In this document: piece by piece, positions 1 through 64,000 of the stretch
Layout: each line of letters opens with the position of its first letter
How positions within the stretch are numbered: position 1 is the stretch's first letter
Assembly (NCBI GenBank): GCA_963806085.1
Contig: CAWDWR010000003.1
Location: 778,590-842,589 of the forward strand
DNA from: an uncultured Acidobacteriota bacterium
GTDB taxonomy: Bacteria > Acidobacteriota > Vicinamibacteria > Vicinamibacterales > JAKQTR01
Reading direction: 5' to 3'
DNA: 64,000 nucleotides
Position numbers and translations under genes: made by a program
Notes under the pieces: generated by a model
Seen by the model: the letters and a program-made list of their open reading frames with translations, nothing else
What the model was told of the DNA's origin: nothing
The model's database searches: none

Positions 1-989
1 CACAGCCCCGAGCCGCTCGAGCAATTCCCACGCGGGACGTTCGCTGATGACCAGGTACTCGTCCTCAGGGAAGTGGTGGCGCTGGTACGCGGAGTTGACG
101 ACGCTCACCGCCAGCCTGCTGCAGATGAGCGGGAACAGCGCTTCGATCTCGGATTCTCCCAGCGCGAACACGGAGGAGTAGCCCTCGACAACGCGCACGG
201 CCGCGGCGAGAGGATCCGGCTTGTTCAGCATCGCGTACGCGCAGGCGACCGCCGCCTCGTTGGCGATCCACGTGCGCAGCATGTCGCCGAAGTCCACGAC
301 CGACGTCACGCGCCGCGCATACGGGTCGTCGCCGAGGACGAGCACGTTGTGGTCGTTGGCGTCGTTGTAGATCACGCCGGAGCGGAGCCCGGGCGCGAGG
401 CGCGTCAATTCGCCCTCCGCCCAGGTGAACAGGCGTTCGACCAGCTGGCGCCTGGCGCCGTCGGCCGACGAACCCGAGGTACTCGCGGATCCAGCCGGCG
501 CGGCGGGGATCCCACTTGAGGTCGCGGTCTGCCGCAGGATGGTCGAAGTCCGCCAGCGCCACGTCCATCGTACCCAGGAGCGATCCCAGGCTCCGGAGAA
601 GTTCCGGCGTATGCGGGCGGACGCCCGCCAGCACCGTGCCCGGCACCCACGTCAGCAGCCGCACCAGATGCGGCCGTGCCCTGCGCGTCGGTGATCGACG
701 TCATGGCGGCGCCGTCGATCGCGTGCTGCACGCGAGGAAGGTCCAGTTCCGGCGCCCTGGCGGCCAGGTGCGCGAGCGCCGCGTTCTGGAGATCGATGAC
801 CCGCGGGTCTTCCTCCGCGTTCGAGATCTTCAGGACGTAGCGCCGGTTGCGGGCATCCTGCAGCACGACGTTCTGGTCGCGCTCGCTCGGCAGCGCCCGG
901 CCGCCCCGGTCGACTCCGTAGTATCGGCGGCCGAGGGCCTGGAGCTCGTCGAGCGAGAACGCCGGCCGGACGAATTTGACGGTTGGCAT
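1..989 (-). pseudogene. APH-family phosphotransferase (homoserine kinase type II / hydroxylysine kinase-like); 3' end runs off the window; frame broken twice
   Basis: N-terminus in ORF 405..989 (MPTVKFVRPAFSLDELQ...VLKISNAEED). It continues in the ORF 65..664 frame (LLTWVPGTVLAGVRPHTPELL...DFDHPAADRDLKWD). A third frame follows (rc of ~1..400: VIYNDANDHNVLV...VVDFGDM, kinase catalytic motifs). Confidence 0.6.
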
Positions 990-1105
990 GACGCGCGGCT
1001 CGAGTACGTGCGCTCAGGATACCGCAAAGCCCGCTGCATGACGCCAGGCGCCTGCGCGGCCGCGCCGTTCGCGGTGTCTAACGCTCCAGACGCCGGGGAC
1101 GATCC

Positions 1106-1876
1106 ATGCTCGAAGCCTGCAGCCTCGTGAAGCGGTTCGGTGGCACGGTGGCCGTCGACGACGTGAGTTTCTCGGTCGGGCCCTCACACGTGCTGGGCTA
1201 TCTCGGGCCCAACGGTTCGGGCAAGACGACGACGGTGAACATGCTGGTTGGGCTGCTCCAGCCCACGCGCGGGCATGTGCGCTTCGACGGGCGCGACATC
1301 TGGGACGACATCGTCGGTTACCGTCGCAGGGTGGGCTACGTGCCGGAGGAGCCGAATCTCTACCCCTACCTCACGGGCCGGGAGTACCTCGAACTAGTCG
1401 GACGCCTGCGCAGCATCCCGGACCGCCGGCTCGGCCCCAGGATCAGCCGCCTGCTCACGCTGTTCTCACTCGAGCCGGACAGCCATTCACCGCTGTCCTC
1501 CTATTCGAAGGGCATGCGCCAGAAGGTCCTTATCAGCGCCGCGCTGCTCCACGATCCCGACCTGCTGGTGTTCGACGAACCGATGTCGGGGCTGGACGCC
1601 GCCTCGGCGGTGATGTTCCGGCACCTGATCAAGGCGCTCGCGCGCGCCGGCAAGACGGTGCTCTACAGTTCCCACGAACTGGAGGCCGTCGAGCGCGTCG
1701 CCGACCGCGTGGTCGTGCTGCACCAGGGGCGCATGGCCGCCCACGATTCGGTGGAGCGGCTGCGCGAACTGATGAAGCTCGATTCCCTCGAAGAGATCTT
1801 CACGGAACTGGTGTTCACCGAGGATCCCGAGGCCGTGGCGAACCGCATCGTCGACGCCGTCGTCTCGCGGGGCTGA
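1106..1876 (+). CDS. ABC transporter ATP-binding protein
   Basis: Intact 256-aa ORF with Walker A GPNGSGKTT, signature SYSKGMRQK and Walker B LLVFDEP. It ends 4 nt before the downstream membrane gene. Confidence 0.9.
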   Translation: MLEACSLVKRFGGTVAVDDVSFSVGPSHVLGYLGPNGSGKTTTVNMLVGLLQPTRGHVRFDGRDIWDDIVGYRRRVGYVPEEPNLYPYLTGREYLELVGRLRSIPDRRLGPRISRLLTLFSLEPDSHSPLSSYSKGMRQKVLISAALLHDPDLLVFDEPMSGLDAASAVMFRHLIKALARAGKTVLYSSHELEAVERVADRVVVLHQGRMAAHDSVERLRELMKLDSLEEIFTELVFTEDPEAVANRIVDAVVSRG

Positions 1877-1879
1877 GCG

Positions 1880-3591
1880 ATGACGAGCGGGCCGCGTCCG
1901 TTCAACGTGCTCTTCCGCCATTTCCTTGGCGGGTTCCTCGACAACGACCTGATCGCGCCCGCCGGCGACCTGCACGGGCCCCTGTCGAAGGCCGTCGCGA
2001 TCCTGGGGCTCATCGGCCTCTTGTACCCGTTCAAGCTGCTCGGCACCTACGGCCGGCCCTTCTGGGACTACGCGGCGCTCGACGCGGTGTCGTGGAACGA
2101 CAAGAGCACCTTCGTGCTGATCTCGCTCGTCGTGACCGGGCTGCTGACCGTGCTCGAATGGGAGGCGCTCCGGATGGATCGCCGGGACTGCCGCACGCTC
2201 GGCCCGTTGCCGCTTCGCGCCGGCACGATTCTCGGGGCGAAGCTCGCCGCGCTCGGGACGTTCCTGCTGGTGCTGTCGGTGCCGCTGACGCTGCTCGGGG
2301 GACTGACGTTTCCCATCATCATGCACGCCGGCTGGCGGTCGGCCGTGCGGCTGGCGGCGGCGACGATGGCCGGGCACGTCGTGGCGACGCTGGCGGCGGC
2401 GTGGTTCGCGTTCTTCACGCTGCTCGCCGTGCAGAGCCTGTTGCAGTGCATGCCCGGCCGGCGCGCTCGCCCGCCGGCTCGCCGACGCCGTCCAGCTCGG
2501 CGCCACCCTTGGCCTCGTCGTGGCGCTGCTGATGCTGCCGTTCATCGCCTCGAGCACCGCGGCGCTGAAACAGGCGTCGGCCGGCACCGGGGGCTTCGCG
2601 CCGCAGATGTGGTTCGTGGGGATGTACCAGGCGATCGCGGGCCAGGGCGATGCCGAGTGGGCCCGGCTCGCGGCGCGCGGGTGGCTGGCGCTGCTGGTGT
2701 CGGCGCTCGCGGGTGCCGGCGCCAGCCTGCTGGCCTATCGACGGGCGCTCGGAAGCACGCTCGAGAGCGCCGAGACGACAGGAGGCGGGAGGTCGCCCAT
2801 CGTCCGCCTCACCGGCCCCGTGTCGCGCCTGATCGCGAGAGGCTCCGTGGAGCGCGGCTTCTTCTCGTTCTCCGTGCTGACCATCCTGCGCAGTCCCTGG
2901 CATCGGCTCGTGATGGTGGTATGCCTCGGCGTGGCGCTCGCGCTCGCGATGGTGACGCTCGATGCCGCCACGATGGCGCGCGATGGCGTGGGACGAGTGC
3001 CGATGCGGGTGTCGCATGCCCTGGCGATGCAGTGGGTCGTGCTCGCCATCGTGCTGGCCGGTATCCGGGTGGCGGCAGCCGTGCCGGCCGAGCTGCGCGC
3101 GAGCTGGGTGCTGCGCATGCTCGAGACCGACCAGCCACGGCGCTGGATGGCCGGATTCCGCAGCGCGGTTTTCGCCGGCGTCGTCGCGCCGGTCGTGGCG
3201 CTGATGGCCGTCGCCATGGCCTGGCAGTACGGCTGGCACACGATCTGGACGCTGTCGCTGGCCGCGTGCCTCTTCGCCGGCGCCGCGCTTCGAGGCGCTG
3301 TTCCTCGGGTTCGGGCGCGTGCCCTTCGCGTGCCCGGCCGAGCAGGAGATGGGAGACGCCAGGATTCGCGGGCCCCTGATGGTCGCCCTCTTCACGATCC
3401 TCGTCGTCCCGGCGGCCGAGCTGGTCACGCTGGCGCTGCGGACGAGTGTTGGAACGGCTGTCCTGCTGGCGTCGGGCCTGGCCGCCATCGCGCTGCTGCG
3501 GTGGCGCGGGCGTGTCGCGATGGCGGGCGCCGGCCGGCTGTCGTTCGACCCCGAGTACCGGGGCACACAGGCGCTGGACATCCAGCCGTAA
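1880..3591 (+). pseudogene. polytopic membrane protein, probable permease partner of the upstream ABC ATPase; frame broken twice
   Basis: Hydrophobic helices read on through ORF 1880..3379 (to ~2460), ORF 2520..3785 (to ~3290) and ORF 3319..3591. Frames (start mod 3) are 2,0,1. Confidence 0.5.
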
Positions 3592-3636
3592 GCCCGCCGG
3601 CCAGGCCGCCGGCGCGTCAACCGCGCCACGGCCGGC

Positions 3637-4804
3637 TCACGCGGCTGGCGGGTCCGCCTTCGTCCGGACGATGCGATCGAGCTCGCGCATCATCGCGTCG
3701 ATCTCGTCCATCGTGTTGTAGAAGTGCGGTGACAGGCGGATGCCGACGCCGGGCCGGTAGTCCACGACGAAATCGCGGGCGTTGAGCGTCTTCGCCACGC
3801 GCGCGGCCTCGGGCACGTCGACCGCCACGGTGCCCGCGAGACGCCCGGGATCCCGCGAGGCGACCGAACGGTACCCGAGCTCGTCCACGAGACCGAGCAG
3901 CCGGCGCGTCATGGCCTGTGATGCCGCGCGGATCCGATCGACGCCGACGCTGCCCGATGATCTCGAGGCCCGGCAGCGCGGCGTAGTACGCGGGAATCGC
4001 CGGCGTGCCGTTCATCATGGCCATACCGTCGTCGCGCACGTCGGTGGCGTCGATGTCGAACGCGAAGGGATCGGCGCGCGACAGCCATCCGGTGAACCGC
4101 GGCCGCGACGTCGCCTTGACCCACGGCGCCGTGTAGAGAAACGCGTTGCCCGGACCGCCGCACAGCCACTTCAGGCAGCCGCCGACGAAGAAGTCCACGC
4201 CGAGCGCCGTCACATCGACGGGAATGATCCCGGCCGACTGGTAGCCGTCGAGGATCACCGGGACACCCATCGCGTGCGCCTTCTCGATCACGGGCGCGGG
4301 ATCCACGATGTAAGAGCTTCGGAAGAGCACGTGGGAGAGGCAGACCGCCGCGGTCCGATCGTCGATGGCGTCGGCGATGCGTTCGCCGGGGACGGAGAGA
4401 TCGTCGAGCGCTGGCACGATGTGGAGGTCGAAGCCGATGTCGCGCTGCGCCTTGTAGAGGTAGACGGCCGACGGGAAGTCCATCGCCGTGCAGACGATCG
4501 TGCGCTTCGTGCCCTCGGGCCTGATGCAGGACAGCGCCACCGCCTCGGCCGTCGTCACGTTCTCGTGCATGCTGACGGAGCCGGCCGGCGCGCCGATGAT
4601 GGCCTCGATGCGGGCCCCCAGTTCGCCCGCCAGTTCCCACCAGCGCTCCTCCCAGGCGCGCACGCCGCGCGTCGCCCAGGTGTCGGCGTACTCGGCGAGC
4701 GAACGCGCCGCCGCGCGGGGCATCGCCCCGAGCGAATTGCTGATCATGTAGACCGAGCGGGAGAGGATGGGGAACTCGTCGCGCCAGCGCGCCAGGTCGG
4801 TCAT
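3637..4804 (-). pseudogene. kynureninase-like class V PLP-dependent enzyme; one frame break
   Basis: ORF 3617..4804 (MTDLARWRDEFPILSRSVYMISNSLGAMP...GGCLKWLCGGPGNAFLY) hands to ORF 3637..3912 (MTRRLLGLVDELGY...RLSPHFYNTMDEID). The junction near 3953 fits one extra base in a G run on the coding strand. Confidence 0.6.
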
Positions 4805-4900
4805 GGTGACGGCATTCTACCCCGCTCGGCCGGGCCGCCGGGGGGCGCGGATCCGGGCCTGTTGTAGACTGGCGTCGTTGTCCCGATCGAGGTCACACAG

Positions 4901-5544
4901 ATGTTCACGCGCGTCGCCCCGATATGCCTTGCGGTGCTGGTCGTCGCCGGGCCCGCCGCCGCCCAGCAGAAGCCGTACAGCGTGACGCTCGGCGGCGCCC
5001 TCGTCGGCCCGCTGTCCGACAGCGCCGACCGTTTCGCCACCGGGCTCGGGTTCACGGCAGGCGCGACCTGGCACATCAACGAGCAGATCGGGCTGACCGG
5101 CGACTACGTGTGGTCGACGCTCGGCATGCAGAACGACTGGGACGGGCTCGTGGCGTCCCGGCCGGTCGACGTCACGCCGCGCATCCAGTTCGGCACGGTT
5201 GACGTCAGGTTCGAGGCGCCACCGGCGAAGGCGCGGCTCTACGTGCTTGCCGGCGTCGGCTTCTATCACCGCAGCGTCGCGATGGCGACCACCGGGCCGG
5301 GGGACGTCACGGTGTGCGACCCGTGGTGGTTCGTGTGCACGCCGGGCCCGTGCCGGTGGGAAGCGTGAACCGCACGCACTCGAGCAATGACGTCGGCATC
5401 AACGTCGGGGCCGGGATCGAAGCGGGCCGGTTCTTCGCCGAGATCAGGTACCACTACACGTGGGGACCGTCGTTCAATACCCCGGACGGCCCACAGGCCG
5501 CGACGGGGAAGTTCCTGCCGTTGACGTTCGGGTTCGTGTTCTAG
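4901..5544 (+). pseudogene. outer-membrane beta-barrel (porin/OmpW-like) protein; frame break near 5345
   Basis: Signal peptide MFTRVAPICLAVLVVAGPAAAQQ, alternating beta-strand pattern, and C-terminal ...LPLTFGFVF. ORF 4901..5368 hands to ORF 5314..5544. Confidence 0.55.
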
Positions 5545-5646
5545 ATCCAGCCGCGGTTCACCGACCCTCACGCTGCCGACGAAGGTGCGGCGCCGGCAGG
5601 AGGAGCGGGGAATCAGGCCGAAGATGCTGGCGGCGGACTTCTCTCG

Positions 5647-5675
5647 CACGGGCGACGCGGTGGGCGTCGCCCGTG
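5647..5675. terminator. hairpin between convergent genes (possible bidirectional terminator)
   Basis: Perfect 12-bp stem CACGGGCGACGC / GCGTCGCCCGTG with a 5-nt loop. No U tract. Confidence 0.4.
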
Positions 5676-5704
5676 CGCTCAACAGACAGACAGGCTGGCA
5701 GCCG

Positions 5705-6264
5705 CTACTTCTTGACGACGTCGAAGTTCAGCAGCAGCGCCTCGGTCCAGGTGAGGTCGACTTTGTCGCCGACCTTGACCTGGTCCAGCACCTTCTTGTC
5801 CTCGATGCGGGCGCTGTACGTCCACTTGTTCGGGCCGCTGAGCGTGATCGACGGCACCTTGGGATCGAGGGCGGTGATCGTCGCGGTAATCGTCCGCTGC
5901 TTGGCCGCGGTGCGGGCCGGCTTGTCGAGCCGCCTTTGGCGTGACTCCCTCACCGGAGGTGTCCACGTCCTTCTCGCCCGGCGGCTTCTTCCGGATCACG
6001 AGATTCTCGTAGTAGCGCGCCGTCAGGACGTCGCCGACCTTGATCATCGAGAAGCGCTTCACGGTCTGCGGGGACGACAATGTCCACGTAGTTGCCCTTC
6101 GGTCCCTTGATCGTCAGGGTGCGCGTGGACACGTTGATGGCCTCGACGGTGGCCGAGATGGTCTGGGTCTCTCCCGTCAGGGTCTTCGACTGGGCGACGG
6201 CGATGCCGGCGATGCCCAGCACCGCGACCGCGATCACGACAGTGGTGATGACAATACGCTTCAT
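5705..6264 (-). pseudogene. secreted hypothetical protein with two similar beta-rich halves; frame broken twice
   Basis: Signal peptide MKRIVITTVVIAVAVLGIAGIAVAQ in ORF 5950..6285. It continues in ORF 5679..6080 (VKRFSMIKVGDVLTARYYENLVIRK) and ORF 5705..5953 (...KVGDKVDLTWTEALLLNFDVVKK). Confidence 0.4.
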
Positions 6265-6338
6265 ATGTGCTCCTTGCCTCCTCACATCATCCTAGCATCC
6301 CGCAGCCGTGCGGGGTCCGCCTGGCCTCGGATCATCCC

Positions 6339-8568
6339 CTACCAATCGAACAGCCGGCCCACGGCGATGTAGGTGCTCCACCGCCCGTCGAACCCGACCG
6401 TGCCGCCGAACAGCACGGGCCCGATCAGCGTGTCGGCCATGAGGCCCACACCCGCCTGCGTGCGGAACGTCGCCTTCTTCCAGTCGTCGAACGCATCCCC
6501 GTTCTCCAGCCAGCCGCCGGCGAAGATCGAGCCGCCGAGGAAGTCGGGCAGACGGCCGAGCTGGTGCAGGTACCCGAACGTGCCGAGGTAGTAATGGTCG
6601 CCCTTCAACTCGCCCAGGTCGTAGGCGCCCAGGCGGAACGGCCGCCCGAGGTGGAACTGATTCAGCACGAGCGGCTGTTTGTCGAACGAGGTGCCGAACC
6701 CCCAGGTGGTGAAGAACCGGTTGTCCGAGCCCACGGTGTGGAAGCTCGTTCCGACGGTGCTGAACTGGGCGAGGTGGACGCTGCTCCGGGCGGTCGGGAG
6801 CGGCGGGATCGATGACGGGGCCGTCGAAGATGTACAACATGCGCGCCGTCACGGCCATGCCCCGAGACGGGATCGCGGGGCTGTCCTGCCCGTTGTACCG
6901 CCACGGCTAGCTCCGCCGCCGTCTCCTTGCCCGGACAACGACGGGAGGCCGGGATCGCCGACCTCGACGTTCGCATCCAGCCGGCCGATGTAGGCGCCGA
7001 GCCGGATGTCGCTGAACGCACCCAGGTTCACGCCGACGTTGAGGCCGGCCTTCAGGATGCTCTGGTCGTAGCGGGCCACCACCGAGTCGTCTTCGATGAC
7101 GTTGTACGTCAGCTTCGCGGCTCCGCCGTACGGCGCGAAGAAGAGCGGCGTCTTCCCGAGCGGCTGATACCACTCCATGCCGAGCGACGGGTTCGAGCCC
7201 ACCGTGCCGTCCACGCGCAGTTCGGAGCCCGGCCAGCGGCACGTCGAATGTCAGGTAGCGGGCCGAGAGCGACACCCCGAAACTGTCGCTGGTGGTGTTC
7301 TCGAGCCTGAACGCCGAGCATCAGGAACGGGGGCGCGTTGGGCTTCTGACGGCCCCGCACGAGCAGTCCCACCTCGCCGGCCTCGTTCGGCACGAGGCGC
7401 CAGCCCACCGTCTCGTACCGGTCGAGGCCCGAGAGTTCCGTGAGGTCGAGTTCGAGCGACGGGATGTCGAGCGGGCGGCCGACATGCGCGGCCAGGGTGG
7501 CGGCCATCCGGTGCTCGTCCGACTGAATCGATCGCCCTCGAACTTCACGAAGGCCGGGGACCGGGATGGTGGCCCGCCTGGCCCCGTTCCGCCGCGTCCA
7601 GCCACTTCTGGTACTCGGCTTCGCTGACGGCGTACTTCAGCAACTGGTCCTTGATCGCCTCGGCGGCCTTGTAGCCTTCCTCGATGAATTCCTTGCTGCG
7701 CCGCCAGTCGAGCGACTTGTAGCCCTTCTCCACGAGCGGCACGTTGAGCACGACGTCCGCCGCCGCCAGCCCTTTCTTGGTGCTCGCCCTCATCATCGCG
7801 CTCAGCGTGCCGCCCGCGAGCCCGAACAGCGTCTGGTTGACCTCCTTGGGATCGGAGAGATCGCCGACGTTGATGGCGATGACGACGTCGGCTCCCATCC
7901 CGCGCGCGACGTCGGCCGGCACGTTGTTCATGGCGCCGCCGTCGACGAGGATCTTCCCGTCCATCTCGACCGGCGGGAAGATCAGCGGGCAGCGACATGG
8001 TTGCGCGCATCGCCGAGGCGAGCGACCCGCGGTCGAGCACGACCTGGGTGGCCGAGATCAGATCGACGGCGACCGCGCGAAACGGCGTCGGCAGCTCGTC
8101 GAACGTCGCGATGCCGTAGTACGGCGCCGTGACGCGCGCGAGCAGCAGGTCCACCTGCTCGCCGGTGTTGAGCGAGGTCGGCGGCGAAAACCCCTTGCGG
8201 AGGCCGAACTCGAGCCGCGACGGATACGCGCGCGCGTCCGTCTTGCGGCGGATGTTCTTGAACGCGAAGTTCGACGACCCGAACAGCTCGTCCCAGTTCA
8301 TCGTCGCGAGCATCTGGTCGAGCTCCGCCGACGACATGCCCGTCGCATAGCAGCCGCCGATGAGGCCGCCCATGCTGGTGCCCGCCGCGACGTCGATCGG
8401 GATGCGGTGCTCCTCGAACCAGCGGATCACGCCCACGTGCGCGATGCCCTTGGCGCTGCCTCCGCCGAAGGCGACGCCTATCTTCTGGCGTTCCTGGGCG
8501 GATGCGGTGATCGCGGACGTGAGGATGAACAGGGCCGCAAGCGTCAGGCCGGCCGCGCGTCGTGCCAT
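6339..8568 (-). pseudogene. patatin-like phospholipase fused to an Omp85/surface-antigen beta-barrel (PlpD / type Vd-like); about seven frame breaks
   Basis: GGGSAKG and GTSMGG patatin motifs in ORF 7321..8646, and the DGG motif in ORF 7545..7964. Barrel pieces lie in ORFs 7109..7507, 6907..7275, 6849..7214, 6662..7021, 6292..6858 and 6339..6734 (ends ...YIAVGRLFDW). Confidence 0.7.
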
Positions 8569-8701
8569 CAAGAGTACCTCGCAGAGATCATGACACAGGC
8601 CCGTCCGGGCTGAAAGCTGCGAGGCACGCCGGAGGCCGCCTCCCATCTGGCCGTCGGCCGGCTCCTCAGGCTAAGATGACAAGTTCAACAGGAGTCGAAT
8701 C

Positions 8702-9444
8702 GTGAAGAGGATCCTCTTGCTCTGCGCACTCGTCTGTCTGCCGCTGCCGGCCTTGGCCCAGGCCCCGGCGGCTCCGGCCGCTCCTCCGCCGCCTCCCAGG
8801 CACGAAGGCACCGCGGAATTCGCGTTTGTCGGCACCACCGGGAATGCCTCGACGCAGACGATCGGCCTGAACGGCGAACTCATCGTCCGGCCCGAGCAGT
8901 GGGTCATCACGAACAAGGCGAGTTTCATCCGCAACGAGTCGGAATCGGAACTGACGGCCCAGTCGTTCGGCTACCTGTTCCGCGCCGCGCGCACGCTCTC
9001 GCCCCGCCTGTCGGCGTTCGGCGAGTACGCGTACTTCCGCGACACGTTCGCGGGCGTCGCCCACAGGAACTCGCTCGTCGGCGGCCTGTCCTACAAACTG
9101 GTCAACGCACCCAGGCACCTCGTCTTCGCCGATGCCGGCCTCGGGTACATGAACGAGCAGCGGCTCGAAGGCGACGACGTGTCGAGCGCCACCTGGTCGC
9201 TGGGCGCCGGCTACAAGTGGAAGATCTCGGACACGGCCGAGTTCACCGAGGACGTCCGCATGACGGGCATCTTCGCTGATGCGGCAGCGACTGGCGCGTC
9301 CTGCAGATGGCGGCCGTCACGGCCCGCCTCACGACGCTCTTCTCGCTGAAGGTCTCGAACACGATCCGCTACGCCCACGCGCCGGTGCCCGGGTTCAAGG
9401 ACACCGACACCAACACGTCGGTGGCGCTGGTCGCCAAGTTCTGA
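8702..9444 (+). pseudogene. DUF481 (YdiY-like) outer-membrane protein; frame break near 9285
   Basis: Signal peptide MKRILLLCALVCLPLPALAQA with EFAFVGTTGNASTQTIGLNGE. The tail is in another frame (DWRVLQMAAVTARLTTLFSLKVSNTIRY...TSVALVAKF, stop 9442..9444). Confidence 0.6.
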
Positions 9445-9469
9445 CACCGGCTGCGGCGGGACCGATCAC

Positions 9470-10238
9470 ATGGAAGGCTGGCGCGGCTGGGACGACTACG
9501 CGCGGTTCTACGACTGGGAGAACGCCCAGACGATGGGACGCCGCGACGTACGGTTCTGGCAGCGCCTGGCCGCCAGAACGCCCGGTCCCGTCCTCGAGCT
9601 CGGCTGCGGGACCGGCCGCGTGGCGGTTCCCGTCGCGCGGGCAGGGGCGTGCGTGGTCGGGATCGACCGATCGGCCTCGATGCTGGACCGGGCCAGGAAG
9701 CGCCTGCGCCGCGCGAAGCTCCAGGGGTCGCTTCACCTCGTGCGCGGCGACGTGCGGTTCCTGCCGTTTCCCTCGGCCAGCTTCGGCCTGGTCGCCGCAC
9801 CCTACGGCATCCTCCAGTCGCTGCTCGACGATGCGACGCTGGATGCCGCGCTGGAATCCGTGCATCGAGTGCTTCGCCCGGGTGGCACGTTCGGGATCGA
9901 CCTGGTGTCGGACCTCGTGTCGTGGGCGGAATACGACCGGCGCGTGAAGCTGCGCGGCCGCGTGGGGCGAGGGGCAGACCACGATCACCCTCATCGAGTC
10001 CGTTCGGCAGGACCGCGCCCGGGGCCTGACGCACTTCGACCAGGAGTTCGTCGAACGCCGGGGCCGCGTGTCGCGCCCGCACCGGTTCTCGCTCGCGTTC
10101 CGGACGGTGTCGGTGGAGGACATGGCCTTTCGCCTCGAGCGCTGCGGGTTCCGGGTGTCGGCCGTCCTCGGCGACTACCAGGGCGGCCCGTGGGATCCCC
10201 GCGCCGACGTCTGGCTCATCCTCGCCACCCGTGCCTGA
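9470..10238 (+). pseudogene. class I SAM-dependent methyltransferase; one frame break (~9970)
   Basis: Motif I VLELGCGTGR. The C-terminal part is in the next frame (TLIESVRQDRARGLTHFDQEF...DVWLILATRA, stop 10236..10238). Confidence 0.7.
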
Positions 10239-10390
10239 CCGGGACGAGGCCGCGCACGCCGCGCGGGATGGGCCTGGTCCGCCGGGCGCCGCGCGGGGCG
10301 ACGGACATTTGGCGGCGGCTGTACCCGCATGCTCAGGATCTTCACGCACTTTTCCGCCGGATTCTTTCCCGATATTGCTGGAGTTCCAAC

Positions 10391-11137
10391 ATGTCTGGCC
10401 ATTCCAAGTGGCACACGATCAAGCACAAGAAGGGCGCCGCCGACGCCAAGCGCGGGCGCGTCTTCACCCGCATCATCAAGGAACTGACGGTCGCCGCGCG
10501 GGCGGGCGGGGGTGACGCCGACACCAACCCGCGCCTGCGCACGATCGTCGCCGAGGCGAAGGCGGTGAACATGCCCGCCGAGAACATCAAGCGGGCCATC
10601 AGGAGGGGCACGGGTGAAGAGCCCGGGGTGCAGTACGAGGAGATCACGTACGAAGGCTATGGGCCTGGCGGGGTGGCCCTGATCATCGAGGCGATGACCG
10701 ACAACAAGAACAGGACGGTCGGCGAGATACGCCACCTGCTCACCAAGTACGGTGGCGATCTGGGCCAGTCGAACTCGGTCTCCTGGATGTTCGAGAAGAA
10801 GGGCTACATCGTCATCGAGAAGTCCAAGGCCTCCGAGGACGCGCTGTTGAGCGCGGCCCTCGATGCCGGCGCGGACGACCTGCGCGACGACGGCGACAAC
10901 TGGGAGGTGGTGAGCGCGCCCGAGTCCTTCCCCGCCGTCAAGGAGGCCGTCGAGAAGCTCGGCATCGAGACCGTGTCGGCGCAGGTGGCGATGCTGCCGA
11001 AGAACTACGTCTCCCTCGAGGGCAAGGCCGCGCAGAGCATGCTGAAACTGCTCGACCTCATCGAGGATCACGACGACGTGCAGCACGTGTGGTCGAACAT
11101 GGACGTCGACGAAAAGGAGCTCGAGGCGTTCGCGTGA
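10391..11137 (+). CDS. yebC: YebC/PmpR family DNA-binding transcriptional regulator
   Basis: MSGHSKWHTIKHKKGAADAKRGRVFTRIIKE... in frame within ORF 9470..11137. Intact. Confidence 0.92.
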   Translation: MSGHSKWHTIKHKKGAADAKRGRVFTRIIKELTVAARAGGGDADTNPRLRTIVAEAKAVNMPAENIKRAIRRGTGEEPGVQYEEITYEGYGPGGVALIIEAMTDNKNRTVGEIRHLLTKYGGDLGQSNSVSWMFEKKGYIVIEKSKASEDALLSAALDAGADDLRDDGDNWEVVSAPESFPAVKEAVEKLGIETVSAQVAMLPKNYVSLEGKAAQSMLKLLDLIEDHDDVQHVWSNMDVDEKELEAFA

Positions 11138-11679
11138 GGGTGTTCGGCGTCGATCCCGGCTCTCTGCGCACCGGGTACGGCTGCATCGACACCGACGGCA
11201 GCCGCCATCGACTCGTCGCGTGCGGCGCCATCACGACCCCCGCCGGCGCCGCGTTCCCCGAGAAGCTGCTCGCCATCCACCGGGCCCTGGTGCAGCTGCT
11301 CCGCACGCACAAGCCCGACTGCGTCGTGGTGGAGAACGTGTTCCATGCCACCAACGTCCGAAGCGCGCTGAAGCTCGGGCACGCCCGGGGCGTGGCGCTG
11401 CTCTCGGCCGTCGCGGGCGGCTACCCGGTGATCGAATACACGCCCGCCGAGATCAAGCTGGCGGTGGTCGGCTACGGCAGGGCCGAGAAGCACCAGGTCG
11501 GTGAGATGGTGCGCCTGCTGCTCGGCCTGAGCGAGGTCCCCGAGCCGCACGACGCGTCGGACGCGCTGGCGGTGGCCATCTGCCACGTGCACGCCTCTGG
11601 CGGTCCCGTGCGTGCGGCTGAAGCCGCCGCCCCGGCGCCGAGGCGCGTCGCCAAGACCTGGCGCGAGTACCGGCCATGA
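11134..11679 (+). CDS. ruvC: crossover junction endodeoxyribonuclease RuvC
   Basis: GTG start overlapping the yebC stop (GTGA). VFGVDPGSLRTGYG...VVVENVF...HDASDALAVAICH. Intact. Confidence 0.9.
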   Translation: MRVFGVDPGSLRTGYGCIDTDGSRHRLVACGAITTPAGAAFPEKLLAIHRALVQLLRTHKPDCVVVENVFHATNVRSALKLGHARGVALLSAVAGGYPVIEYTPAEIKLAVVGYGRAEKHQVGEMVRLLLGLSEVPEPHDASDALAVAICHVHASGGPVRAAEAAAPAPRRVAKTWREYRP

Positions 11680-12281
11680 TCGCGTCGCTTCGCGGCCGGC
11701 TCGCCGCGAAAGAGCCGAACCGGATCATCGTCGACGTCGGCGGAGTCGGCTACGACGTGGCCGTGCCGCTGTCGACCTACTACACGCTCGGCGACGCCGG
11801 GTCGGACGTGTCGCTGCGCGTGCACACGCACGTGCGCGAGGACACGCTCGCGCTCTACGGGTTCTCGACGACGCTGGAGCTCCAGATCTTCGAGCGGCTG
11901 ATCGGCATCAGCGGCATCGGGCCGAAGCTGGCGCTCGCCGTGCTGTCGGGCATCGAGGTGGCCGACCTCGTGCGCGCGGTGCAACTCGGCGACGTGGGGC
12001 GGCTCACGGCCATTCCCGGCATCGGCAGGAAGACCGCCGAACGGATCGGCCTGGAGCTGAAGGACAAGCTCCCGAAGGGCCTCATCGAGGAGGCCGCGGC
12101 GGGCGCCGGGGCCGGCGATCGGGGCGGCGAGCTGCGCCACGACCTGCTCTCGGCGCTGCTGAACCTGGGATATCATCGGCCCCTCGCCGAAAAGGCCGTC
12201 GACGCGGCGCTGGCCCGGGCCGAGTCGCCGGCATTCGAGACCGTGCTGAAGCAGGCGCTGCGCGAGCTGGCGCGCGGGTAA
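11676..12281 (+). CDS. ruvA: Holliday junction branch migration protein RuvA
   Basis: MIASLRGRLAAKEPNRIIVDVGGVGYDV...GIGPKLALAVLS...IPGIGRKTAERI. ATGA overlap with ruvC. Confidence 0.92.
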   Translation: MIASLRGRLAAKEPNRIIVDVGGVGYDVAVPLSTYYTLGDAGSDVSLRVHTHVREDTLALYGFSTTLELQIFERLIGISGIGPKLALAVLSGIEVADLVRAVQLGDVGRLTAIPGIGRKTAERIGLELKDKLPKGLIEEAAAGAGAGDRGGELRHDLLSALLNLGYHRPLAEKAVDAALARAESPAFETVLKQALRELARG

Positions 12282-12323
12282 TCGGGGCGGGTCCGCTCGC
12301 GGACCCGTCGCCAGAGACGAGGC

Positions 12324-13349
<1,026 letters not shown>

Positions 13350-13357
13350 ACGGGAAC

Positions 13358-14351
13358 ATGCTCAGGAAGACGCGCATCAGCTCGCTGGCGACCTACGTCC
13401 CGCCGACGATCCTCGACAATCACACGCTCAGCCAGATGGTCGAGACCACCGACGAGTGGATCCTCCAGCGCACGGGGATCAAGACGCGCCACATTGTCGA
13501 GAAGGGGGTCGCGACGTCGGACATGGGGAAGGAAGCGGCGCTGAAGGCTCTGGCGAACGCCGGCCTGGCGCCCGACGACATCGACCTCATCATCGTCGGC
13601 ACCACCACGCCGGACATGTTCTTCCCGAGCACGGCGGCGCTGGTGCAGCACAAGATCGGCGCGACGAAGTGCTGGGGCTTCGACCTGGCCGGGGCGTGCT
13701 CCGGGTTCACCTTCTCGCTGAGCGTGGCGAGCCAGTTGGTGTCGACCGGCAGGCACAACCGGGCGCTCGTGATCGGCGCCGACACGATGTCGAGCATCAT
13801 CGACTACACCGATCGCACCACGTGCGTGCTCTTCGGCGACGGCGCCGGCGCGGTCGTCGTCGAGCCGGCCGTGGAGGACGGGCTCGAGATCCTCGGGTTC
13901 GAGCACGAAATCGACGGGAGCGGCGGCCCGGCGCTGCAGATGCCGGCGGGCGGGAGCCTCAACCCGGCGTCGCACGAGACCGTCGAGAAGCGGATGCACT
14001 ACGTCAAGCAGGACGGCCAGGCGGTATTCAAGTTCGCCGTCCGCAAGACCGAGGAAATCGCGCTGCGCGTGCTCGAGAAGACCGGCCATACGGCTGACGA
14101 GCTGGCGCTCTTCGTGTCGCACCAGGCGAACCGCCGCATCATCATGTCGGCGGCCGACGCGGCTCGGCCTGCCGGAGTCGAAGGTGATGATCAACATCGA
14201 GGACTACGGCAACACCACGGCCGCCACCATCCCGCTGGCGCTCGAAGACGCGATCAAGCAGGGGCGCCTCAAGAAGGGCGACCTCGTGCTGCTGGCCTCC
14301 GTGGGCGCCGGGTTCACCGTCGGATCGGTCCTCCTGCGCTGGGCGATCTGA
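13358..14351 (+). pseudogene. fabH: beta-ketoacyl-ACP synthase III; one frame break (~14160)
   Basis: TSDEWILQRTGIKTRH, active-site [14 protein letters not shown]. The tail is in the next frame ([27 protein letters not shown]...[13 protein letters not shown]). Confidence 0.85.
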
Positions 14352-14354
14352 AGC

Positions 14355-14378
14355 GGGGTCAGAGTCGACTCTGACCCC
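14355..14378 (+). terminator. perfect 24-nt palindrome hairpin downstream of fabH
   Basis: GGGGTCAGAG TCGA CTCTGACCCC, giving a 10-bp stem and a 4-nt loop, 4 nt after the fabH stop. No U tract. Confidence 0.45.
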
Positions 14379-14390
14379 GTTGACTCGACC

Positions 14391-14865
14391 ATGACCATCG
14401 ACCGCGCCAGGCGAATCGAACTGCTGCGGCGGTGGAGCCGGCTGATGGACTCGGCTTACCGCGTGCCGGGCACGTCGATCCGCTTCGGCTGGGATCCCAT
14501 CGTCGGCCTCGTGCCTGGCGTCGGGGACGCCGCCACGGCGTCGTTCGCGGCGACGATCCTCTACCACGCGTACCGTCTCGGCGTGCCGCGCGTGGTGCTC
14601 GTCAGGATGGTGCTGAACACCCTGATCGACCTCCTCGTCGGGCTTGTGCCGTTTGCCGGCGATCTGGCCGACATCGCCTGGAAGTCGAACAGCCTGAACC
14701 TCGCGCTGCTCGAACGTCACGAGCGCCCCGAGCGTGACGCCGACGAGCGGGGACTGGGCGATCGTGCTGCTCGCATTCACCGTCGTCGGCGGTGTGCTGG
14801 CGCTGGTGCTGCTGTCGGCGGCGATGATGGCCTACACGCTGCTCCGACCCTTCTTCTCGCCATGA
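14391..14865 (+). pseudogene. DUF4112 membrane protein; one frame break (~14720)
   Basis: GWDPIVGLVPGVGDAATA...LVGLVPFAGDLADIAWKSN. The hydrophobic tail is in the next frame and ends TGA 14863..14865, overlapping the queA ATG. Confidence 0.6.
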
Positions 14866-15908
14866 AGGTGTCCGATTTCTCGTTCGAACTGCCCGCCGAT
14901 CTGGTGGCGCAGTTCCCGCCCGAACAGCGGGGTTCGTCCCGCCTGCTGGTGCTGAATCGGCGCACGGGCGCCACCACGCACGCCGTGGTTCGCGACATGG
15001 CGGGCGTCGTGAATCCCGGCGACCTGATGGTGTTCAACGACACCCGCGTGTTCCCCGCGAGGCTCATCGGCGAACGGGAACCCGGCGGCGGAGCGGTGGA
15101 AGTGATGCTCGTCTCTCGCGTGGATGACGAGCGGTGGGAAGCGCTCGTGCATCCCGGGCAGCGGATGCGGCCGGGCAGGCTGGTGCGATTCGAGCGCGGC
15201 GGCCGCACGCTTCACGGGGAGGTGCTCGAGGAGCGGTACTTCGGCCGCCGCCTCGTGCGTTTCTGGACCCGCGACGCGGGGACGGTGATGGACGCCATCG
15301 AGGCAATCGGGCACATCCCGCTGCCGCCGTACATCAAGCGGCCGGATCTCGATCTCGACCGCGAGCGGTACCAGACCGTCTTCGCCCGTGAAGCCGGGTC
15401 GATTGCGGCCCCCACGGCGGGCCTGCACTTCACCGACGCCATCCTCCGGTCGCTCGACGAGGCGCGCGTCGAGCGCGCGACGATCACGCTGCACGTGGGC
15501 TACGGCACCTTCAAGCCCGTGCGCGCGACCGACGTGGACGATCACACCGTCGACCCCGAGCGCTACGCGATCAGCGCGGAGGCGGCCGCCCGCGTCAACG
15601 CCGCGCTCGACACAGGCCGACGGGTCATCGTCGTCGGCACGACGACGATGCGCGCGCTGGAGTCGGCGGCGGAGCGGGGCGGCGGCCGGGTCGTCGCTGG
15701 CGCGGCCGAGACGAGCCTCTTCATCCACCCGGGCCACCGCTTCCTCGTGGCGGGCGGCCTCGTCACCAACTTCCACCTGCCGGCCTCGTCGCTGCTGATG
15801 CTCGTCGCGGCCTTCGCCGGGCGCGAGACCGTGCTGGACGCCTACCGGGAGGCCGTGGCCGAGCGCTACCGTTTCTACAGCTATGGCGACGCGATGTTCG
15901 TGGAATGA
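14862..15908 (+). CDS. queA: tRNA preQ1(34) S-adenosylmethionine ribosyltransferase-isomerase
   Basis: MKVSDFSFELPADLVAQFP...IPLPPYIKR...APTAGLHFT...NFHLPASSLLMLV...YRFYSYGDAMF. Intact. Confidence 0.93.
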   Translation: MKVSDFSFELPADLVAQFPPEQRGSSRLLVLNRRTGATTHAVVRDMAGVVNPGDLMVFNDTRVFPARLIGEREPGGGAVEVMLVSRVDDERWEALVHPGQRMRPGRLVRFERGGRTLHGEVLEERYFGRRLVRFWTRDAGTVMDAIEAIGHIPLPPYIKRPDLDLDRERYQTVFAREAGSIAAPTAGLHFTDAILRSLDEARVERATITLHVGYGTFKPVRATDVDDHTVDPERYAISAEAAARVNAALDTGRRVIVVGTTTMRALESAAERGGGRVVAGAAETSLFIHPGHRFLVAGGLVTNFHLPASSLLMLVAAFAGRETVLDAYREAVAERYRFYSYGDAMFVE

Positions 15909-15922
15909 TGCGACGCCTGATA

Positions 15923-15928
15923 TAGAAT
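15923..15928 (+). promoter_or_regulatory. possible -10 element (TAGAAT within TATAGAATCGGCGC) upstream of lgt
   Basis: An AT-rich hexamer in a GC-rich spacer, 38 nt before the lgt ATG. The same 14-15-nt motif recurs at 19506. Confidence 0.3.
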
Positions 15929-15965
15929 CGGCGCCGTTCCCGCGACAACGGAGGGCGCTGCGACG

Positions 15966-16922
15966 ATGCCGGGCCCCTGGGTTCACAACATCGACCCGAT
16001 CATCGGCACCGTCTTCGGGGTCCATCTCTGGTGGTACGGCCTGAGCTACGCGCTCGGGTTCCTCAACGCGCACCTCTTCTTCGGGCGCCGGCGCGCCGAG
16101 CTCGGCCTCTCGGTGCGCGAGGTCTACGAACTGTCGCTGCTCCTCTCGTTGGGCGTACTCGCCGGCGGCCGCCTGCTCTGCGTCTACTACGAACGGGCGT
16201 TCTACCGCGACCATCCCGCCCTGATCCCGGCGGTTTGGATTGGCGGCCTGGCCACGCACGGCCTGATTCTTGGCGGGCTCGCCGGCGTCGTGGTCTTCTG
16301 CCTGCTGCGGCGCAAGCCGATGCTCGTGATGCTGGACGCGCTGGCCATCCCTGCCGCGCTCATCCTCTGCGTCGGGCGCATCGGGAACTTCATCGACGGG
16401 CAGATCGTGGGCAGCGTCACCAGCGTGCCATGGGCTGTGAAGTTCCCCGACGCCGAGGGCTTCCGCCATCCCGTCGTGCTCTACGACGGCCTCAAGAACC
16501 TGCTCATCGCGCCCGTGCTCATGCATGCCAGGCGGCGCGGCGTCCCTCCGGGCGGGCTCGCGGCGCGGTTCCTGTTCCTGTACGCCTTCCTGCGGATCTT
16601 CATCGACTACTTCCGCGAGTACCCGCTGACGTTCCTCGGCCTGCCTGCAGGGCAGACCATGAACATCCTGATGTCGGTGGCCGGCGTCGCGCTGCTGTGG
16701 CGCAATCGAAGGCGGCCGATGGTGCGGGTGACGGTCCCGTCGGCCCGTGAGAACCCGGCTGGCCTCTGGTGGCGCCGCGCCCTGTTCGCCTGCGTCGTGG
16801 TCGGGTCGCTGTCCATCCCGAGCGACGCGACGCGCGACATTCCGGCGAAGTACGGCACGCGGCACCCCGGCCTCGTGCACTCGCGGATGTACCCGGCGAT
16901 TCCCGACCCGCCGCAGAAGTAG
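15966..16922 (+). CDS. lgt: prolipoprotein diacylglyceryl transferase
   Basis: VHLWWYGLSYALGF...GRIGNFIDGQIVG...HPVVLYDGLKNL. Intact 318 aa. Confidence 0.9.
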   Translation: MPGPWVHNIDPIIGTVFGVHLWWYGLSYALGFLNAHLFFGRRRAELGLSVREVYELSLLLSLGVLAGGRLLCVYYERAFYRDHPALIPAVWIGGLATHGLILGGLAGVVVFCLLRRKPMLVMLDALAIPAALILCVGRIGNFIDGQIVGSVTSVPWAVKFPDAEGFRHPVVLYDGLKNLLIAPVLMHARRRGVPPGGLAARFLFLYAFLRIFIDYFREYPLTFLGLPAGQTMNILMSVAGVALLWRNRRRPMVRVTVPSARENPAGLWWRRALFACVVVGSLSIPSDATRDIPAKYGTRHPGLVHSRMYPAIPDPPQK

Positions 16923-16926
16923 CGGT

Positions 16927-16953
16927 GCGGGCGGGGATAGAGGGGCGGCCCGC
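16927..16953 (+). terminator. weak hairpin after lgt
   Basis: GCGGGC...GCCCGC stem followed by GTTGGTT. Confidence 0.3.
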
Positions 16954-16980
16954 GTTGGTTCGTGACCCTGACTGTCGGGT

Positions 16981-17961
16981 ATGCTGTGGACGGTTTCTGG
17001 ATCGAGGTGCGCCGTGCCATTTCCCTACGAAGAGTTCGACCTCGCCGACGTCGCCACGTATCCGCTCGCGAAGCGGGCGAGCAAGGTGAAGGCGGAGGAC
17101 TTCGCGAAGCCGCACGTAAAGGGCAGCGGCGCCTCGGCCTTCCTCGACGGTCTCCCGAACATCCTCGCGGCCGCGGAATTCAGGGCGGTGGTGCATGCCA
17201 TCGTCGAGGCCCGCCGATCCGGCGGCGGGATCATCTGGGGCTTCGGCGCACACGTCCTCAAGACGGGGCTGTCGCCCATCCTGGTCGATCTCGCCGAGCG
17301 GGGATTCGTGTCGGCGTTCGCGACCAACGGCGCCGGCATCATCCACGATTTCGAGATCGCACTGGCCGGCTCCACCTCCGAGGACGTCGACGCCGCGCTG
17401 GGGCCTGGACGGTTCGGCATGGCCGACGAGACCGGGCGGCTGCTCAACGGCGCCATCAAGGACGGAGTGGCGAAGGGCCTGGGCCTCGGACAGTCAGTGG
17501 CCGCGTACCTGGCGGAGGTGAAGCCGCCGTTCGCCCCTGTCAGCATCGCCTGTGCGTCCGCGCGCCTGGGCATCCCGCTGACGGCGCACGTCGCGCTCGG
17601 CACCGACATCATCCACATGCACCCGGCTGCGTCGGGCGCGGCGATCGGCGAAGGCAGCCTGCGCGACTTCCGCTACTTCACGTCGAGTGTCGCGAAGCTG
17701 GACCGCGGCGTGTATCTCAACTGCGGGTCGGCCGTCGTGCTGCCCGAGGTGTTCCTGAAGGCCGTCGCCCTGGCGCGCAACCGCGGCATCGCGCTCAGCG
17801 GCCTCACGACCGTCAATCTCGACTTCATGCGCCTCTACCGCCCGCAGACCAATGTCGTCATCCGGCCGCCAGCCGGCACGGGCGGCAAGGGCTACAGCCT
17901 TGTCGGGCACCACGAGATCCTGATTCCGCTGCTCGCCGCGGCGATCATCGAGGCGGCGTAG
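16981..17961 (+). CDS. deoxyhypusine synthase-like family protein
   Basis: Intact ORF with GFGAHVLKTGLSPILVDLAERGFVSAFATNGAGIIHDFEIALAGSTSEDV. A GTG at 17014 preceded by GAGGTG is a better start than the ATG at 16981. Confidence 0.45.
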   Translation: MLWTVSGSRCAVPFPYEEFDLADVATYPLAKRASKVKAEDFAKPHVKGSGASAFLDGLPNILAAAEFRAVVHAIVEARRSGGGIIWGFGAHVLKTGLSPILVDLAERGFVSAFATNGAGIIHDFEIALAGSTSEDVDAALGPGRFGMADETGRLLNGAIKDGVAKGLGLGQSVAAYLAEVKPPFAPVSIACASARLGIPLTAHVALGTDIIHMHPAASGAAIGEGSLRDFRYFTSSVAKLDRGVYLNCGSAVVLPEVFLKAVALARNRGIALSGLTTVNLDFMRLYRPQTNVVIRPPAGTGGKGYSLVGHHEILIPLLAAAIIEAA

Positions 17962-18029
17962 GGAGCAGGCGAGAGCCGAGAGGCGAGGGGGGATAGGGAT
18001 CGTCCCCTTGCCTGCCCGCCTCGAACGAT

Positions 18030-18048
18030 GTATCTTCTTTGTAGATAC
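18030..18048. promoter_or_regulatory. short palindrome upstream of mazE (possible operator)
   Basis: GTATCT-N7-AGATAC in a locally AT-richer stretch, 31 nt before the mazE ATG. Confidence 0.25.
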
Positions 18049-18078
18049 CTTCGATCCCTGCCGTGAGGGAGTTTCCCA

Positions 18079-18321
18079 ATGAAGGCAACAATCCAGAAGT
18101 GGGGAAACAGTCTGGCGCTCAGGATTCCCAAGGCGTTTGCCGATGAGCTCGGGTTGGAACGGGATTCGCTAGTGGAATTGACCATGACGAAGAAGACCCT
18201 GGTGGTGGCGCCCGCGCCGAAGGCAGGTCCTCTACTCGCGGACCTGCTGAAGCGGGTAAGTCGCGAGAACATCCACGCCGAAACGGAACTCGGATCGCCG
18301 GTCGGGCGCGAGGCATGGTGA
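18079..18321 (+). CDS. mazE: MazE/AbrB-SpoVT family antitoxin
   Basis: MKATIQKWGNSLALRIPKAFADELGL. 80 aa. Overlaps the toxin gene by 7 nt. Confidence 0.85.
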   Translation: MKATIQKWGNSLALRIPKAFADELGLERDSLVELTMTKKTLVVAPAPKAGPLLADLLKRVSRENIHAETELGSPVGREAW

Positions 18322-18668
18322 GCGTCAGCGGCTACGCGCCGAATGCGGGAGACCTGCTCTGGCTGACGTTCTCCCCGACGGAAGGGCATGAGCAGTCAGG
18401 CAGGCGTCCGGCGCTGGTGCTTTCGCCCGCGGCCTACAATGCCCGCGTGGGACTCGCGATCTGCTGCCCGGTCACAAGTCAGGTCAAGGGATACCCATTC
18501 GAAGTCGAACTGCCGGCGGGCCTGCCGGTCAGGGGCGCCATCCTCGCTGACCAGGTGAGAAGCGTGGACTGGCGGTCTCGCCGCGCCGAGCTGGCGTGCC
18601 GCGCCCCTGCGGGCGTCCTGGCCCAAGTGATGAGCCTGTTGGCCGTGCTGCTGCCGCTTCCCGACTGA
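18315..18668 (+). CDS. mazF: MazF/PemK family endoribonuclease toxin
   Basis: GDLLWLTFSPTEGHEQSGRRPALVLSPAAYNARVGLAICCPVTSQVKGYPFEV. 117 aa. Confidence 0.85.
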   Translation: MVSVSGYAPNAGDLLWLTFSPTEGHEQSGRRPALVLSPAAYNARVGLAICCPVTSQVKGYPFEVELPAGLPVRGAILADQVRSVDWRSRRAELACRAPAGVLAQVMSLLAVLLPLPD

Positions 18669-18675
18669 CCCGGCG

Positions 18676-19482
18676 TCACACGTTCCGGGTCGCCAGCACC
18701 TCTCTCGCCGGCGTGCGATCGCCCGTGCAGTTGATCCGGCGTGGAGCGGTGAGGAAGCGCACCTCATAGCCCAGCCGCTTGTAGAGCGCGACGATGCGCG
18801 GCGTGGCCTGATTCGACAGCACCACCGGACCCGGATGGCGCGCGAGCCACTCGGCGGCGCGCACCTGATCGTCCCACGAGAAACGTCCCCTGGCGTACTG
18901 CGTGAACGGCACATCGTACGGCGGGTCCGCGTAGACGAAGTCGCCCGGCCTCAGGCGAAGCGCTTCGAAGTCGACGCTCGAGAACTCCCACCGCGAGAAC
19001 ACCGGGCGGTACGCGGAAAAGTCGCGGACGTACGCGATGCGGGCGTAGCTGCCGAAGGGCACGTTGAACTCGCCGCGGCTGTTGAAGCGGCAGAGGCCGT
19101 TGAAACCAGTGCGGTTCAAGTAGTAGAAGAGCGACGCCGCCTCGGCCGTGTGCCCCCGGCCGGCCGCGAGGAGCGCGTTGAAGAACTTCCGGTAGGCGTA
19201 GTAGGTCTCCGAGGAGTTCTCCATCGGCACGTTGATCACGAGTCCGCGCGCCAGTAGGCGGTAGAGGCTGATCAGGTGCGGGTTGACGTCGTTGAGCAGG
19301 GCGCGCCGCGGCTGCAGCCCCAGCACCATGGCCAGTCCGCCGCAGAACGGTTCGACCAGCCGGCGGCGAGCGTGGTCCTGCCAGATCCGGCGCACGCGCG
19401 GCACGAGCCAGCGCTTTCCGCCGGCCCACTTGAGCGGCGGGCGCAGGGGGTGCAGCAGGGCGGAGGACGCCGCGGCGTTCAT
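18676..19482 (-). CDS. dam: Dam-family site-specific DNA adenine-N6 methyltransferase (no adjacent endonuclease)
   Basis: LKWAGGKRWL, EPFCGGLAM (motif I), YADPPYD (motif IV). The ORF track extends to a TTG at 19524. I prefer the ATG at 19482 because a promoter-like motif for the divergent gene sits at 19506-19520. Confidence 0.85.
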   Translation of the reverse strand: MNAAASSALLHPLRPPLKWAGGKRWLVPRVRRIWQDHARRRLVEPFCGGLAMVLGLQPRRALLNDVNPHLISLYRLLARGLVINVPMENSSETYYAYRKFFNALLAAGRGHTAEAASLFYYLNRTGFNGLCRFNSRGEFNVPFGSYARIAYVRDFSAYRPVFSRWEFSSVDFEALRLRPGDFVYADPPYDVPFTQYARGRFSWDDQVRAAEWLARHPGPVVLSNQATPRIVALYKRLGYEVRFLTAPRRINCTGDRTPAREVLATRNV

Positions 19483-19507
19483 CGCCGCCAGTATACGGGC
19501 GTTGGTA

Positions 19508-19513
19508 TAGAAT
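19508..19513 (+). promoter_or_regulatory. possible -10 element (TAGAAT within TATAGAATCGGGCGC) upstream of the DUF4199 gene
   Basis: Same motif as at 15921. It lies 50 nt before the ATG at 19563. Confidence 0.3.
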
Positions 19514-19562
19514 CGGGCGCTCAACCAGTATTCAACAGTGCCGTGCTGGCGAGGAGTGAACC

Positions 19563-20039
19563 ATGAACGTTCCGATCCGGGCGGGAGTCTTGCTGGGTGT
19601 GCTGTGCGTCTTCTGGACGTTCATGATGGGGATCACCGGCTGGTACAAGGATCCGGTGATGCTGAACCTGTTCTTCCTGGTGATCCCGCTCGAGATTGGG
19701 ATTGTCGTCTGGGCGCTCAGGAAGACAGCCGCGGGCGCGACATGGGGCGGCCAGATCGTGAACGGGCTGGTCCTGTCGGTGGTGGCCAGCGTGATCATCT
19801 TCGCGGGATCGCTCCTGTTCACGACAGTGGCGTTCCCGAACTACTTCAACGACATCCAGGCCGCGCAGACGGAGATGCTGAAGTCCGCCGGGATGTCCGC
19901 GGACCAGATCAAGTCGCAGGTCGCGGCCTCTGCGGCGATGCAGACGCCGTTCATGAATGCCATCAGCGGCGTCATCGGCACCGTCGTCACCGGGGTGGTG
20001 GTCGCCGCGATCGCCGGCGCGTTCCTGCGGAAGAAGTAG
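19563..20039 (+). CDS. DUF4199 family membrane protein
   Basis: Intact 158-aa ORF with four hydrophobic helices (GVLLGVLCVFWTFMMGITGWYKDP...). Confidence 0.6.
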   Translation: MNVPIRAGVLLGVLCVFWTFMMGITGWYKDPVMLNLFFLVIPLEIGIVVWALRKTAAGATWGGQIVNGLVLSVVASVIIFAGSLLFTTVAFPNYFNDIQAAQTEMLKSAGMSADQIKSQVAASAAMQTPFMNAISGVIGTVVTGVVVAAIAGAFLRKK

Positions 20040-20073
20040 GCGGCGGCGCCGTCGAGTCCAGGCGTGCCTGACG

Positions 20074-20784
20074 CTACTTGATCGTGGCGGTCAGCACGAC
20101 GCGCATGCGGATCTCGATCTCACCCGATGCCACCGGGACCGCGCCGCCCACCATCACCGCTTCCTGCACCTGGGCGCCTCTACCGTAGGGCTCGGGTCCG
20201 GCGAATGCCACGCGCTCCTCCGCGATACGGATGATCCGATCGAGGGACTTGCCGGCGCCCGCTGCCAGGGCCTCGGCGCGAGCCCTGGCGATGCCGACAG
20301 CGGATTTCAGCGCCTCTTCCTCGAGTGCTTCCCGATCCCGCCGGTCGAAGCGCACGCCACCGACGCTGGTGGCGCCGGCCGTCGTGGCCACGGTCATCAC
20401 TTCGCCGGCGCGGCTCACGTCGTCGAACCGCACGACGATGGAATGGCTGTCCATGTATCCCTGCCGCACGCGGGCGTTGTTGACCGTCTCCCAGTTCTCG
20501 GAAACATACAGGCCGGTGGTCATCACCTGGCCGCCCGGGAGCTTGAGCGCTTCAATCGCATCCTGGACGGCCTTCATGGCGGCGGTGCCTCTTGCCTGCG
20601 CCTCTTGAGGTGACTGTCCCCGCGCCACGGTGGAGAACGAGATGATGACGCGGTCCGGCGGCCTGCGGATCACCGCTTCGCCCATGCTCGAAACGGTGGC
20701 TTGTGCCTGGATCTGTTCTTGAGCCGTCGCGACCAGGGCGGTGGCCGCGACCAGAACGAACACGATTCCGAACAGACGCAACAT
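20074..20784 (-). CDS. SIMPL (DUF541, BP26/Omp28-like) periplasmic protein
   Basis: The start at MLRLFGIVFVLVAATALVATAQ gives a signal peptide. ...SIVVRFDDVSRAGEVMTVATTAGATSVGGVRFD...ALKSAVGIARARAEALA. Confidence 0.75.
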   Translation of the reverse strand: MLRLFGIVFVLVAATALVATAQEQIQAQATVSSMGEAVIRRPPDRVIISFSTVARGQSPQEAQARGTAAMKAVQDAIEALKLPGGQVMTTGLYVSENWETVNNARVRQGYMDSHSIVVRFDDVSRAGEVMTVATTAGATSVGGVRFDRRDREALEEEALKSAVGIARARAEALAAGAGKSLDRIIRIAEERVAFAGPEPYGRGAQVQEAVMVGGAVPVASGEIEIRMRVVLTATIK

Positions 20785-20853
20785 GACGACCTCCGGTTCC
20801 GGCGTCCCTGATATCCTCGCAGCGTACCACTCGGGCCTCAAGGCTGAATTCTA

Positions 20854-20888
20854 CTAGCCCCTAGCCCCTCGTCCCTACCCCCTGCTAG
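20854..20888. repeat. tandem heptamer array (CTAGCCC CTAGCCC CTCGTCC CTACCCC CTGCTAG), single arm
   Basis: Direct reading. Same unit family as the right arms at 49825 and 53445. No complementary arm nearby. Confidence 0.8.
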
Positions 20889-20891
20889 AAT
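20886..20891 (+). promoter_or_regulatory. possible -10 element (TAGAAT) for the tRNA
   Basis: Ends 10 nt before the mature tRNA 5' end. No convincing -35 element. Confidence 0.35.
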
Positions 20892-20901
20892 AGGATGTTA
20901 C

Positions 20902-20978
20902 GCCGGTGTAGCTCAGATGGTTAGAGCACGCGGCTCATATCCGCGGAGTCCGGGGTTCAAGTCCCTGCACCGGCACCA
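20902..20978 (+). tRNA. tRNA with CAT anticodon: elongator tRNA-Met or lysidine-dependent tRNA-Ile2 (not an initiator)
   Basis: The cloverleaf folds by hand. Acceptor GCCGGTG/CACCGGC, D arm GCTC-AGATGGTTA-GAGC, anticodon stem CGCGG/CCGCG with loop CTCATAT, T arm CGGGG-TTCAAGT-CCCTG, encoded CCA. G1-C72 and the lack of a GGG/CCC anticodon stem argue against tRNA-fMet. Confidence 0.9.
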
Positions 20979-20984
20979 TTTGCT

Positions 20985-21029
20985 GCGAGGGGTCAGGCGT
21001 TGACGCGCCAGACCCCTCGCGTCTTTTCT
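20985..21029 (+). terminator. Rho-independent terminator after the tRNA
   Basis: 10-bp stem GCGAGGGGTC / GACCCCTCGC with a 16-nt loop, followed by GTCTTTTCT. Confidence 0.65.
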
Positions 21030-21041
21030 GCGCCGTCTTCT

Positions 21042-22465
21042 GTGTCCACTCCGTCACTCCAGCAGCGCGTCCGGCGCGCGATTCGCCGCGACGGACTGAT
21101 TCCGCCCGGCTCGCGGGTGCTGGCCGCCGTGTCGGGCGGGTCCGATTCGGTGGCATTGCTGCGCCTGCTCGTCGACCTCGCCAACGACGGCGGCTTCACG
21201 ATTGCCGGCGTCGCCCATGTCAATCACGGCCTCCGGGGCAGCGAAAGCGACCGCGACGAAGCATTCTGTCTGGCGCTCGCCGAACGCCTCGACCTCCCAT
21301 TCGAGGTCCGCGGCCGCGACGTCGGCGAGACTCGCTCGTGCGATGCACGTGTCTGTCGAAGTGGCGGCGCGGCAGGCGCGCTACGAATGCTTCGCCGAGA
21401 TGGCCGAGCAGTTGAGGGCCGACCTCGTCGCCACCGGCCACACGCGCGACGACCAGGCCGAGACGTTTCTGCTTCGCCTGCTTCGTGGCGCCGGATCGGC
21501 CGGCCTGGCGGGAATCCGGCCCCGGCGGGGCCGCATCGTCCGCCCGCTGCTGGACATCCGGCGCGACGAACTTCGGGCCTACCTGGCCGGCAGGCGGCCA
21601 ACCGTTCAGAAACGACTCGACCAACCGCGACCTCGCCGTCCCGCGCAACTGGATTCGCCATCGCCTGCTGCCGTTGCTCGCCAGGCAGCTCCATGCCGAC
21701 ATCGTCGAGGTGCTCGCGAGAAACGCCGCGGTCCTGCGCGACGAAGCGGCGTTTCTTGACGGCCTGGCGCAGGACGTGGCCGTGCAAGTGCTGAAGAAGG
21801 CGCCAGGCGGAGCGCTCCATCTCGACGCCCGCAAGCTCAGCACGCTGCCGGCCGCCGTGGCGAGGCCGCTCGTCCGCCAGTTGCTGGACCGGGCCGCGCC
21901 GGCCCGCTTCCGAGGGTTCGACCACGTCGAGCAGGTGCTGGAACTTGCCGCAACGGCGCGTGTGAGAGCGGCGGCTGACCTTCCCGGGGTCCGCGTGGAA
22001 CGAAACGGCACAGAAGTTGTCTTATACAGTAGGGGGTTATCCGGCCGCGGGTCCAAGGCAGCATTTCGTTACGAACTGCCGGTGCCGGGGCGGGTCGACC
22101 TGCCCGAGTGCGGTTGCGCGATCGAGGCGAAGCTGGTCAGGCGAACACCAGGCCAAGTCTTTACGCCGCAGTCGTTTGGCGACGATCGAGACGTGGCGAC
22201 GATCGACGGATCCATCGCAGGCGGCGCTCTGGCGGTCAGGTCGAGGCGACCTGGCGACTGCGTCCGGCCGCTTGGCCTCGCAGGCCGGAAGAAGCTCCAG
22301 GACGTCCTGGTCGACCGGAAAGTGCCCCGTGACGAGCGGGATTGCGTGCCCTTGGTGGTCGATGCCGACGACCGAATCCTGTGGGTCGCAGGCCACGTAG
22401 TGGCGCACGAGGCGCGGGTCACGGATTCGCACGCGGGGCGTGGTAGTCTTGAAGCTCATTCGTAA
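21042..22465 (+). pseudogene. tilS: tRNA(Ile)-lysidine synthetase; frame broken twice
   Basis: GTG 21042 lies just after the tRNA terminator. VLAAVSGGSDSVALL PP-loop (frame 0). ATGHTRDDQAETFLLRLLRG (ORF 21202 frame). C-terminal domain ...LQDVLVDRKVPRDERDCVPLVVD (ORF 21485..22465). Confidence 0.8.
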
Positions 22466-22486
22466 CGGAGAAGAGGGAGACGAGGC

Positions 22487-24409
<1,923 letters not shown>

Positions 24410-24457
24410 GACCGGTCGCGGCGGCTCGATCGTCCCGCGCGAACAGGGTCCGAGACC

Positions 24458-24475
24458 GTCTCCCTTCGGGGGGAC
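24458..24475 (+). terminator. small UUCG-loop hairpin after ftsH
   Basis: GTCTCCC TTCG GGGGGAC. No U tract. Confidence 0.3.
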
Positions 24476-24510
24476 ACGCTCCGTTCCGGTGTGATAGAAC
24501 TGGGGCCGGA

Positions 24511-25399
24511 ATGGAGCGTCTCCCCGCCGTCATCGCCCCGCGTCCCTTCTTCACCGTGCCGCTCGCGCACGGGCTCAGTCTCGAACTGGGCCCGCGCACG
24601 CTCGTGATGGGGATTCTCAACGTCACGCCCGACTCCTTTGCCGGCGGCGTGACCAGACCCGGACCTCGCGGCGGACCTGGCGCTTCGGATGGAGGCCGAT
24701 GGGGCCGACATCATCGACATCGGGGGCGAATCGACCAGGCCGGGAGCCGACCCTGTTGCCGAGGCCGACGAACTGGCCCGGGTGCTTCCCGTCATCGAAC
24801 GGCTCAAGGGGCGGTTGGCGGCGCCCATCTCCATCGACACGTACAAGGCCGCCGTGGCGGGAGAGGCGCTGGCCGCCGGCGCCTCTATCGTGAACGACAT
24901 CAGCGGTTTAGGGTATGATCCCATCCTCGGTGATGTCGTCGCTCGCGCGGGCGCCGGGCTCGTGCTGATGCACACGCGCGGGCGGTCGCGGGAGATGTAT
25001 CGGCGACGCGGAGCTACGGCGACGTCGTGGCGGAGGTGTCGGCGGAGCTGCGCCAGGCGCTCGAGCGTGCGGATGCCGCAGGCGTGCCGCGCGCGCAGGT
25101 CATCGTCGACCCCGGCATCGGTTTCGCCAAAGCGGGCTGACCAGAGCCGCGCGGTGCTCGACGAAGCTCGCCGGCGCTCGGGCCTCTGGGCCGGCCGCTG
25201 CTGGTCGGGCCCGTCGCGGAAGTCGTTTCTGCTCGACGGGCAGGCGCCGGTGCCGCCATCCGCGCGCGACTGGGGCACGGCGGCGGCCGTCACGGTCGCC
25301 GTCATGGGCGGCGCGCATATCGTGCGGGTGCACAACGTGGCGGCGATGGTGCAGGTGGTGCGCGTCGCCGACGCGCTTCGCGCAGAGGCGCACGCATAA
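24511..25399 (+). pseudogene. folP: dihydropteroate synthase; about seven frame breaks
   Basis: [16 protein letters not shown] (ORF 22786 frame). [14 protein letters not shown]...[10 protein letters not shown]...IVNDISG (ORF 24689..25399). IVDPGIGFAK in another frame. GPSRKSF...GAHIVRVHNV again in ORF 24689..25399. Confidence 0.8.
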
Positions 25400-25438
25400 C
25401 GGCGGCGCACGCGTCGCGACGGGATTCAGGCAGGTGCG

Positions 25439-26252
25439 GTGGACTCACTGATTTCGATGCTCCAGCGGGCGCAGGTGGGATGGACGGATGTCATCGACAT
25501 CCTCATCGCCGCCATCGCGATCTATGAGCTGTTGAAGCTCATGCGCGGCACCCGTGCGGTCCAGATGGGCATCGGCGTGGGGCTGATCATCGGGGTGTTC
25601 TACCTGTCCGAATGGTGGCACCTCGACACGGTCAACTGGCTCATCCGCAACATCGCCGGGTACGTCGTCTTCGCGGCCATCGTCGTCTTCCAGTCGGAGA
25701 TCCGCCGGACGCTCGCGCATCTCGGGCGGGCGCGGTTCTTCCGGTTCCTCACGCGCACCGAGTCGAACGACGAGATCGTCGAGGAGCTCGTCGCGGCCGC
25801 GACGATGCTGGCGAGCACGCGGACCGGCGCCATCATCGCCGTCGAGCGCGACATCGGCCTGCGCAACTACATCGAGGGCGGCGTGCCGCTGGACGCGACG
25901 CTGACGTCGGACCTGCTGCTGAGCCTGTTCCAGCCGAAATCGCCGCTCCACGACGGCGCGGTCATCGTCCAGGGCGACAGGATCGCGGCGGCGGCCTGCT
26001 TCCTGCCGCTGTCGGTCAACCCGGCGATCAGCAAGGACTTCGGCACGCGGCACCGTGCCGCCATCGGCCTGACCGAGGACGTCGACGCGGCGGCGATCGT
26101 CGTGTCGGAGGAGACGGGGCGCATCACGCTGGCGCTCGACGGGCAACGTGGAAGTGGGCCTCGACGCCGACCGGCTGCGGGCGAGACTGCGGTCGCTGGT
26201 GCCGCTCAGGAAGGCCGTGGCCGATCACGGCAATGCAGGATCGATGGACTGA
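25439..26252 (+). pseudogene. cdaA: diadenylate cyclase CdaA (DisA_N domain); one frame break (~26145)
   Basis: Three N-terminal TM helices. GAIIAVERD...SPLHDGAVIV...GTRHRAAIGLTE...VVSEETGRI. The tail is in the next frame and ends TGA 26250..26252. Confidence 0.85.
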
Positions 26253-27166
26253 TGGCCTACAACCCCTTCCGCAATTTCGGGCTCAAGGCCATGGCCGTCG
26301 GCATCGCGACGCTGCTGTGGATCGCCGTCGGCGGCGAGAAGATCGTGGAGCGAAGCCTGCAGGCTCCGCTCGAGATCGAGAACATGCCGGAGGCCGTCGA
26401 ACTGATCGGCGACACGCCCGGCACAGTCGACGTCAGGGTGCGCGGCTCGTCCACGACCCTGGGCCGGCTGTCGACCGGAGACGTGAAGGCCGTGCTGGAC
26501 GTCGCCACGGCCACCCCCGGGCGCAACCTGTTCCACCTCAGCCCCGATCTCGTCAGCGCGCCGTTCGGCGTGGAGGTCAGCTACGCGGGGCCCGCAACGC
26601 TGGCGCTCCAGTTCGAGCGGCAGCTGACCAGGGAAATTCCGGTCAAGCCGGACGTCGACGGCGAGCCTGCGCCCGGATACGAGGTGCGGCGCGTCACCGT
26701 CGAGCCGGCCACCGTGGAGGTCGTCGGGCCCGAGAGCGAGGTCCGCAATCTCGCCGGGGCGGTGACGGAGCCCATCGAACTGAGGTCGTCGGCGGGGCAG
26801 GTGCGCGAGACGGTGCCGTCGCGATCCTGAACAGCGAGGCCCGCCTCCGCACGCCGCAGGAGCGCCATCGTCACCGTCGACATCCAGCCGGTCCGGACCG
26901 AGCGCACTGATCGGCGGCGTTCCCGTGCGCATGCCGCAGCTGGCGGAGGGCCAGCGGGCGCAGTCGAACCCGCCGAATGTCGCGGTCACCGTGCGCGGCC
27001 GATGGAGAGATGCTGAAGCAGCTGGCTGCCGGTTCCGTCGATGCGTCCGTCGATGTCGCGGGCTTCGGCGCCGGGCGATACACGCTGCCGGTCCGCGATC
27101 GCCGCCTCACGACTGTTCGGGGTCGTCCGCATCGATCCCCCCCAGGTGCAAGTCACCATCCGATGA
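26252..27166 (+). pseudogene. cdaR: YbbR-domain protein (CdaR-like regulator of CdaA); about three frame breaks
   Basis: ATG overlaps the cdaA stop. MAYNPFRNFGLKAMAVGIATLLW, then repeated YbbR-type beta segments (VDVRVRG..., VEVVGPESEV...). The end overlaps the glmM ATG. Confidence 0.65.
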
Positions 27167-28514
27167 GCACGAAGCTGTTCGGCACGGACGGCGTCCGCGG
27201 CCGGGCCGGCGAGCCGCCGCTCGACGCCCGGACCGTCCGCCGCCTCGGCATGGCGCTCGTGAAGGCGCTGCCGCCCGGCGACGGGGCGGTCCGCCTGCTC
27301 GTCGGGCGCGACACGCGCGAGTCGGGAGCGCAGATCGAGCGCGATCTCGCGGTCGGGGCGACGGCGGCCGGCGCCGCCGTGATCAGCGCGGGCGTCATCC
27401 CGACGCCGGCCGTGGCGCACCTGACGCGCAGCCAGGGCTTCGCGGCGGGGCTTGTCATCTCGGCGTCCCACAATCCGTTCCACGACAACGGCATCAAGGT
27501 GTTTTCGGGCGGCGGCGAGAAGTTCACCGAGGCCCTCGAGGCCGAGGTGGAGGCGATCGTCGCCGACGACGTCCTGGCAGGAGCCCGGCGGCGCCGCTCC
27601 AGCCGTCCCGCAGGTCGACGAAACCGGCGCGTACCTCGCGCACGCCCGGCTCGCGCTCGATGGGACAGTTTCCGGGCCACGCCCGGCGGATCGCGATCGA
27701 CTGCGCGAACGGCGCCACCTACCGCGCGGCGCCCGCGCTCTTCGGGAGCCTCGGGTTCGAGGTCACGGCGATCGGCTGCGAGCCCGACGGGCGCAACATC
27801 AACCTCGACGTGCGGGTCGACCCACCCCGGGCGGCTGGCGCAGGCTCGTCGTCGACGAGCGCTGCGATCTGGGCGTGGCCTTCGACGGCGACGGCGACCG
27901 CGCGATTCTCGTCGATGCCGAGGGGCGCATCGTCGACGGCGACGCGGTGATGCTGCTGTGCGCCAAGCAGATGCAGGCCGTCGGGCCGGCTCCGCGGCGA
28001 ACACCGTGGTCGCCACGGTGATGAGCAACATCGGCCTCGAGATCGCGCTGCGCGACTCTCGGCATCGGGCTCGTGCGCTGCCCGGTCGGCGACAAGTACG
28101 TGATGGAAGAGCTGCTGCGCGACAACCTGTCGCTCGGCGGCGAGCAGTCGGGCCACGTCATCTTCCCGGACTTCCTCTACACGGGCGACGGCATCGTCAC
28201 CGCGCTCAACGTGCTGCGGGTGATGGCGGAAACGGGGCAGCCGCTCGCCGATCTCGCCGGCGAGCTGAAGACCTATCCGCAGGTGCTGCTCAACCTGCGG
28301 GTGCGCGAGAAGCGCGACTGGATGACGATTCCCGCCGCGGCGGCAGGCCGTCGCGGACGTCGAGGCCGGACTCGCGGGGCGGGGCCGGCTGCTCGTGCGC
28401 TACTCGGGCACCGAGCCGCTCCTGCGCGTCATGATCGAAGGCGAGCGCCAGGACGAGATCAACGCCTGGGCCGAGCACATCGTCGCGGCGGTGAGGGCCG
28501 AGATCGGCGAATGA
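27163..28514 (+). pseudogene. glmM: phosphoglucosamine mutase; about eight frame breaks
   Basis: LFGTDGVRG, active-site [39 protein letters not shown]. These motifs are distributed over ORFs 26977, 27452, 26925 and 28073 and the final frame (stop 28512..28514). Confidence 0.85.
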
Positions 28515-28526
28515 CAGGAGTGATCA

Positions 28527-29435
28527 ATGGCTGATATCGACGACGTCAAGGAAACCAAGAAGTACTATCCCGAGATCCCGGCCGCGCACGAGGGCTTCCA
28601 TCTCAAGGGCGCGCACCAGCTCGACTGGGGCATGCGCAACCGGCTCTCGCAGCATCTTCCGGCCGTCGACGGGCCGCACGGTCATGCTCGCGATCGACCA
28701 CGGCTACTTCCTCGGGCCCGACGACCGGGCCTCGAGCGCATCGACCTGACGATCGTGCCGCTGCTGCCCGTACGCCGACGCGCTGATGTGCACGCGGGGC
28801 ATCCTGCGCTCGAGCATCCCGTCGACGTTCCCGAACGGCGTCGTGATGCGGTCGAGCGGCGGGCCCAGCACGCTCAAGGAGCTGTCGAACGAGCTCATCG
28901 CGGTCGACATCGACGACGCGGTGCGCATGAACGTCTCCGCCATGGCCGTGCAGGTCTACATCGGCGGCGAGTTCGAGACGCAGTCGGTCCAGCAACATGA
29001 CGACGCTGGTCGACATGGGCCTGCGCTACGGCGTGCCGACCATGGGCGTGACCGCGGTCGGCAAGGAGCTCACGCGCGACGCGCGCTACCTCGGCCTGGC
29101 CACGCGCATCTGCGCCGAGCTGGGCGCGCAGGTCGTCAAGACCTACTACTGCGCCGAGGGCTTCGAGCGCGTCACGGCCGGCTGCCCGGTGCCGATCGTC
29201 ATGGCCGGCGGCAAGAAGCTGCCCGAACTCGAGGCGCTGACGATGGCCTACAACGCCGTGAGCCAGGGCGCCGCGGGCGTCGACATGGGCCGCAACATCT
29301 TCCAGTCGGACGCGCCGGCCGCGATGATCCAGGCGGTGGGCAAGGTCGTGCACGAGCTGATGCCGCCCGCGCAGGCCTTCGACTTCTACCAGACGACTGA
29401 AGCGCGAGCAGGAACTGGCGGCGGCGAAGCGGTAG
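28527..29435 (+). pseudogene. class I aldolase of the DhnA/LsrF/FbaB family; about six frame breaks
   Basis: [39 protein letters not shown] and VVKTYY...PIVMAGGKK...[13 protein letters not shown], spread over ORFs 28527, 28786 and 28997. The likely end is TAG 29433..29435. Confidence 0.6.
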
Positions 29436-29444
29436 CGGCCGGCC

Positions 29445-30214
29445 ATGGCACATCCACTCGTCGACGATCTCCGGCGAGATCGGGCCCGCGCTCAGCGTGG
29501 GCCTCATCTCGGCCGACCTGATGGCGCTCGGCGCCGACGTCGCGCGGCTGCGAGGGCGCCGGGCGCCCGGCTGGCGCACTTCGACGTGATGGACGGCGGC
29601 TACGTGCCGATGCTGACCGTCGGCCCGCCGTTCATCAAGGCCGTGAAGACGGCGATGCTGAAGGACGTGCACCTGATGGTGCGCGAGCCGCTCGCCTCGC
29701 TGGGCGACTACGTGGCCGCCGGCGCCGACCTCGTCACGATTCACCCGGACGCCTGCGTGCATCCCCACCGCGTGCTCCAGGTGCTCGGCGCGACGGCGCA
29801 CCGCGACCGCGCAGACCGCACCATCGCCCGCGGCATCGCGCTGAATCCCGGGACGCCGCTGGACGTCGCTCGACCCGTTCCTGGACGAGATCGAGCTGGT
29901 GATGCTCGTCGCCATCAATCCCGGCTGGGGCGGGCAGGCCTTCATCCCGGCCACGCTCGGCCGGATCGAGGCGGTGCGGGCGAAGATCGCCGTCGGCCGG
30001 CCGCGACATCCTGGTCGCGGTCGACGGGGGCATCACGCGCCGCAACGTCGGCCAGCTGGCTGGCCGCGGCGTCGATCTGGTGGTCACCGGCAGCGCGGTG
30101 TTCGACGGCGACCTGACCGCGAATGTCGACGAGATGACGCGGCGCTGCGGGGGTGACTCGGGCCGGGCCTGCCTTCGACAGGCTCAGGCCGGGAAAGGCC
30201 CGGCCTCCCGTTGA
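29445..30214 (+). pseudogene. rpe: ribulose-phosphate 3-epimerase; about five frame breaks; 3' end uncertain
   Basis: HFDVMDGGYVPMLTVGP, DVHLMV, LNPGTP, INPGWGGQAFI, VDGGI, VVTGSAVF, read across three frames (ORFs 29445..30116, 29899..30156 and a third). Confidence 0.65.
30186..30206 (+). terminator. hairpin at or just beyond the rpe 3' end
   Basis: AGGCCGGG AAAGG CCCGGCCT, an 8-bp stem. No U tract. Confidence 0.3.
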
Positions 30215-30252
30215 CCGATGGAGCCCCGGGGGCGCGGAAGGCACGTGATCGC

Positions 30253-32367
30253 ATGCTGAACCGATGGAGTGAGGAAGACGCCGCGCGCGCCGTCGACATG
30301 TACGGCCCCGCGTGGGGAGAGGCCGTCGCGCTGCGCACCTACGCGAGCCGCCTGCTCGGGAGCGAGCCCGCGCTGGTGCTGCACGGCGGCGGCAACGCCT
30401 CGGTGAAGGCCCGTGGCGGACCGTCACCGGCGACGCGGCGGCGGCCATCTTCGTCAAGGCGTCGGGCTTCGACATGGCCGCCATCGAGCCCGCCGGCCAT
30501 CCCGCGCTCGACCTCGAGCGCGCTGCTGCGCCTCCAGGCGCCTGGACACGCTGACCGACGATGCCATGGTGAACGAGGTCCGGCGCGCGCTGTTCGACAC
30601 GCGGAGCCCGAATCCGTCCATCGAAACGCTGGTGCACGCGTTTCTGCCGGGTGCGTTCATCGACCATACGCATGCCGACGCCATCCTGACGCTGACCAAC
30701 CAGCGTGACGGCCTGGCGCGTCGTCCAGGACGCGTTCTGGGACTCGGCGGCCGTGATCCCGTACGTCGAGCCGGGCTTCCTGCTGGCGAAGGCCGCGGCG
30801 GCGGCCGCCGCCGCGAAGCCCTCCGTCCGGGCGCTCGTCCTGATGAAGCACGGGCTCATCACGTGGGGCCCCACGGCCCGCGAGTCGTACCTGCTCCACC
30901 TGGATCTCGTCACGCAGGCCGAGAACATCGCGGCGGCGCGCGCGCGGTGTGGCGTCACGGTGACCGTTCCCGATACGGCCGCGTCGCTGGCCTGGGAGCG
31001 GCTCGCCGAGATCGGCCCCGTTCTCCGCGGGCAGCTGGCCCGGCCGACGGGCGAGGCCGACCGGCCTTGGGACCGCGTGATCCTGCAGCCCATCGTGACC
31101 GACGGCGTGCTCGCGCTCCTGGCGCGCGAGGGCGCGAAAGACGCGCTCGTGACGCCGCCGCTCACGACCGACCACCTCATCCGGACCAAGAGCCTGCCGC
31201 TGTGGATCGACGCTCCGGCCTGGCGCGACGAGGCGGCGCTCCGGGCGCAGTGCGCGCGGCGCGATCGAGGCGTACCGGACGTCGTACGGCGCCTATGTCG
31301 AACGTCACCGCGACGAGATGCAGGACGGCCTGGCCGAGTTCGACCCGACGCCGCGGGTTGTGCTGGTGCCGGGTCTCGGCGCGATCTGCGCCGGACGGAA
31401 CGCCCGCGAGGCGAGCGATTGCCAGGGACATCACGGCGCAGACGCTCGAGGTGAAGGGCCGCATCGCCGCGATGGGCGTCTACGAGGGCCTCGGCGAGCG
31501 CGAACTGTTCCTGATGGAGTACCGCGGCGTCCAGCACGCGAAGCTCGCGGCGGCCCGCCGGTGCCCTGGCCGATCGCGTGGCCATCGTCACCGGCGCAGC
31601 AGGCGCCATCGGCACCGGCGTGGCCATGGGCCTCCTCGAGGCGGGCTGCCACGTGGTCGTGACGGACCTGCCCGGCGCGGCGCTCGAGTCGCTCGCGGCC
31701 GAACTCGACGCCGCGTTTCCCGGCCGGGCCGTCGGCGTCCCGATGGATGTCACCGACGCCGCGTCGGTGGCCGACGCATTCCGGTTCGCCGCCCGGACGT
31801 GGGGCGGCGTCGACCTCGCGATCGTCAACGCCGGCATCGCCCACGTGGCTGCCCTGACGGTGATGGACGTCGAGACGTTCCGCAAGCTGGAGCGGGTCAA
31901 CATCGAGGGCACGCTGCTCGTGATGGCCGAGTGCGGCCGGCATTTCGCCCGCCAGCAGACCGGCGGCGACATCGTGCTCGTGTCGACCAAGAACGTCTTC
32001 GCGCCGGGCGCGAGGTTCGGCGCCTACAGCGCCACGAAGGCCGCCGCGCACCAGCTGGCCAGGATCGCGAGCCTCGAGATGGCCGAGCTCGACGTGCGCG
32101 TGAACATGGTGTCCCCGGACGCGGTCTTCTCGCATGGCGCGAGGCGCTCCGGGCTGTGGGCGGAGGTGGGACCCGACCGGATGAAGGCGCGCGGCCTCGA
32201 CGAGGCCGGCCTCGAAGAGTACCTACCGCTCGCGCAACCTGCTGAAGGCGCGGGTCACCGCGCGGCACGTCGCGAATGCGGTGCTGTACTTCGCCACGCG
32301 CCAGTCCCCGACGACCGGCGCCACCATCCCGGTGGACGGCGGGCTGCCGGATGCGACGCCGAGGTGA
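30253..32367 (+). pseudogene. bifunctional class II aldolase (rhamnulose-1-phosphate aldolase-like) / short-chain dehydrogenase; about nine frame breaks
   Basis: N-terminus MLNRWSEEDAARAVDMYG...LVLHGGGNASVK. FIDHTHADAILTL. Long middle domain in ORF 30705..31454. SDR half in ORF 31578..32390 (VTGAAGAIG...YSATKAA...). Tail ...ATIPVDGGLPDATPR, stop 32365..32367. Confidence 0.75.
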
Positions 32368-32377
32368 GACAGCTTGA

Positions 32378-32412
32378 CAGTAGTCAGTAGCCAGTAGTCA
32401 GTAGTCAGTAGA
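32378..32412. repeat. tandem heptamer array, five units (CAGTAGT CAGTAGC CAGTAGT CAGTAGT CAGTAGA); left arm of an inverted pair
   Basis: Direct reading. It is the reverse complement of the GCTACTG/CTGGCTA units that start at 32441. Confidence 0.9.
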
Positions 32413-32440
32413 AGAGCAGAACACGCCTAACGGTGTCCAA

Positions 32441-32489
32441 CTGGCTACTGGCTACTGGCTACTGGCTACTGGCTACTGGCTACTGGCGG
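32441..32489. repeat. tandem heptamer array, about seven units of CTGGCTA; right arm, truncated by the IS
   Basis: Direct reading. A 28-nt spacer separates it from the left arm. The IS left end follows within ~7 nt. Confidence 0.9.
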
Positions 32490-32495
32490 CTCAAT

Positions 32496-33893
32496 CCGGA
32501 CACATAGGTAACACATTCGTCTGGACACATGGGTAACACTTTTCGCCATCGCTTCGCAGGAGGGCGCGATGCCATGGCAAGGAGTGAGTCCTATGGATCT
32601 GCGACGGTTGTTTGTCCGCGCGTACGTCGCGGGCGGGTTGTCGATGACCGAGTTGTGTGAGCACTACGGGATCAGCCGCAAGACGGGGTACAAGTGGGCT
32701 GCCCGCTTCGAGCACACGGGGCTCGAGGGCCTGGTGGACCAATCGCGGCGGCCGCAGCACTCGCCGCGGGCGACGGGGGGCGCGGTGACGCACGCGCTGT
32801 GTGACGCGCGGCGCCGCCATCCGACGTGGGGGGCGCGCAAGCTTCTGGCGGGGCTGCGCCGCACGTGGCCGACGTGGCCGTGGCCGGCGCCGTCCACCGG
32901 CAGTGCGCTGCTGAAGGCCCACGGCCTGGTCCGGACGCCCCGCTGCCGCCGACGCGGGCACGCGTCCCCGAGTCCCTTGGCGCCGGCCACGCGCCCGAAC
33001 GAGGTGTGGACCACGGATTTCAAAGGCGAATTCCGCCTGGGGGATCGAACGTATTGTTATCCCCTCACGCTGCGCGATCTGCACAGCCGCCTCGTGCTGC
33101 GCTGTGATGCCCTGCCCGAGAAATCCGGCCGACTGGTGCGGCCGTGCTTCGAGCGCGCGTTCCGCGACCATGGGCTGCCGGAGCGGCTGCGCAGTGATAA
33201 TGGCGGCCCCTTTGCCGCGCCGGGGTTGACGCGGCTCTCGCACCTGTCGGTCTGGTGGCTGCGTCTGGGCATTCAGCCCGAACGCATTGCGTTGGGCCAT
33301 CCGGAACAGAACGGTGCCCATGAGCAATTCCACCGCGTGCTGAAAGCGGAAACGGCACGGCCGCCCGCGGCGCACCTCGCGGCGCAACAGCGCCGCTTCC
33401 GACACTTCTGCGGCGACTACAACACCGAGCGCCCCCATGAGGCGTTGGGCGACGTCACCCCGGCGAGCTGCTACGCGGCCTCGCCCCGTCCCTATCCCAC
33501 CCACCTCCCGCCGCTCGAGTATCCGGGGCACTGGGAAGTCCGCCGCGTTGCCAGCACCGGCCAGGTCTCGTGGGCGGGCAACCCGCTCTATCTCACCGAG
33601 GTCCTGGGCGGGGAACACGTCGCCTTTGAGGAAGTCGAGGACGGCCTCTGGATGCTGCACTTCGCGACGGTCCGCTTGGCGCGGTTCGAGGCTCGCACCC
33701 GCACGCTCACGCCCGTCCCGTATGCGTGAGCGGACCAGGCGCGTGGAGGCTGCCGGCGCCGTGGACCCACACGACGGGTCCACCGGCTCCTTGGAAAACG
33801 CCCAACGCGCGTTTTCCACAGCCACCACACGCATCGTCACACTGTTACCTATGTCTCCAGACAGATCTGTTACCCTTCTCTCCGAACGTCCGG
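32496..33893 (+). mobile_element. IS481-family insertion sequence (~1.4 kb) inserted in a heptamer array
   Basis: Single transposase ORF. Imperfect terminal inverted repeats: CCGGAC..GGTAACACATTCGTCTGGACACATGGGTAACAC on the left and the rc of the right end CCGGAC..GGTAACAGATCTGTCTGGAGACATAGGTAACAG (27 of 33 in the best-aligned stretch, by eye). Exact ends and the target duplication are not resolvable inside the repeat. Confidence 0.6.
32569..33729 (+). CDS. IS481-family transposase (N-terminal HTH plus DDE/rve integrase core)
   Basis: Intact 386 aa. GLSMTELCEHYGISRKTGYKW, VWTTDF, LRSDNGGPF, HPEQNGAHEQFHRVLK. Confidence 0.8.
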   Translation: MPWQGVSPMDLRRLFVRAYVAGGLSMTELCEHYGISRKTGYKWAARFEHTGLEGLVDQSRRPQHSPRATGGAVTHALCDARRRHPTWGARKLLAGLRRTWPTWPWPAPSTGSALLKAHGLVRTPRCRRRGHASPSPLAPATRPNEVWTTDFKGEFRLGDRTYCYPLTLRDLHSRLVLRCDALPEKSGRLVRPCFERAFRDHGLPERLRSDNGGPFAAPGLTRLSHLSVWWLRLGIQPERIALGHPEQNGAHEQFHRVLKAETARPPAAHLAAQQRRFRHFCGDYNTERPHEALGDVTPASCYAASPRPYPTHLPPLEYPGHWEVRRVASTGQVSWAGNPLYLTEVLGGEHVAFEEVEDGLWMLHFATVRLARFEARTRTLTPVPYA

Positions 33894-33949
33894 GCTACTG
33901 GCTACTGGCTACTGGCTACTGGCTACTGGCTACTGGCTACTGGCTACTG
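33894..33949. repeat. tandem heptamer array, eight perfect units of GCTACTG; continuation of the array on the far side of the IS
   Basis: Direct reading. It starts immediately after the IS right end and ends 13 nt before the pdxJ ATG. Confidence 0.9.
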
Positions 33950-33962
33950 ATGGAGATCCGTC

Positions 33963-34673
33963 ATGAAGTTGGGCCTCAACATCGACCACATCGCCACCAT
34001 CCGTCAGGCGCGGCGCGCGCGGGAGCCGGAACCTGTCACGGCCGCCCTCATCGCTGAACTGGCGGGCGCCGAGGGCATTACGGTCCACCTGCGCGGCGAC
34101 CGCCGGCACATCCAGGACCGCGACGTCGAACTCCTGCGGCAGGTCATCGCCACCAGGCTCAACGTCGAGATGGCCGCCACGACGGAAATGGTCGGCATCG
34201 CCTGCCGCGTGAAGCCCGACCAGGTGACGCTCGTGCCGGAGCGGCCCGACGAGGTCACCACGACCGGCGGGCTCGACGTCGTCCAGCACGCCGGCGCGGT
34301 CCGCGACGCGGTCACGGCCTGCCGCGCGGCCGGCATCAAGGTGAGCGTCTTCATCGACGCCATCCCTGAACAGGTGGACGCCTCGAAGGCCGCCGGCGCC
34401 GATGCGATCGAGATCAACACGGGCCCGTATGCCGACGCGCCCGAGCCGGAGCGGCCGGCCGGCTTGACCCTTATCGCCCTGGCGGCGGAGCGCGCCGCAA
34501 GGGCCGATCTCGAGGTCCTGGCGGGCCACGGCCTCAACTACGTGAACGTCACCCCCATCGTCCGGCTGCCGCACATCGTCGAGCTGAACATCGGCCACGC
34601 CATCATCGCGCGGGCCGCGTTTGTCGGCCTCGATCGGGCAGTGAGGGAGATGGTGGGGCTGCTCAGAGGATGA
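33963..34673 (+). CDS. pdxJ: pyridoxine 5'-phosphate synthase
   Basis: MKLGLNIDHIATIRQAR...ITVHLRGDRRHI...NVEMA...VTLVPE...HGLNY...ELNIGHAIIA. Intact. Confidence 0.93.
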   Translation: MKLGLNIDHIATIRQARRAREPEPVTAALIAELAGAEGITVHLRGDRRHIQDRDVELLRQVIATRLNVEMAATTEMVGIACRVKPDQVTLVPERPDEVTTTGGLDVVQHAGAVRDAVTACRAAGIKVSVFIDAIPEQVDASKAAGADAIEINTGPYADAPEPERPAGLTLIALAAERAARADLEVLAGHGLNYVNVTPIVRLPHIVELNIGHAIIARAAFVGLDRAVREMVGLLRG

Positions 34674-35470
34674 AGGGGCTTCGCATGCGGGGATCAGGGG
34701 CTGGGGGCTGGGGGCTAGGGGCTGGGGACTTGGCGCTCGGCGCTAGTCAGGCTCGCCCTTTCGCTGCATTCCTGGTCCTCTCGCTTGTCACGCTGGCTGC
34801 GTCGGTGGCGGGCGCGGCGGAGCCGCAGACGGTGACGTTCACCGCGCGGGACGGCGTGCAGGTTTCGGCCGTCCTGCACGTACCCGACAAGACACCGGCC
34901 CCGGCCGTAGTCCTCCTCAACATGCTGGGCCGCACCCACCGTGATTGGGACGGTGCGGCCGCGAAATTCGTCGAGGCCGGCATTGCCGTGCTCGCCGTGG
35001 ACTTCAGGCAGATGGCGCTCGCCGATCCCGACGCGGCCGAGAGCGCCAGCAGCCGGTATGCGGCGCTCGTGCTGGACGCGGAGGCCGCGCGCGCCTATCT
35101 GGCCGCCAGACCCGAGGTGAACCCCTCTCGCATCGGGATGGCGGGCGCGTCGCTCGGCGCGAACGTCGCCGTCCTGGCTGCCGCCAACGATCCCTCGGTC
35201 CGCTCGCTCGCGCTGCTGTCGGTCAGCCTCGACTACCGCGGGCTGAAACTCGAGCAGGCGCTCAGGAAGTTCGCCTCGAGGCCGGCGCTGCTCGTCGCCA
35301 GCAGCGAGGATCCTTTCGCGCTGCGATCCGCGCGGCAGGCGGTGACGATGGGGGACGGCGCCCGTGAATTGCGGGTGCTGTCGGGGGCCGGCCACGGGTC
35401 CATGATGCTCGCCCGGGAGCCGGACCTGGCTGGCGCGCTGGTGGACTGGTTCCTCCGCACGTTGCTATGA
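34670..35470 (+). CDS. secreted alpha/beta hydrolase (dienelactone hydrolase-like); true start probably downstream of the repeat
   Basis: Intact ORF with signal-like FAAFLVLSLVTLAASVAGAAEP and nucleophile elbow GASLGA. The first ~25 codons are just the heptamer array (GAGGWGLGAG). Confidence 0.6.
   Translation: MKGLRMRGSGAGGWGLGAGDLALGASQARPFAAFLVLSLVTLAASVAGAAEPQTVTFTARDGVQVSAVLHVPDKTPAPAVVLLNMLGRTHRDWDGAAAKFVEAGIAVLAVDFRQMALADPDAAESASSRYAALVLDAEAARAYLAARPEVNPSRIGMAGASLGANVAVLAAANDPSVRSLALLSVSLDYRGLKLEQALRKFASRPALLVASSEDPFALRSARQAVTMGDGARELRVLSGAGHGSMMLAREPDLAGALVDWFLRTLL
34697..34745. repeat. tandem heptamer array (GGGGCTG GGGGCTG GGGGCTA GGGGCTG GGGACTT GGCGCTC GGCGCTA), single arm
   Basis: Direct reading. 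It is followed by GTCAGGCTCGCC, which resembles the loop start of the elements at 49771 and 53391. Confidence 0.85.
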
Positions 35471-36156
35471 TCGGAACGATGAAAGCTGAATCGATCGTCA
35501 TCGGCGTGGCCGGCACCGTGTTCGGCCTGATCGTGGGCTGGATGCTCGGGACCCAGCAGGCCCCGTCGCGGCCCCTCGCGCCGGCCGCGGCCTCGGCCCC
35601 GGCGGCTGCACAGGCGCCCATGGGAGCGCCCACGGGGACGCCACCGGCTGCGGCGCCGCTCCTCGACGAAGCGCAGATCGCCGCTCTCCGGGCCATCGCG
35701 GAAAAGGACCCGGCCAACGCGCAGTCGCGCGTGCAGCTCGGCAACATGTACTTCGACGCCGAACGGTATCAGGACGCGATTCAGTGGTACGAAGCCGCGC
35801 TCAAGCTGAACCCGGGCGACGTGAGCGTGAGCACCGACCTCGGCGTCTGCTTCTACTACACGAACCAGCCCGACCGCGCCGTCCGGCAGATGGAGGAATC
35901 GCTCCGGATGGACCCGCGGCACCTGAAGACGCTCCTCAACCTCGGGATCGTGAAGGCGTTCGGCAAGCAGGATCTCGTCGGCGCCGCGGCCGCCTGGGAG
36001 GAAGTCATCAAGATCGCGCCCGACAGCCAGGAGGGACAGGCGGCGAAGCGATCGCTCGCCAACCTGCAAGCCGCGCACCCTGGCGGGTCGCCCGTGCCGC
36101 CGCCCGGCACGCCGGCCGCCACACAGACCCCGAAGCCCGGCGCCCCCGCCCGGTAG
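35467..36156 (+). CDS. membrane-anchored tetratricopeptide repeat protein
   Basis: N-terminal TM helix, Ala/Pro linker, TPR units (QLGNMYFDAERYQDAIQWYEAALKLNP...). ATGA overlap with the upstream gene. Confidence 0.7.
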   Translation: MIGTMKAESIVIGVAGTVFGLIVGWMLGTQQAPSRPLAPAAASAPAAAQAPMGAPTGTPPAAAPLLDEAQIAALRAIAEKDPANAQSRVQLGNMYFDAERYQDAIQWYEAALKLNPGDVSVSTDLGVCFYYTNQPDRAVRQMEESLRMDPRHLKTLLNLGIVKAFGKQDLVGAAAAWEEVIKIAPDSQEGQAAKRSLANLQAAHPGGSPVPPPGTPAATQTPKPGAPAR

Positions 36157-36174
36157 CGGGCCGGAGCCCGCCGC

Positions 36175-36435
36175 ATGCTGGCGCGTTTTCTCATCTGGTC
36201 GCTGCTGCTGCTCGTCGTCTGGCGGGCGCTCCGCACCCTGATCGCCGGCATCGTCCAGGGCGCGTCCGCGCCGCCGCCGCCGCCGCCCGGCCCTCCCGAG
36301 AAGGGTGAGCTGATGGTCCGCGATCCCGTGTGCGGGACGTTCGTCCTGCCGTCGCGGTCCGTGTCGGCGAGAGACCGCAGCGGCACCCACCACTTCTGTT
36401 CGGACCGCTGCCGCCAGGCCTATCAGCAGCGCTGA
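36175..36435 (+). CDS. small membrane-anchored YHS/TRASH-type metal-binding domain protein
   Basis: TM helix, a proline run, then DPVCGTFV...HHFCSDRCRQAY. Confidence 0.55.
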   Translation: MLARFLIWSLLLLVVWRALRTLIAGIVQGASAPPPPPPGPPEKGELMVRDPVCGTFVLPSRSVSARDRSGTHHFCSDRCRQAYQQR

Positions 36436-36439
36436 CATC

Positions 36440-37408
36440 ATGTCCAGGCCCGCCGTCCTGCTCACCCGCCGCGTTCCCTCGTCTGTGGTCGCGCGGCTGG
36501 AAGAACGGTGCACCGTCGACATCTATGAGGGCCAGGACGCCATCCCCGCCGCGGAGCTCAAGGCCCGCCTCGCCGGCAAGCAGGCGCTGATGTGCCTGCT
36601 GACCGACCGCGTCGACGGTGCCGTGCTCGACGCAGGGCCCGGCCTGCGCATCGTGGCCAACATCGCCGTCGGCTTCGACAACATCGACATCGCCGCGGCC
36701 CGCGCCCGCGGGGTGATTGTCACCAACACGCCGGACGTGCTCACCGAAGCGACCGCCGACCTCACGTGGGGACTCATCCTCGCCGTGACGCGGCGCATCG
36801 CTGAAGGCGAGCGGCTCCTGCGTCGCGGGGAGTGGGCCGGCTGGGCGCTCGACTTCATGCTGGGGTCCGACCTCCGGGGCAAGCAACTCGGAGTCATTGG
36901 TCTCGGGCGGATCGGGAGGGCCGTGGCCGCGCGGGCCGGGGCGTTCGGCATGCGGGTGGCGTTCACGACGCTCGAGCCCGGGGCCGATGGCGGCGACGCG
37001 GCTGGCCCCGGCTGGGCGCGGCTCAGCCTGGACGAGCTGCTGACGAGCTCCGACGTGGTGTCGCTCCATGTTCCGCTGACGCCCGCGACGCGGCACCTCG
37101 TCGATCGGCGCGTCATCCTGCGCATGAAGCGCGGCGCCTATCTGGTGAACACCTCGCGGGGCCCGGTGGTCGACGAGGCGGCGCTGGCGTGGGCGTTGCG
37201 CGAGGGCCTGATTGCCGGGGCGGCGCTCGACGTCTACGAACAGGAACCCCTCGTGCACCCCGACCTGCTGGGCCTCGAGAACGTCGTGCTGGCGCCGCAC
37301 CTGGGAAGCGCCACCGTCGAGACGCGCACCGCCATGGCCGATCTCGCGGCGCGCAACGTGCTGGCAGTGCTGTCGGGCGCGCCGCCCCTCACACCGGTGG
37401 TCGGATGA
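36440..37408 (+). CDS. D-isomer-specific 2-hydroxyacid dehydrogenase (glyoxylate/hydroxypyruvate reductase-like)
   Basis: GVIGLGRIGRAVA NAD fold, NTSRG, ...PHLGSAT. Intact 322 aa. Confidence 0.85.
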   Translation: MSRPAVLLTRRVPSSVVARLEERCTVDIYEGQDAIPAAELKARLAGKQALMCLLTDRVDGAVLDAGPGLRIVANIAVGFDNIDIAAARARGVIVTNTPDVLTEATADLTWGLILAVTRRIAEGERLLRRGEWAGWALDFMLGSDLRGKQLGVIGLGRIGRAVAARAGAFGMRVAFTTLEPGADGGDAAGPGWARLSLDELLTSSDVVSLHVPLTPATRHLVDRRVILRMKRGAYLVNTSRGPVVDEAALAWALREGLIAGAALDVYEQEPLVHPDLLGLENVVLAPHLGSATVETRTAMADLAARNVLAVLSGAPPLTPVVG

Positions 37409-38097
37409 CGCGGATGAACTCGAATGACGTGGCATGGGTCATGCGCGGGATGGCCCGGGCCATCACCGGTCTCGATCTGCCCGTCGTCGAGAAGATCGCC
37501 GAGGACGCGCGGGAGGACGCTTTCCGCGTGCTCATCGCCACGATGCTTTCGGCGCGCACCCAGGATGCGACAACCGCAGCGGCGTCGGAACGACTGTTCC
37601 GGAAAGCGCCCGACGCCGGGCGCCTGGCGGCCATGCCGGTGAGCGCCATCGCGAAGCTCATTTACCCTGTCAGCTTCTACCGCACGAAGGCCCGCCACGT
37701 GAAGGCCGCATGCCGGGCGCTGATCGGCCGGTTTGGCGGCCGCGTGCCCGGCACGATGGAGGAGTTGCTCACGCTGCCGGGGGTGGGCCGCAAGACCGCC
37801 AACCTCGTCCTCATCCTCGGCTTCAAGAGCCTGCGCAACATCTGCGTCGACATACACGTGCACCGCATCTCGAACCGCCTCGGCTGGGTCACCACGAAAT
37901 CGCCCGAGCAGACCGAGCAGGCGCTGTACGAGCGGGTGCCCGCGCGGTGGTGGCCGTACCTCAACCTCTACCTCGTGACCTGGGGCCAGAACGTCTGCCG
38001 GCCGACGCACCCGCGCTGCGGCGACTGCGACGTGGCCGCCCGGTGTCCCCGCATCGGCGTGACGAAGGTCGGGAAATCCCGCGCCGCGCTCGCGTAA
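37405..38097 (+). CDS. nth: endonuclease III family DNA glycosylase
   Basis: ATGA overlap with the upstream gene. LPGVGRKTANLVL (HhH-GPD) and the C-terminal CRPTHPRCGDCDVAARC 4Fe-4S cluster loop. Confidence 0.85.
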   Translation: MTRMNSNDVAWVMRGMARAITGLDLPVVEKIAEDAREDAFRVLIATMLSARTQDATTAAASERLFRKAPDAGRLAAMPVSAIAKLIYPVSFYRTKARHVKAACRALIGRFGGRVPGTMEELLTLPGVGRKTANLVLILGFKSLRNICVDIHVHRISNRLGWVTTKSPEQTEQALYERVPARWWPYLNLYLVTWGQNVCRPTHPRCGDCDVAARCPRIGVTKVGKSRAALA

Positions 38098-38184
38098 CGC
38101 GCATCTGGTGTATCATCCGGCCTGGCTTCGGCCGGGCCATGCGCTCGCGTACCGAGGCACCATCGAAGCACCGCACAGAGGAGA

Positions 38185-38733
38185 ATGAACATGCGCACGT
38201 GGTCGCGCGCCGGCGTCCTGCTGATGTCGCTGGCGATTCTGGCTGGGCTGCAGGGCGTCGCATCCGCGCAGGCGCCGGCCCCAGGCCCCACAGTCGTGAT
38301 CGAAACCTCGAAGGGCAACATCACGATCGAGACGTACCCCTCCGAAGCGCCGAAGACCGTCGAGAACTTCCTGGCGCTCGTGAAATCGAACTTCTACAAC
38401 CGCCAGCATTTCCACCGCGCGGAGTCGTTTGTCATCCAGGTCGGAGACCCGGATTCCAAGGATCTCGCGAAGAAGGACTCCTGGGGGCGGAGGGGCAACG
38501 GGAAACCGGTTGGCGTGGCGGAAATCAGCAAGAAGCTGAAGCACAAGAAGGGGGCCGTCGGCATGGCGCATGCCGGCGACCCGGCCAAGGCGGACAGCCA
38601 GTTCTACATCACGCGGCTGGCGGGCAAGATCCCCGAGGGCAAGTACGCGATTTTCGGACAGGTCACATCGGGGATGGACGTCGTCGACAAGATAGAAGTT
38701 GGCGACACCGTCAAGCGGATGTATGTAAAATAG
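38185..38733 (+). CDS. periplasmic cyclophilin-type peptidyl-prolyl isomerase
   Basis: Signal peptide. TSKGNITIETYPSEAPKTVENFL...FHR...SQFYIT...FGQVTSGMDVVDKI. Confidence 0.88.
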   Translation: MNMRTWSRAGVLLMSLAILAGLQGVASAQAPAPGPTVVIETSKGNITIETYPSEAPKTVENFLALVKSNFYNRQHFHRAESFVIQVGDPDSKDLAKKDSWGRRGNGKPVGVAEISKKLKHKKGAVGMAHAGDPAKADSQFYITRLAGKIPEGKYAIFGQVTSGMDVVDKIEVGDTVKRMYVK

Positions 38734-38745
38734 AGTTGTTCAGTT

Positions 38746-38858
38746 CGCAGAGCGCGCAGAGCCGGCGGAAGACGAACATGGGGTGGTTCCGATTCATGCA
38801 CCGCCCCGGCCGACTGGATTCGGGCCACGAGCCTTCCTGAGGCTCTGCGTCCTCTGCG
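38746..38858. repeat. 18-nt inverted repeat (16/18) flanking 77 nt between convergent genes
   Basis: CGCAGAGCGCGCAGAGCC (38746-38763) against the rc of GGCTCTGCGTCCTCTGCG (38841-38858). Each arm contains CGCAGAG twice. Confidence 0.5.
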
Positions 38859-38897
38859 GTGCAGCAGCGGTCCCGCCAGGCACCTCGGGCCAACCCG

Positions 38898-39851
38898 TCA
38901 GTCGAACAGGGTCTCGCCTCGCGGCCGCGCCGCGATGGTCCCGAGGAACGGATACCGCTCGAGCATTTCCTGCGAGTACTCACCCGTCACCGGCTGGCCG
39001 ACGGCGTGGCGCAGGGCGGCCGCGTTGGCCACGGCCTTGCCCGCGAAGTGGTTGTTCATGAAGACGTAGATCTTCTGGACGAGCTGCCTCACGCGCGCGA
39101 CCGTGTCGGCGAAGCCATCGATCTCGGCCGGTGAATACAGGTAGTCGTACCGCTCGTCGGGATGATCGTGCGTCCACCACTTCTCGGCGTTCCGGCCGTG
39201 CAGCCGCATGTAGTAGAGGCTGCCCAGGTTCGGAAGATGGCTCTGCTGGATGGAGAACCGGAACTTGGGTTCGTCGATCTGCACCCACGCCGCCCGCCGG
39301 GCCTTCAGCAGCGCGAGCACGGCCTGCTGGTGGTCGCTCCAGCTGCGGTGCCGGAGTTCGACGGCAATCGGGTAGTCCGAGAACGACTGCAACAGCCAGT
39401 CCAGGTACTCGCAGGCATCGTCGCCGTGTTTGAAGCTCGGCGGAAACTGGACCAGCAGCGCGCCGAGCTTGCCGGCCGACGCCAGCGGATCGACGGACTG
39501 CCGGAAGGCGTCCACGTCAGCCCCCGTGACGGTGGGGATCGGGCTCTCCTCGGCACCCTCGTGCGACCCGGCATGCTTCAGATACATGCCCGGATGCGTG
39601 AACTTCTGGAAGAGCTTGAGGCAGAAGTCGAAGCGAGCGGGGCTCTCGAAGGCCCATTTCTTCGTCACCGCCGGATCAGGCAGCCGGTAGAAGCTCGAAT
39701 TCACCTCGACCGTGTCGAAGTGCTCGGCGTAGTACGCCAGCTCCGTGGCGCCGCGCATGCCGCCCCGCCGGGCAGGATAGAAGACGCCGTTCCAGGAGCC
39801 GGGCCCGGACGGATAGCTCCAGCCGGAGGTGCCGATTCGTACCTCGCCCAT
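38898..39851 (-). CDS. DUF72 (UPF0759) family protein
   Basis: IGTSGWSYPS...YYAEHFDTVEVNSSFYRLP...VQFPPSF...VELRHRSW. Intact 317 aa. Confidence 0.85.
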   Translation of the reverse strand: MGEVRIGTSGWSYPSGPGSWNGVFYPARRGGMRGATELAYYAEHFDTVEVNSSFYRLPDPAVTKKWAFESPARFDFCLKLFQKFTHPGMYLKHAGSHEGAEESPIPTVTGADVDAFRQSVDPLASAGKLGALLVQFPPSFKHGDDACEYLDWLLQSFSDYPIAVELRHRSWSDHQQAVLALLKARRAAWVQIDEPKFRFSIQQSHLPNLGSLYYMRLHGRNAEKWWTHDHPDERYDYLYSPAEIDGFADTVARVRQLVQKIYVFMNNHFAGKAVANAAALRHAVGQPVTGEYSQEMLERYPFLGTIAARPRGETLFD

Positions 39852-39905
39852 GAGATCCTCGCGCCGATTGTACGCCCGGCGGCCCCTGCTTCGGCGCTCG
39901 AGATT

Positions 39906-40026
39906 CAGTAGTAAGTAGCCAGTAGCCAGTAGGAACGCACAGCGAGAATGGGACGGCGAATGGGTCAGCGTGACGCCGGCGTGGCGTTCTTCTACTGACT
40001 ACTGGCTACTGACTACTGGCTACTGA
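39906..40026. repeat. inverted pair of heptamer arrays (CAGTAGT AAGTAGC CAGTAGC CAGTAGG ... CTACTGA CTACTGG CTACTGA CTACTGG CTACTGA) with a 58-nt spacer
   Basis: Direct reading. Arms are 39906-39933 and 39992-40026. Same unit family as at 32378-33949. Confidence 0.9.
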
Positions 40027-40059
40027 TCGGAGTACTTCCCGCTACAATGATTGTGCGGC

Positions 40060-40702
40060 ATGCTGACCATCAACGAGATCTTCCACTCGATCCAGGGCGA
40101 GTCGACGTACGCCGGCGCCCCGTGCGTGTTCGTGCGCCTGACCGCGTGCGACTTGCGCTGCACATGGTGCGACACGCCGTACGCCTTCACCGAGGGCCGG
40201 AAGCGAACCGTCGCTGAGGTGGTGGAAGAGGTGGCCGCGTTCGGCTGCCCGCTCGTCGAGGTGACCGGGGGCGAACCGCTGCTGCAGGAAGACGTGTACC
40301 CGCTGATGTCCGCCCTCAGGGATCGCGGCCTGACCGTCCTGCTGGAGACCGGGGGGCACATCGGCGTGGAACGCGTGCCCGACGGCGTCGTGAAGATCAT
40401 CGACGTCAAGTGCCCGGGAAGCGGCGAGTCGGCACGCAACCACTGGCCGAATCTCGACTTGCTGGGGGCGGCAGACGAGGTGAAGTTCGTGATCCGCGAC
40501 CGCGCGGACTACGAGTTCGCGCGTGACGATCGTTTATCGGCATCAACTAGCCGGCCGGTGCGCGGCCGTGCTCTTCTCACCGGTGCACGACGTGCTGGCG
40601 CCGCCGGAGCTGGCATCCTGGATGCTCGCCGACCGGCTGCCCGTGCGGCTGCAGCTGCAGGTGCACAAGTACATCTGGGGGGCCCATGCACGCGGCGTCT
40701 GA
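40060..40702 (+). pseudogene. queE: 7-carboxy-7-deazaguanine synthase (radical SAM); one frame break (~40528)
   Basis: IFHSIQGEST..., CDLRCTWCDT cluster motif, VEVTGGEPLL. The tail is in the next frame (...[15 protein letters not shown]). Confidence 0.85.
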
Positions 40703-41439
40703 CGCTCCGCGCAGGGCCGTGGTCCTCCTGAGCGGCGGCCTCGATTCCTACACCGCCGCCGCCATCGCGAAGGCCGAAGGCTTCGACCTGTACGCGCTCA
40801 CGGTCGCCTACGGCCAGCGCCACGCCGTCGAGCTCGAGGCCGCCCGGCGGGTCGCCGCCGCCCTCGGGGTCGCCCGCCACGTCGAGCTCCAGCTCGATCT
40901 CTCCGCCTTTGGCGGGTCATCGTTGACGGGATCAGGGCCCGTGCCCAAGGACCGGCCGATCGGCGGAGCCGGCATCCCGTCGACGTACGTGCCGGCGCGC
41001 AACACCGTCTTCCTGTCGCTGGCGCTCGCCTGGGCGGAGGCGCTCGGCGCCGCGGACATCTTCATCGGCGTGAACGCCGTCGACTACTCCGGCTATCCCG
41101 ACTGCCGGCCTGAGTTCATCGAGTCGTTCGAGCGGACCGCCGCGCTCGCGACGAGGGCGGGCGTCGACGGCGCGCGGTTCACGCATCCACACGCCGCTCA
41201 TCAGCATGACGAAAGGGGAGATCATCCGGCGCGGCCTGGCGCTCGGCCTCGACTACGGGCTGACCAGCAGCTGCTACGACCCGGCGCCCGGCGGCGCGCC
41301 GTGCGGGCGATGCGACAGCTGCGTGCTCAGGGCGCGCGGGTTCGCCGAGGCCGGCGCGCCCGACCCGGTGGCTGGAGCCCAGGGGCGCCGCATGGCGGCC
41401 GCGAAGCAAGGCGGCGCCAAAGGGAAGGACCGCTCGTGA
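40686..41439 (+). pseudogene. queC: 7-cyano-7-deazaguanine synthase; one frame break (~41185)
   Basis: [12 protein letters not shown]-loop, [19 protein letters not shown] 41206..41439 carries [14 protein letters not shown]...CGRCDSC. Confidence 0.85.
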
Positions 41440-42644
41440 CCGAACGCCTCTACTACACGGACCCGACGTGCATCGAGTTCGACGCCACGGTGGTGTCGGT
41501 CGTCGAGCGTCGACGGCCGACCCATCGTCGTGCTCGACCGCACCGCGTTCTACCCGACGTCCGGCGGGCAGCCGTACGACACCGGGCTCGCTCGGCGACG
41601 CCGAGGTGACCGACGTCGTCGACCGGGACGACGGGACCATCGGCCACGTCGTCAGCGCCCCGCTCGCCGCAGGGCACCCGCGTCCGCGGGCGCGTGGACT
41701 GGGCCCGCCGCTTCGATCACATGCAGCAGCACACCGGCCAGCACATCCTGTCGGCGGCCTTCGACCGGCTGCATCACGCGCGGACCGTCGGTTTCCATCT
41801 CGGCGCCGCGCTCTCGACGCTCGACCTCGACAAGGTGCTCGGCTCCGAGGCGCTCGCGGCCGCCGAGTCGGAAGCCAACCGCATCGTCTGGGAGAACCGG
41901 CCCGTGTCGATCCGGTTCGCCACGCCGGAAGAGGCCGCGTCGATGACGTTCCGCAAGGAACCCACGCGGAGCGGGCCGCTGCGCGTGATCGAGGTCGACG
42001 ACTTCGACATGTCGGCGTGCGGCGGCACGCACGTGGCGCGGACCGGCCAGGTGGGCGTCATCGCGCTGCGCGCGTGGGAGAAGTTCCGCGGCGGCATGCG
42101 GCTCGAATTCGTGTGCGGCGGCCGCGCGCTCCGCGAGTTCCGCGTCCTGCGCGACGCCGTCGGCGGGCAGCCTGCGCTTCCTCTCGGTCGCGCCGCAGGA
42201 CCTGCCTTCGGCCATCGAAGGCGCGCAGGCTGAGAACAAGGACCTGCGCCGCACGATCCGGGATCTCGGCGAGCGCCTGGCGGGCCACGAGGCCTCGGCA
42301 TTGGTACAGCGCGCCAGGCCGTCGGCCCGGCGCGCGTCATCGTCGACGCGCTCGACGGCTGGGATCAGGGCGGGCTGAAGGCCCTGGCATCGGCATCGGC
42401 GAGCCGGCCCGGCGTCGTCGCCGCGTTCCTGTCGGCAGGCGAGCCGGCGCTGATCGTCATCGCGCGCGCGCCCGACGTCAGCCTGGACGCGTCGGCGGCG
42501 CTCAAGGCGATGGTGCAGCGGTTCGGCGGGAAGGGCGGCGGCAAGCCCGATCTCGCGCAGGGCGGGGGACTGACCGGCTCGCGCGCCGACATGACCGCCG
42601 CGCTGGGCGAGATCATCGCGTCGATGCTTCCGCCCGCACCTTGA
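41436..42644 (+). pseudogene. alaX: alanyl-tRNA editing protein AlaX-L type (tRNA_SAD plus DHHA1-like C-terminus); about six frame breaks
   Basis: GTG overlapping the queC stop. [43 protein letters not shown], read across all three frames. Stop 42642..42644. Confidence 0.7.
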
Positions 42645-43365
42645 TCGCCCGCAGCCACATGTGCCGGATGAGCAGGCTGCCCGGCGCGATCACCCTCCAG
42701 TAGCGGGCGAACACGTCACGCGACACGGGGTCCGTCGCGTGGACCCGCGTCTCGGTGGTGAGCCGGCAGAGGCCGGGGCCCCGAGGTTCGATCGAGAAGC
42801 CCATCACCGCCTTGGCGAACCCCGGACGCGCGAGCGCCTTGAACGACTCGGGCGTCGGGCCGGCAGCCAGCTTGACGCCCTGTGGCGCCATGACGACCGC
42901 GCCCATCACGAACTCCCGGCCGGACACCTCGGCCAGCGCCATGAACGACGTCCGCGTCGCCACGCGCACGAGGGACTCGTTGTCAGGGGGATTCAGCACG
43001 CTCTCCGGTCCCGACGTCCCGCCTCGCCGGATCCACGCCAGCGTGCGGTAGCCCGGCACCTCGGCGGCCGTCACGCTGAAGATCGCATCGTAGACGCGGT
43101 CGGCCGAGGCGCGCACGGGGATTGAGGCGGTTTCCGAGAACTGGTAGATCGGCGCGAACTCATCGAGCTTCGAAGCCGGCCGTGCCACGTAGTCCGCCAG
43201 CGCGGTCGCGTTCAACGCGCGGGACGCGCCCCACCACCCGGCGAGCAGCACCAGGACCGCGATCCAGCGATTGCGGATCCCCAGCGCCCGGACAGGGCGC
43301 AGCACGGACAGCAGGCCCGCCAGCGCCATCGTCACACACGCGTAGAACGCGAAGGACGATGCCAT
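42613..43365 (-). CDS. hypothetical membrane-anchored protein
   Basis: Intact 250-aa ORF with two N-terminal hydrophobic helices. No motif I can name. Confidence 0.4.
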   Translation of the reverse strand: MASSFAFYACVTMALAGLLSVLRPVRALGIRNRWIAVLVLLAGWWGASRALNATALADYVARPASKLDEFAPIYQFSETASIPVRASADRVYDAIFSVTAAEVPGYRTLAWIRRGGTSGPESVLNPPDNESLVRVATRTSFMALAEVSGREFVMGAVVMAPQGVKLAAGPTPESFKALARPGFAKAVMGFSIEPRGPGLCRLTTETRVHATDPVSRDVFARYWRVIAPGSLLIRHMWLRAIKVRAEASTR

Positions 43366-43377
43366 GCGCGTGCGGGG

Positions 43378-44883
43378 CTAGCGGCGGAAGTCGGCCAGAC
43401 GAACGACGGCGCGGTCGATGACGGCGTCGGCCTGCGACTGGGGCACGTTGAAGTTGTTCACGATCATCGAGAACACGAGGGGTTCGCCGTCGGCGGAGGT
43501 CACGTAGCCGGAGAGCGCCCGGGCATTGGCGATCGAGCCCGTCTTCGCGCGGGCGTTGCCCTGGGCCCGCGTGTCCTTCATCCGGCCCGCAATCGTGCCG
43601 TCCACGCCCGCGATGGGAAGCGCCGTGATGAACGGCTCATAGTGCCGGTCTTCCGCGTACATCCTCGTCAGCACGGTCACGAGCACGCCGGCGGTGAGGT
43701 AGTTGTAGCGCGACAGGCCGGAGCCGTCAGCCTGCAGGTATTGATCCGGGGCGATCCCCCAGCCCCGGAGCACCTCTCCCAGCACCCTGCGCCCCTCGCG
43801 AATCGTGCCCGGGCCGCCGTCGGCAGGCCGCCCGATTACCTTCAGCAAGGTGTCGGCGTACAGGTTCTGGCTGACCTTCATCAGGACCTTGCCGATCTCC
43901 GAGAGCGGGGGAGAGGTATACGTCACGAGCGTTTCCGCCCCGGTGACGTCCGGAGGAGCGGGCAGCGAGTCCATGTCGACGGCGCCGCCCGTCACGTCGA
44001 TGCCGCGGCTCAGGAGGGCCTGGCGGAACGCGCCCACCAGGAACTCGGTGGGGTTGTCCACCGACACGGTCTGGGTGACGTCCATCTTCCCCGCCGGCAC
44101 CGAACCGCTGACCCCGAGCCTCCGGCTTCCCGGCGGCCTCGCGACATTCACGTCGCCCGCACCGTCCGCCGGAGCCGTCTTGACTGCGGCTTCGATCGTC
44201 AGGCCGCTGCCCTCGGGCCTCGCGGTCACCGCAACCGGATCACCCGCGGCCGAGCCGGGCGTGAAGCTCAGGCGGACGACGTTCTCGTTGAAATCGAGCC
44301 CGCCGACCGGCGTCGCGTAGCCGTAGGCGAGGTAGTCCCACGACCATCCCTGGCCCAGCCCCTCGTCGTCGAACACGTTGTCGTTACCGATCAGCCGGCC
44401 GTCGACGCGCGAGATGCCTCGTGCGCGGACCTGGTCCGCCCAGCGCTCCAGCACGGACGGACCCTCGGTGGGGCGGCCCCCCAGTGATGGATCGCCGCTG
44501 CCAATCACCACGAGATCGCCTTTGAGCACACCGCCCTCGACGGGCCCGGCGGCAAGGACTTTCGTCGTGAAGGTGTAGTCCCAGCCCAGGCGCTCCGCGG
44601 CGGCCGCCATGGTGACGACCTTCATGTTGGACGCGGGCATGAGGAACGTTCCCGGGTTCAGGGCGAACAGCGTCTCGCCGGTGGCAAGCGACTTGACGAG
44701 GACGCCCCACACCGCGTTCTGGAACTCGGGAGCCTCGTAGTAGGAGGCCAGGTCTGCCTTGAGCGCGTTGACGCCTCGTTTCGGCTGCACGAGCGGCCGC
44801 GGCGCCGTGGCGGGCGCCATCTTGGGCGCGCAGCCGGTGGCGAAGACGAGGACACCGACCGCGGCCAGGATCCGGCGCCTCAC
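43378..44883 (-). CDS. dacB: D-alanyl-D-alanine carboxypeptidase/endopeptidase (PBP4, peptidase S13)
   Basis: GTG start overlapping the upstream stop. Lipobox-like VLVFATGC, PASNMK (SxxK), ...KTGSI... Intact. It is the 3' third of the 1156-aa ORF 43378..46848. Confidence 0.85.
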   Translation of the reverse strand: MRRRILAAVGVLVFATGCAPKMAPATAPRPLVQPKRGVNALKADLASYYEAPEFQNAVWGVLVKSLATGETLFALNPGTFLMPASNMKVVTMAAAAERLGWDYTFTTKVLAAGPVEGGVLKGDLVVIGSGDPSLGGRPTEGPSVLERWADQVRARGISRVDGRLIGNDNVFDDEGLGQGWSWDYLAYGYATPVGGLDFNENVVRLSFTPGSAAGDPVAVTARPEGSGLTIEAAVKTAPADGAGDVNVARPPGSRRLGVSGSVPAGKMDVTQTVSVDNPTEFLVGAFRQALLSRGIDVTGGAVDMDSLPAPPDVTGAETLVTYTSPPLSEIGKVLMKVSQNLYADTLLKVIGRPADGGPGTIREGRRVLGEVLRGWGIAPDQYLQADGSGLSRYNYLTAGVLVTVLTRMYAEDRHYEPFITALPIAGVDGTIAGRMKDTRAQGNARAKTGSIANARALSGYVTSADGEPLVFSMIVNNFNVPQSQADAVIDRAVVRLADFRR

Positions 44884-46218
44884 TTGATGGCCTCGAGCGC
44901 CTTGATCGCCTCGTCGAACTTGGCCGCATCTACCTTCGCCGCGCCGGGCTCGCCCGCGCGCATGGCGAACACATCGGCGCCGACCTTGCCGAACACGACG
45001 CGTTCCTCCTTCTTGCCGTCTTCGAACTTCGCCGTCACCACGGCGACCGGCGCGTCGGCGCCGGTCTTCGCCCCGGCATCGACCCAGCCGCTCACCGACA
45101 GGCCGGAGAACGCGCTGAGCAGGCCATCCATCTGGGACGTCTCCACATCCTTCGCAGGGCTCAGCCTCTTCCACCTGGCCGTGCCGTCCTTGTCGGTCGT
45201 GCGCTCGAACGCCACGGTGTCCGCTCCGCGCGTGACCTCGAGGCGGGTGGCCGTGAACGACCTGAACTCGAACACGTCCTTGGGCCGGAAGGCGTCGGCG
45301 TTGTTCCGCAGGGCGTTGACGAGGGCCGGATCGATCGTGACGATCATCGGCCTCGACACGTCCCTGGCGTACTGGAACCCGCTCTGGTCGGCCTTGCCGA
45401 TGGCGATCGTCGCGCGCGTGCTGCCTGCGCCCACGGTGGCCGTCAGTTCGGGCTTGTCGAGGCCGTACTTGGCGAAGTCCTTCTCGGCCGCCTGCGCCTC
45501 GGCGATCGACTTCATCGCGAGCGTCTGCAGGCTGCCGATGGCGCCATCGACCTGGCCCTGGTCGGCCCGGGCGTTCACGGGGCTCGTCATCCGCCACCCG
45601 TCGCCCGCTTTTGCGAACGCCAGGCGCTGGTCCTTTGTCACGATCTCGAGCGAATCCACCTTCGCGCGATCGAACGACAGGATGGTCTTGTCGCGCAGGT
45701 CGAAGGTGCTCTTGTTGAACGTCGACTCGAGGAACGACGACACCAGGAACACGCGCGCGCTGCCCGGCAGCGCGGCGTACATCTCGCCGCCGGTGGCGTT
45801 CTTGTCGCCCAGGAGCAGGCGCGACGCGTCGGTCTGGCCGGCCTTCTTGAAGCGCACCTCGATGCGAGGGCGTCGCGAGGCCGAACTGCGCGAGATCGGC
45901 GGCCTTCTCGTCGACCACGCGCTGGATCTCGAGCGACGCCAGATTGCTGACGATGCCGGTGACCTCGCCTTCGTCGGCCTTGGCGTCGAGCGGCGAGGCG
46001 ATGCGCCACGCGTCGCCGCTCCTCTTGAGCACCGTGCGATCGCCCGAGGCGGACTTCACCTCCACCTCCTCGATCTTGTCGGCCTCGACGGCGAACACCT
46101 TCTGTTTCTGCTCGGCCGTGTCCGGCGCGGCCGTCCGCTTCATCTCGTAGAAGTAGATGTAGCCGACCAGGCCCAGCAGCACGAGCAGCAGGATGAACGT
46201 CGACCGGAACCCGCGCAT
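44880..46218 (-). pseudogene. DUF4340 domain protein; one frame break (~45870)
   Basis: N-terminus MRGFRSTFILLLVLLGLVGYIYFY... in the big-ORF frame, the rest in ORF 44880..45857. The usual partner of GldG-type ABC accessory proteins. Confidence 0.65.
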
Positions 46219-47813
46219 CAACGCCTCCGCCACCAGGTGTAGACGCCCATCGCCAGGATGAGCGCCAGGCAACACGAACAGCGCCAGCCATGCGATGCGG
46301 CGCGCCTGGTCGTTGGTGAGCGTCAGCCGGCTGTCCCCCGCCTCTTTCGGCCGGATGGCGATCAGGTTCTCCTGCTGCGAGAGCCAGCCGACGATGTTCA
46401 TGAAGAAGTCGCGGTTGCCCGAGATGTTGATCGCGACGTTGGACGCGAAGTCCGAGTCGCCCATCACGACCACGCGCGTCTCCGGCGGCTTGGTGTCGGC
46501 CGGCTTGTCGCCGCCCGGCGGTGTCGGTTCGGCAGCCTTCACCGGCTGCGACGCCGCCACGCCCACGCTGATGGGGCCGCGGCGGTCGCCGCCCTTGGCT
46601 TCGTCGAGCTTCGGGCCGTCCTTGGCCGCCACGCTGTCGATGTCGGTCTCGGCCCAGCTGCGCTCGCCCGTCTGCACGATCGGCTGCGCCGTGACGCCGC
46701 CCGCGCCGGTTTCGGCCGTGACGGACCGGGCCAGGGGGAACGCGGTCAGCGTGTCGAAGCGCTCCGTGATCGGGTGCGGCGGATAGGACACCGACACCGG
46801 CGTGTCGTAGCTCGAGCCGATGAGCTGCCCGAGGCCGCTCGCGTCCACGACGACGTCCCTGCCGAGCTTTGCCGCCCCATTGCTTCGCGAGGCCCTCGAA
46901 CAGGGGAAGGGGAGGGGCCGAGTTGGACGCAGGCGGGTCGATCAGGAGAAAGCAGCTTGCCGCCCTTGGCGAGGTACGCCTCGATGGCGGCCTGTTCCGG
47001 CGGCAGCAGGTCCGAGGTCGGCCCCGCCGCCACCAGCGCCGACGCGCCGTCGGGAACCGCGCCGGCCTGAATCAGCGCGAGGCGTTCGACGCCGTAGTTC
47101 TCGCGCTCGAGCGCGCCCTTGATCGTCCCGTATCCGGAACGCTCCGAGCTGTTGGGGTCGCGCTCGCCGTGGCCCTGCAGGAAGTAGATCGGTCTTCTTG
47201 GCGCCGCTGACCACCTTGATGATGCCGTTGGTCAGATCCTGCTCGCTGTCGCCGACGACGCGCTCGATGCGGCCCTTGTACTCGAACACCACCGTGCCGT
47301 AGGACTGCACCTGGTACTGCCGCGCCACGGCCGGCTTCACGTCGGGGTCGACGTAGTCGATGGACACCTGCTTCGAGGCGAACCCGTACTCGGGCAGGCG
47401 GTCCTTGAACCGCGCCATCTCCTGGCTCTTCTCGAACGCCGGTGATCTTGAGCGGCGCGTCCAGCTTGCGCAGGATGTTCATCGTCTGGTCGCGAGAGCG
47501 TGAACTCGCCGGACTTCGTCAGGTCCCACCGCTTGTTCTGCCGGGACCCGAGGTAGTTGATGGCGACCAGGATCCCGAGCACGATGAGGATGCTGGCCGC
47601 CGTGAGGGTGCCGAGGCGCGTCTGGCGCCGCCGGAACGCGCCGACGATGTCGCGCCACTGGCTGAGCATGTAGACCAGGACGCAGACCAGGCCCGCCCAC
47701 GCGCCCCAGTAGGCGTAGCGGTCCCACTCGGGCCTGAGGAAGCGGATCGCGACGGCCGCCAGGACCAGCGCGACGCCGACCCAACCGATGATGCTGCCGA
47801 TTCTGTTGAGCAT
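46218..47813 (-). pseudogene. GldG-like ABC transporter auxiliary protein (ABC_transp_aux); about six frame breaks
   Basis: Pieces in ORFs 47337..47825, 47072..47482, 46942..47418 and 46746..47033 and the 5' part of ORF 43378..46848 (VVVMGDSDFASN...FFMNIVGWLS). The C-terminal TM helix ends ...YTWWRRR in yet another frame. Confidence 0.65.
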
Positions 47814-48582
47814 TATCCCCGCCACCGCTCACTGTCGACCGACTTCGCGGTCAGGAACAGGCCGAAGGTGATGAAGCTGACGTAGTAGACGAGGTGCGTC
47901 GTGTCGATGACGCCCTTGGCGAAGTCCTCGAAGTGCCGCGTGATCGACAGGTAGTTCGACGATCGTCTCGCCCGACGGCCCGAGGAACGTGCCGATCCAG
48001 TCGATGACCCACAGCAGCAGGAAGACGCCGAAGGTCAGCATGCCGGCGACGATCTGGTTCCGCGTGAAGCTCGAGATGAGCATGCCCACCGAGATGAAGC
48101 AGCCGCCCGAGGAGCAGGAGCCCCAGGTACGCCGTGGCAATCGGCTTCCACTCGGGGTTGCCGAACACGAACAGCACGCCGACGTAGACGAGCGTCACGC
48201 CGAGCATCGCGGCATAGAGCGCCATCGCGCCCAGGAACTTGCCGAGGATGATCTGCAGGTCGGTGACCGGCGAGGTCAGCAGCAGCTCGATCGTGCCCGA
48301 TCGCTTCTCTTCGGCGTAGGTGCGCATCGTGATCATCGGCAGCACGAAGAGCAGGACCACGGTGGCGTTCAGCAGCAGCGGCCGCACGAACTGCTGGTTG
48401 AGGTTCAGCGGCGCGGCCTGCATGCCCATGCCGCCCATCATGCCCTGCCGCACGAACCAGTCGAGGATCGCGACGTAGAAGTAGCCGAACAGCAGCGCGA
48501 ACAGGCCGATTACCACGTAGGCGATCGGCGACGCGAAGTACGAGCGAATCTCTTTCTGGGCAATCGCGAGGATGTTGCTCAT
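47813..48582 (-). pseudogene. ABC-2 type permease (GldF-like); frame broken twice
   Basis: MSNILAIAQKEIRSYFASPIAYVV... (ORF 47851..48582), ...SVGMLISSFTRNQIVAGMLTF... (ORF 47829..48140), then the tail ...VYYVSFITFGLFLTAKS. TAATG overlap with the gldG-like start. Confidence 0.65.
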
Positions 48583-49544
48583 GCCGTGGCCTCCTCCGCC
48601 GGCTCCGCCTTGCCGGCCTCTTCCTCGGTGGTCACCTGGAGGAAGATCTCCTCGAGGCTCATCCGCAGCGGCCGCAGCTCGAGCAGGCCGAGGCCGTTCG
48701 ACACCACGGCGCGCGCCAGATCGCGCCGGATGTCCTCGCTGCGCGCGCTCTCCACCTCGTAGCCGACGGCCGCGCCGTGCCGATCGGCCACCGCCACGCG
48801 CGTGACTCCGGCCACGCCCTGCAGGAGCGCCGACGCGTCTCCGCCGTCGACGAGCACGTACATCGTTTCCGCGCCGCTCAGCTGCCGCGTGAGGTTCTCG
48901 GGGGTGTCCACCGCCACGACGCGGCCCTTGTTGATGATCACCACGCGCTGGCAGGTCTGCGCGACCTCCGGCAGGATGTGCGTGCTGAGGATGATCGTGT
49001 GATCGCCGGCCAGTTCGTGGATCAGCTGGCGGGTCTCGATGATCTGCTTCGGGTCGAGGCCCGCGGTCGGCTCGTCGAGCACCAGCACGTCGGGATTGTG
49101 CAGCAGCGCCTGGGCGAGGCCGACGCGCTGGCGGTAGCCCTTCGAGAGCTTGCCGCAGTGCCGGTCCCTCATGTCGTTCACCCGCGTGCGCGCCATCGCC
49201 CGCTCGACGCGCGCCTTGCGCTCGCCTCCCGCCACGCCCTTGATGCGCGCGACGAACGTGAGGTACTCGCGCACCGTCATGTCCGGATAGAGCGGCGGCG
49301 TCTCGGGCAGGTAGCCCATCCGCCGCTTGGCGTCGATGGGCTGGTCGAAGACGTCGAATCCGGCGACCACCACGCGGCCTTCCGTCGGCGGCATGTACCC
49401 GGTGATGACGCGCATCGTCGTCGTCTTGCCGGCGCCGTTCGGCCCGAGGAATCCGAGGATCTCGCCGCGCTCGACGCGGAACGACACGTCGTCGACGGCG
49501 GTGACCCGACCGTAGCGCTTCGTGAGGTGCTGGACCTCGATCAC
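48579..49544 (-). CDS. ABC transporter ATP-binding protein (GldA-like)
   Basis: GTG 49544 preceded by GGAG. GPNGAGKTTT, LSKGYRQR, VLVLDEP. Intact. Confidence 0.88.
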   Translation of the reverse strand: MIEVQHLTKRYGRVTAVDDVSFRVERGEILGFLGPNGAGKTTTMRVITGYMPPTEGRVVVAGFDVFDQPIDAKRRMGYLPETPPLYPDMTVREYLTFVARIKGVAGGERKARVERAMARTRVNDMRDRHCGKLSKGYRQRVGLAQALLHNPDVLVLDEPTAGLDPKQIIETRQLIHELAGDHTIILSTHILPEVAQTCQRVVIINKGRVVAVDTPENLTRQLSGAETMYVLVDGGDASALLQGVAGVTRVAVADRHGAAVGYEVESARSEDIRRDLARAVVSNGLGLLELRPLRMSLEEIFLQVTTEEEAGKAEPAEEATA

Positions 49545-49742
49545 AGCGTTCTCCGTGAATAGGTTGACAACAAACGGGTTGGCCGAACCGGGCCCCGGCG
49601 GGGCGGCCACGGCAGCCGAAGTTTGGACGCTCGCGTCGGTCGGTCGGCCGGAGACATGTCAGACGTGCGGCACGTGATGCTGATTACCAGTCCCCGATGG
49701 TACCGAGGCCGGAGAGAACGTGTCAATACTGCTACGATGGGA

Positions 49743-49853
49743 GGGACTGGGGACTGGGCGCTAGGGGCTAGTCGGACGCGACTCTCGCCGCATGGGTGGC
49801 GAGGCAACATGACCGAATGGCTGACTAGCGCCTAGCGCCAAGTCCCTAGCGCC
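49743..49853. repeat. ~110-bp hairpin element: four heptamers (GGGACTG GGGACTG GGCGCTA GGGGCTA), a 54-nt loop, four complementary heptamers (CTAGCGC CTAGCGC CAAGTCC CTAGCGC)
   Basis: Direct reading. The loop contains its own 6-bp hairpin CTCGCC-N8-GGCGAG. The element ends 8 nt before the ATPase ATG. Confidence 0.9.
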
Positions 49854-49860
49854 TGACAGG

Positions 49861-52002
49861 ATGCCCAGCCCCGTCCCCGCCTGCCCGGTCTGTGAGATCC
49901 ACGCGGAATCGGTGTTCCGCGTCGAGGGCATGGACTGCCACGAAGAGGTGGCCATTCTCGAGCGCAGGCTCAAGCCGCTCAAGGGTCTCGAGTCGATGAG
50001 CGCCGACGTGGTCGGCGGCACGCTGCGCGTCTCGCACGATGCCGCGCTGCTGTCGGCGGCGGCCATCGCCGAGGTGGTCAATGCCGCGGGCATGCGCGCG
50101 TGGCTGGACCGCGACTCCGCGTCGCGCATCACGGTCCGCTCGGGCGGTGCCCGCGAGGCGGTCCTCGCGGTCTCGGGCGCGGCCGCGGCCGCCGGCTTCG
50201 GGCTGGAGTGGTACGGCGCTCCGGCGGCCGCCCCGGCCGCGCTGTTCGCCCTGTCGGTGGCCACGGGCGGCTGGTACTGGGCGCGGCGGGCCTGGTCGGC
50301 TGCGCGGCTCTTCGCCCTCGACATCAACACGCTGATGCTCATCGCCGTGGCCGGGGCCATCCTGATCGGCGCGTGGTCCGAGGCCGCCGCGGTCACGTTC
50401 CTGTTCGCCCTGGCGCAGTGGATCGAGTCGCGCAACATGGAGCGGGCGCGCCTCGCCATCAGGGCCCTCATGGAGCTCACGCCGGGCGACGCCCTCGTGC
50501 ACCGGGACGGGCGCGACGTCCGCGTGCCCGTCGAGAGCGTGGCCGTCGACGACGTGCTGGTCGTCAGGCCCGGAGAGAAGATCCCGCTCGACGGCGAGGT
50601 GTCGGCCGGCCAGAGCGAGGTGAACCAGGCGCCGATCACGGGCGAGTCGCTGCCGGTCGCCAAGGGACCCGGCGACGACGTGTTCGCCGGCACGATCAAC
50701 GGGCACGGCGCGTTGATGGTCCGCGTCACGCACCTGCGCGGCGACACCACGCTGGCGCGCATCATCAACCTGGTGGAGCACGCCCAGTCCGAGCGCGCGC
50801 CCTCGCAGACCTTCGTCGAACGCTTCGCCCGCGTCTACACGCCCGCCGTCGTCACCCTCGCCGCGGCGGTCGCCCTCGTGCCTCCCCTGGTGTTTGCCGG
50901 GCCCTGGCCGGTGTGGGCGTATCGGGCGCTGGTGTTCCTGGTGATTTCCTGCCCGTGTGCGCTGGTGCTGTCGACGCCAGTCTCGATCGTGTCGGCGCTG
51001 GCGGGCGCCGCCAGGAAGGGCGTGCTCATCAAGGGCGGCCGCCATCTCGAAACGCTCGGCCGCGTGCAGTGCGTCGCCTTCGACAAGACCGGCACGCTGA
51101 CACACGGCACCCCGGCCGTGGTCGACGTCCGCGCGATCGCGCCGTGGACGCGCGCCGATGTGCTGAGGCTGGCGGCGTCGGTCGAGGGCCGGTCGGAGCA
51201 CCCGATCGGCCGCGCCATCAGAGGTGCAGCCCGTGGCGAAGGCGTCGGGCTCACGCCCTGCGACGGCTACCAGGCCCTGCCAGGCCGGGGCGCGTCTGCC
51301 GAGGTCGACGGCACGCCCGTGCTCATCGGCAGCCGGCAGCTGTTCGAGCAGCAGGGCTCGCCGTCGGTGGAGTTGGATGCCGCCGTCGCCGCCGCCGCTG
51401 GCGGCGACCGCACCATCGTGATCGTCGCGGCCGGCGGCCGGCCGGCCGGCGTCATTGCCGTCGCCGACGCCCTGCGCCAGAGCGGCCGGGAAGCGATCAG
51501 GCTCCTCAGGCGCGCGGGCATCGGGCACATCGCGATGCTGACCGGGGATCATGCCAGCACCGCAGAGCGCATCGGCGCGGCGCTGGACGTGACGGACGTG
51601 CGGGCGGGCCTGCTGCCGGAGGACAAGCTTGCGGCCATTCGCAACCTCAAGGCCGCCCGGGGCACGGTGGCCATGGTCGGCGACGGCGTCAACGACGCCC
51701 CGGCCCTCGCCGCCGCCGATGTCGGCATCGCGATGGGCGCCGCCGGCAGCGACGCCGCCCTCGAGACGGCGGACGTCGCGCTCATGTCCGACGAGTTGCT
51801 GCGGATTCCCTACGCGGTGCGTCTCAGCCGCGCAACGCTCAGGAACATCCAGGCCAACATCGCCGTGTCGATCGGGCTGAAGGCCGTGTTCCTGGTGCTG
51901 GCCGGCCTCGGCATGGCCACCCTCTGGATGGCCGTCGTCGCCGACATGGGCGCCTCGCTCCTCGTCATCGCCAACGGCCTGCGCCTGCTGCGGTTCGACT
52001 GA
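49861..52002 (+). CDS. heavy-metal translocating P1B-type ATPase (Zn/Cd/Co/Pb class by CPC motif)
   Basis: Intact 713 aa. N-terminal CPVC plus HMA-like GMDCHEE, TM6 SCPCALVLSTP, DKTGTLT, SEHP, GDGVNDAPAL. Confidence 0.92.
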   Translation: MPSPVPACPVCEIHAESVFRVEGMDCHEEVAILERRLKPLKGLESMSADVVGGTLRVSHDAALLSAAAIAEVVNAAGMRAWLDRDSASRITVRSGGAREAVLAVSGAAAAAGFGLEWYGAPAAAPAALFALSVATGGWYWARRAWSAARLFALDINTLMLIAVAGAILIGAWSEAAAVTFLFALAQWIESRNMERARLAIRALMELTPGDALVHRDGRDVRVPVESVAVDDVLVVRPGEKIPLDGEVSAGQSEVNQAPITGESLPVAKGPGDDVFAGTINGHGALMVRVTHLRGDTTLARIINLVEHAQSERAPSQTFVERFARVYTPAVVTLAAAVALVPPLVFAGPWPVWAYRALVFLVISCPCALVLSTPVSIVSALAGAARKGVLIKGGRHLETLGRVQCVAFDKTGTLTHGTPAVVDVRAIAPWTRADVLRLAASVEGRSEHPIGRAIRGAARGEGVGLTPCDGYQALPGRGASAEVDGTPVLIGSRQLFEQQGSPSVELDAAVAAAAGGDRTIVIVAAGGRPAGVIAVADALRQSGREAIRLLRRAGIGHIAMLTGDHASTAERIGAALDVTDVRAGLLPEDKLAAIRNLKAARGTVAMVGDGVNDAPALAAADVGIAMGAAGSDAALETADVALMSDELLRIPYAVRLSRATLRNIQANIAVSIGLKAVFLVLAGLGMATLWMAVVADMGASLLVIANGLRLLRFD

Positions 52003-52006
52003 CTTC

Positions 52007-53329
52007 TCAGGACGGCGTCGAGAGCAGGACGCGGGCGACGCGCAACCCGTCGAGGGCCTCGACCCGAATCTTCCGCCCGCCCACCTCCACGCTGTCTCCG
52101 AGCCTCGGCCGCCGGCCCAGCCGCCCCAGCACGTAGCCGCCGATCGTGTCGTAGAGGTCCTCGTCGATGTCGAGGCCGAACTGCACGTTCACGTCGGTCG
52201 TCAACGCCAGGCCGTCGATGAGCGCCGACCCGTCCGTCAGCACGGTGATGGCCGAGGTGCCGGTCCCGTCGGCGGGCCCGATTTCGCCGACGATGCGCTC
52301 CATCAGTCGCTCGAACGTCACCATGCCGGCCGTGCCGCCGTACTCGTCGATGACAATGGCCAGCGGCGAGCGGCGCTTGCGCATCTCCATGAGCAGATCA
52401 TCGGCTTTCAGCGTGTCGGGCACCGTCAGCGGCTCGTGCAGCATCGGCGTCAGGTCGACGGCCTCGTCCGCGCGCGCCACGACGCCAAGGAGATCCCGCA
52501 TGCGCGCGAGGCCGCGGATGTCGTCGAGATGGGCGCCGTACACCGGGATCACCAACTGCGTGACCTGCGCCAGCCGCGCGAGCAGGTCCTGGCGGCCGAC
52601 GCGCACCGGGAGGGCCGTCATCTCGGTGCGTGGCAGCATCACCTGGCCGGCCGTCAGGTCACCGAACCCGAACACCCGGTGCAGCATCTGCTCCTCTTCC
52701 TCCTCGATGACACCCGCCTCCTGGCTGGCCGTGACGAGCATCTTCAGCTCTTCTTCCGAGTGCACCAGGGAGCTGCCGCTCGGCGGCTTCAGCCCGAGCA
52801 GCCGCACGACGGCGCGGCCCGTGCTGTTGAGCATCGAAATGAAGGGCCAGAAGACGCGCATGAACAGCTCGGTCGGCCGCCCGACGATGAGCGCCGTGCG
52901 CTCGGCGTGCTGAAGGGCGACGGTCTTGGGCGCGAGCTCGCCGAGCACGATATGGAGGGTGGTGATGAAGGCGAAGCCCAGGGCGACCGCGACAGAGTGA
53001 GCCGTGGCTTCCCGCAGCGCGACCGGCAGCAGGCCCAGCACGGGCTGGATCATCGAGGAGACGGCGGGCTCGCCAATCCAACCGAGGCCGAGGCTCGTCA
53101 TCGTGATCGCGAGCTGGGTGGCGGCGATGTAGCTTTCCGGATCCGTGAGCGCGCGGCGCACGGGGCGCGCCAGGCTGCTGCCCTCGGCGATGAGCTGGTC
53201 GATGCGCGTCTTGCGCACCGTGACCAGGGCGAACTCGGCCGCCACGAAGAACCCGTTGGCGAACACGAGAGCCATGACAGCCGCGAGGCGCCAGGCGATT
53301 TCGCCCGGGCCGAACAGCGTGTGATCCAT
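52007..53329 (-). CDS. CNNM/CorC-HlyC family transporter (DUF21-CBS pair-CorC_HlyC)
   Basis: Intact 440 aa. AAEFALVTVRK..., CBS region, and C-terminal ...GDSVEVGGRKIRVEALDGLRVARV. Convergent with the ATPase with a 4-nt gap. Confidence 0.88.
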   Translation of the reverse strand: MDHTLFGPGEIAWRLAAVMALVFANGFFVAAEFALVTVRKTRIDQLIAEGSSLARPVRRALTDPESYIAATQLAITMTSLGLGWIGEPAVSSMIQPVLGLLPVALREATAHSVAVALGFAFITTLHIVLGELAPKTVALQHAERTALIVGRPTELFMRVFWPFISMLNSTGRAVVRLLGLKPPSGSSLVHSEEELKMLVTASQEAGVIEEEEEQMLHRVFGFGDLTAGQVMLPRTEMTALPVRVGRQDLLARLAQVTQLVIPVYGAHLDDIRGLARMRDLLGVVARADEAVDLTPMLHEPLTVPDTLKADDLLMEMRKRRSPLAIVIDEYGGTAGMVTFERLMERIVGEIGPADGTGTSAITVLTDGSALIDGLALTTDVNVQFGLDIDEDLYDTIGGYVLGRLGRRPRLGDSVEVGGRKIRVEALDGLRVARVLLSTPS

Positions 53330-53362
53330 GACCGGCCTCCAGGGGGGAACTGTACTACGGCA

Positions 53363-53472
53363 GGCGCCAGGGACTCGGCGCTAGGCGCTAGTCGGTCTTG
53401 GCGTCTCGCCGGCAGGCCAGCCACGCGGCGGGAGCCGCGTCTCACTAGCCCCTAGCGCCAAGTCCCTAGCCC
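53363..53472. repeat. second copy of the ~110-bp heptamer hairpin element (GGCGCCA GGGACTC GGCGCTA GGCGCTA, a 54-nt loop, CTAGCCC CTAGCGC CAAGTCC CTAGCCC)
   Basis: Direct reading. Same orientation as the copy at 49743. The right arm runs straight into the stop codon (CTA, 53473-53475) of the response-regulator gene. Confidence 0.9.
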
Positions 53473-54189
53473 CTAATTCGCGTGCTGCAGGTACTGTGCG
53501 TCGACGAACTCTTCGACGGCGGACTGATCGGCGGCGTCGATGCGCTCGAACTGCATCCCCATGCCCACGCGCCGGTCGCTCCAGGCCACACGGGCGTCGG
53601 CGTCCACGTCTCGTTTCGAGTTGGGCAGGCGGAAGCGCACCCTGGCGCGGGTCGCGGAGTCGAGCGGGCTCATCGTGCGGATGGCCAGCCCGCCGCGGCT
53701 GAGGTTCAGCGTCACGGCGGCGGCAATGGTGTTGCCGAACCGATAGGCCACCGGGATGCCGAGCGACACGCGCGGGCTGGTCCGGCGGTTGAAATTGTCG
53801 GGGAACAGGTGTGGCGCCAGCGACGGCAGGATCTGCTGCGACGCGCTGTACTCGTTCACGTACCCGGCGATCCCGAGCGTGGCCAGGTCGCGGACTTCGG
53901 ACGCCCCGCTGATCGTGCCGCTGAACACCAGGATCGGCAGGCGCCCGCCGTCGAGCTTGCGAATGGACCTCACGAGGTCGGCCCCGCCGGCATGGGGCAG
54001 GCGGAGGTCCACCATGACCAGGTCGATCTCCGGCAGGTCCGCCCTCACCCGGGCCAGCAGTTCGGCTGCGCTCTTGACGGTGAACGCCCGGTGCCCGGCC
54101 TGCTCGATGGCGGCCCTGAACCGCTCGCGCACGAACGGGGTATCATCGGCGATGAGGACGGTCTTGTGCACGGCGCCGGCCATGGTCAT
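53473..54189 (-). CDS. response regulator receiver domain fused to a PilZ (c-di-GMP binding) domain
   Basis: VLIADD...DLVMVDLRLP receiver. PilZ motifs RRTSPR (RxxxR) and NLSRGG (D/NxSxxG). Intact. The ATG at 54189 is preferred over the TTG at 54198. Confidence 0.75.
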   Translation of the reverse strand: MTMAGAVHKTVLIADDTPFVRERFRAAIEQAGHRAFTVKSAAELLARVRADLPEIDLVMVDLRLPHAGGADLVRSIRKLDGGRLPILVFSGTISGASEVRDLATLGIAGYVNEYSASQQILPSLAPHLFPDNFNRRTSPRVSLGIPVAYRFGNTIAAAVTLNLSRGGLAIRTMSPLDSATRARVRFRLPNSKRDVDADARVAWSDRRVGMGMQFERIDAADQSAVEEFVDAQYLQHAN

Positions 54190-54238
54190 TCTGTGCAAGT
54201 GTATCGGATTGGGCCCGCCGGAACGTTAGGCCGTTGCG

Positions 54239-54268
54239 TTGCAGGCCGGAACGGCTTGTCGCTATAAT
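54239..54268 (+). promoter_or_regulatory. sigma70-like promoter candidate for the LysW-like/larE operon
   Basis: TTGCAG, 18 nt, then TATAAT (54263-54268). This would give a ~110-nt GC-rich leader before the ATG at 54384. Confidence 0.35.
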
Positions 54269-54383
54269 CCAGGCTCCCGTCGCGACAACCGTCGGCGTGT
54301 CAGCAGTTACGCGGGCGCCGCCGGGGTAGGCCCCGGCCCTGGGAGCACTGGCCGGTCCGCGTGCGACCCGTTGTGGAGGCGGT

Positions 54384-54602
54384 ATGGCAATCTGCCCTGA
54401 ATGCGAGTTCGAGATTGACGTCGACGAGTACGACGTGGACCGGGGCGACACCCTCGAATGCGACAACTGCGGGGTGACCCTCGAAATTATCGGCCTCAAC
54501 CCCATCGAGTTCGAGGTCGCGTCCGACGACGACGAGGAAGAAGACGAGGAGGACGACGACCTGGATGAAGAGGAGGCGGAGGTTGATGAGGACGACGAGT
54601 GA
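54384..54602 (+). CDS. LysW-like zinc-ribbon protein with a 27-residue poly-acidic C-terminal tail
   Basis: MAICPECEFEIDVDEYDVDRGDTLECDNCGVTLEIIGLNPIEFEV aligns by eye to Thermus LysW (CPECGAEL...CEDCGAELEVVGLDPLRLE). The tail is SDDDEEEDEEDDDLDEEEAEVDEDDE, ends in Glu, and lacks the EDWGE motif. Confidence 0.55.
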   Translation: MAICPECEFEIDVDEYDVDRGDTLECDNCGVTLEIIGLNPIEFEVASDDDEEEDEEDDDLDEEEAEVDEDDE

Positions 54603-55459
54603 CGGCCCCGGACATGCGCACAGCGCCGGCCACTGACGAGGCCCGGCTCCTGGAGAAAGAGGCGCGTCTCCGTCGGGCGCTCGCGGAGATGGGCTCCGTC
54701 GTCGTCGCGTTCAGCGGCGGCACCGACAGCGCGTACCTCGGCTGGGTGGCCACGTCGGTGCTCGGGCGCGCGGCGCACTGCATCACCGCCGACAGCCCCA
54801 GCTATCCCTCCCGGCACCGCGCGATCGCGGAGCGCCTCGCCCGCGACTTCTCCCTTCACCACGAGTTCATCGTCACCGCCGAGATGGAGAACCCCGAGTA
54901 CCGGGCCAACGAGCCGGACCGCTGCTACCACTGCAAGCAGGAGCTCTTCACGGCGCTTCAGGCCATCGCGAACGATCGCGGCGTCGCGGCGGTGCTGGAC
55001 GGCGCGAACGCCGACGACCGGGGTGATTACCGGCCCGGGCGCAAGGCCGCGCGGGAACTGGGCGTGCGCAGCCCGCTCGACGACGCCGATCTGTCGAAGG
55101 CCGAGATCCGCGAGCTCTCGCGCCGCGCCGGGCTGCCGACGTGGGACGAGCCGGCGTCGGCATGCCTGTCGTCGCGCATTCCCTACCATACCGAGGTCAC
55201 GCCGGAGAAACTGGCGATGATCGAGCGCGCCGAGGATGCGCTCATCGCGCTCGGCTTCCGAGTGTGCCGGGTCCGCCATCACGGCGACGTGGCCCGTGTC
55301 GAACTCGGCCCGGACGAAATGGCGCGCGCCCTGGAGCCGGCGACGCGCGAGGCCATCGTCCGCGACCTGAAGGCCGTCGGCTACCGCTACGTCACCCTCG
55401 ACCTGCAGGGTTACAGGATGGGCAGCCTCAATGAAGGCGTCCGCCTGCAACCGGTGTGA
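54599..55459 (+). CDS. larE: LarE-family PP-loop ATP pyrophosphatase / sulfur transferase (TIGR00268-like)
   Basis: Intact. VVAFSGGTDS PP-loop, CYHCK (CxxC) and SACLSSRIPY Cys motif. GTG 54599 overlaps the upstream stop (or ATG 54614). Confidence 0.78.
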   Translation: MTAPDMRTAPATDEARLLEKEARLRRALAEMGSVVVAFSGGTDSAYLGWVATSVLGRAAHCITADSPSYPSRHRAIAERLARDFSLHHEFIVTAEMENPEYRANEPDRCYHCKQELFTALQAIANDRGVAAVLDGANADDRGDYRPGRKAARELGVRSPLDDADLSKAEIRELSRRAGLPTWDEPASACLSSRIPYHTEVTPEKLAMIERAEDALIALGFRVCRVRHHGDVARVELGPDEMARALEPATREAIVRDLKAVGYRYVTLDLQGYRMGSLNEGVRLQPV

Positions 55460-57819
55460 GGCGTGCGGTGAGGGACGTGCTCGCGCCGGTCACGCGTGGG
55501 TCCCGGGCGTGGTGGGTGGCGGCGGCGCTCGCCCTCGTCTTCCTGGCCGGTCATCTGCCGTTTCTCGCTTCCACGCTCGAGGACGTCGACTCGGTGAACT
55601 TCGCGCTCGGCCTGCGCGATTTCGATCCGGGCCTCCATCGTCCGCACCCGCCCGGCTATCCGATTTACATGGCGCTCGGCAAGGCCGCGAACCTGGTCTT
55701 GAGCGAGCCGCACGCGCTCGCGATCTGGGGCGCGCTGTTCGGGGCGCTGTCCGCGTTCGCGCTGCTGCGGATGTTCGCCGCGTTCGACGCGCTCGACGGC
55801 AATCTTGCGGAACCCCCGGCACGGCTGCGCCACCTCCGCGTCGGCGAGTGGCTCGGCCGGCCGGCCGTGGCCACGGCCCTCACGATGTCGGCGCCGCTCT
55901 TCTGGATGACCGCGTCCCGGCCGATGAGCGACACCGCGGGCCTTGCCGTCTCGCTGACGGCGCAGGCCATCCTGCTCACGGCCGTGGTCCGCCAGCGGGC
56001 GGCCGCGGCCGCGGGTGAGTCGCCGTCGTCTTCCGCGGCCGTGCACTCAGGCCGGCTCATCCTGCTGGGTGCGTTCGTGTCGGCCGTGGCCATCGGCTTC
56101 CGGTCGCAGGCCGCGTGGCTCACGGTGCCCGTCCTCGTGCTGGCGATCGCCGACCGCGCCGGGCGCGGCGCGGCCGGCGTGATTGTCGGGAGCCTGTTCT
56201 GGCTGGCGGCCGGCACGCTGCTGTGGTTCGTGCCGCTCGTCATCGCCAGCGGAGGCCCGGGCGCGTACTACGCGGCGTTCAGCGCCCAGGCGGGCGAGGA
56301 CTGGACCGGCGTCGATCTGCTGGTCACGAACATCAGTGCCCGCAGGCTGGCCTTCGCGCTCTTCGAGACGTTCGTCCGTCATTGGGCGAGCGCAGGAGGG
56401 TTCATGGTGCTGCTGGCGGCGGCCGGCGCCGCTGTGCTGCTCTGGAAAGGCCGCCGCGCGCTTCTCGCGATCCTCGTCGCCTTCGTGCCGTACGCGATCT
56501 TCCACCTGCTGTTCCAGGAGACGGTCACGACGCGGTATGCGCTGCCGCTCGTGCCGGCCATGGCATACCTCGCCACGAGAGGGTTGTATGCGCCGCCTCC
56601 AATCGGCGGGCTGACGCTCGCCGCCGCCCTGGCGATCGTGTTCGGAGTGACGACGGCGCCAATCACGGCCACACTATGCACGGGCCGGTGGGCCGGTGAC
56701 CCGCGCGCTGGCCGAGATCAGGGCGGACGCCGAGGCCCGCAAGGGCGCGGTGGTCGGCATGCACCATCCTTTCGCAAGGACCGTCGAGGCGGAGGGCGTC
56801 GAACCCGCGACGGCATTGAAGGCGCCGCCGAAACACGAGTGGCTCGAGGTCGTTAAACGTTGGCAGGCCGGGTCCACGGGACCCGTGTGGTTTCTCGCGG
56901 ACCCGCGGCGCACCGACCTCGCGCTCGTCGATCCGCAGGCGCAGATGACGCGCGGCGAGTACGCCTGGCCGTTCTCCAGCCAGGTGTATCTGGGCGGCAT
57001 CCGGCCGGATGGCCTGCGGTGGGTCGTCATCGAGGAGCCGGGCTGGTTCGCGGGAGAGGGATGGCACCTGACGCCCGAGACCGCGGGGGTGGCGCGGGCA
57101 GACGGCGCCGGCCTTGGCAAGGGACCGATACGCGCCTGGCTGGGGTCGCGCGATACCGCGGCGGCGATGATGATTGGAGGCCGCCATCTCGGAAGCGGAT
57201 CCGGCCCTGACGTCCGCGTCGCCGTGCGCATCGACGGGCGGGAGATCGAAGCCTGGTCGGTCGCGCCTTCGACGCCAGCGTTCCTGCGGTTCATCGCGCT
57301 GCCGGCCGGCGCGCTGGCTAGCTCCGCGCGCTGGTGCGCGCTCGAGATCGTCGGCGACGGCCGCTGACGGCGCGGCCACCGACATCGTCGCCATCGATCA
57401 GTTCGACCTGCAGGCCCCCGAGACGCCGATGCTTCGGCTTCGCGGAAGGGTGGCAGGAACCCGAGTACGCGCCGCTCCAGGGTCTCTCCTGGCGTTGGGC
57501 GAGCGGGAGGGCGGTGCTGCGGACCGCGCCGACGGGCCGCGACCTCGAGCTGCAGATCGTTGGCGAGTCGCCGCGGCGTTACTTCGATCGGCCCTCGCGG
57601 GTGACCGCCGCGGCCGGTGGTGCCCAACTGTGGAGCGTCGAAGCCGGCAGCGACTTCGCGTGGTCCTTCCGCGTGCCGGCAGCGGCGCTGGCGGCTTCCG
57701 GCGGCGCGATCACGATCGAGACGGACCAGGTCTTCAGGCCGGCCGACCGCGGCCAGGGCGCCGACAAGCGCGCGCTCGGCCTCCGGATCTACGCGGTGAA
57801 ACTCAAGCCGGCTTCCTAG
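55456..57819 (+). pseudogene. GT-C fold membrane glycosyltransferase-like protein (DUF2723/PMT_2-like) with a soluble C-terminal domain; three frame breaks
   Basis: GTGA overlap with larE. LEDVDSVNFALG...HPPGYPIYMALGK, then ~10 TM helices (ORF 55456..56856). C-terminal parts lie in ORFs 56696..57367, 57174 and 57334..57819. Confidence 0.55.
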
Positions 57820-58552
57820 CCAGGCAGAGGAGCGAACTTCCGAAGGGCATGGGCACGGCTCGCACCAGGCCCGCCTCGACGGCCAGCAGCGCGCTGAGTG
57901 CGGCATTGACCGGGCGCGGAGGCACCGTGATCTCGCCTTCAGCCTCGCTCTCCGGCGCGAGCCCTGCGATCCGCTGCACGCCGCGCACGCCCAGCATGAG
58001 CGGGAAGAGCGCGGCGTTCGTGTACGTCATCCGCTCGACGCCGAACCCGGCGGCCTCGAGGCGTGCGCGCAGGCTGGCCCGGCTGTAGCGCCGCAGTTCC
58101 GCCGAGAGCACCGAGTGGTTGCCGCGCAGGATGTCCATCGCGGCCACGTTGATGATGGCCGCGCCGCCGGGCTTGAGCACGCGCCACATCTCCCGCACGG
58201 CTTCCCGCTCGACCTGGTCGGGCAGGCAGTAGAGCACGTCGAACGATGTGACGATGTCGAAGGCGGCCGAGGGATACGGCACGGCGGCCGCGCTCGCCTG
58301 GGCAACGCGCGCCGCGCCGGAGGCACGGGCAAACTGCAGGCCGGTCCAGGTCAGGTCGAAACCCCAGGCTCTGCCGTACGGCTCGAGCAGCACCCGCAGA
58401 TTCGTGCCCGTGCCGCATCCGCAGTCGAGCAGGCGCAGCCCCGTGCGGCCGGCCGCGGCCCGCGCGAGCATCGGCGAGACGAACCGCCGGAATCCGCGGA
58501 ACCAGAAATGATCACGCTCGGCGCGCGCCGTGGCTTCAAGCAGTCGATCCAC
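57803..58552 (-). CDS. class I SAM-dependent methyltransferase
   Basis: LLDCGCGTGTN motif I, VLKPGGAAII. Intact. The ORF track extends to 58669. GTG 58552 (VDRLLEATARAERDHFWF) leaves a sensible divergent promoter region. Confidence 0.75.
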   Translation of the reverse strand: MDRLLEATARAERDHFWFRGFRRFVSPMLARAAAGRTGLRLLDCGCGTGTNLRVLLEPYGRAWGFDLTWTGLQFARASGAARVAQASAAAVPYPSAAFDIVTSFDVLYCLPDQVEREAVREMWRVLKPGGAAIINVAAMDILRGNHSVLSAELRRYSRASLRARLEAAGFGVERMTYTNAALFPLMLGVRGVQRIAGLAPESEAEGEITVPPRPVNAALSALLAVEAGLVRAVPMPFGSSLLCLARKPA

Positions 58553-58686
58553 GCGCGTATTGTACGACGCCGGCCGATTCCTCTGGCCTCGATCTGCCGG
58601 GCATGCCAGAATGAAGCAGGAAGACTGCCAGCCGGCCGTTTCCTTCGGGACGTTCCCATCAGGCCCCACTCAAGGAGAGTTCGCCA

Positions 58687-59264
58687 ATGATGCGGTCGTC
58701 GAAAGCGCTCATTTCCGTCATCGCCCTCGTCCTGGTGACGCTGTCGGTTGCGTGCTCGAAGAAGCCTCCGGTCACCGCTCCGCTTCCGCCGCCGCCGCCC
58801 CCGCCCACGACGCCGGCCCCGCCGCCTCCGCCTCCTCCTCCGCCGCCGCCTCCGGCGGCCGCGCCGAAGCCGCTGACCGAGGACGAGGTGTTCGCGAAGA
58901 AGACGCTGGCGGAACTGAACGCGGAGAAGCCGCTCGAGGACGTGTATCTTCGACTACGACAAGGCGGACCTCAAGGCGGACGCCCGCTCGTCACTGGCGA
59001 AGGACGCGGAGTGGCTGAAGCGCTGGCCGTCGACGAAGGTCATCGTTGAAGGGCACTGCGACTCGCGCGGCACGAACGAGTACAACCTGGCGCTCGGCGA
59101 AAAGCGCGCGGCGGCGGTGCGGGACTACCTGGCGGGCCTCGGCATCGCGGCCGATCGCGTGCAGGTCGTGACCAAGGGCGAAGAGTCGCCATTCTGCCTC
59201 GAGGAAGCCGAGAGCCTGCTTCGCGCAGAACCGGAGAGGCCACTTCATCCTCTCCGCGAAGTAG
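58687..59264 (+). pseudogene. pal: peptidoglycan-associated lipoprotein (OmpA-family C-terminal domain); frame broken twice
   Basis: Lipobox LSVAC, a long Pro linker, then (next frame) FDYDKADLK...VIVEGHCDSRGTNEYNLALGEKRA...VTKGEE, and a third-frame tail ...NRRGHFILSAK (stop 59262..59264). Confidence 0.8.
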
Positions 59265-59272
59265 GACATCCG

Positions 59273-60005
59273 CTACGCTCCTGCGTCCGCCGCGATCTTC
59301 TCGGCCGCGGCGCGGGGGTCCGGTGCCGCGATGATGGGCCTTCCCACGACGATGTAGCTCGCGCCGGCCGCCACGGCTTCCGCCGGCGTCATCGTCCGGG
59401 CCTGGTCGTCCCTGGGCCTCGGCGGCAGGCCCGGCGGGTCTGCAGGGCGGATGCCGGGCGTGATGAGCACGAACTCGTCGCCCCGGGCCGCGCGCAGCCG
59501 TCCCACTTCCTGGGGCGAGGCCACGACGCCGTCCGCGCCGGCCTCCTGCGCCAGCCACGCGAGGGCGTCGACCTGGTCGATGACCGGGCGCGGGACGCCG
59601 ATGGAAATCAGCGTGTCCTGGTCGAAGCTGGTGAGCACGGTGATGGCGATGATGAGCGGGGGCGGCACGCCGGCCTTCGCGGCGCCGGCATGCGCCGCTT
59701 CGCGCGCCGCTTTCATCATGGCCACCCCGCCGCTGGCGTGGACGTCGATGACCCAGGCGCCGAGCTTGGCGGCCTCGGCCGCCGCGCTCGCCACCGTGTT
59801 CGGAATGTCGTGGTACTTCAGGTCCAGGAAGACCCGGTGGCCGGCGTCGACCAGGCGCCGGACGATGTCGGGCCCGGCGGCGGTGAACAGTTGGCTGCCG
59901 ACCTTGACGGCGCCCACCGCGCCGCGCAGGGTGTCGGCGAGCGCGAGCGCCTTGTGCCGGGCTGTCGACGTCCAGTGCGACGATGACGGGATTCACTGCT
60001 GCCAT
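59273..60005 (-). pseudogene. pyrF: orotidine 5'-phosphate decarboxylase; one frame break (~59950)
   Basis: MAAVNPVIVALDV in the ORF 59040..60653 frame, then ORF 59273..59917 (VKVGSQLF...VFLDLKYHDIPNT...ITPGIR...IVVGRPI). Confidence 0.82.
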
Positions 60006-60034
60006 CTCCTGACCCTCACCTCGGGCCGCTGGCG

Positions 60035-60955
60035 TCAGCGGCTCATCTGCACCGTGCCCACGAGGTCCGCCGCGCGGGCAATGCCGTGGCGCGTCATGTA
60101 GTCCTCGATCCCCGCCTGGAGCTTGGGCCAGATGAACGGATCGATGAAGCTGGCCGTGCCCACCTGCACGGCCGTGGCGCCGGCGATCATGAACTCGAGC
60201 ACGTCGCGGGCGCTGCCGATGCCGCCCATGCCGATCACGGGGATCCGGACCTGCTGCGCGCATTCGTACACCATGCGCACGGCGATCGGGCGGATCGCCG
60301 GACCGCTCAGGCCGCCCATGCCGTTCGAAATCGCCGGGCGCCGCGTCTCGAGGTCGATGACCATCGCGAGGAACGTGTTCACGAGCGACACGGCGTCGGC
60401 GCCGTTCTCCTCGGCCGCGCGCGCGAACGACGACACGCTGGTCACGTTGGGCGTGAGCTTCGGGATGAGCGGCAGCGTCGTGACCTTGCGGACGGCCGCC
60501 ACCACCTCGCCCGTGCTCGACAGGTTGCAGCCGAACTGGATGCCGCCTTCCTTGATGTTCGGGCACGAGATGTTGAGCTCGATGGCCGCCACGCCCTCGC
60601 AGTCGGACAGGATCCGCGTCACCTCGGCGTACTCGTCGATCGAGCTGCCGCACACGTTCACGATGACGACGGCGCCGAGGCGGCGCAGTTCCGGCATCTT
60701 CTCGCGGACGAAGCGATGCACGCCGATGCCCTGAAGGCCGATGGCGTTGAGCATGCCGGACGGCGTCTCGACGATGCGCGGAGGCGGATGGCCCTCGCGC
60801 TCCTTCAGGAAGAGCCCCTTGACCACCACCGCGCCGAGCGAGGACAGGTCGACGATCTCGGCGTACTCGAGGCCGTAGCCGAAGCAGCCGCTCGCGGACA
60901 TGAGCGGGTTCTTCAGGACGAGCGAGCCGATACGGACGCTGAGATCCACCGTCAC
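60035..60955 (-). CDS. pyrD: dihydroorotate dehydrogenase, class 1B catalytic subunit
   Basis: GTG 60955 overlaps the pyrK stop. LKNPLMSASGCFGYG...ELNISCPN...NTF...GLSGPAIRPIA...IGMGGI. Intact. Confidence 0.9.
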   Translation of the reverse strand: MTVDLSVRIGSLVLKNPLMSASGCFGYGLEYAEIVDLSSLGAVVVKGLFLKEREGHPPPRIVETPSGMLNAIGLQGIGVHRFVREKMPELRRLGAVVIVNVCGSSIDEYAEVTRILSDCEGVAAIELNISCPNIKEGGIQFGCNLSSTGEVVAAVRKVTTLPLIPKLTPNVTSVSSFARAAEENGADAVSLVNTFLAMVIDLETRRPAISNGMGGLSGPAIRPIAVRMVYECAQQVRIPVIGMGGIGSARDVLEFMIAGATAVQVGTASFIDPFIWPKLQAGIEDYMTRHGIARAADLVGTVQMSR

Positions 60956-61782
60956 TCCCAGATCAGGTCGTCGCCGTTGAACACGGGGCCGTTCAGGCAC
61001 GAGCGCACGAAGCGCGGCGCGCCGCCGGCGTCCCGCACGCGCACCACGCAGCTGTAGCACCCGCCCAGGCCGCAGCCCATGATCCGTTCCGTCGAGAGCT
61101 GCGACGGGCAGCCGTGGGTGCGGGCCAGGCCGGCGACCGCCTTCAGCATCGGCTCCGGACCGCAGGCATACAGCGTCACCGGGACGCCAGCCGGACGGGC
61201 GCGAAGCGCCTCGTCGAGCGGCGCCGTCACCCGGCCGTGCGCGCCGAGCGATCCATCTTCAGTCGCCAGATCGAGCCGCACGCCGCGCGACGCGAACCAG
61301 TCCAGATAGAAGAGGTCGGCGCGCGTGCGGCCCCCGTAGAACAGCCGCGTGCGGGCGCCCGTCGCCTGCAGCGCCTCCGTCAGCGTCGCAAACGGCGCCA
61401 GGCCGACGCCGCCCGCCACCATCCACGCCTCGACCGGCGGCGACACGGGAGAGAACGGCTTGCCGAGCGGGCCCAGGACCGAAAGCCGGTCACCCGCGGC
61501 CGCGTCGTACAGCCTCGTGGTGCCCGGGCCAATCCGCTTGCACAGCACCGAGAAGCCGGATGGCGACCCAGCCGCATCACGGAGGATTTCGAAGACGGAG
61601 AACGGCCGGCGCAGAAGCGGGTCGGTGCCCGCCGCTGTGCGGATCATGACGAACTGCCCCGGCAGGCTCGCGGCGGCGATGGCCGGGGCCTCGAACTGCA
61701 GCACGTTGTAGTCTGCGGACAGGAGGGTATTGCGCAGGACCAGGGACGGAACGTCCAACGGCGGCATGGGGAAAGTATACAT
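60952..61782 (-). CDS. pyrK: dihydroorotate dehydrogenase electron-transfer subunit
   Basis: Start at MYTFPMPP (61782). PGQFVMIR, RPFS, ...MGCGLGGCYSCVV 2Fe-2S loop. The ORF-track extension to 61872 is translated heptamer repeat (RIPNPES...). Confidence 0.85.
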   Translation of the reverse strand: MYTFPMPPLDVPSLVLRNTLLSADYNVLQFEAPAIAAASLPGQFVMIRTAAGTDPLLRRPFSVFEILRDAAGSPSGFSVLCKRIGPGTTRLYDAAAGDRLSVLGPLGKPFSPVSPPVEAWMVAGGVGLAPFATLTEALQATGARTRLFYGGRTRADLFYLDWFASRGVRLDLATEDGSLGAHGRVTAPLDEALRARPAGVPVTLYACGPEPMLKAVAGLARTHGCPSQLSTERIMGCGLGGCYSCVVRVRDAGGAPRFVRSCLNGPVFNGDDLIWE

Positions 61783-61783
61783 G

Positions 61784-61818
61784 TTCGGGATTCGGGATTC
61801 GGGATTCGGGATTCGGGG
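61784..61818. repeat. tandem heptamer array, TTCGGGA x4 plus TTCGGGG
   Basis: Direct reading. It begins 1 nt beyond the pyrK start codon and lies between the divergent pyrK and the AlkP-family gene. No complementary arm seen. Confidence 0.9.
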
Positions 61819-61849
61819 ATAGCATTGAGCGCGAGGCGGCGCGGGACGA

Positions 61850-63596
61850 ATGCGATACCTGCGGATGCTCACGAATTCGGTGATCGGGGGGACTGGCGTT
61901 CGCCCTCTATCTCACGATTCTCGTGCTGCAGATCAACCCGGGCTACCCGTTGATGAGCATCCAGGGCCTCGCGGCCACGCTCGTTCTGTCCTACGGCTTT
62001 CACACGGCCACGGTTTTCTACGTGCTGATCGTGCTGCGGCAGTTGCTGGCCACCGAGGTGATTTCGCCGGGCTGGATCAGCTTCAGGTTCCTCGTCTGGC
62101 TCTGTTCGGCCAGTGCCGGGGCGGCGACGCTGCTGACCTGGGTGAACCTCCGCGATCTTGCGCCCTTCATGGATCCCGAGGCCGTCACGCGGATGACCGG
62201 CGGCGCCGTCGTGCTGACGGTCTGCGCGGGCATCATGCTCGCGCTGGCCCTCGGGCACCGGTGGGCCGGGCGCCACAGCTCCAGGCCCGGCGCGGTGGTG
62301 CTGGCCGCGGCCTTGATGGCGTCAATCGCGGGGCCGCTGATGCTCCGGGGCCCGGGTGCGGAGCCGCTGAGGGCGGCCCGGTGGCCGGCCGCGGCGCCCG
62401 GAGGCCGCTGGCCCGGGCGGCGAGTCCCGGGTCGTCATGGTCCTGCTCGAGGGCGCGTCGCTCGATCTGATCGCCCCGGCGGCCGTCGAGGGGCGTTTGC
62501 CGAACTTCGAACGCCTGCTCGAGCGCGGCGCCTCGCTGCACCTGGCCACGATGCGGCCCACGCAGCCCGCGCCGGTCTGGGCGTCGGCGGCCACCGGCAA
62601 GCTGCCGCTACAAGAACGGCATCCGGTCATCCGCCACCTATACGCCGCTGGCGAGCGCCGACGCCATCGAGGTGCTGCCCGACTACTGTTATTCCCATGC
62701 GCTGGTGGAGTACGGGTTCCTCCGCGAGCAGGTGCACGAGAGCCGCGACCTGACGGCGCGTGCCGCTCTGGAGCGTGCTCGGAGCGCAGGGCGTGCCGGT
62801 GGGCGTCGTGAACTGGTCGGTGACCCAGCCGGCGCGCGACGTGCGGGGCTACCTCGTGTCGGACCAGTTCGAGCGCCGGTACGCGACGGTGGTCGACGTC
62901 GAGAACATCGGGGTGATTTCGCCCAGGACGCCACGGCGGTGGCCGTGGCGGCCGCCGGCGAAGCCCGCCGCGCCGAACCGGTGCCGCCGCCCAGGGCGTC
63001 GGATGATGCCGGCCAGTCCGTCGCGCATCCCTGCGCCGCCGACCGTGTCCACGAACAGATTGCCGCCGAGCTCGATCGGCGCATGCCCAGCCGCTTCCAG
63101 GCCGTCCGCTACGAATGCCTGGACGCGGCCGGCCACTACTTCCTGCGGTACGCCGGTCCCGAGGGCGTTCGGCGACGTGTCAGACGCGGAACTGCAGCGG
63201 TACGGCGGTGTCCTGATCGCGCACTATGCGGCAGCCGACCAGATGCTCGGGCGGGTGATGGCCGGCCTGCGGCCGGGCGACCTGCTGCTGGTGGTCTCCG
63301 GGTTCGGCATGGAGCCGATGAGCATCGGCAAGCGGCTGCTCGAACGCACGGTCGGCAACCCCGAGCCGAGCGGCACCCACGAACCCGCGCCCGACGGGTT
63401 CCTCTTCGCGTATCGGCACCGACGTCAGGCCCGGGCCGATTGCCGCGCGGGTCGGTCGTGGACATCGTGCCGACGATCCTCTACTTCTTCGGCCTGCCGG
63501 TCGGCCGGGACATGGACGGCTTCGCCCGCACGGACATCTTCGCGCCGGCCTTCAGCGAGGGCCGGCCCATCACGTACATTCCGACGCTACGAGTAG
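61850..63596 (+). pseudogene. membrane-anchored alkaline phosphatase-superfamily protein (type I phosphodiesterase/nucleotide pyrophosphatase-like); about ten frame breaks
   Basis: N-terminal TM region (ORFs 61850, 61923). VLLEGASLD...LPNFERLLERG...TQPAPVWASAATG (ORF 62437). Later pieces lie in ORFs 62672 and 62760 (...VVSGFGMEP..., ...VDIVPTILYFFGLPVGRDMDG). The probable end is ...IPTYE at TAG 63594..63596. Confidence 0.6.
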
Positions 63597-63634
63597 GGGC
63601 TGGGGACTCGGGGCTGGGGGACTGGGGGGCTGGG
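63596..63634. repeat. tandem heptamer array (GGGGCTG GGGACTC GGGGCTG GGGGACT GGGGGGC ...); left arm of a wide inverted pair
   Basis: Direct reading. It starts at the last base of the upstream stop codon. Confidence 0.85.
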
Positions 63635-63794
63635 AATCAGGCTCTCCGATTCCCGTTCGAATCTGCTACACTGTCGTGGCTCTTTAACGGCGGTACGAGA
63701 TACCGCAAAGAGGATAGATGTTGCGTTGCACACCGCCACCCGAGCTCCGCGTTCTTGCGAGGTCGGGTGTTCTTCTGTACAGCTCGATTCCCAT

Positions 63795-63832
63795 AATCCC
63801 CGAGCCCCTGGTCCCCGATCCCCAGTCCCCCC
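63795..63832. repeat. complementary heptamer array (AATCCCC GAGCCCC ..GTCCCC GATCCCC AGTCCCC); right arm, ~160 nt from the left arm
   Basis: Direct reading. It ends at the GGAGG Shine-Dalgarno sequence of pyrR. Confidence 0.85.
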
Positions 63833-63842
63833 GGAGGTCCCA

Positions 63843-64000
63843 GTGCCCATCCTGATGGACAGTGAGCGCATCGGCCGATCGCTGACCCGCATCGCGCACG
63901 AGATCGTCGAGCGCAATCGCGGCGTCGGCGACCTCGCGCTGGTCGGCGTGCGCACGCGCGGCGTGCCGATCGCGCGGCGGCTGGCCGCGATCCTGCGTGA
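63843..64000 (+). CDS. pyrR: bifunctional pyrimidine operon regulator / uracil phosphoribosyltransferase PyrR (5' part only)
   Basis: GTG after [51 protein letters not shown]. Runs off the window. Confidence 0.8.

Follow-up and report, generated by a model that had tools for sequence, protein, structure and literature searches.

The window analyzed here is a 64,000-nt stretch of a metagenome-assembled genome (MAG) of an uncultured soil bacterium of the Vicinamibacterales (Acidobacteriota; GCA_963806085.1, contig CAWDWR010000003.1, positions 778,590–842,589 of the forward strand), and its content is that of an ordinary housekeeping region. The MAG comprises 5.04 Mb in 3 contigs, has a CheckM completeness of 74%, and serves as the representative genome of its species. 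Within the window, 26 of the 54 genes longer than 100 codons, among them tilS, ftsH, folP, and glmM, are interrupted by shifts of reading frame, close to the ~29 of ~60 that an earlier note had reconstructed by hand from the letters alone. These frame breaks are gathered into error-dense patches separated by long clean stretches.

The first dense patch (462..9972) holds ~15 frame breaks, including seven of the +1 type in a patatin-like phospholipase gene (6348–8541, minus strand) and one +1 in the gene of a kynureninase-like PLP enzyme (3676–4813, minus strand). They also comprise a true loss of one base at 5339 and a gain of two at 9286; the segment 1300–3600 has no counterpart in relatives, and the events placed there (2459 and 3290) come only from a hidden Markov model (HMM) of codons. 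There follows a mostly clean stretch (9973..21324) which carries a ruvB-like gene (12324–13346) and a tRNA-Met (20902–20978), and where in-gene insertions are limited to two, at 14160 (in fabH) and 14728. The second dense patch (21325..32224, plus strand) spans 10.9 kb, and its 43 clusters of events strike one gene after another: tilS (21078–22484; 3 events), ftsH (22487–24400; 3), folP (24544–25390; 5), cdaA (25433–26249; 1), a YbbR-domain gene (26252–27154; 5, one being a deletion at 26815), glmM (27157–28502; 8), an LsrF-type aldolase gene (28536–29432; 6), rpe (29454–30142; 3), and a bifunctional aldolase/SDR gene (30289–32346; 8, one being a deletion at 30411). At its sharp right edge sits an error-free IS481-family insertion sequence (32495..33861, plus strand; transposase ORF 32569–33729), bounded by 19-nt terminal inverted repeats at 32495–32513 and 33843–33861; it is one of six copies that the genome carries, and three of these are 100% identical.

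The clean stretch that begins at this edge (32225..40528; 8.3 kb) has zero window-specific frame breaks. It ends at the third dense patch (40529..42321, plus strand), whose 7 events, including a true deletion at 42321, affect queC (40701–41367) and the gene of an AlaX-type editing protein (41424–42617). The fourth (45867..48103, minus strand) adds 9–10 insertions over a GldG-like gene (46242–47825), a GldF-like permease gene (47828–48432), and a DUF4340 gene. Beyond a further clean stretch of 8.6 kb (48104..56674) lie a sparse patch (56675..59953) with 6 insertions, which involves a TMEM260-like glycosyltransferase gene (55456–57807) and pyrF (59282–59993), and the fifth dense patch (61887..63431, plus strand), which by the HMM runs past the end of the window. 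The latter falls on an alkaline-phosphatase-superfamily phosphodiesterase gene (61850–63586, plus strand) that carries seven +1 shifts and one true deletion (62927); the multi-step break described earlier for this gene is thus upheld, although in 8 steps instead of the ~10 proposed. The frame steps traced by hand in tilS, ftsH, glmM, and the patatin-like gene were reproduced (3, 3, 8, and 7), and the intact stretches listed at the same time were likewise borne out, with zero events in 9972–14160, 14728–21325, 32224–40529, 42321–45867, 48103–56675, and 59953–61887. Event-free gaps of 6–8 kb, against a mean spacing of ~600 nt, are far beyond Poisson expectation for the window.

The sign of the shifts was established by protein-to-DNA alignment with frameshift states, the references being proteins from HMM-defined coding segments in three genomes of the same genus (G004, G002, and G006). 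Against G004 the window shows 70 +1, 3 +2, and 5 −1 shifts; against G002, 78, 4, and 6–7; and against G006, 73–74, 3, and 7, respectively. Merging the three yields 93 clusters (the hand count had been 90–100), namely 84 insertions (80 +1 and 4 +2, that is, double +1) and 9 of the −1 type, with at least two relatives in support of 76 of the 80 +1 clusters and 5 of the 9 −1 clusters. Insertions therefore outnumber deletions about 10 to 1 at the protein level, and the insertion bias asserted in the earlier note, which comparable numbers of both signs would have contradicted, withstands a frameshift-aware alignment. Its further suggestion that the few −1 junctions are pairs of +1 events applies to those at ~9285 and ~30540, which resolve into two adjacent insertions, but not to 5339 and 30411, which belong to the five true one-base deletions of the window (5339, 26815, 30411, 42321, and 62927). 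The same bias is seen in DNA alignments, with 105 window-only 1-nt insertions versus 32 deletions where at least two relatives agree, and 71 versus 5 where all three agree. Shift sites lie as close as 13 nt apart and reach 8 in a single gene, and window-only insertions are called between aligned genes as well (10334, 20982, and 21031).

What the inserted bases do not show is a preference for homopolymers. It had been proposed that the extra base often sits in a short run; of the 105 localized insertions, however, 74 are of a base unlike both neighbors and outside any run (clear examples are 10334, 23675, 27098, 27810, 28056, 28653, 28993, and 29396), and only 8 fall within runs of three or more. 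Given that such runs contain ~11% of the bases of the window (as the sum of run counts), insertions are no more frequent there than chance would have it. On these figures homopolymer-length miscalls of the Nanopore, 454, or Ion Torrent type were rejected. Inspection of the flanks of the inserted bases revealed no obvious shared motif or slippery run.

The defect extends over the whole MAG. A codon HMM, with settings tuned on controls, called 3,048 events (2,596 +1 and 452 −1) on all three contigs; simulation puts its sensitivity at ~55%, and simulated pure insertions still yield ~7% false −1 calls. The true genome-wide total is probably ~5,000. Their distribution is strongly clustered: 238 patches with a median of 3.6 kb make up 23% of the genome and contain 91% of the events, the variance-to-mean ratio of event counts in 20-kb bins is ~10, and 119 clean gaps exceed 10 kb where 7 are expected under Poisson. 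Within patches the error rate is ~0.4% per base, and the remaining genome is essentially error-free. Gene orientation has no effect (0.687 and 0.683 events per kb of coding sequence on the plus and minus strands). Event density rises with GC content genome-wide (Spearman 0.38), 4.6-fold between the bottom and top GC quintiles, a range across which detector sensitivity rises only 1.3-fold. The absolute difference in mean GC is small (70.2% in dense patches vs. 68.8% in the rest), and since the trend within the window alone is weak and not significant (rho 0.21, p = 0.09), it is the genome-wide analysis that carries the association. Copies of insertion sequences are error-free even where both flanks are dense, and the rRNA operon, located inside a clean stretch, is event-free.

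The homologous 66 kb of G004, a 100% complete genome without the defect, contains 4 events, and the homologous region of G002 contains 8. G006, a same-genus MAG of 61% completeness, shows a matching +1 excess (42 to 5), in other blocks. A metagenome scan found no same-species assembly; its best contigs, at 84–86% nucleotide identity, served as negative controls. Short-read metagenomes supplied 27 contigs of related organisms over the same region (215 kb, 64–73% GC), in which only 3 events were called, or 0.014 per kb compared with 0.6 per kb in the MAG, making them ~40 times cleaner.

Could the extra bases nonetheless be real? Genuine decay brings a mixture of stops with deletions and larger indels, elevates amino-acid change, and spares essential genes. 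The reductive pseudogenization of Mycobacterium leprae and of recent endosymbionts likewise leaves many genes with disrupted frames, and a very recent mass pseudogenization of this population, driven by an insertion-biased mutational process, would account for insertions that are truly in the deposited sequence, along with a handful of true deletions. We regard it as very improbable. Unlike decay of the M. leprae type, the window has 0–1 in-frame stops in ~17,000 aligned codons and no excess of amino-acid change, as the earlier note had observed of nonsense codons; the broken genes have an amino-acid identity of 0.839 and the intact ones of 0.858, and codons invariant among relatives are changed at 2.5% in dense blocks vs. 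3.1% in clean ones. The missing mix of lesions and the lack of relaxed purifying selection led us to discard pseudogene decay, although larger indels do occur in DNA alignments with relatives, unpolarized and some of them possibly the window's own. Furthermore, essential single-copy genes (ftsH, tilS, glmM, and folP) are struck 3–8 times each, roughly 5,000 events crowd into 23% of the genome with the remainder untouched, related short-read contigs are intact, and event density follows GC rather than gene function or strand. Even less credible is decoding of the breaks in the cell, be it by programmed +1 ribosomal frameshifting, transcriptional slippage, or RNA editing. Programmed +1 frameshifting is known in the form of the prfB type, and Euplotes makes frequent use of stop-dependent +1 sites; in both the frame moves by +1 as it does here, and the uniform direction of the shifts superficially suits a single recoding mechanism. 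Unlike those sites, the ones in the window have no motif or slippery run obvious by inspection, and all 148 of them lie more than 6 nt from the next stop in the old frame (268 nt at the median). They are also called between genes, are not shared with same-genus genomes (none occurs in G004), and number up to 8 per gene, down to 13 nt apart; programmed frameshifting was rejected on the want of nearby stops, the unrelated-looking flanks, and the absence of the sites from relatives. It is exceedingly improbable that thousands of genuine, context-free +1 insertions are tolerated or decoded by this population of soil acidobacteria; were it true, this would need, for example, localized insertion-biased hypermutation on kilobase patches or a novel correction step at the level of RNA.

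A non-biological origin leaves the question of the stage at which the errors arose. They might have been added after assembly, through polishing with reads of related strains or species that live alongside, a defective model at the consensus or polishing step, or the merging of differently processed pieces. Sharp patch bounds, one of them at the insertion sequence (32.5 kb), suit such piecewise processing, and a context-free, insertion-only profile without excess substitutions is not what a simple consensus at low depth usually gives. Polishing by related strains, however, should import substitutions, of which no excess is seen, and the matching signature of G006 points to a common platform-level cause and against an origin after assembly, which we consider improbable. 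Deliberate corruption of the sequence is unlikely, given that 74% completeness over 3 contigs already mirrors the damage.

We instead attribute the frame breaks, with a probability of about 0.93 and judging from the sequences compared here, to long-read consensus errors, biased toward insertion and left uncorrected in an assembly that was either hybrid or polished in patches. The preference for consensus error over biology voiced in the earlier note thus finds support in a pattern that is genome-wide, patchy, and strand-independent, in much cleaner short-read controls, and in the lack of signs of decay or recoding. In this explanation the deposited consensus would hold spurious extra single bases and a few missing ones over about a quarter of the assembly, while the genes of the organism would be intact, the breaks having arisen as the sequence was built and not in the cell. 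Insertion-dominated noise of the PacBio CLR kind may have survived consensus, a fit suggested by insertions that are nearly context-free and ~10 to 1 over deletions. The indel profile (~10 to 1 at the protein level, 71 to 5 at the DNA level) fits noise of this type, and the platform is proposed from that profile. The proovframe preprint (10.1101/2021.08.23.457338) puts the raw errors of PacBio CLR at ~8% for insertions and 3% for deletions. An insertion-only, nearly homopolymer-free profile is an unusual signature for a Nanopore consensus, and a Nanopore origin would require an explanation of its own. The mosaic of clean and dirty stretches would reflect correction that reached only part of the assembly, whether through accurate short reads, as backbone or in polishing, or simply through sufficient read depth; GC-richer stretches may have been corrected less often, and multi-copy or highly conserved ones such as insertion sequences and the rRNA operon would always have been corrected.

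There is precedent for such damage. In a soil metagenome of Nanopore reads with Illumina/Pilon polishing that includes Vicinamibacterales contigs, 70% of proteins remained truncated despite the polishing, and the occurrence of correct ORFs followed coverage (PMC8692599), and gene-fragmenting indel errors in the consensus of long-read MAGs are the target of frameshift correctors such as proovframe (10.1101/2021.08.23.457338). Length checks of the IDEEL type address the same problem. The features of this known artefact (PMC8692599; proovframe) recur here: single-base indels break conserved genes, marker completeness is low despite few contigs, short-read relatives are intact, and error density follows how well each stretch was corrected. 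Two differences stand out, in that the errors of this MAG are ~10 to 1 insertions without a link to homopolymers, unlike the usual Nanopore pattern of homopolymer deletions, and are confined to ~3.6-kb patches over a quarter of the genome, unlike an evenly spread artefact.

As such, the frame breaks are best read, on the evidence of sequence comparison, as a data-quality warning and probably not as a real biological feature or a sign of gene decay. For about a quarter of the genome and about half of the genes in the window, truncated, fused, or missing gene calls are to be expected, and pseudogene counts, pangenome analyses, marker-based completeness, and findings of "novel ORFs" on this assembly would be distorted by the errors. 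Other findings on the MAG need to be read with frameshift-aware tools. For curators, the patch map and the insertion-only, context-free signature indicate that a single polishing pass with accurate reads would mend the assembly.

The assembly that contains the window (5.04 Mb in three contigs, 69% GC) reaches a marker-gene completeness of only 74.2%. Nearly the whole window is syntenic with three same-genus genomes, G004 (2 contigs, 100% complete), G002 (20 contigs, 87% complete), and G006 (20 contigs, 61% complete), at 77–85% nucleotide identity. Coding segments of these relatives, delimited by a codon HMM, served as queries for a purpose-written protein-to-DNA aligner with explicit frameshift states. 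With G004 as the reference (48 kb of the window covered), 70 one-base insertions (+1), three two-base insertions (+2), and five apparent or true one-base losses (−1) were found; G002 (53 kb) yielded 78, 4, and 6–7, and G006 (52 kb) 73–74, 3, and 7, respectively. Merging produced 93 clusters, in which +1 and −1 events are not comparable in number (80 vs. 9, with 4 +2), and at least two relatives support 76 of the 80 +1 clusters and five of the nine −1 clusters. An earlier note had counted 90–100 pervasive, insertion-biased breaks by hand, in good accord with these 84 insertions and nine losses. Its estimate that about half of the genes are broken (~29 of ~60) likewise agrees with 26 of the 54 genes longer than 100 codons, and its per-gene step counts and list of intact stretches were reproduced almost exactly.

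Gene names could be confirmed on intact orthologues for tilS, ftsH, folP, cdaA, a YbbR-domain gene, glmM, rpe, an LsrF-type aldolase, a bifunctional aldolase/SDR, a patatin-like lipase, queC, an AlaX-type editing protein, GldF/GldG-like genes, pyrF, fabH, and an alkaline-phosphatase-superfamily phosphodiesterase. The consecutive order of cdaA, the YbbR-domain (CdaR-like) gene, and glmM at 25433–28502, kept in all three relatives, is known from the c-di-AMP operons of Firmicutes.

At the DNA level, window-specific one-base insertions number 105 with at least two relatives agreeing and 71 with all three, versus 32 and 5 deletions. The suggestion that −1 junctions conceal paired insertions holds for the breaks at ~9286 and 30517/30539 but fails at 5339, 26815, 30411, 42321, and 62927, which are true one-base deletions. 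The proposed preference for homopolymers was not borne out: the inserted base differs from both neighbors in 74 of the 105 localized insertions, and only eight lie within runs of at least three, which hold ~11% of window bases (sum of run counts over the window). Clean examples in well-conserved flanks include GCT[C]AGG, GGC[A]TCG, GAC[G]TGC, and CAG[C]AAC.

A second detector, a 7-state, 3-periodic Markov HMM trained on the source genome, with transitions for inserted and deleted bases as well as a filter against true gene boundaries, called 56 +1 and 11 −1 events in the window. The homologous regions gave 3 and 1 in G004, 6 and 2 in G002, and 42 and 5 in G006 (64 kb). Two of the window's +1 calls (2459 and 3290) fall within 1300–3600, a segment lacking a counterpart in the three syntenic regions. 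Across the whole source genome, 3,048 events (2,596 +1 and 452 −1; 0.6 per kb) were distributed over all three contigs, at equal density on both gene strands (0.687 and 0.683 per kb coding). Indels simulated in the genome's own clean stretches placed the sensitivity at ~0.55, implying about 5,000 true events; simulation of purely inserted bases returned ~7% false −1 calls, because close insertion pairs mimic a deletion. The same detector found three events, or 0.014 per kb, in 215 kb of short-read metagenome sequence from related organisms (27 contigs, 64–73% GC), some contigs of which span the counterpart of the dense region (L112 and L119 each covering most of it).

The events are strongly clustered, with a variance-to-mean ratio of ~10 in 20-kb bins genome-wide and 119 gaps longer than 10 kb versus ~7 expected under a Poisson model. 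In all, 238 patches (median length 3.6 kb, interquartile range 1.8–6.2 kb) occupy 23% of the genome; 91% of events fall inside them, at a detected density of 2.4 per kb, corresponding to an in-patch error rate of roughly 0.4% per base after sensitivity correction. Event density is 4.6-fold higher in the top than in the bottom GC quintile (Spearman 0.38, genome-wide), whereas detector sensitivity increases only 1.3-fold across the same quintiles; the absolute difference is small (70.2% GC in patches vs. 68.8% elsewhere). The single rRNA operon (589098–595094 of the window's contig) is clean. Its 23S is 95–98% identical to those of genus relatives, and the only indels relative to them amount to 1–3 nt inside the 23S and, over the 1.2 kb upstream, to 7–10 nt.

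The densest patch of the window (21.3–32.2 kb) stops at an IS481-family element with 19-nt terminal inverted repeats (32495–32513 and 33843–33861), other copies of which are error-free even with dense flanks. Within the surrounding region (32378–33972), tandem (GGCTACT)n arrays lie on both sides of the element (32426–32490 and 33890–33950), with an inverted (CAGTAGT)n array at 32378–32411. Perfect 57–59-nt stretches of the heptamer array recur at many other sites in this genome and in G002 and G003, a further same-genus genome, and all six copies of the element co-align with flanking arrays included. The arrays may be a preferred target of the element, or part of it.

Ordinary pseudogene decay and programmed recoding are the biological alternatives. 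The broken genes contain 0–1 in-frame stops in ~17,000 aligned codons, consistent with the absence of nonsense decay already remarked upon, and their amino-acid identity to G002 orthologues is essentially that of intact genes (0.839 vs. 0.858). Of the codons invariant across all three relatives, 2.5% are changed in the window's dense blocks and 3.1% in its clean blocks, indicating neither relaxed selection nor excess substitution errors, and essential single-copy genes are struck up to eight times each. At the 148 shift sites, reading on in the old frame never meets a stop codon within 6 nt, no common motif in the insertion flanks is obvious by inspection, and insertions are also called between genes. 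G006, another low-completeness MAG of the genus, carries the same kind of +1 excess in different blocks (loci L017–L020; for example, opposite window 16045–17952), and G004 shows no such excess. Together, these results exclude both decay and recoding for practical purposes. The frame breaks in the window are not a biological feature, and the earlier preference for consensus error is supported, also by the rate in short-read relatives (0.014 vs. 0.6 per kb).

The insertion-dominated, nearly context-free profile resembles that of raw PacBio CLR reads, for which ~8% insertions and 3% deletions are quoted (proovframe preprint, 10.1101/2021.08.23.457338). In a soil study combining Nanopore with Illumina/Pilon that included Vicinamibacterales contigs, 70% truncated proteins remained after polishing, and the share of correct ORFs followed coverage (PMC8692599). 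Probably, the consensus here was corrected only where accurate or deep data sufficed, and read-length-sized, slightly GC-richer patches would have kept their raw-consensus insertions. The frame breaks of this genome are a warning for any other finding based on its assembly.

Follow-up and report, generated by a model that had tools for sequence, protein, structure and literature searches.

Heptamer-periodic hairpin repeats at gene boundaries in an uncultured Vicinamibacterales bacterium

Heptamer repeats in other bacteria and in the Acidobacteriota

According to those parts of Mrazek et al. 2007 that are cited in PMC4679880 and PMC4692102, heptamers are the most abundant long simple repeat and occur mostly in large, high-G+C genomes of non-pathogens; a polymerase-footprint idea for the heptamer period is cited from the same source (Mrazek 2007). 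In Xanthomonas (>60% G+C as stated), 183-186 GGGAATC-type arrays are present per genome, 70-75 convergent inverted heptamer pairs are situated at most 50 bp from start or stop codons, and the place of the arrays is conserved between species with variation in length and sequence (Rehm et al. 2015, PMC4692102). The same authors reported that G-rich heptamer oligonucleotides form G4 in vitro, reached a negative conclusion on a contingency-locus role for the Xanthomonas repeats, and gave the Nostoc heptamer as GGGGA(C/T)T, which corresponds to the STRR1 unit CCCCAGT. A functional precedent for heptamer arrays in 5' UTRs is H. influenzae hmw, where the (ATCTTTC)n repeat of the 5' UTR folds into a long hairpin cut by RNase III and the length of the repeat tunes expression (PMC12721329).

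The arrays of the window (the whole 64-kb stretch of DNA that was analysed) share with those of Xanthomonas and Nostoc (PMC4692102) G-rich heptamers, convergent inverted pairs, distances of tens of nucleotides from start or stop codons, the same polarity rule, and loci which are retained with variable length and sequence. The original prediction had recognised the unit GGGACTG as a rotation of the complement of STRR1 CCCCAGT, and the unit of Rehm et al. 2015 agrees with this. Its suggestion that paired heptamer arrays at high G+C are novel fails because such pairs are already described in Xanthomonas (Rehm et al. 2015, PMC4692102) and high-G+C heptamers are known generally. Heptamer repeats in Acidobacteria appear to be undescribed. 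The arrays are best explained as heptamer-periodic hairpin repeats of the kind known as Xanthomonas GGGAATC-type or cyanobacterial STRR repeats, here in Vicinamibacterales, and this explanation as a whole, from slippage to stems in RNA, is considered somewhat probable.

Period-7 arrays and their positions

The 64-kb window has 15 arrays of period 7 with three or more copies, against a mean of 0.92 (maximum 4) in 50 dinucleotide-preserving shuffles, with no comparable excess over these shuffles at periods other than 7. Arrays had been claimed at eight loci with exact 7-nt periodicity, and Tandem Repeats Finder gave calls with matching units at all of them: 20854-20883, 34697-34746 and 61784-61817; 32378-32411, 32440-32487, 33893-33949, 39906-39932 and 39992-40026; 49743-49758, 49825-49854, 53362-53391, 53445-53475, 63596-63634 and 63796-63830. 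Acidobacteriota loci carry such arrays at a density of 15-23 per 100 kb, Geobacter loci at 0.6 per 100 kb. The statement that they are not CRISPR is supported. Probable indel errors in one gene of the window (62700-63596) could speak for an assembly or sequencing artefact, which nevertheless has virtually no probability and is effectively refuted by the recurrence of the arrays in independent assemblies of the same species from ENA (ERZ25039503 contig_41645, L081 and L084) and JGI (L082, L083 and L097), including short-read-style k141 and NODE contigs. In L097 the pair at 53362-53475 is shared, ungapped, at 98.5-98.9% identity.

A Family-1-type single arm at 20854-20883 lies on the minus strand, where it is G-rich (CTAGCCC x4.3 on the plus strand). 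It is bordered on the left by ATTCTA (20848-20853), to judge from the consensus a -10-like TAGAAT of the minus strand, and on the right by a putative extended -10-like motif TGCTAGAAT (20883-20891), likewise assigned from the consensus, upstream of tRNA-Met (20902-20978). A canonical Family-1 arm occupies the same position at the orthologous tRNA-Met locus of contig L117. The Family 2 arrays predicted at 32378-33949 are present, with the correction that they form a single inverted pair, an IS481-family insertion having split the right arm. The purine-rich left arm (32378-32411, plus strand, CAGTAG(T/C) x4.9) begins 12 nt past a TGA read as the stop of a short-chain dehydrogenase gene. The pyrimidine-rich right arm consists of ACTGGCT x6.9 (32440-32487) and GGCTACT x8.1 (33893-33949), both exact and on the plus strand, which gives ~15 exact units vs 5 in the left arm; it ends 13 nt upstream of the pdxJ ATG (33963), abutting the Shine-Dalgarno GGAG. 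The 1.4-kb insertion sequence (~32488-33892, plus strand; Pfam HTH_28, rve, rve_3 and LZ_Tnp_IS481), with a transposase ORF at 32569-33729 and terminal inverted repeats at 32495-32513 and 33843-33861, is outside the repeat system and merely splits an arm; it is absent from the strain-2 contig L081, where the intergenic gap is 153 nt.

Downstream of pdxJ, the Family-1 single arm at 34697-34746 (plus strand; GGGGCTG units, then a GGGACTT-GGCGCTC-GGCGCTA-GT core) does not lie outside genes, as had been claimed for all arrays. It lies within the 5' coding region of ORF 34670-35470 (dienelactone-hydrolase family), before the signal-peptide hydrophobic core, and the ATG of this ORF overlaps the pdxJ stop codon (ATGA). 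The reading frame through the array is open in 10 of 11 orthologues, L001 being out of frame. Another Family 2 inverted pair, 39906-40026 (arms 39906-39932 and 39992-40026, 59-nt spacer), is found between a divergent DUF72 gene (-) and a radical-SAM gene (+), the latter probably QueE-like as suggested by its protein N-terminus and a QueC gene in the neighbourhood. The end of the right arm lies 16 nt upstream of the -10-like TACAAT (40043-40048). The Family 1 inverted pair 49743-49854 (arms ~49743-49775 and ~49823-49854, with a ~47-nt spacer that has its own small hairpin) is placed in a predicted 5' UTR by its position between the extended -10-like motif TGCTACGAT (49730-49738) and the ATG of a Cu-ATPase gene (49861).

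A further Family 1 inverted pair at 53362-53475 (arms 53362-53394 and 53443-53475) separates the stop of a PilZ response-regulator gene (53473-53475, -), a TAG which overlaps the element, from the start of a CNNM/CorC gene (53329, -). The Family 3 single arm at 61784-61817 is assigned to the minus strand (TTCGGGA x4.9 on the plus strand, read as CCCGAAT in the sense of pyrK) and stops 1 nt short of the pyrK ATG (61782-61780). The Family 1-type inverted pair at 63596-63832 has a G-rich arm (63596-63634), overlapped by the TAG stop of a phosphodiesterase-family gene (63594-63596), and a C-rich arm (63796-63832), which abuts the pyrR Shine-Dalgarno GGAGG (63833-63837; GTG at 63843). Its 160-nt spacer matched no Rfam family and carries the extended -10-like motif TGCTACACT (63664-63672), a putative promoter, due to which the arms may lie on different transcripts. 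The gene boundaries given in the original prediction (stops at 53473 and 63596, pyrK start at 61782, pyrR Shine-Dalgarno at 63833) are right.

Folding and polarity of the arrays

Each of the five inverted pairs gives a long hairpin with a stem of 30-45 bp; Z-scores range from -5.6 to -11.5, and none of 200 shuffles folded as well. The predicted division into five hairpin-forming pairs and three single arms is supported. By inspection, at least four G3+ tracts spaced 3-4 nt apart can be found at 20854 (-), 34697, 49743, 61784 and 63596, and since such oligonucleotides form G4 in vitro (Rehm et al.), G-quadruplex or i-motif DNA/RNA elements acting via four-stranded structures could be considered, a proposal already made for the repeats of Xanthomonas and Nostoc. 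However, G-tracts are lacking in CAGTAGC and CAGAAGC, the units of Family 2; only two G3+ tracts are present in the conserved core of Family 1 (GGGGCTA GGGACTT GGCGCTA GGCGCTA), and neither strand of the pair at 53362-53475 reaches four. G4 thus cannot unify the arrays, and four-stranded action is improbable.

Relative to the sense strand of the adjacent gene, a purine/G-rich arm follows the stop codon and a pyrimidine/C-rich arm precedes the start codon. The purine-rich arm is on the 5' side in 36 of 40 close pairs, and the stop/start rule is kept by 21 of 21 arms (window and strain 2, own tally), the arm at 20854 being ambiguous. So strict a polarity would be compatible with selected RNA punctuation, that is, bidirectional terminators, insulators or processing sites without a U-tract which stand in for canonical intrinsic terminators in a high-G+C genome. 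Such a role is unlikely, even though the count of canonical hairpin-plus-T-run terminators shows no enrichment (9 vs 6.2 expected in 44-64 kb), pairs lie directly between a stop codon and the next Shine-Dalgarno sequence, slots are kept across species despite sequence turnover and arms are conserved above the level of coding flanks. The pairs at 39906-40026 and 49743-49854 are located between divergent genes with nothing to terminate, one pair is missing from another strain of the species, the relatives L004 and L006 have no pair upstream of pdxJ, and one array is within an ORF. In addition, a strand-specific G-U pairing test gave no signal of a sense-strand bias (the sense strand was more stable in 7 of 13 pairs), a result which also counts against the best explanation.

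Dispersal, turnover and probable origin

Family 1 is a ~33-nt module with the fixed unit order (T/C)AGGSGCTA-GGGACTT-GGCGCTA-GGCGCTA-GT. Its 28-nt core occurs in 4 copies in the window vs 0 expected, and exact matches to its 23-nt core were found in 48 metagenome contigs as singles, pairs and mosaics, including mosaics with Families 3 and 2; upstream contexts number 44 as counted, some of them orthologous between metagenomes, and at least 30 by inspection. The repeats had been described as not REP/BIME-like, which is true of their sequence and untrue of the behaviour of Family 1, since this dispersed module spreads as singles, inverted pairs and mosaics in a similar way. Family-1 pairs have 33-nt arms and spacers which cluster at 45-69 nt and are often unrelated, a subset having in common the inner hairpin ACGCGGC-nnnn-GCCGCGT. 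The three unit families originally distinguished are recognisable and not sharply separate: downstream of pdxJ, Family 1 and Family 3 units intergrade, the orthologous site running from (GGGATTC)4 in L004 through (GGGACTC)3 in L003 and a mixed array in L001 to GGGGCTG/GGCGCTA in the window. Right arms of Family 1, which were not used for selection, are identical between orthologues at 30-32 of 32 positions with coding flanks 83-93% identical, and in L087/L131 the entire 132-nt element is identical with flanks at 90-93%. Conservation of this kind is more readily expected from a selected function or from concerted evolution than from neutral junk and is a point against the best explanation.

Strain 2, which is 96-98% identical to the window, was compared with it at orthologous array sites: one element is present or absent, one Family 1 element is exchanged for Family 3, two sites show unit-variant swaps inside Family 2 and two are unchanged. 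The 49743-49854 element is wholly missing in strain 2, where the Cu-ATPase ATG stands 5 nt after the -10 motif, and the 53362-53475 slot is filled there by a pair of Family-3 arms 122 nt apart. At two loci (including 39906-40026) both arms have changed together, CAGTAGC/CTACTGG of the window corresponding to CAGAAGC/CTTCTGG of strain 2, which keeps one relic CAGTAGC unit.

The identical Family 1 core at no fewer than 30 gene contexts, the REPIN-like geometry of the pairs, their shared inner hairpin, the conservation of arms beyond that of flanks, the polymorphism at the Cu-ATPase site and the replacement of families in one slot could all be expected of REPIN- or MITE-type non-autonomous elements, copied whole by a dedicated enzyme (RAYT-like HUH or IS-encoded transposase) which would recognise the heptamer arms, the periodicity reflecting multiple enzyme-binding subsites. 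The fixed junction AGTGGGCCC-TTCTG of F2', the CAGAAGC/CTTCTGG variant of Family 2, at at least five loci points in the same direction. Mobility of this type is possible, if doubtful, given that many Family-1 spacers are unrelated (arms are shared, not whole elements), self-palindromy of single arms is weak or none, and Families 2 and 3 act as plain expandable arrays. No target-site duplication was definable at the lone filled-vs-empty site (Cu-ATPase, window vs strain 2) and a search for RAYT-like motifs in a small sample of DNA gave none, two results which are also held against the best explanation.

Most likely the elements are part simple-repeat and part REP-like and are co-transcribed as long stems. 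Families 2 and 3 are true simple-sequence arrays, which would gain and lose units by slipped-strand mispairing, 7 nt at a time or, where a frame has to be preserved, 21 nt at a time, and the Family 1 module is copied to many loci in a REP/BIME-like manner. Unit variants may spread along an arm and to its partner, most likely through template switching inside the element, as a result of which the arms would stay complementary; against this, selection could be the keeper of complementarity. All families fill permissive "slots" whose borders are stop codons, -10 boxes, Shine-Dalgarno sequences or tolerant N-terminal coding sequence. Because most copies are inside transcription units, they are presumably transcribed into 30-45-bp stems, possible RNase III substrates or barriers at RNA 3' ends, and might therefore alter the expression of neighbouring genes strain-specifically; sequence-specific regulation by the arrays is not envisaged.

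Array lengths vary between strains. A 21-nt difference separates the window from L082 at the site downstream of pdxJ, and 21-nt indels distinguish L101 from L124 and L109 from L113; these differences, like the ~15 vs 5 units in the two arms of the Family 2 pair at 32378-33949, speak for change of the slippage type. Together with arrays between a -10 box and an ATG, directly before start codons or in a 5' coding region, the out-of-frame orthologue L001 and the hmw precedent, such variation would suit contingency loci, at which selection favours changes of repeat number that switch or tune particular genes (phase or rheostat variation). There is little likelihood of this, as the neighbours are housekeeping or miscellaneous (pdxJ, pyrK, pyrR, tRNA-Met, the QueE-like gene), Rehm et al. 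were likewise negative for Xanthomonas, and most orthologous Family-1 elements are constant in length even where flanks are only 83-93% identical. The pyrK arm (61784-61817) has kept roughly its length in strain 2, in which the start called for pyrK lies just past the arm.

Heptamer arrays and their inverted pairs

The period-7 arrays that had been read from the sequence were recovered by Tandem Repeats Finder at all of their positions and with the same units, namely Family 1 (GGGGCTG/GGGACTG/GGCGCTA), Family 2 (GCTACTG/CAGTAGC) and Family 3 (TTCGGGA, also written GGGATTC). The window holds 15 period-7 arrays of at least three copies each, and 50 dinucleotide-preserving shuffles of it average 0.92, with no more than 4 in any one shuffle. 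The period-7 excess over shuffled sequence (15 vs 0.92) thus stands, and no other period is comparably enriched. Head-to-tail 7-nt units more numerous and longer than composition predicts, as is characteristic of heptameric simple sequence repeats, are therefore present, and the excess is specific to this period. Among the eight loci there are five inverted pairs (32378-33949, 39906-40026, 49743-49854, 53362-53475 and 63596-63832) and three single arms (20854, 34697 and 61784). The pairs had been expected to form hairpins, and folding agrees: all five are convergent and give long stems, with minimum free energies of -61 to -128 kcal/mol and z-scores of -5.6 to -11.5, and 0 of 200 shuffles were equally stable.

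Non-coding position was found for 12 of the 13 arms, so the description of the arrays as lying outside genes is right for these 12 and wrong for the array at 34697, which is coding. The gene boundaries quoted next to the arrays are correct, that is, the stop codon of a PilZ response-regulator gene (53473-53475), the stop codon of a phosphodiesterase-family gene (63594-63596), the pyrK ATG (61780-61782) and the pyrR Shine-Dalgarno sequence (63833-63837). The phosphodiesterase-family gene itself (62700-63596) matches the protein of strain 2 (ENA ERZ25039503:contig_41645) only in alternating reading frames, so that either the gene is a pseudogene with frameshifts or the window assembly contains indel errors here. 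CRISPR identity, denied from the beginning, can be set aside: CRISPR comprises at least three direct repeats of 23-47 nt with unique spacers of similar length, and the units here are contiguous, 7 nt long and arranged in inverted arms.

The PdxJ protein encoded in the window is closest (89%) to those of Vicinamibacterales metagenome-assembled genomes (Acidobacteriota). Both PdxJ and the CNNM/CorC protein are identical in strain 2, whose 116-kb contig shares 96-98% identity with ~40 kb of the window, and three JGI contigs (L082, L083, L097) overlap the window as well. One of them, L097, carries the 53362-53475 pair without gaps at 98.5-98.9% identity. Since the arrays recur in independent ENA and JGI assemblies, they are not an assembly artefact.

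Paired heptamer arrays in a high-G+C genome had been thought undescribed, which is not the case, as they are already on record for Xanthomonas (PMC4692102). In that genus, GGGAATC-type arrays number 183-186 per genome, are strongly intergenic, form convergent inverted pairs in 70-75 cases and are mostly transcribed; their place is conserved, their length and sequence vary between species and no function was found (Rehm et al. 2015, PMC4692102). The GGGGA(C/T)T arrays of Nostoc, where paired inverted arrays are few, were treated together with them (PMC4692102). The arrays described here resemble these repeats in the 7-nt period and GGG units (GGGATTC, GGGACTC and GGGGACT-type units are closely similar), in the strong intergenic bias with many convergent inverted pairs, in a distance of tens of nucleotides from start and stop codons, in polarity (G-rich sense strand after stops, antisense before starts), in the persistence of locus and of single or pair type among relatives while length and sequence vary, and in having no tie to a functional gene class. 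They differ in the host phylum, Acidobacteriota, and its higher G+C content (~70%), in the non-G-tract families CAGTAGC and CAGAAGC, in the ORF-internal array at 34697, in a Family 1 that constitutes a fixed-order module of ~33 nt with cross-species conservation and REP-like dispersal, in the succession of several families in a row, and in that a G-quadruplex (G4) is impossible by sequence for part of the families. When the full-text literature was searched for Acidobacteria with heptanucleotide tandem repeats, nothing was returned; the kind is known, and Acidobacteriota appears to be a new phylum for it.

STRR repeats were originally defined in low-G+C heterocystous cyanobacteria, and the STRR1 unit, CCCCAGT, is consistent with the Nostoc unit GGGGA(C/T)T, which is its complement. 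The proposed connection with STRR is partly right: GGGACTG/GGGGACT corresponds to the STRR1 complement, but most units (GGCGCTA, GGGGCTG, CAGTAGC) are not STRR. Tandem heptamers in mainly non-coding DNA are common to both, although the host here belongs to the Vicinamibacterales (Acidobacteriota) and is not a heterocyst-forming cyanobacterium. Another comparable group comprises the TAACTGA arrays located directly 5' of start codons (MacGregor 2015, PMC4679880). These repeats of marine Beggiatoaceae, some Cyanobacteria and Bacteroidetes are likewise intergenic heptamers a few nucleotides before the starts of all kinds of genes, but they consist of about one unit, are nearly all direct (one indirect among 170 sets) and occur in low-G+C genomes (PMC4679880). 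As cited in PMC4692102 and PMC4679880, Mrazek et al. 2007 found that heptamers are the most frequent of the long simple repeats, chiefly in genomes that are large and rich in G+C, and proposed polymerase slippage for them.

Polarity and turnover in gene-boundary slots

In the sense orientation of the gene beside them, purine-rich arms come after the stop codon and pyrimidine-rich arms before the start codon. This rule held for each of the 21 arms counted in the window and in strain 2 (hand tally against gene calls), and it is identical to that for the Xanthomonas and Nostoc repeats (Rehm et al. 2015, PMC4692102). The single arm at 20854, located between divergent genes, can satisfy it for one gene only, and the unpaired mosaic of L088, a metagenome locus, conforms. 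In all DNA compared, pairing based on Tandem Repeats Finder gave 46 inverted pairs, 36 of them with the purine/G-rich arm 5'. Six of the 10 exceptions have spacers of >200 nt and are neighbouring elements and not true pairs, which leaves 36 vs 4 close pairs with the purine-rich arm 5'.

The slots are kept while their content changes. The slot upstream of pdxJ, which begins a few nucleotides past the stop codon of a dehydrogenase gene and ends at the Shine-Dalgarno sequence of pdxJ, holds an inverted pair in the window and in L001, L002, L003, L081 (strain 2) and L082; no array is present there in L004 and L006. Its units vary by genome (CAGTAGC, CAGAAGC, CAAGAAT/CAAGGAG, GGAGTCA), and the arms are mutually complementary in every genome that has the pair. 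Downstream of pdxJ the array changes stepwise across species, from (GGGATTC)4 in L004 through (GGGACTC)3 GGGATTC in L003 and mixed units in L001 to GGGGCTG/GGCGCTA in the window, and this graded series links Families 1 and 3 by in-place unit turnover. A retained locus with variable copy number and unit sequence is seen at the pdxJ flanks (window, L081, L082, L001-L004) and between the window and L084 of strain 2; indels between orthologues at repeat elements include two of 21 nt.

Comparison at strain level reveals that one slot can carry different families or none. Upstream of pdxJ and in the DUF72/QueE-like intergenic region, CAGTAGC/CTACTGG of the window is replaced in strain 2 by CAGAAGC/CTTCTGG, a variant of Family 2, in both arms of both loci; a single CAGTAGC unit survives there as a relic, and the spacers cannot be aligned to those of the window. 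Between the PilZ stop and the CNNM start, the window has a Family 1 pair and the stop codon TAG, and strain 2 has a pair of Family 3 (GGGATTC) arms 122 nt apart and the stop codon TGA, the swapped segment starting at the stop codon itself. Upstream of the Cu-ATPase gene the window carries the Family 1 pair 49743-49854, and strain 2 has no element, its ATG lying 5 nt past TGCTACGAT. The array before pyrK and the one after pdxJ are essentially unchanged in strain 2. The arms could act as terminal inverted repeats in the manner of a MITE; at the one filled and empty site, that of the Cu-ATPase gene in the window and strain 2, no target-site duplication could be defined.

Locus 32378-33949 needs to be redefined, as it is one inverted pair (left arm CAGTAGY, right arm CTGGCTA) split by an insertion that strain 2, 96-98% identical, does not have; the intergenic gap there is 153 nt. 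The right arm is interrupted by a 1.4-kb IS481-family insertion sequence (32488-33892) with a transposase ORF at 32569-33729 (Pfam HTH_28, rve and LZ_Tnp_IS481), which entered within an exact (GGCTACT)n array. Its terminal inverted repeats (32495-32513 and 33843-33861) are imperfect and contain two GGTAAC-containing subrepeats at each end. The ends of this element, the sole insertion sequence in the window, are unrelated to the heptamer arms, and a search with them across the compared loci, which bears on possible targeting of arrays, found no additional copies.

The array at 34697 lies inside an ORF downstream of pdxJ. The ATG of this dienelactone-hydrolase-family gene overlaps the pdxJ stop codon (ATGA), and the same start is called in strain 2. 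In 10 of 11 orthologues the frame stays open across the array and continues into the signal peptide; counted as independent array configurations, six of seven are in frame, with a calculated probability of ~0.007 under random frame. The window differs from L082 at this site by 21 nt, equal to three units or seven codons. L001 is the single out-of-frame orthologue: the ORF that usually reads through the pdxJ-downstream array stops there after 18 codons (L001 10700-10790), and a phase-off allele, use of another start codon or a fault in the assembly could each account for this.

The Family 1 module and comparable dispersed repeats

A 28-mer of Family 1, GCTAGGGACTTGGCGCTAGGCGCTAGTC, occurs in the window in 4 copies at up to 2 mismatches (0 expected). 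An exact search of JGI/ENA metagenome contigs with the 23-mer GGGACTYGGCGCTAGGSGCTAGT returned 48 contigs. These were counted as 44 upstream contexts, a number that includes some orthologues from different metagenomes, and correspond to >30 contexts. The order of units is invariant, (T/C)AGGSGCTA-GGGACTT-GGCGCTA-GGCGCTA-GT. An inverted partner is located within 260 nt for 20 of 54 arms, with spacers clustering at 45-69 nt; some pairs share an inner hairpin, ACGCGGC-nnnn-GCCGCGT, and many spacers are unrelated. A same-strand ORF ends at the element in 8 of 44 contexts, and stop-codon overlap, tried as a general rule for Family 1, was rejected on this count as frequent and not general.

The right arms of orthologous Family 1 pairs, which were not selected by the search, agree at 30-32 of 32 nt in pairs whose coding flanks are 83-93% and spacers 46-77% identical. 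In L087 and L131 the whole 132-nt element is identical with flanks at 90-93%, for which a probability of roughly 1e-5 was estimated under equal rates.

In mosaic loci (for example L088/L094/L116, L105/L132, L121 and L129) Family 1, Family 3, Family 2, CTTCTGG and CTTCTGT arrays occur in succession, and a fixed junction, AGTGGGCCC-TTCTG, is found on CTTCTGG arrays at no fewer than 5 loci. At L088 2450-3380, and also in L094 and L116, two small genes are embedded in ~1 kb of near-continuous heptamer arrays belonging to four or five families; the region includes a conserved junction, GGGCCCACT..ATTGTCAG, found beside CTTCTGG arrays elsewhere.

The statement that the arrays are not REP/BIME-like in sequence requires division: the arms are indeed no clear palindromes and that of Family 1 has no GTAG/CGTC tag at its end, but Family 1 is dispersed, paired and mosaic in the manner of REP/BIME. 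Family 1 is a dispersed module in the 20-40-nt range that forms inverted dimers and mosaics. It resembles REP/BIME/REPIN elements in that a short conserved module occupies tens of extragenic sites as singles, as inverted pairs with variable linkers that make long hairpins and as mosaics, in that copies stay at orthologous sites with presence or absence differing between strains, and in that the arms are more conserved than their surroundings. In contrast to those elements, the arms are no clear palindromes, the Family 1 arm end has no GTAG or CGTC tag, and an internal 7-nt periodicity and expandable arrays are present. No convincing RAYT was found in a small sample of ~1.8 Mb, whose six-frame translations were searched by regular expression for the Y..NPV/HUH-region motif. 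A palindromic module was likewise not recovered by folding, which gave weak single-arm self-structure for Family 1 (-6.7 kcal/mol, z = -2.3) and none for Families 2 and 3; the arms are therefore not classical REP palindromes. A REP/BIME-like dispersal of the conserved Family 1 module has been shown.

Two other sources of the units were considered. Phage origin was rejected, as none of 2.9 million viral contigs contains the Family 1 core; a Family 2 triple unit matches 6 unrelated viral contigs. The switch from CAGTAGC to CAGAAGC at two loci between strains gave rise to the idea that a trans-acting template imposes a single unit throughout the genome. This idea is contradicted by L001, where both units are present at different loci, and by composites in which they stand side by side. 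A broader proposal regards the heptamer elements not as by-products of slippage but as a lineage-wide organised system, copied into fixed slots by a dedicated trans-acting enzyme or an RNA-templated process, under stronger constraint than neighbouring genes, oriented to transcription and serving as exchangeable punctuation for processing, termination or insulation in genomes without canonical terminators, with the family swaps between strains as cassette exchange; this is considered rather improbable. The best-supported reading is that the elements are heptamer-periodic repeats of the Xanthomonas/STRR kind in which two dynamics overlap, a probable slippage in 7-nt steps, the arms staying complementary, and the dispersal of the Family 1 module. 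They occupy permissive gene-boundary slots in fixed polarity.

Predicted transcription, meaning and distribution among lineages

The Cu-ATPase element lies between the extended -10-like TGCTACGAT (49730-49738) and the ATG (49861), and therefore in the predicted 5' UTR; a predicted promoter of the divergent ABC-transporter gene, TTGACA-18-TACCAT, is just upstream of it on the opposite strand. In strain 2 the position of the ATG, 5 nt after the -10, suggests that the Cu-ATPase mRNA would be leaderless. Several repeat arms adjoin -10-like boxes directly. The extended -10-like motifs TGCTAGAAT (20883-20891), TGCTACGAT and TGCTACACT (63664-63672) are placed just 5' of tRNA-Met, the Cu-ATPase gene and pyrR respectively, and a plain -10-like TACAAT (40043-40048) is just 5' of the QueE-like gene; TGCTAVRAT occurs 3 times vs 0.36 expected.

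Intercistronic, 5'-UTR and post-stop positions imply co-transcription of the elements into stems of 30-45 bp. A precedent is the (ATCTTTC)n heptamer in the 5' UTR of H. influenzae hmw, which forms a hairpin that RNase III cuts and whose length sets the level of expression (PMC12721329). In hmw, the transcribed 5'-UTR array pairs with a G-rich partner to give a long hairpin, and by analogy the stems described here could act in the same way, through RNase III cleavage and length-tuned expression; hmw, however, is a single contingency locus at an adhesin gene of a host-adapted pathogen, whereas the elements here occupy dozens of loci by housekeeping genes. Selection for sense-strand RNA was rejected: folding energy and G-U counts for 13 pairs of known direction gave the sense strand as more stable in only 7 of 13. 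Intrinsic (Rho-independent) terminators were rejected too, as the arrays are not U-tract hairpins; a terminator scan of 44-64 kb reported no array, no T-run follows any right arm, and canonical T-tailed terminators are not enriched in the scanned part. The G4 sequence pattern (G3+ in every unit, at least 4 units) is present at 5 loci but not in Family 2 or the conserved Family 1 core, and G-quadruplex formation was rejected on sequence grounds as a unifying feature. Rfam at gathering threshold gave tRNA-Met alone in the whole window, and a permissive search of 63550-63900 gave chance-level matches only.

Family 1 arm conservation and the strict polarity suggest that the elements are not mere junk; presence or absence and family swapping within a species argue against an essential locus-specific function. 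The literature searched gives neither an origin of the heptamer (why 7?) nor a function for it. With these arrays the phenomenon reaches Acidobacteriota, a phylum that is dominant in soil but little studied; the details added are a fixed-order dispersed module, mosaics, slot-wise family swaps, an array tolerated at a coding position and a polarity that confirms the known rule. Even if the arrays were a by-product of slippage only, they could be mistaken for coding sequence and could shift predicted start codons, they would create strain-specific 5' UTRs (the Cu-ATPase gene being apparently leaderless in one strain vs a structured leader of >100 nt in the other), and their repeat numbers would be ready markers for strain typing.

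Array densities refer to loci retrieved around pdxJ. Per 100 kb, period-7 arrays amount to 23.4 in the window, 18.7 in Vicinamibacterales, 15.7 in Thermoanaerobaculia, 15.2 in other Acidobacteriota and 13.5 in Syntrophaceae and other delta-proteobacteria, and to 3.2 in the Gallionella group and 0.6 in Geobacter/Desulfuromonadales; array propensity is therefore specific to certain lineages. Period-8 arrays reach 13.7 per 100 kb in Acidobacteriota outside Vicinamibacterales (e.g. L022, L027, L031, L055, L056, L059 and L063) and 7.5 per 100 kb in Syntrophaceae/delta-proteobacterial loci, so the preferred period may differ by lineage. L006, from a related species, is far denser than the window, with 14 period-7 arrays in ~7 kb (13970-20705) and 17 across the whole 20.7-kb locus, and has array families of its own, GGCTGGA/GGCTGGG and GCCTCAA/GCCCCAA.
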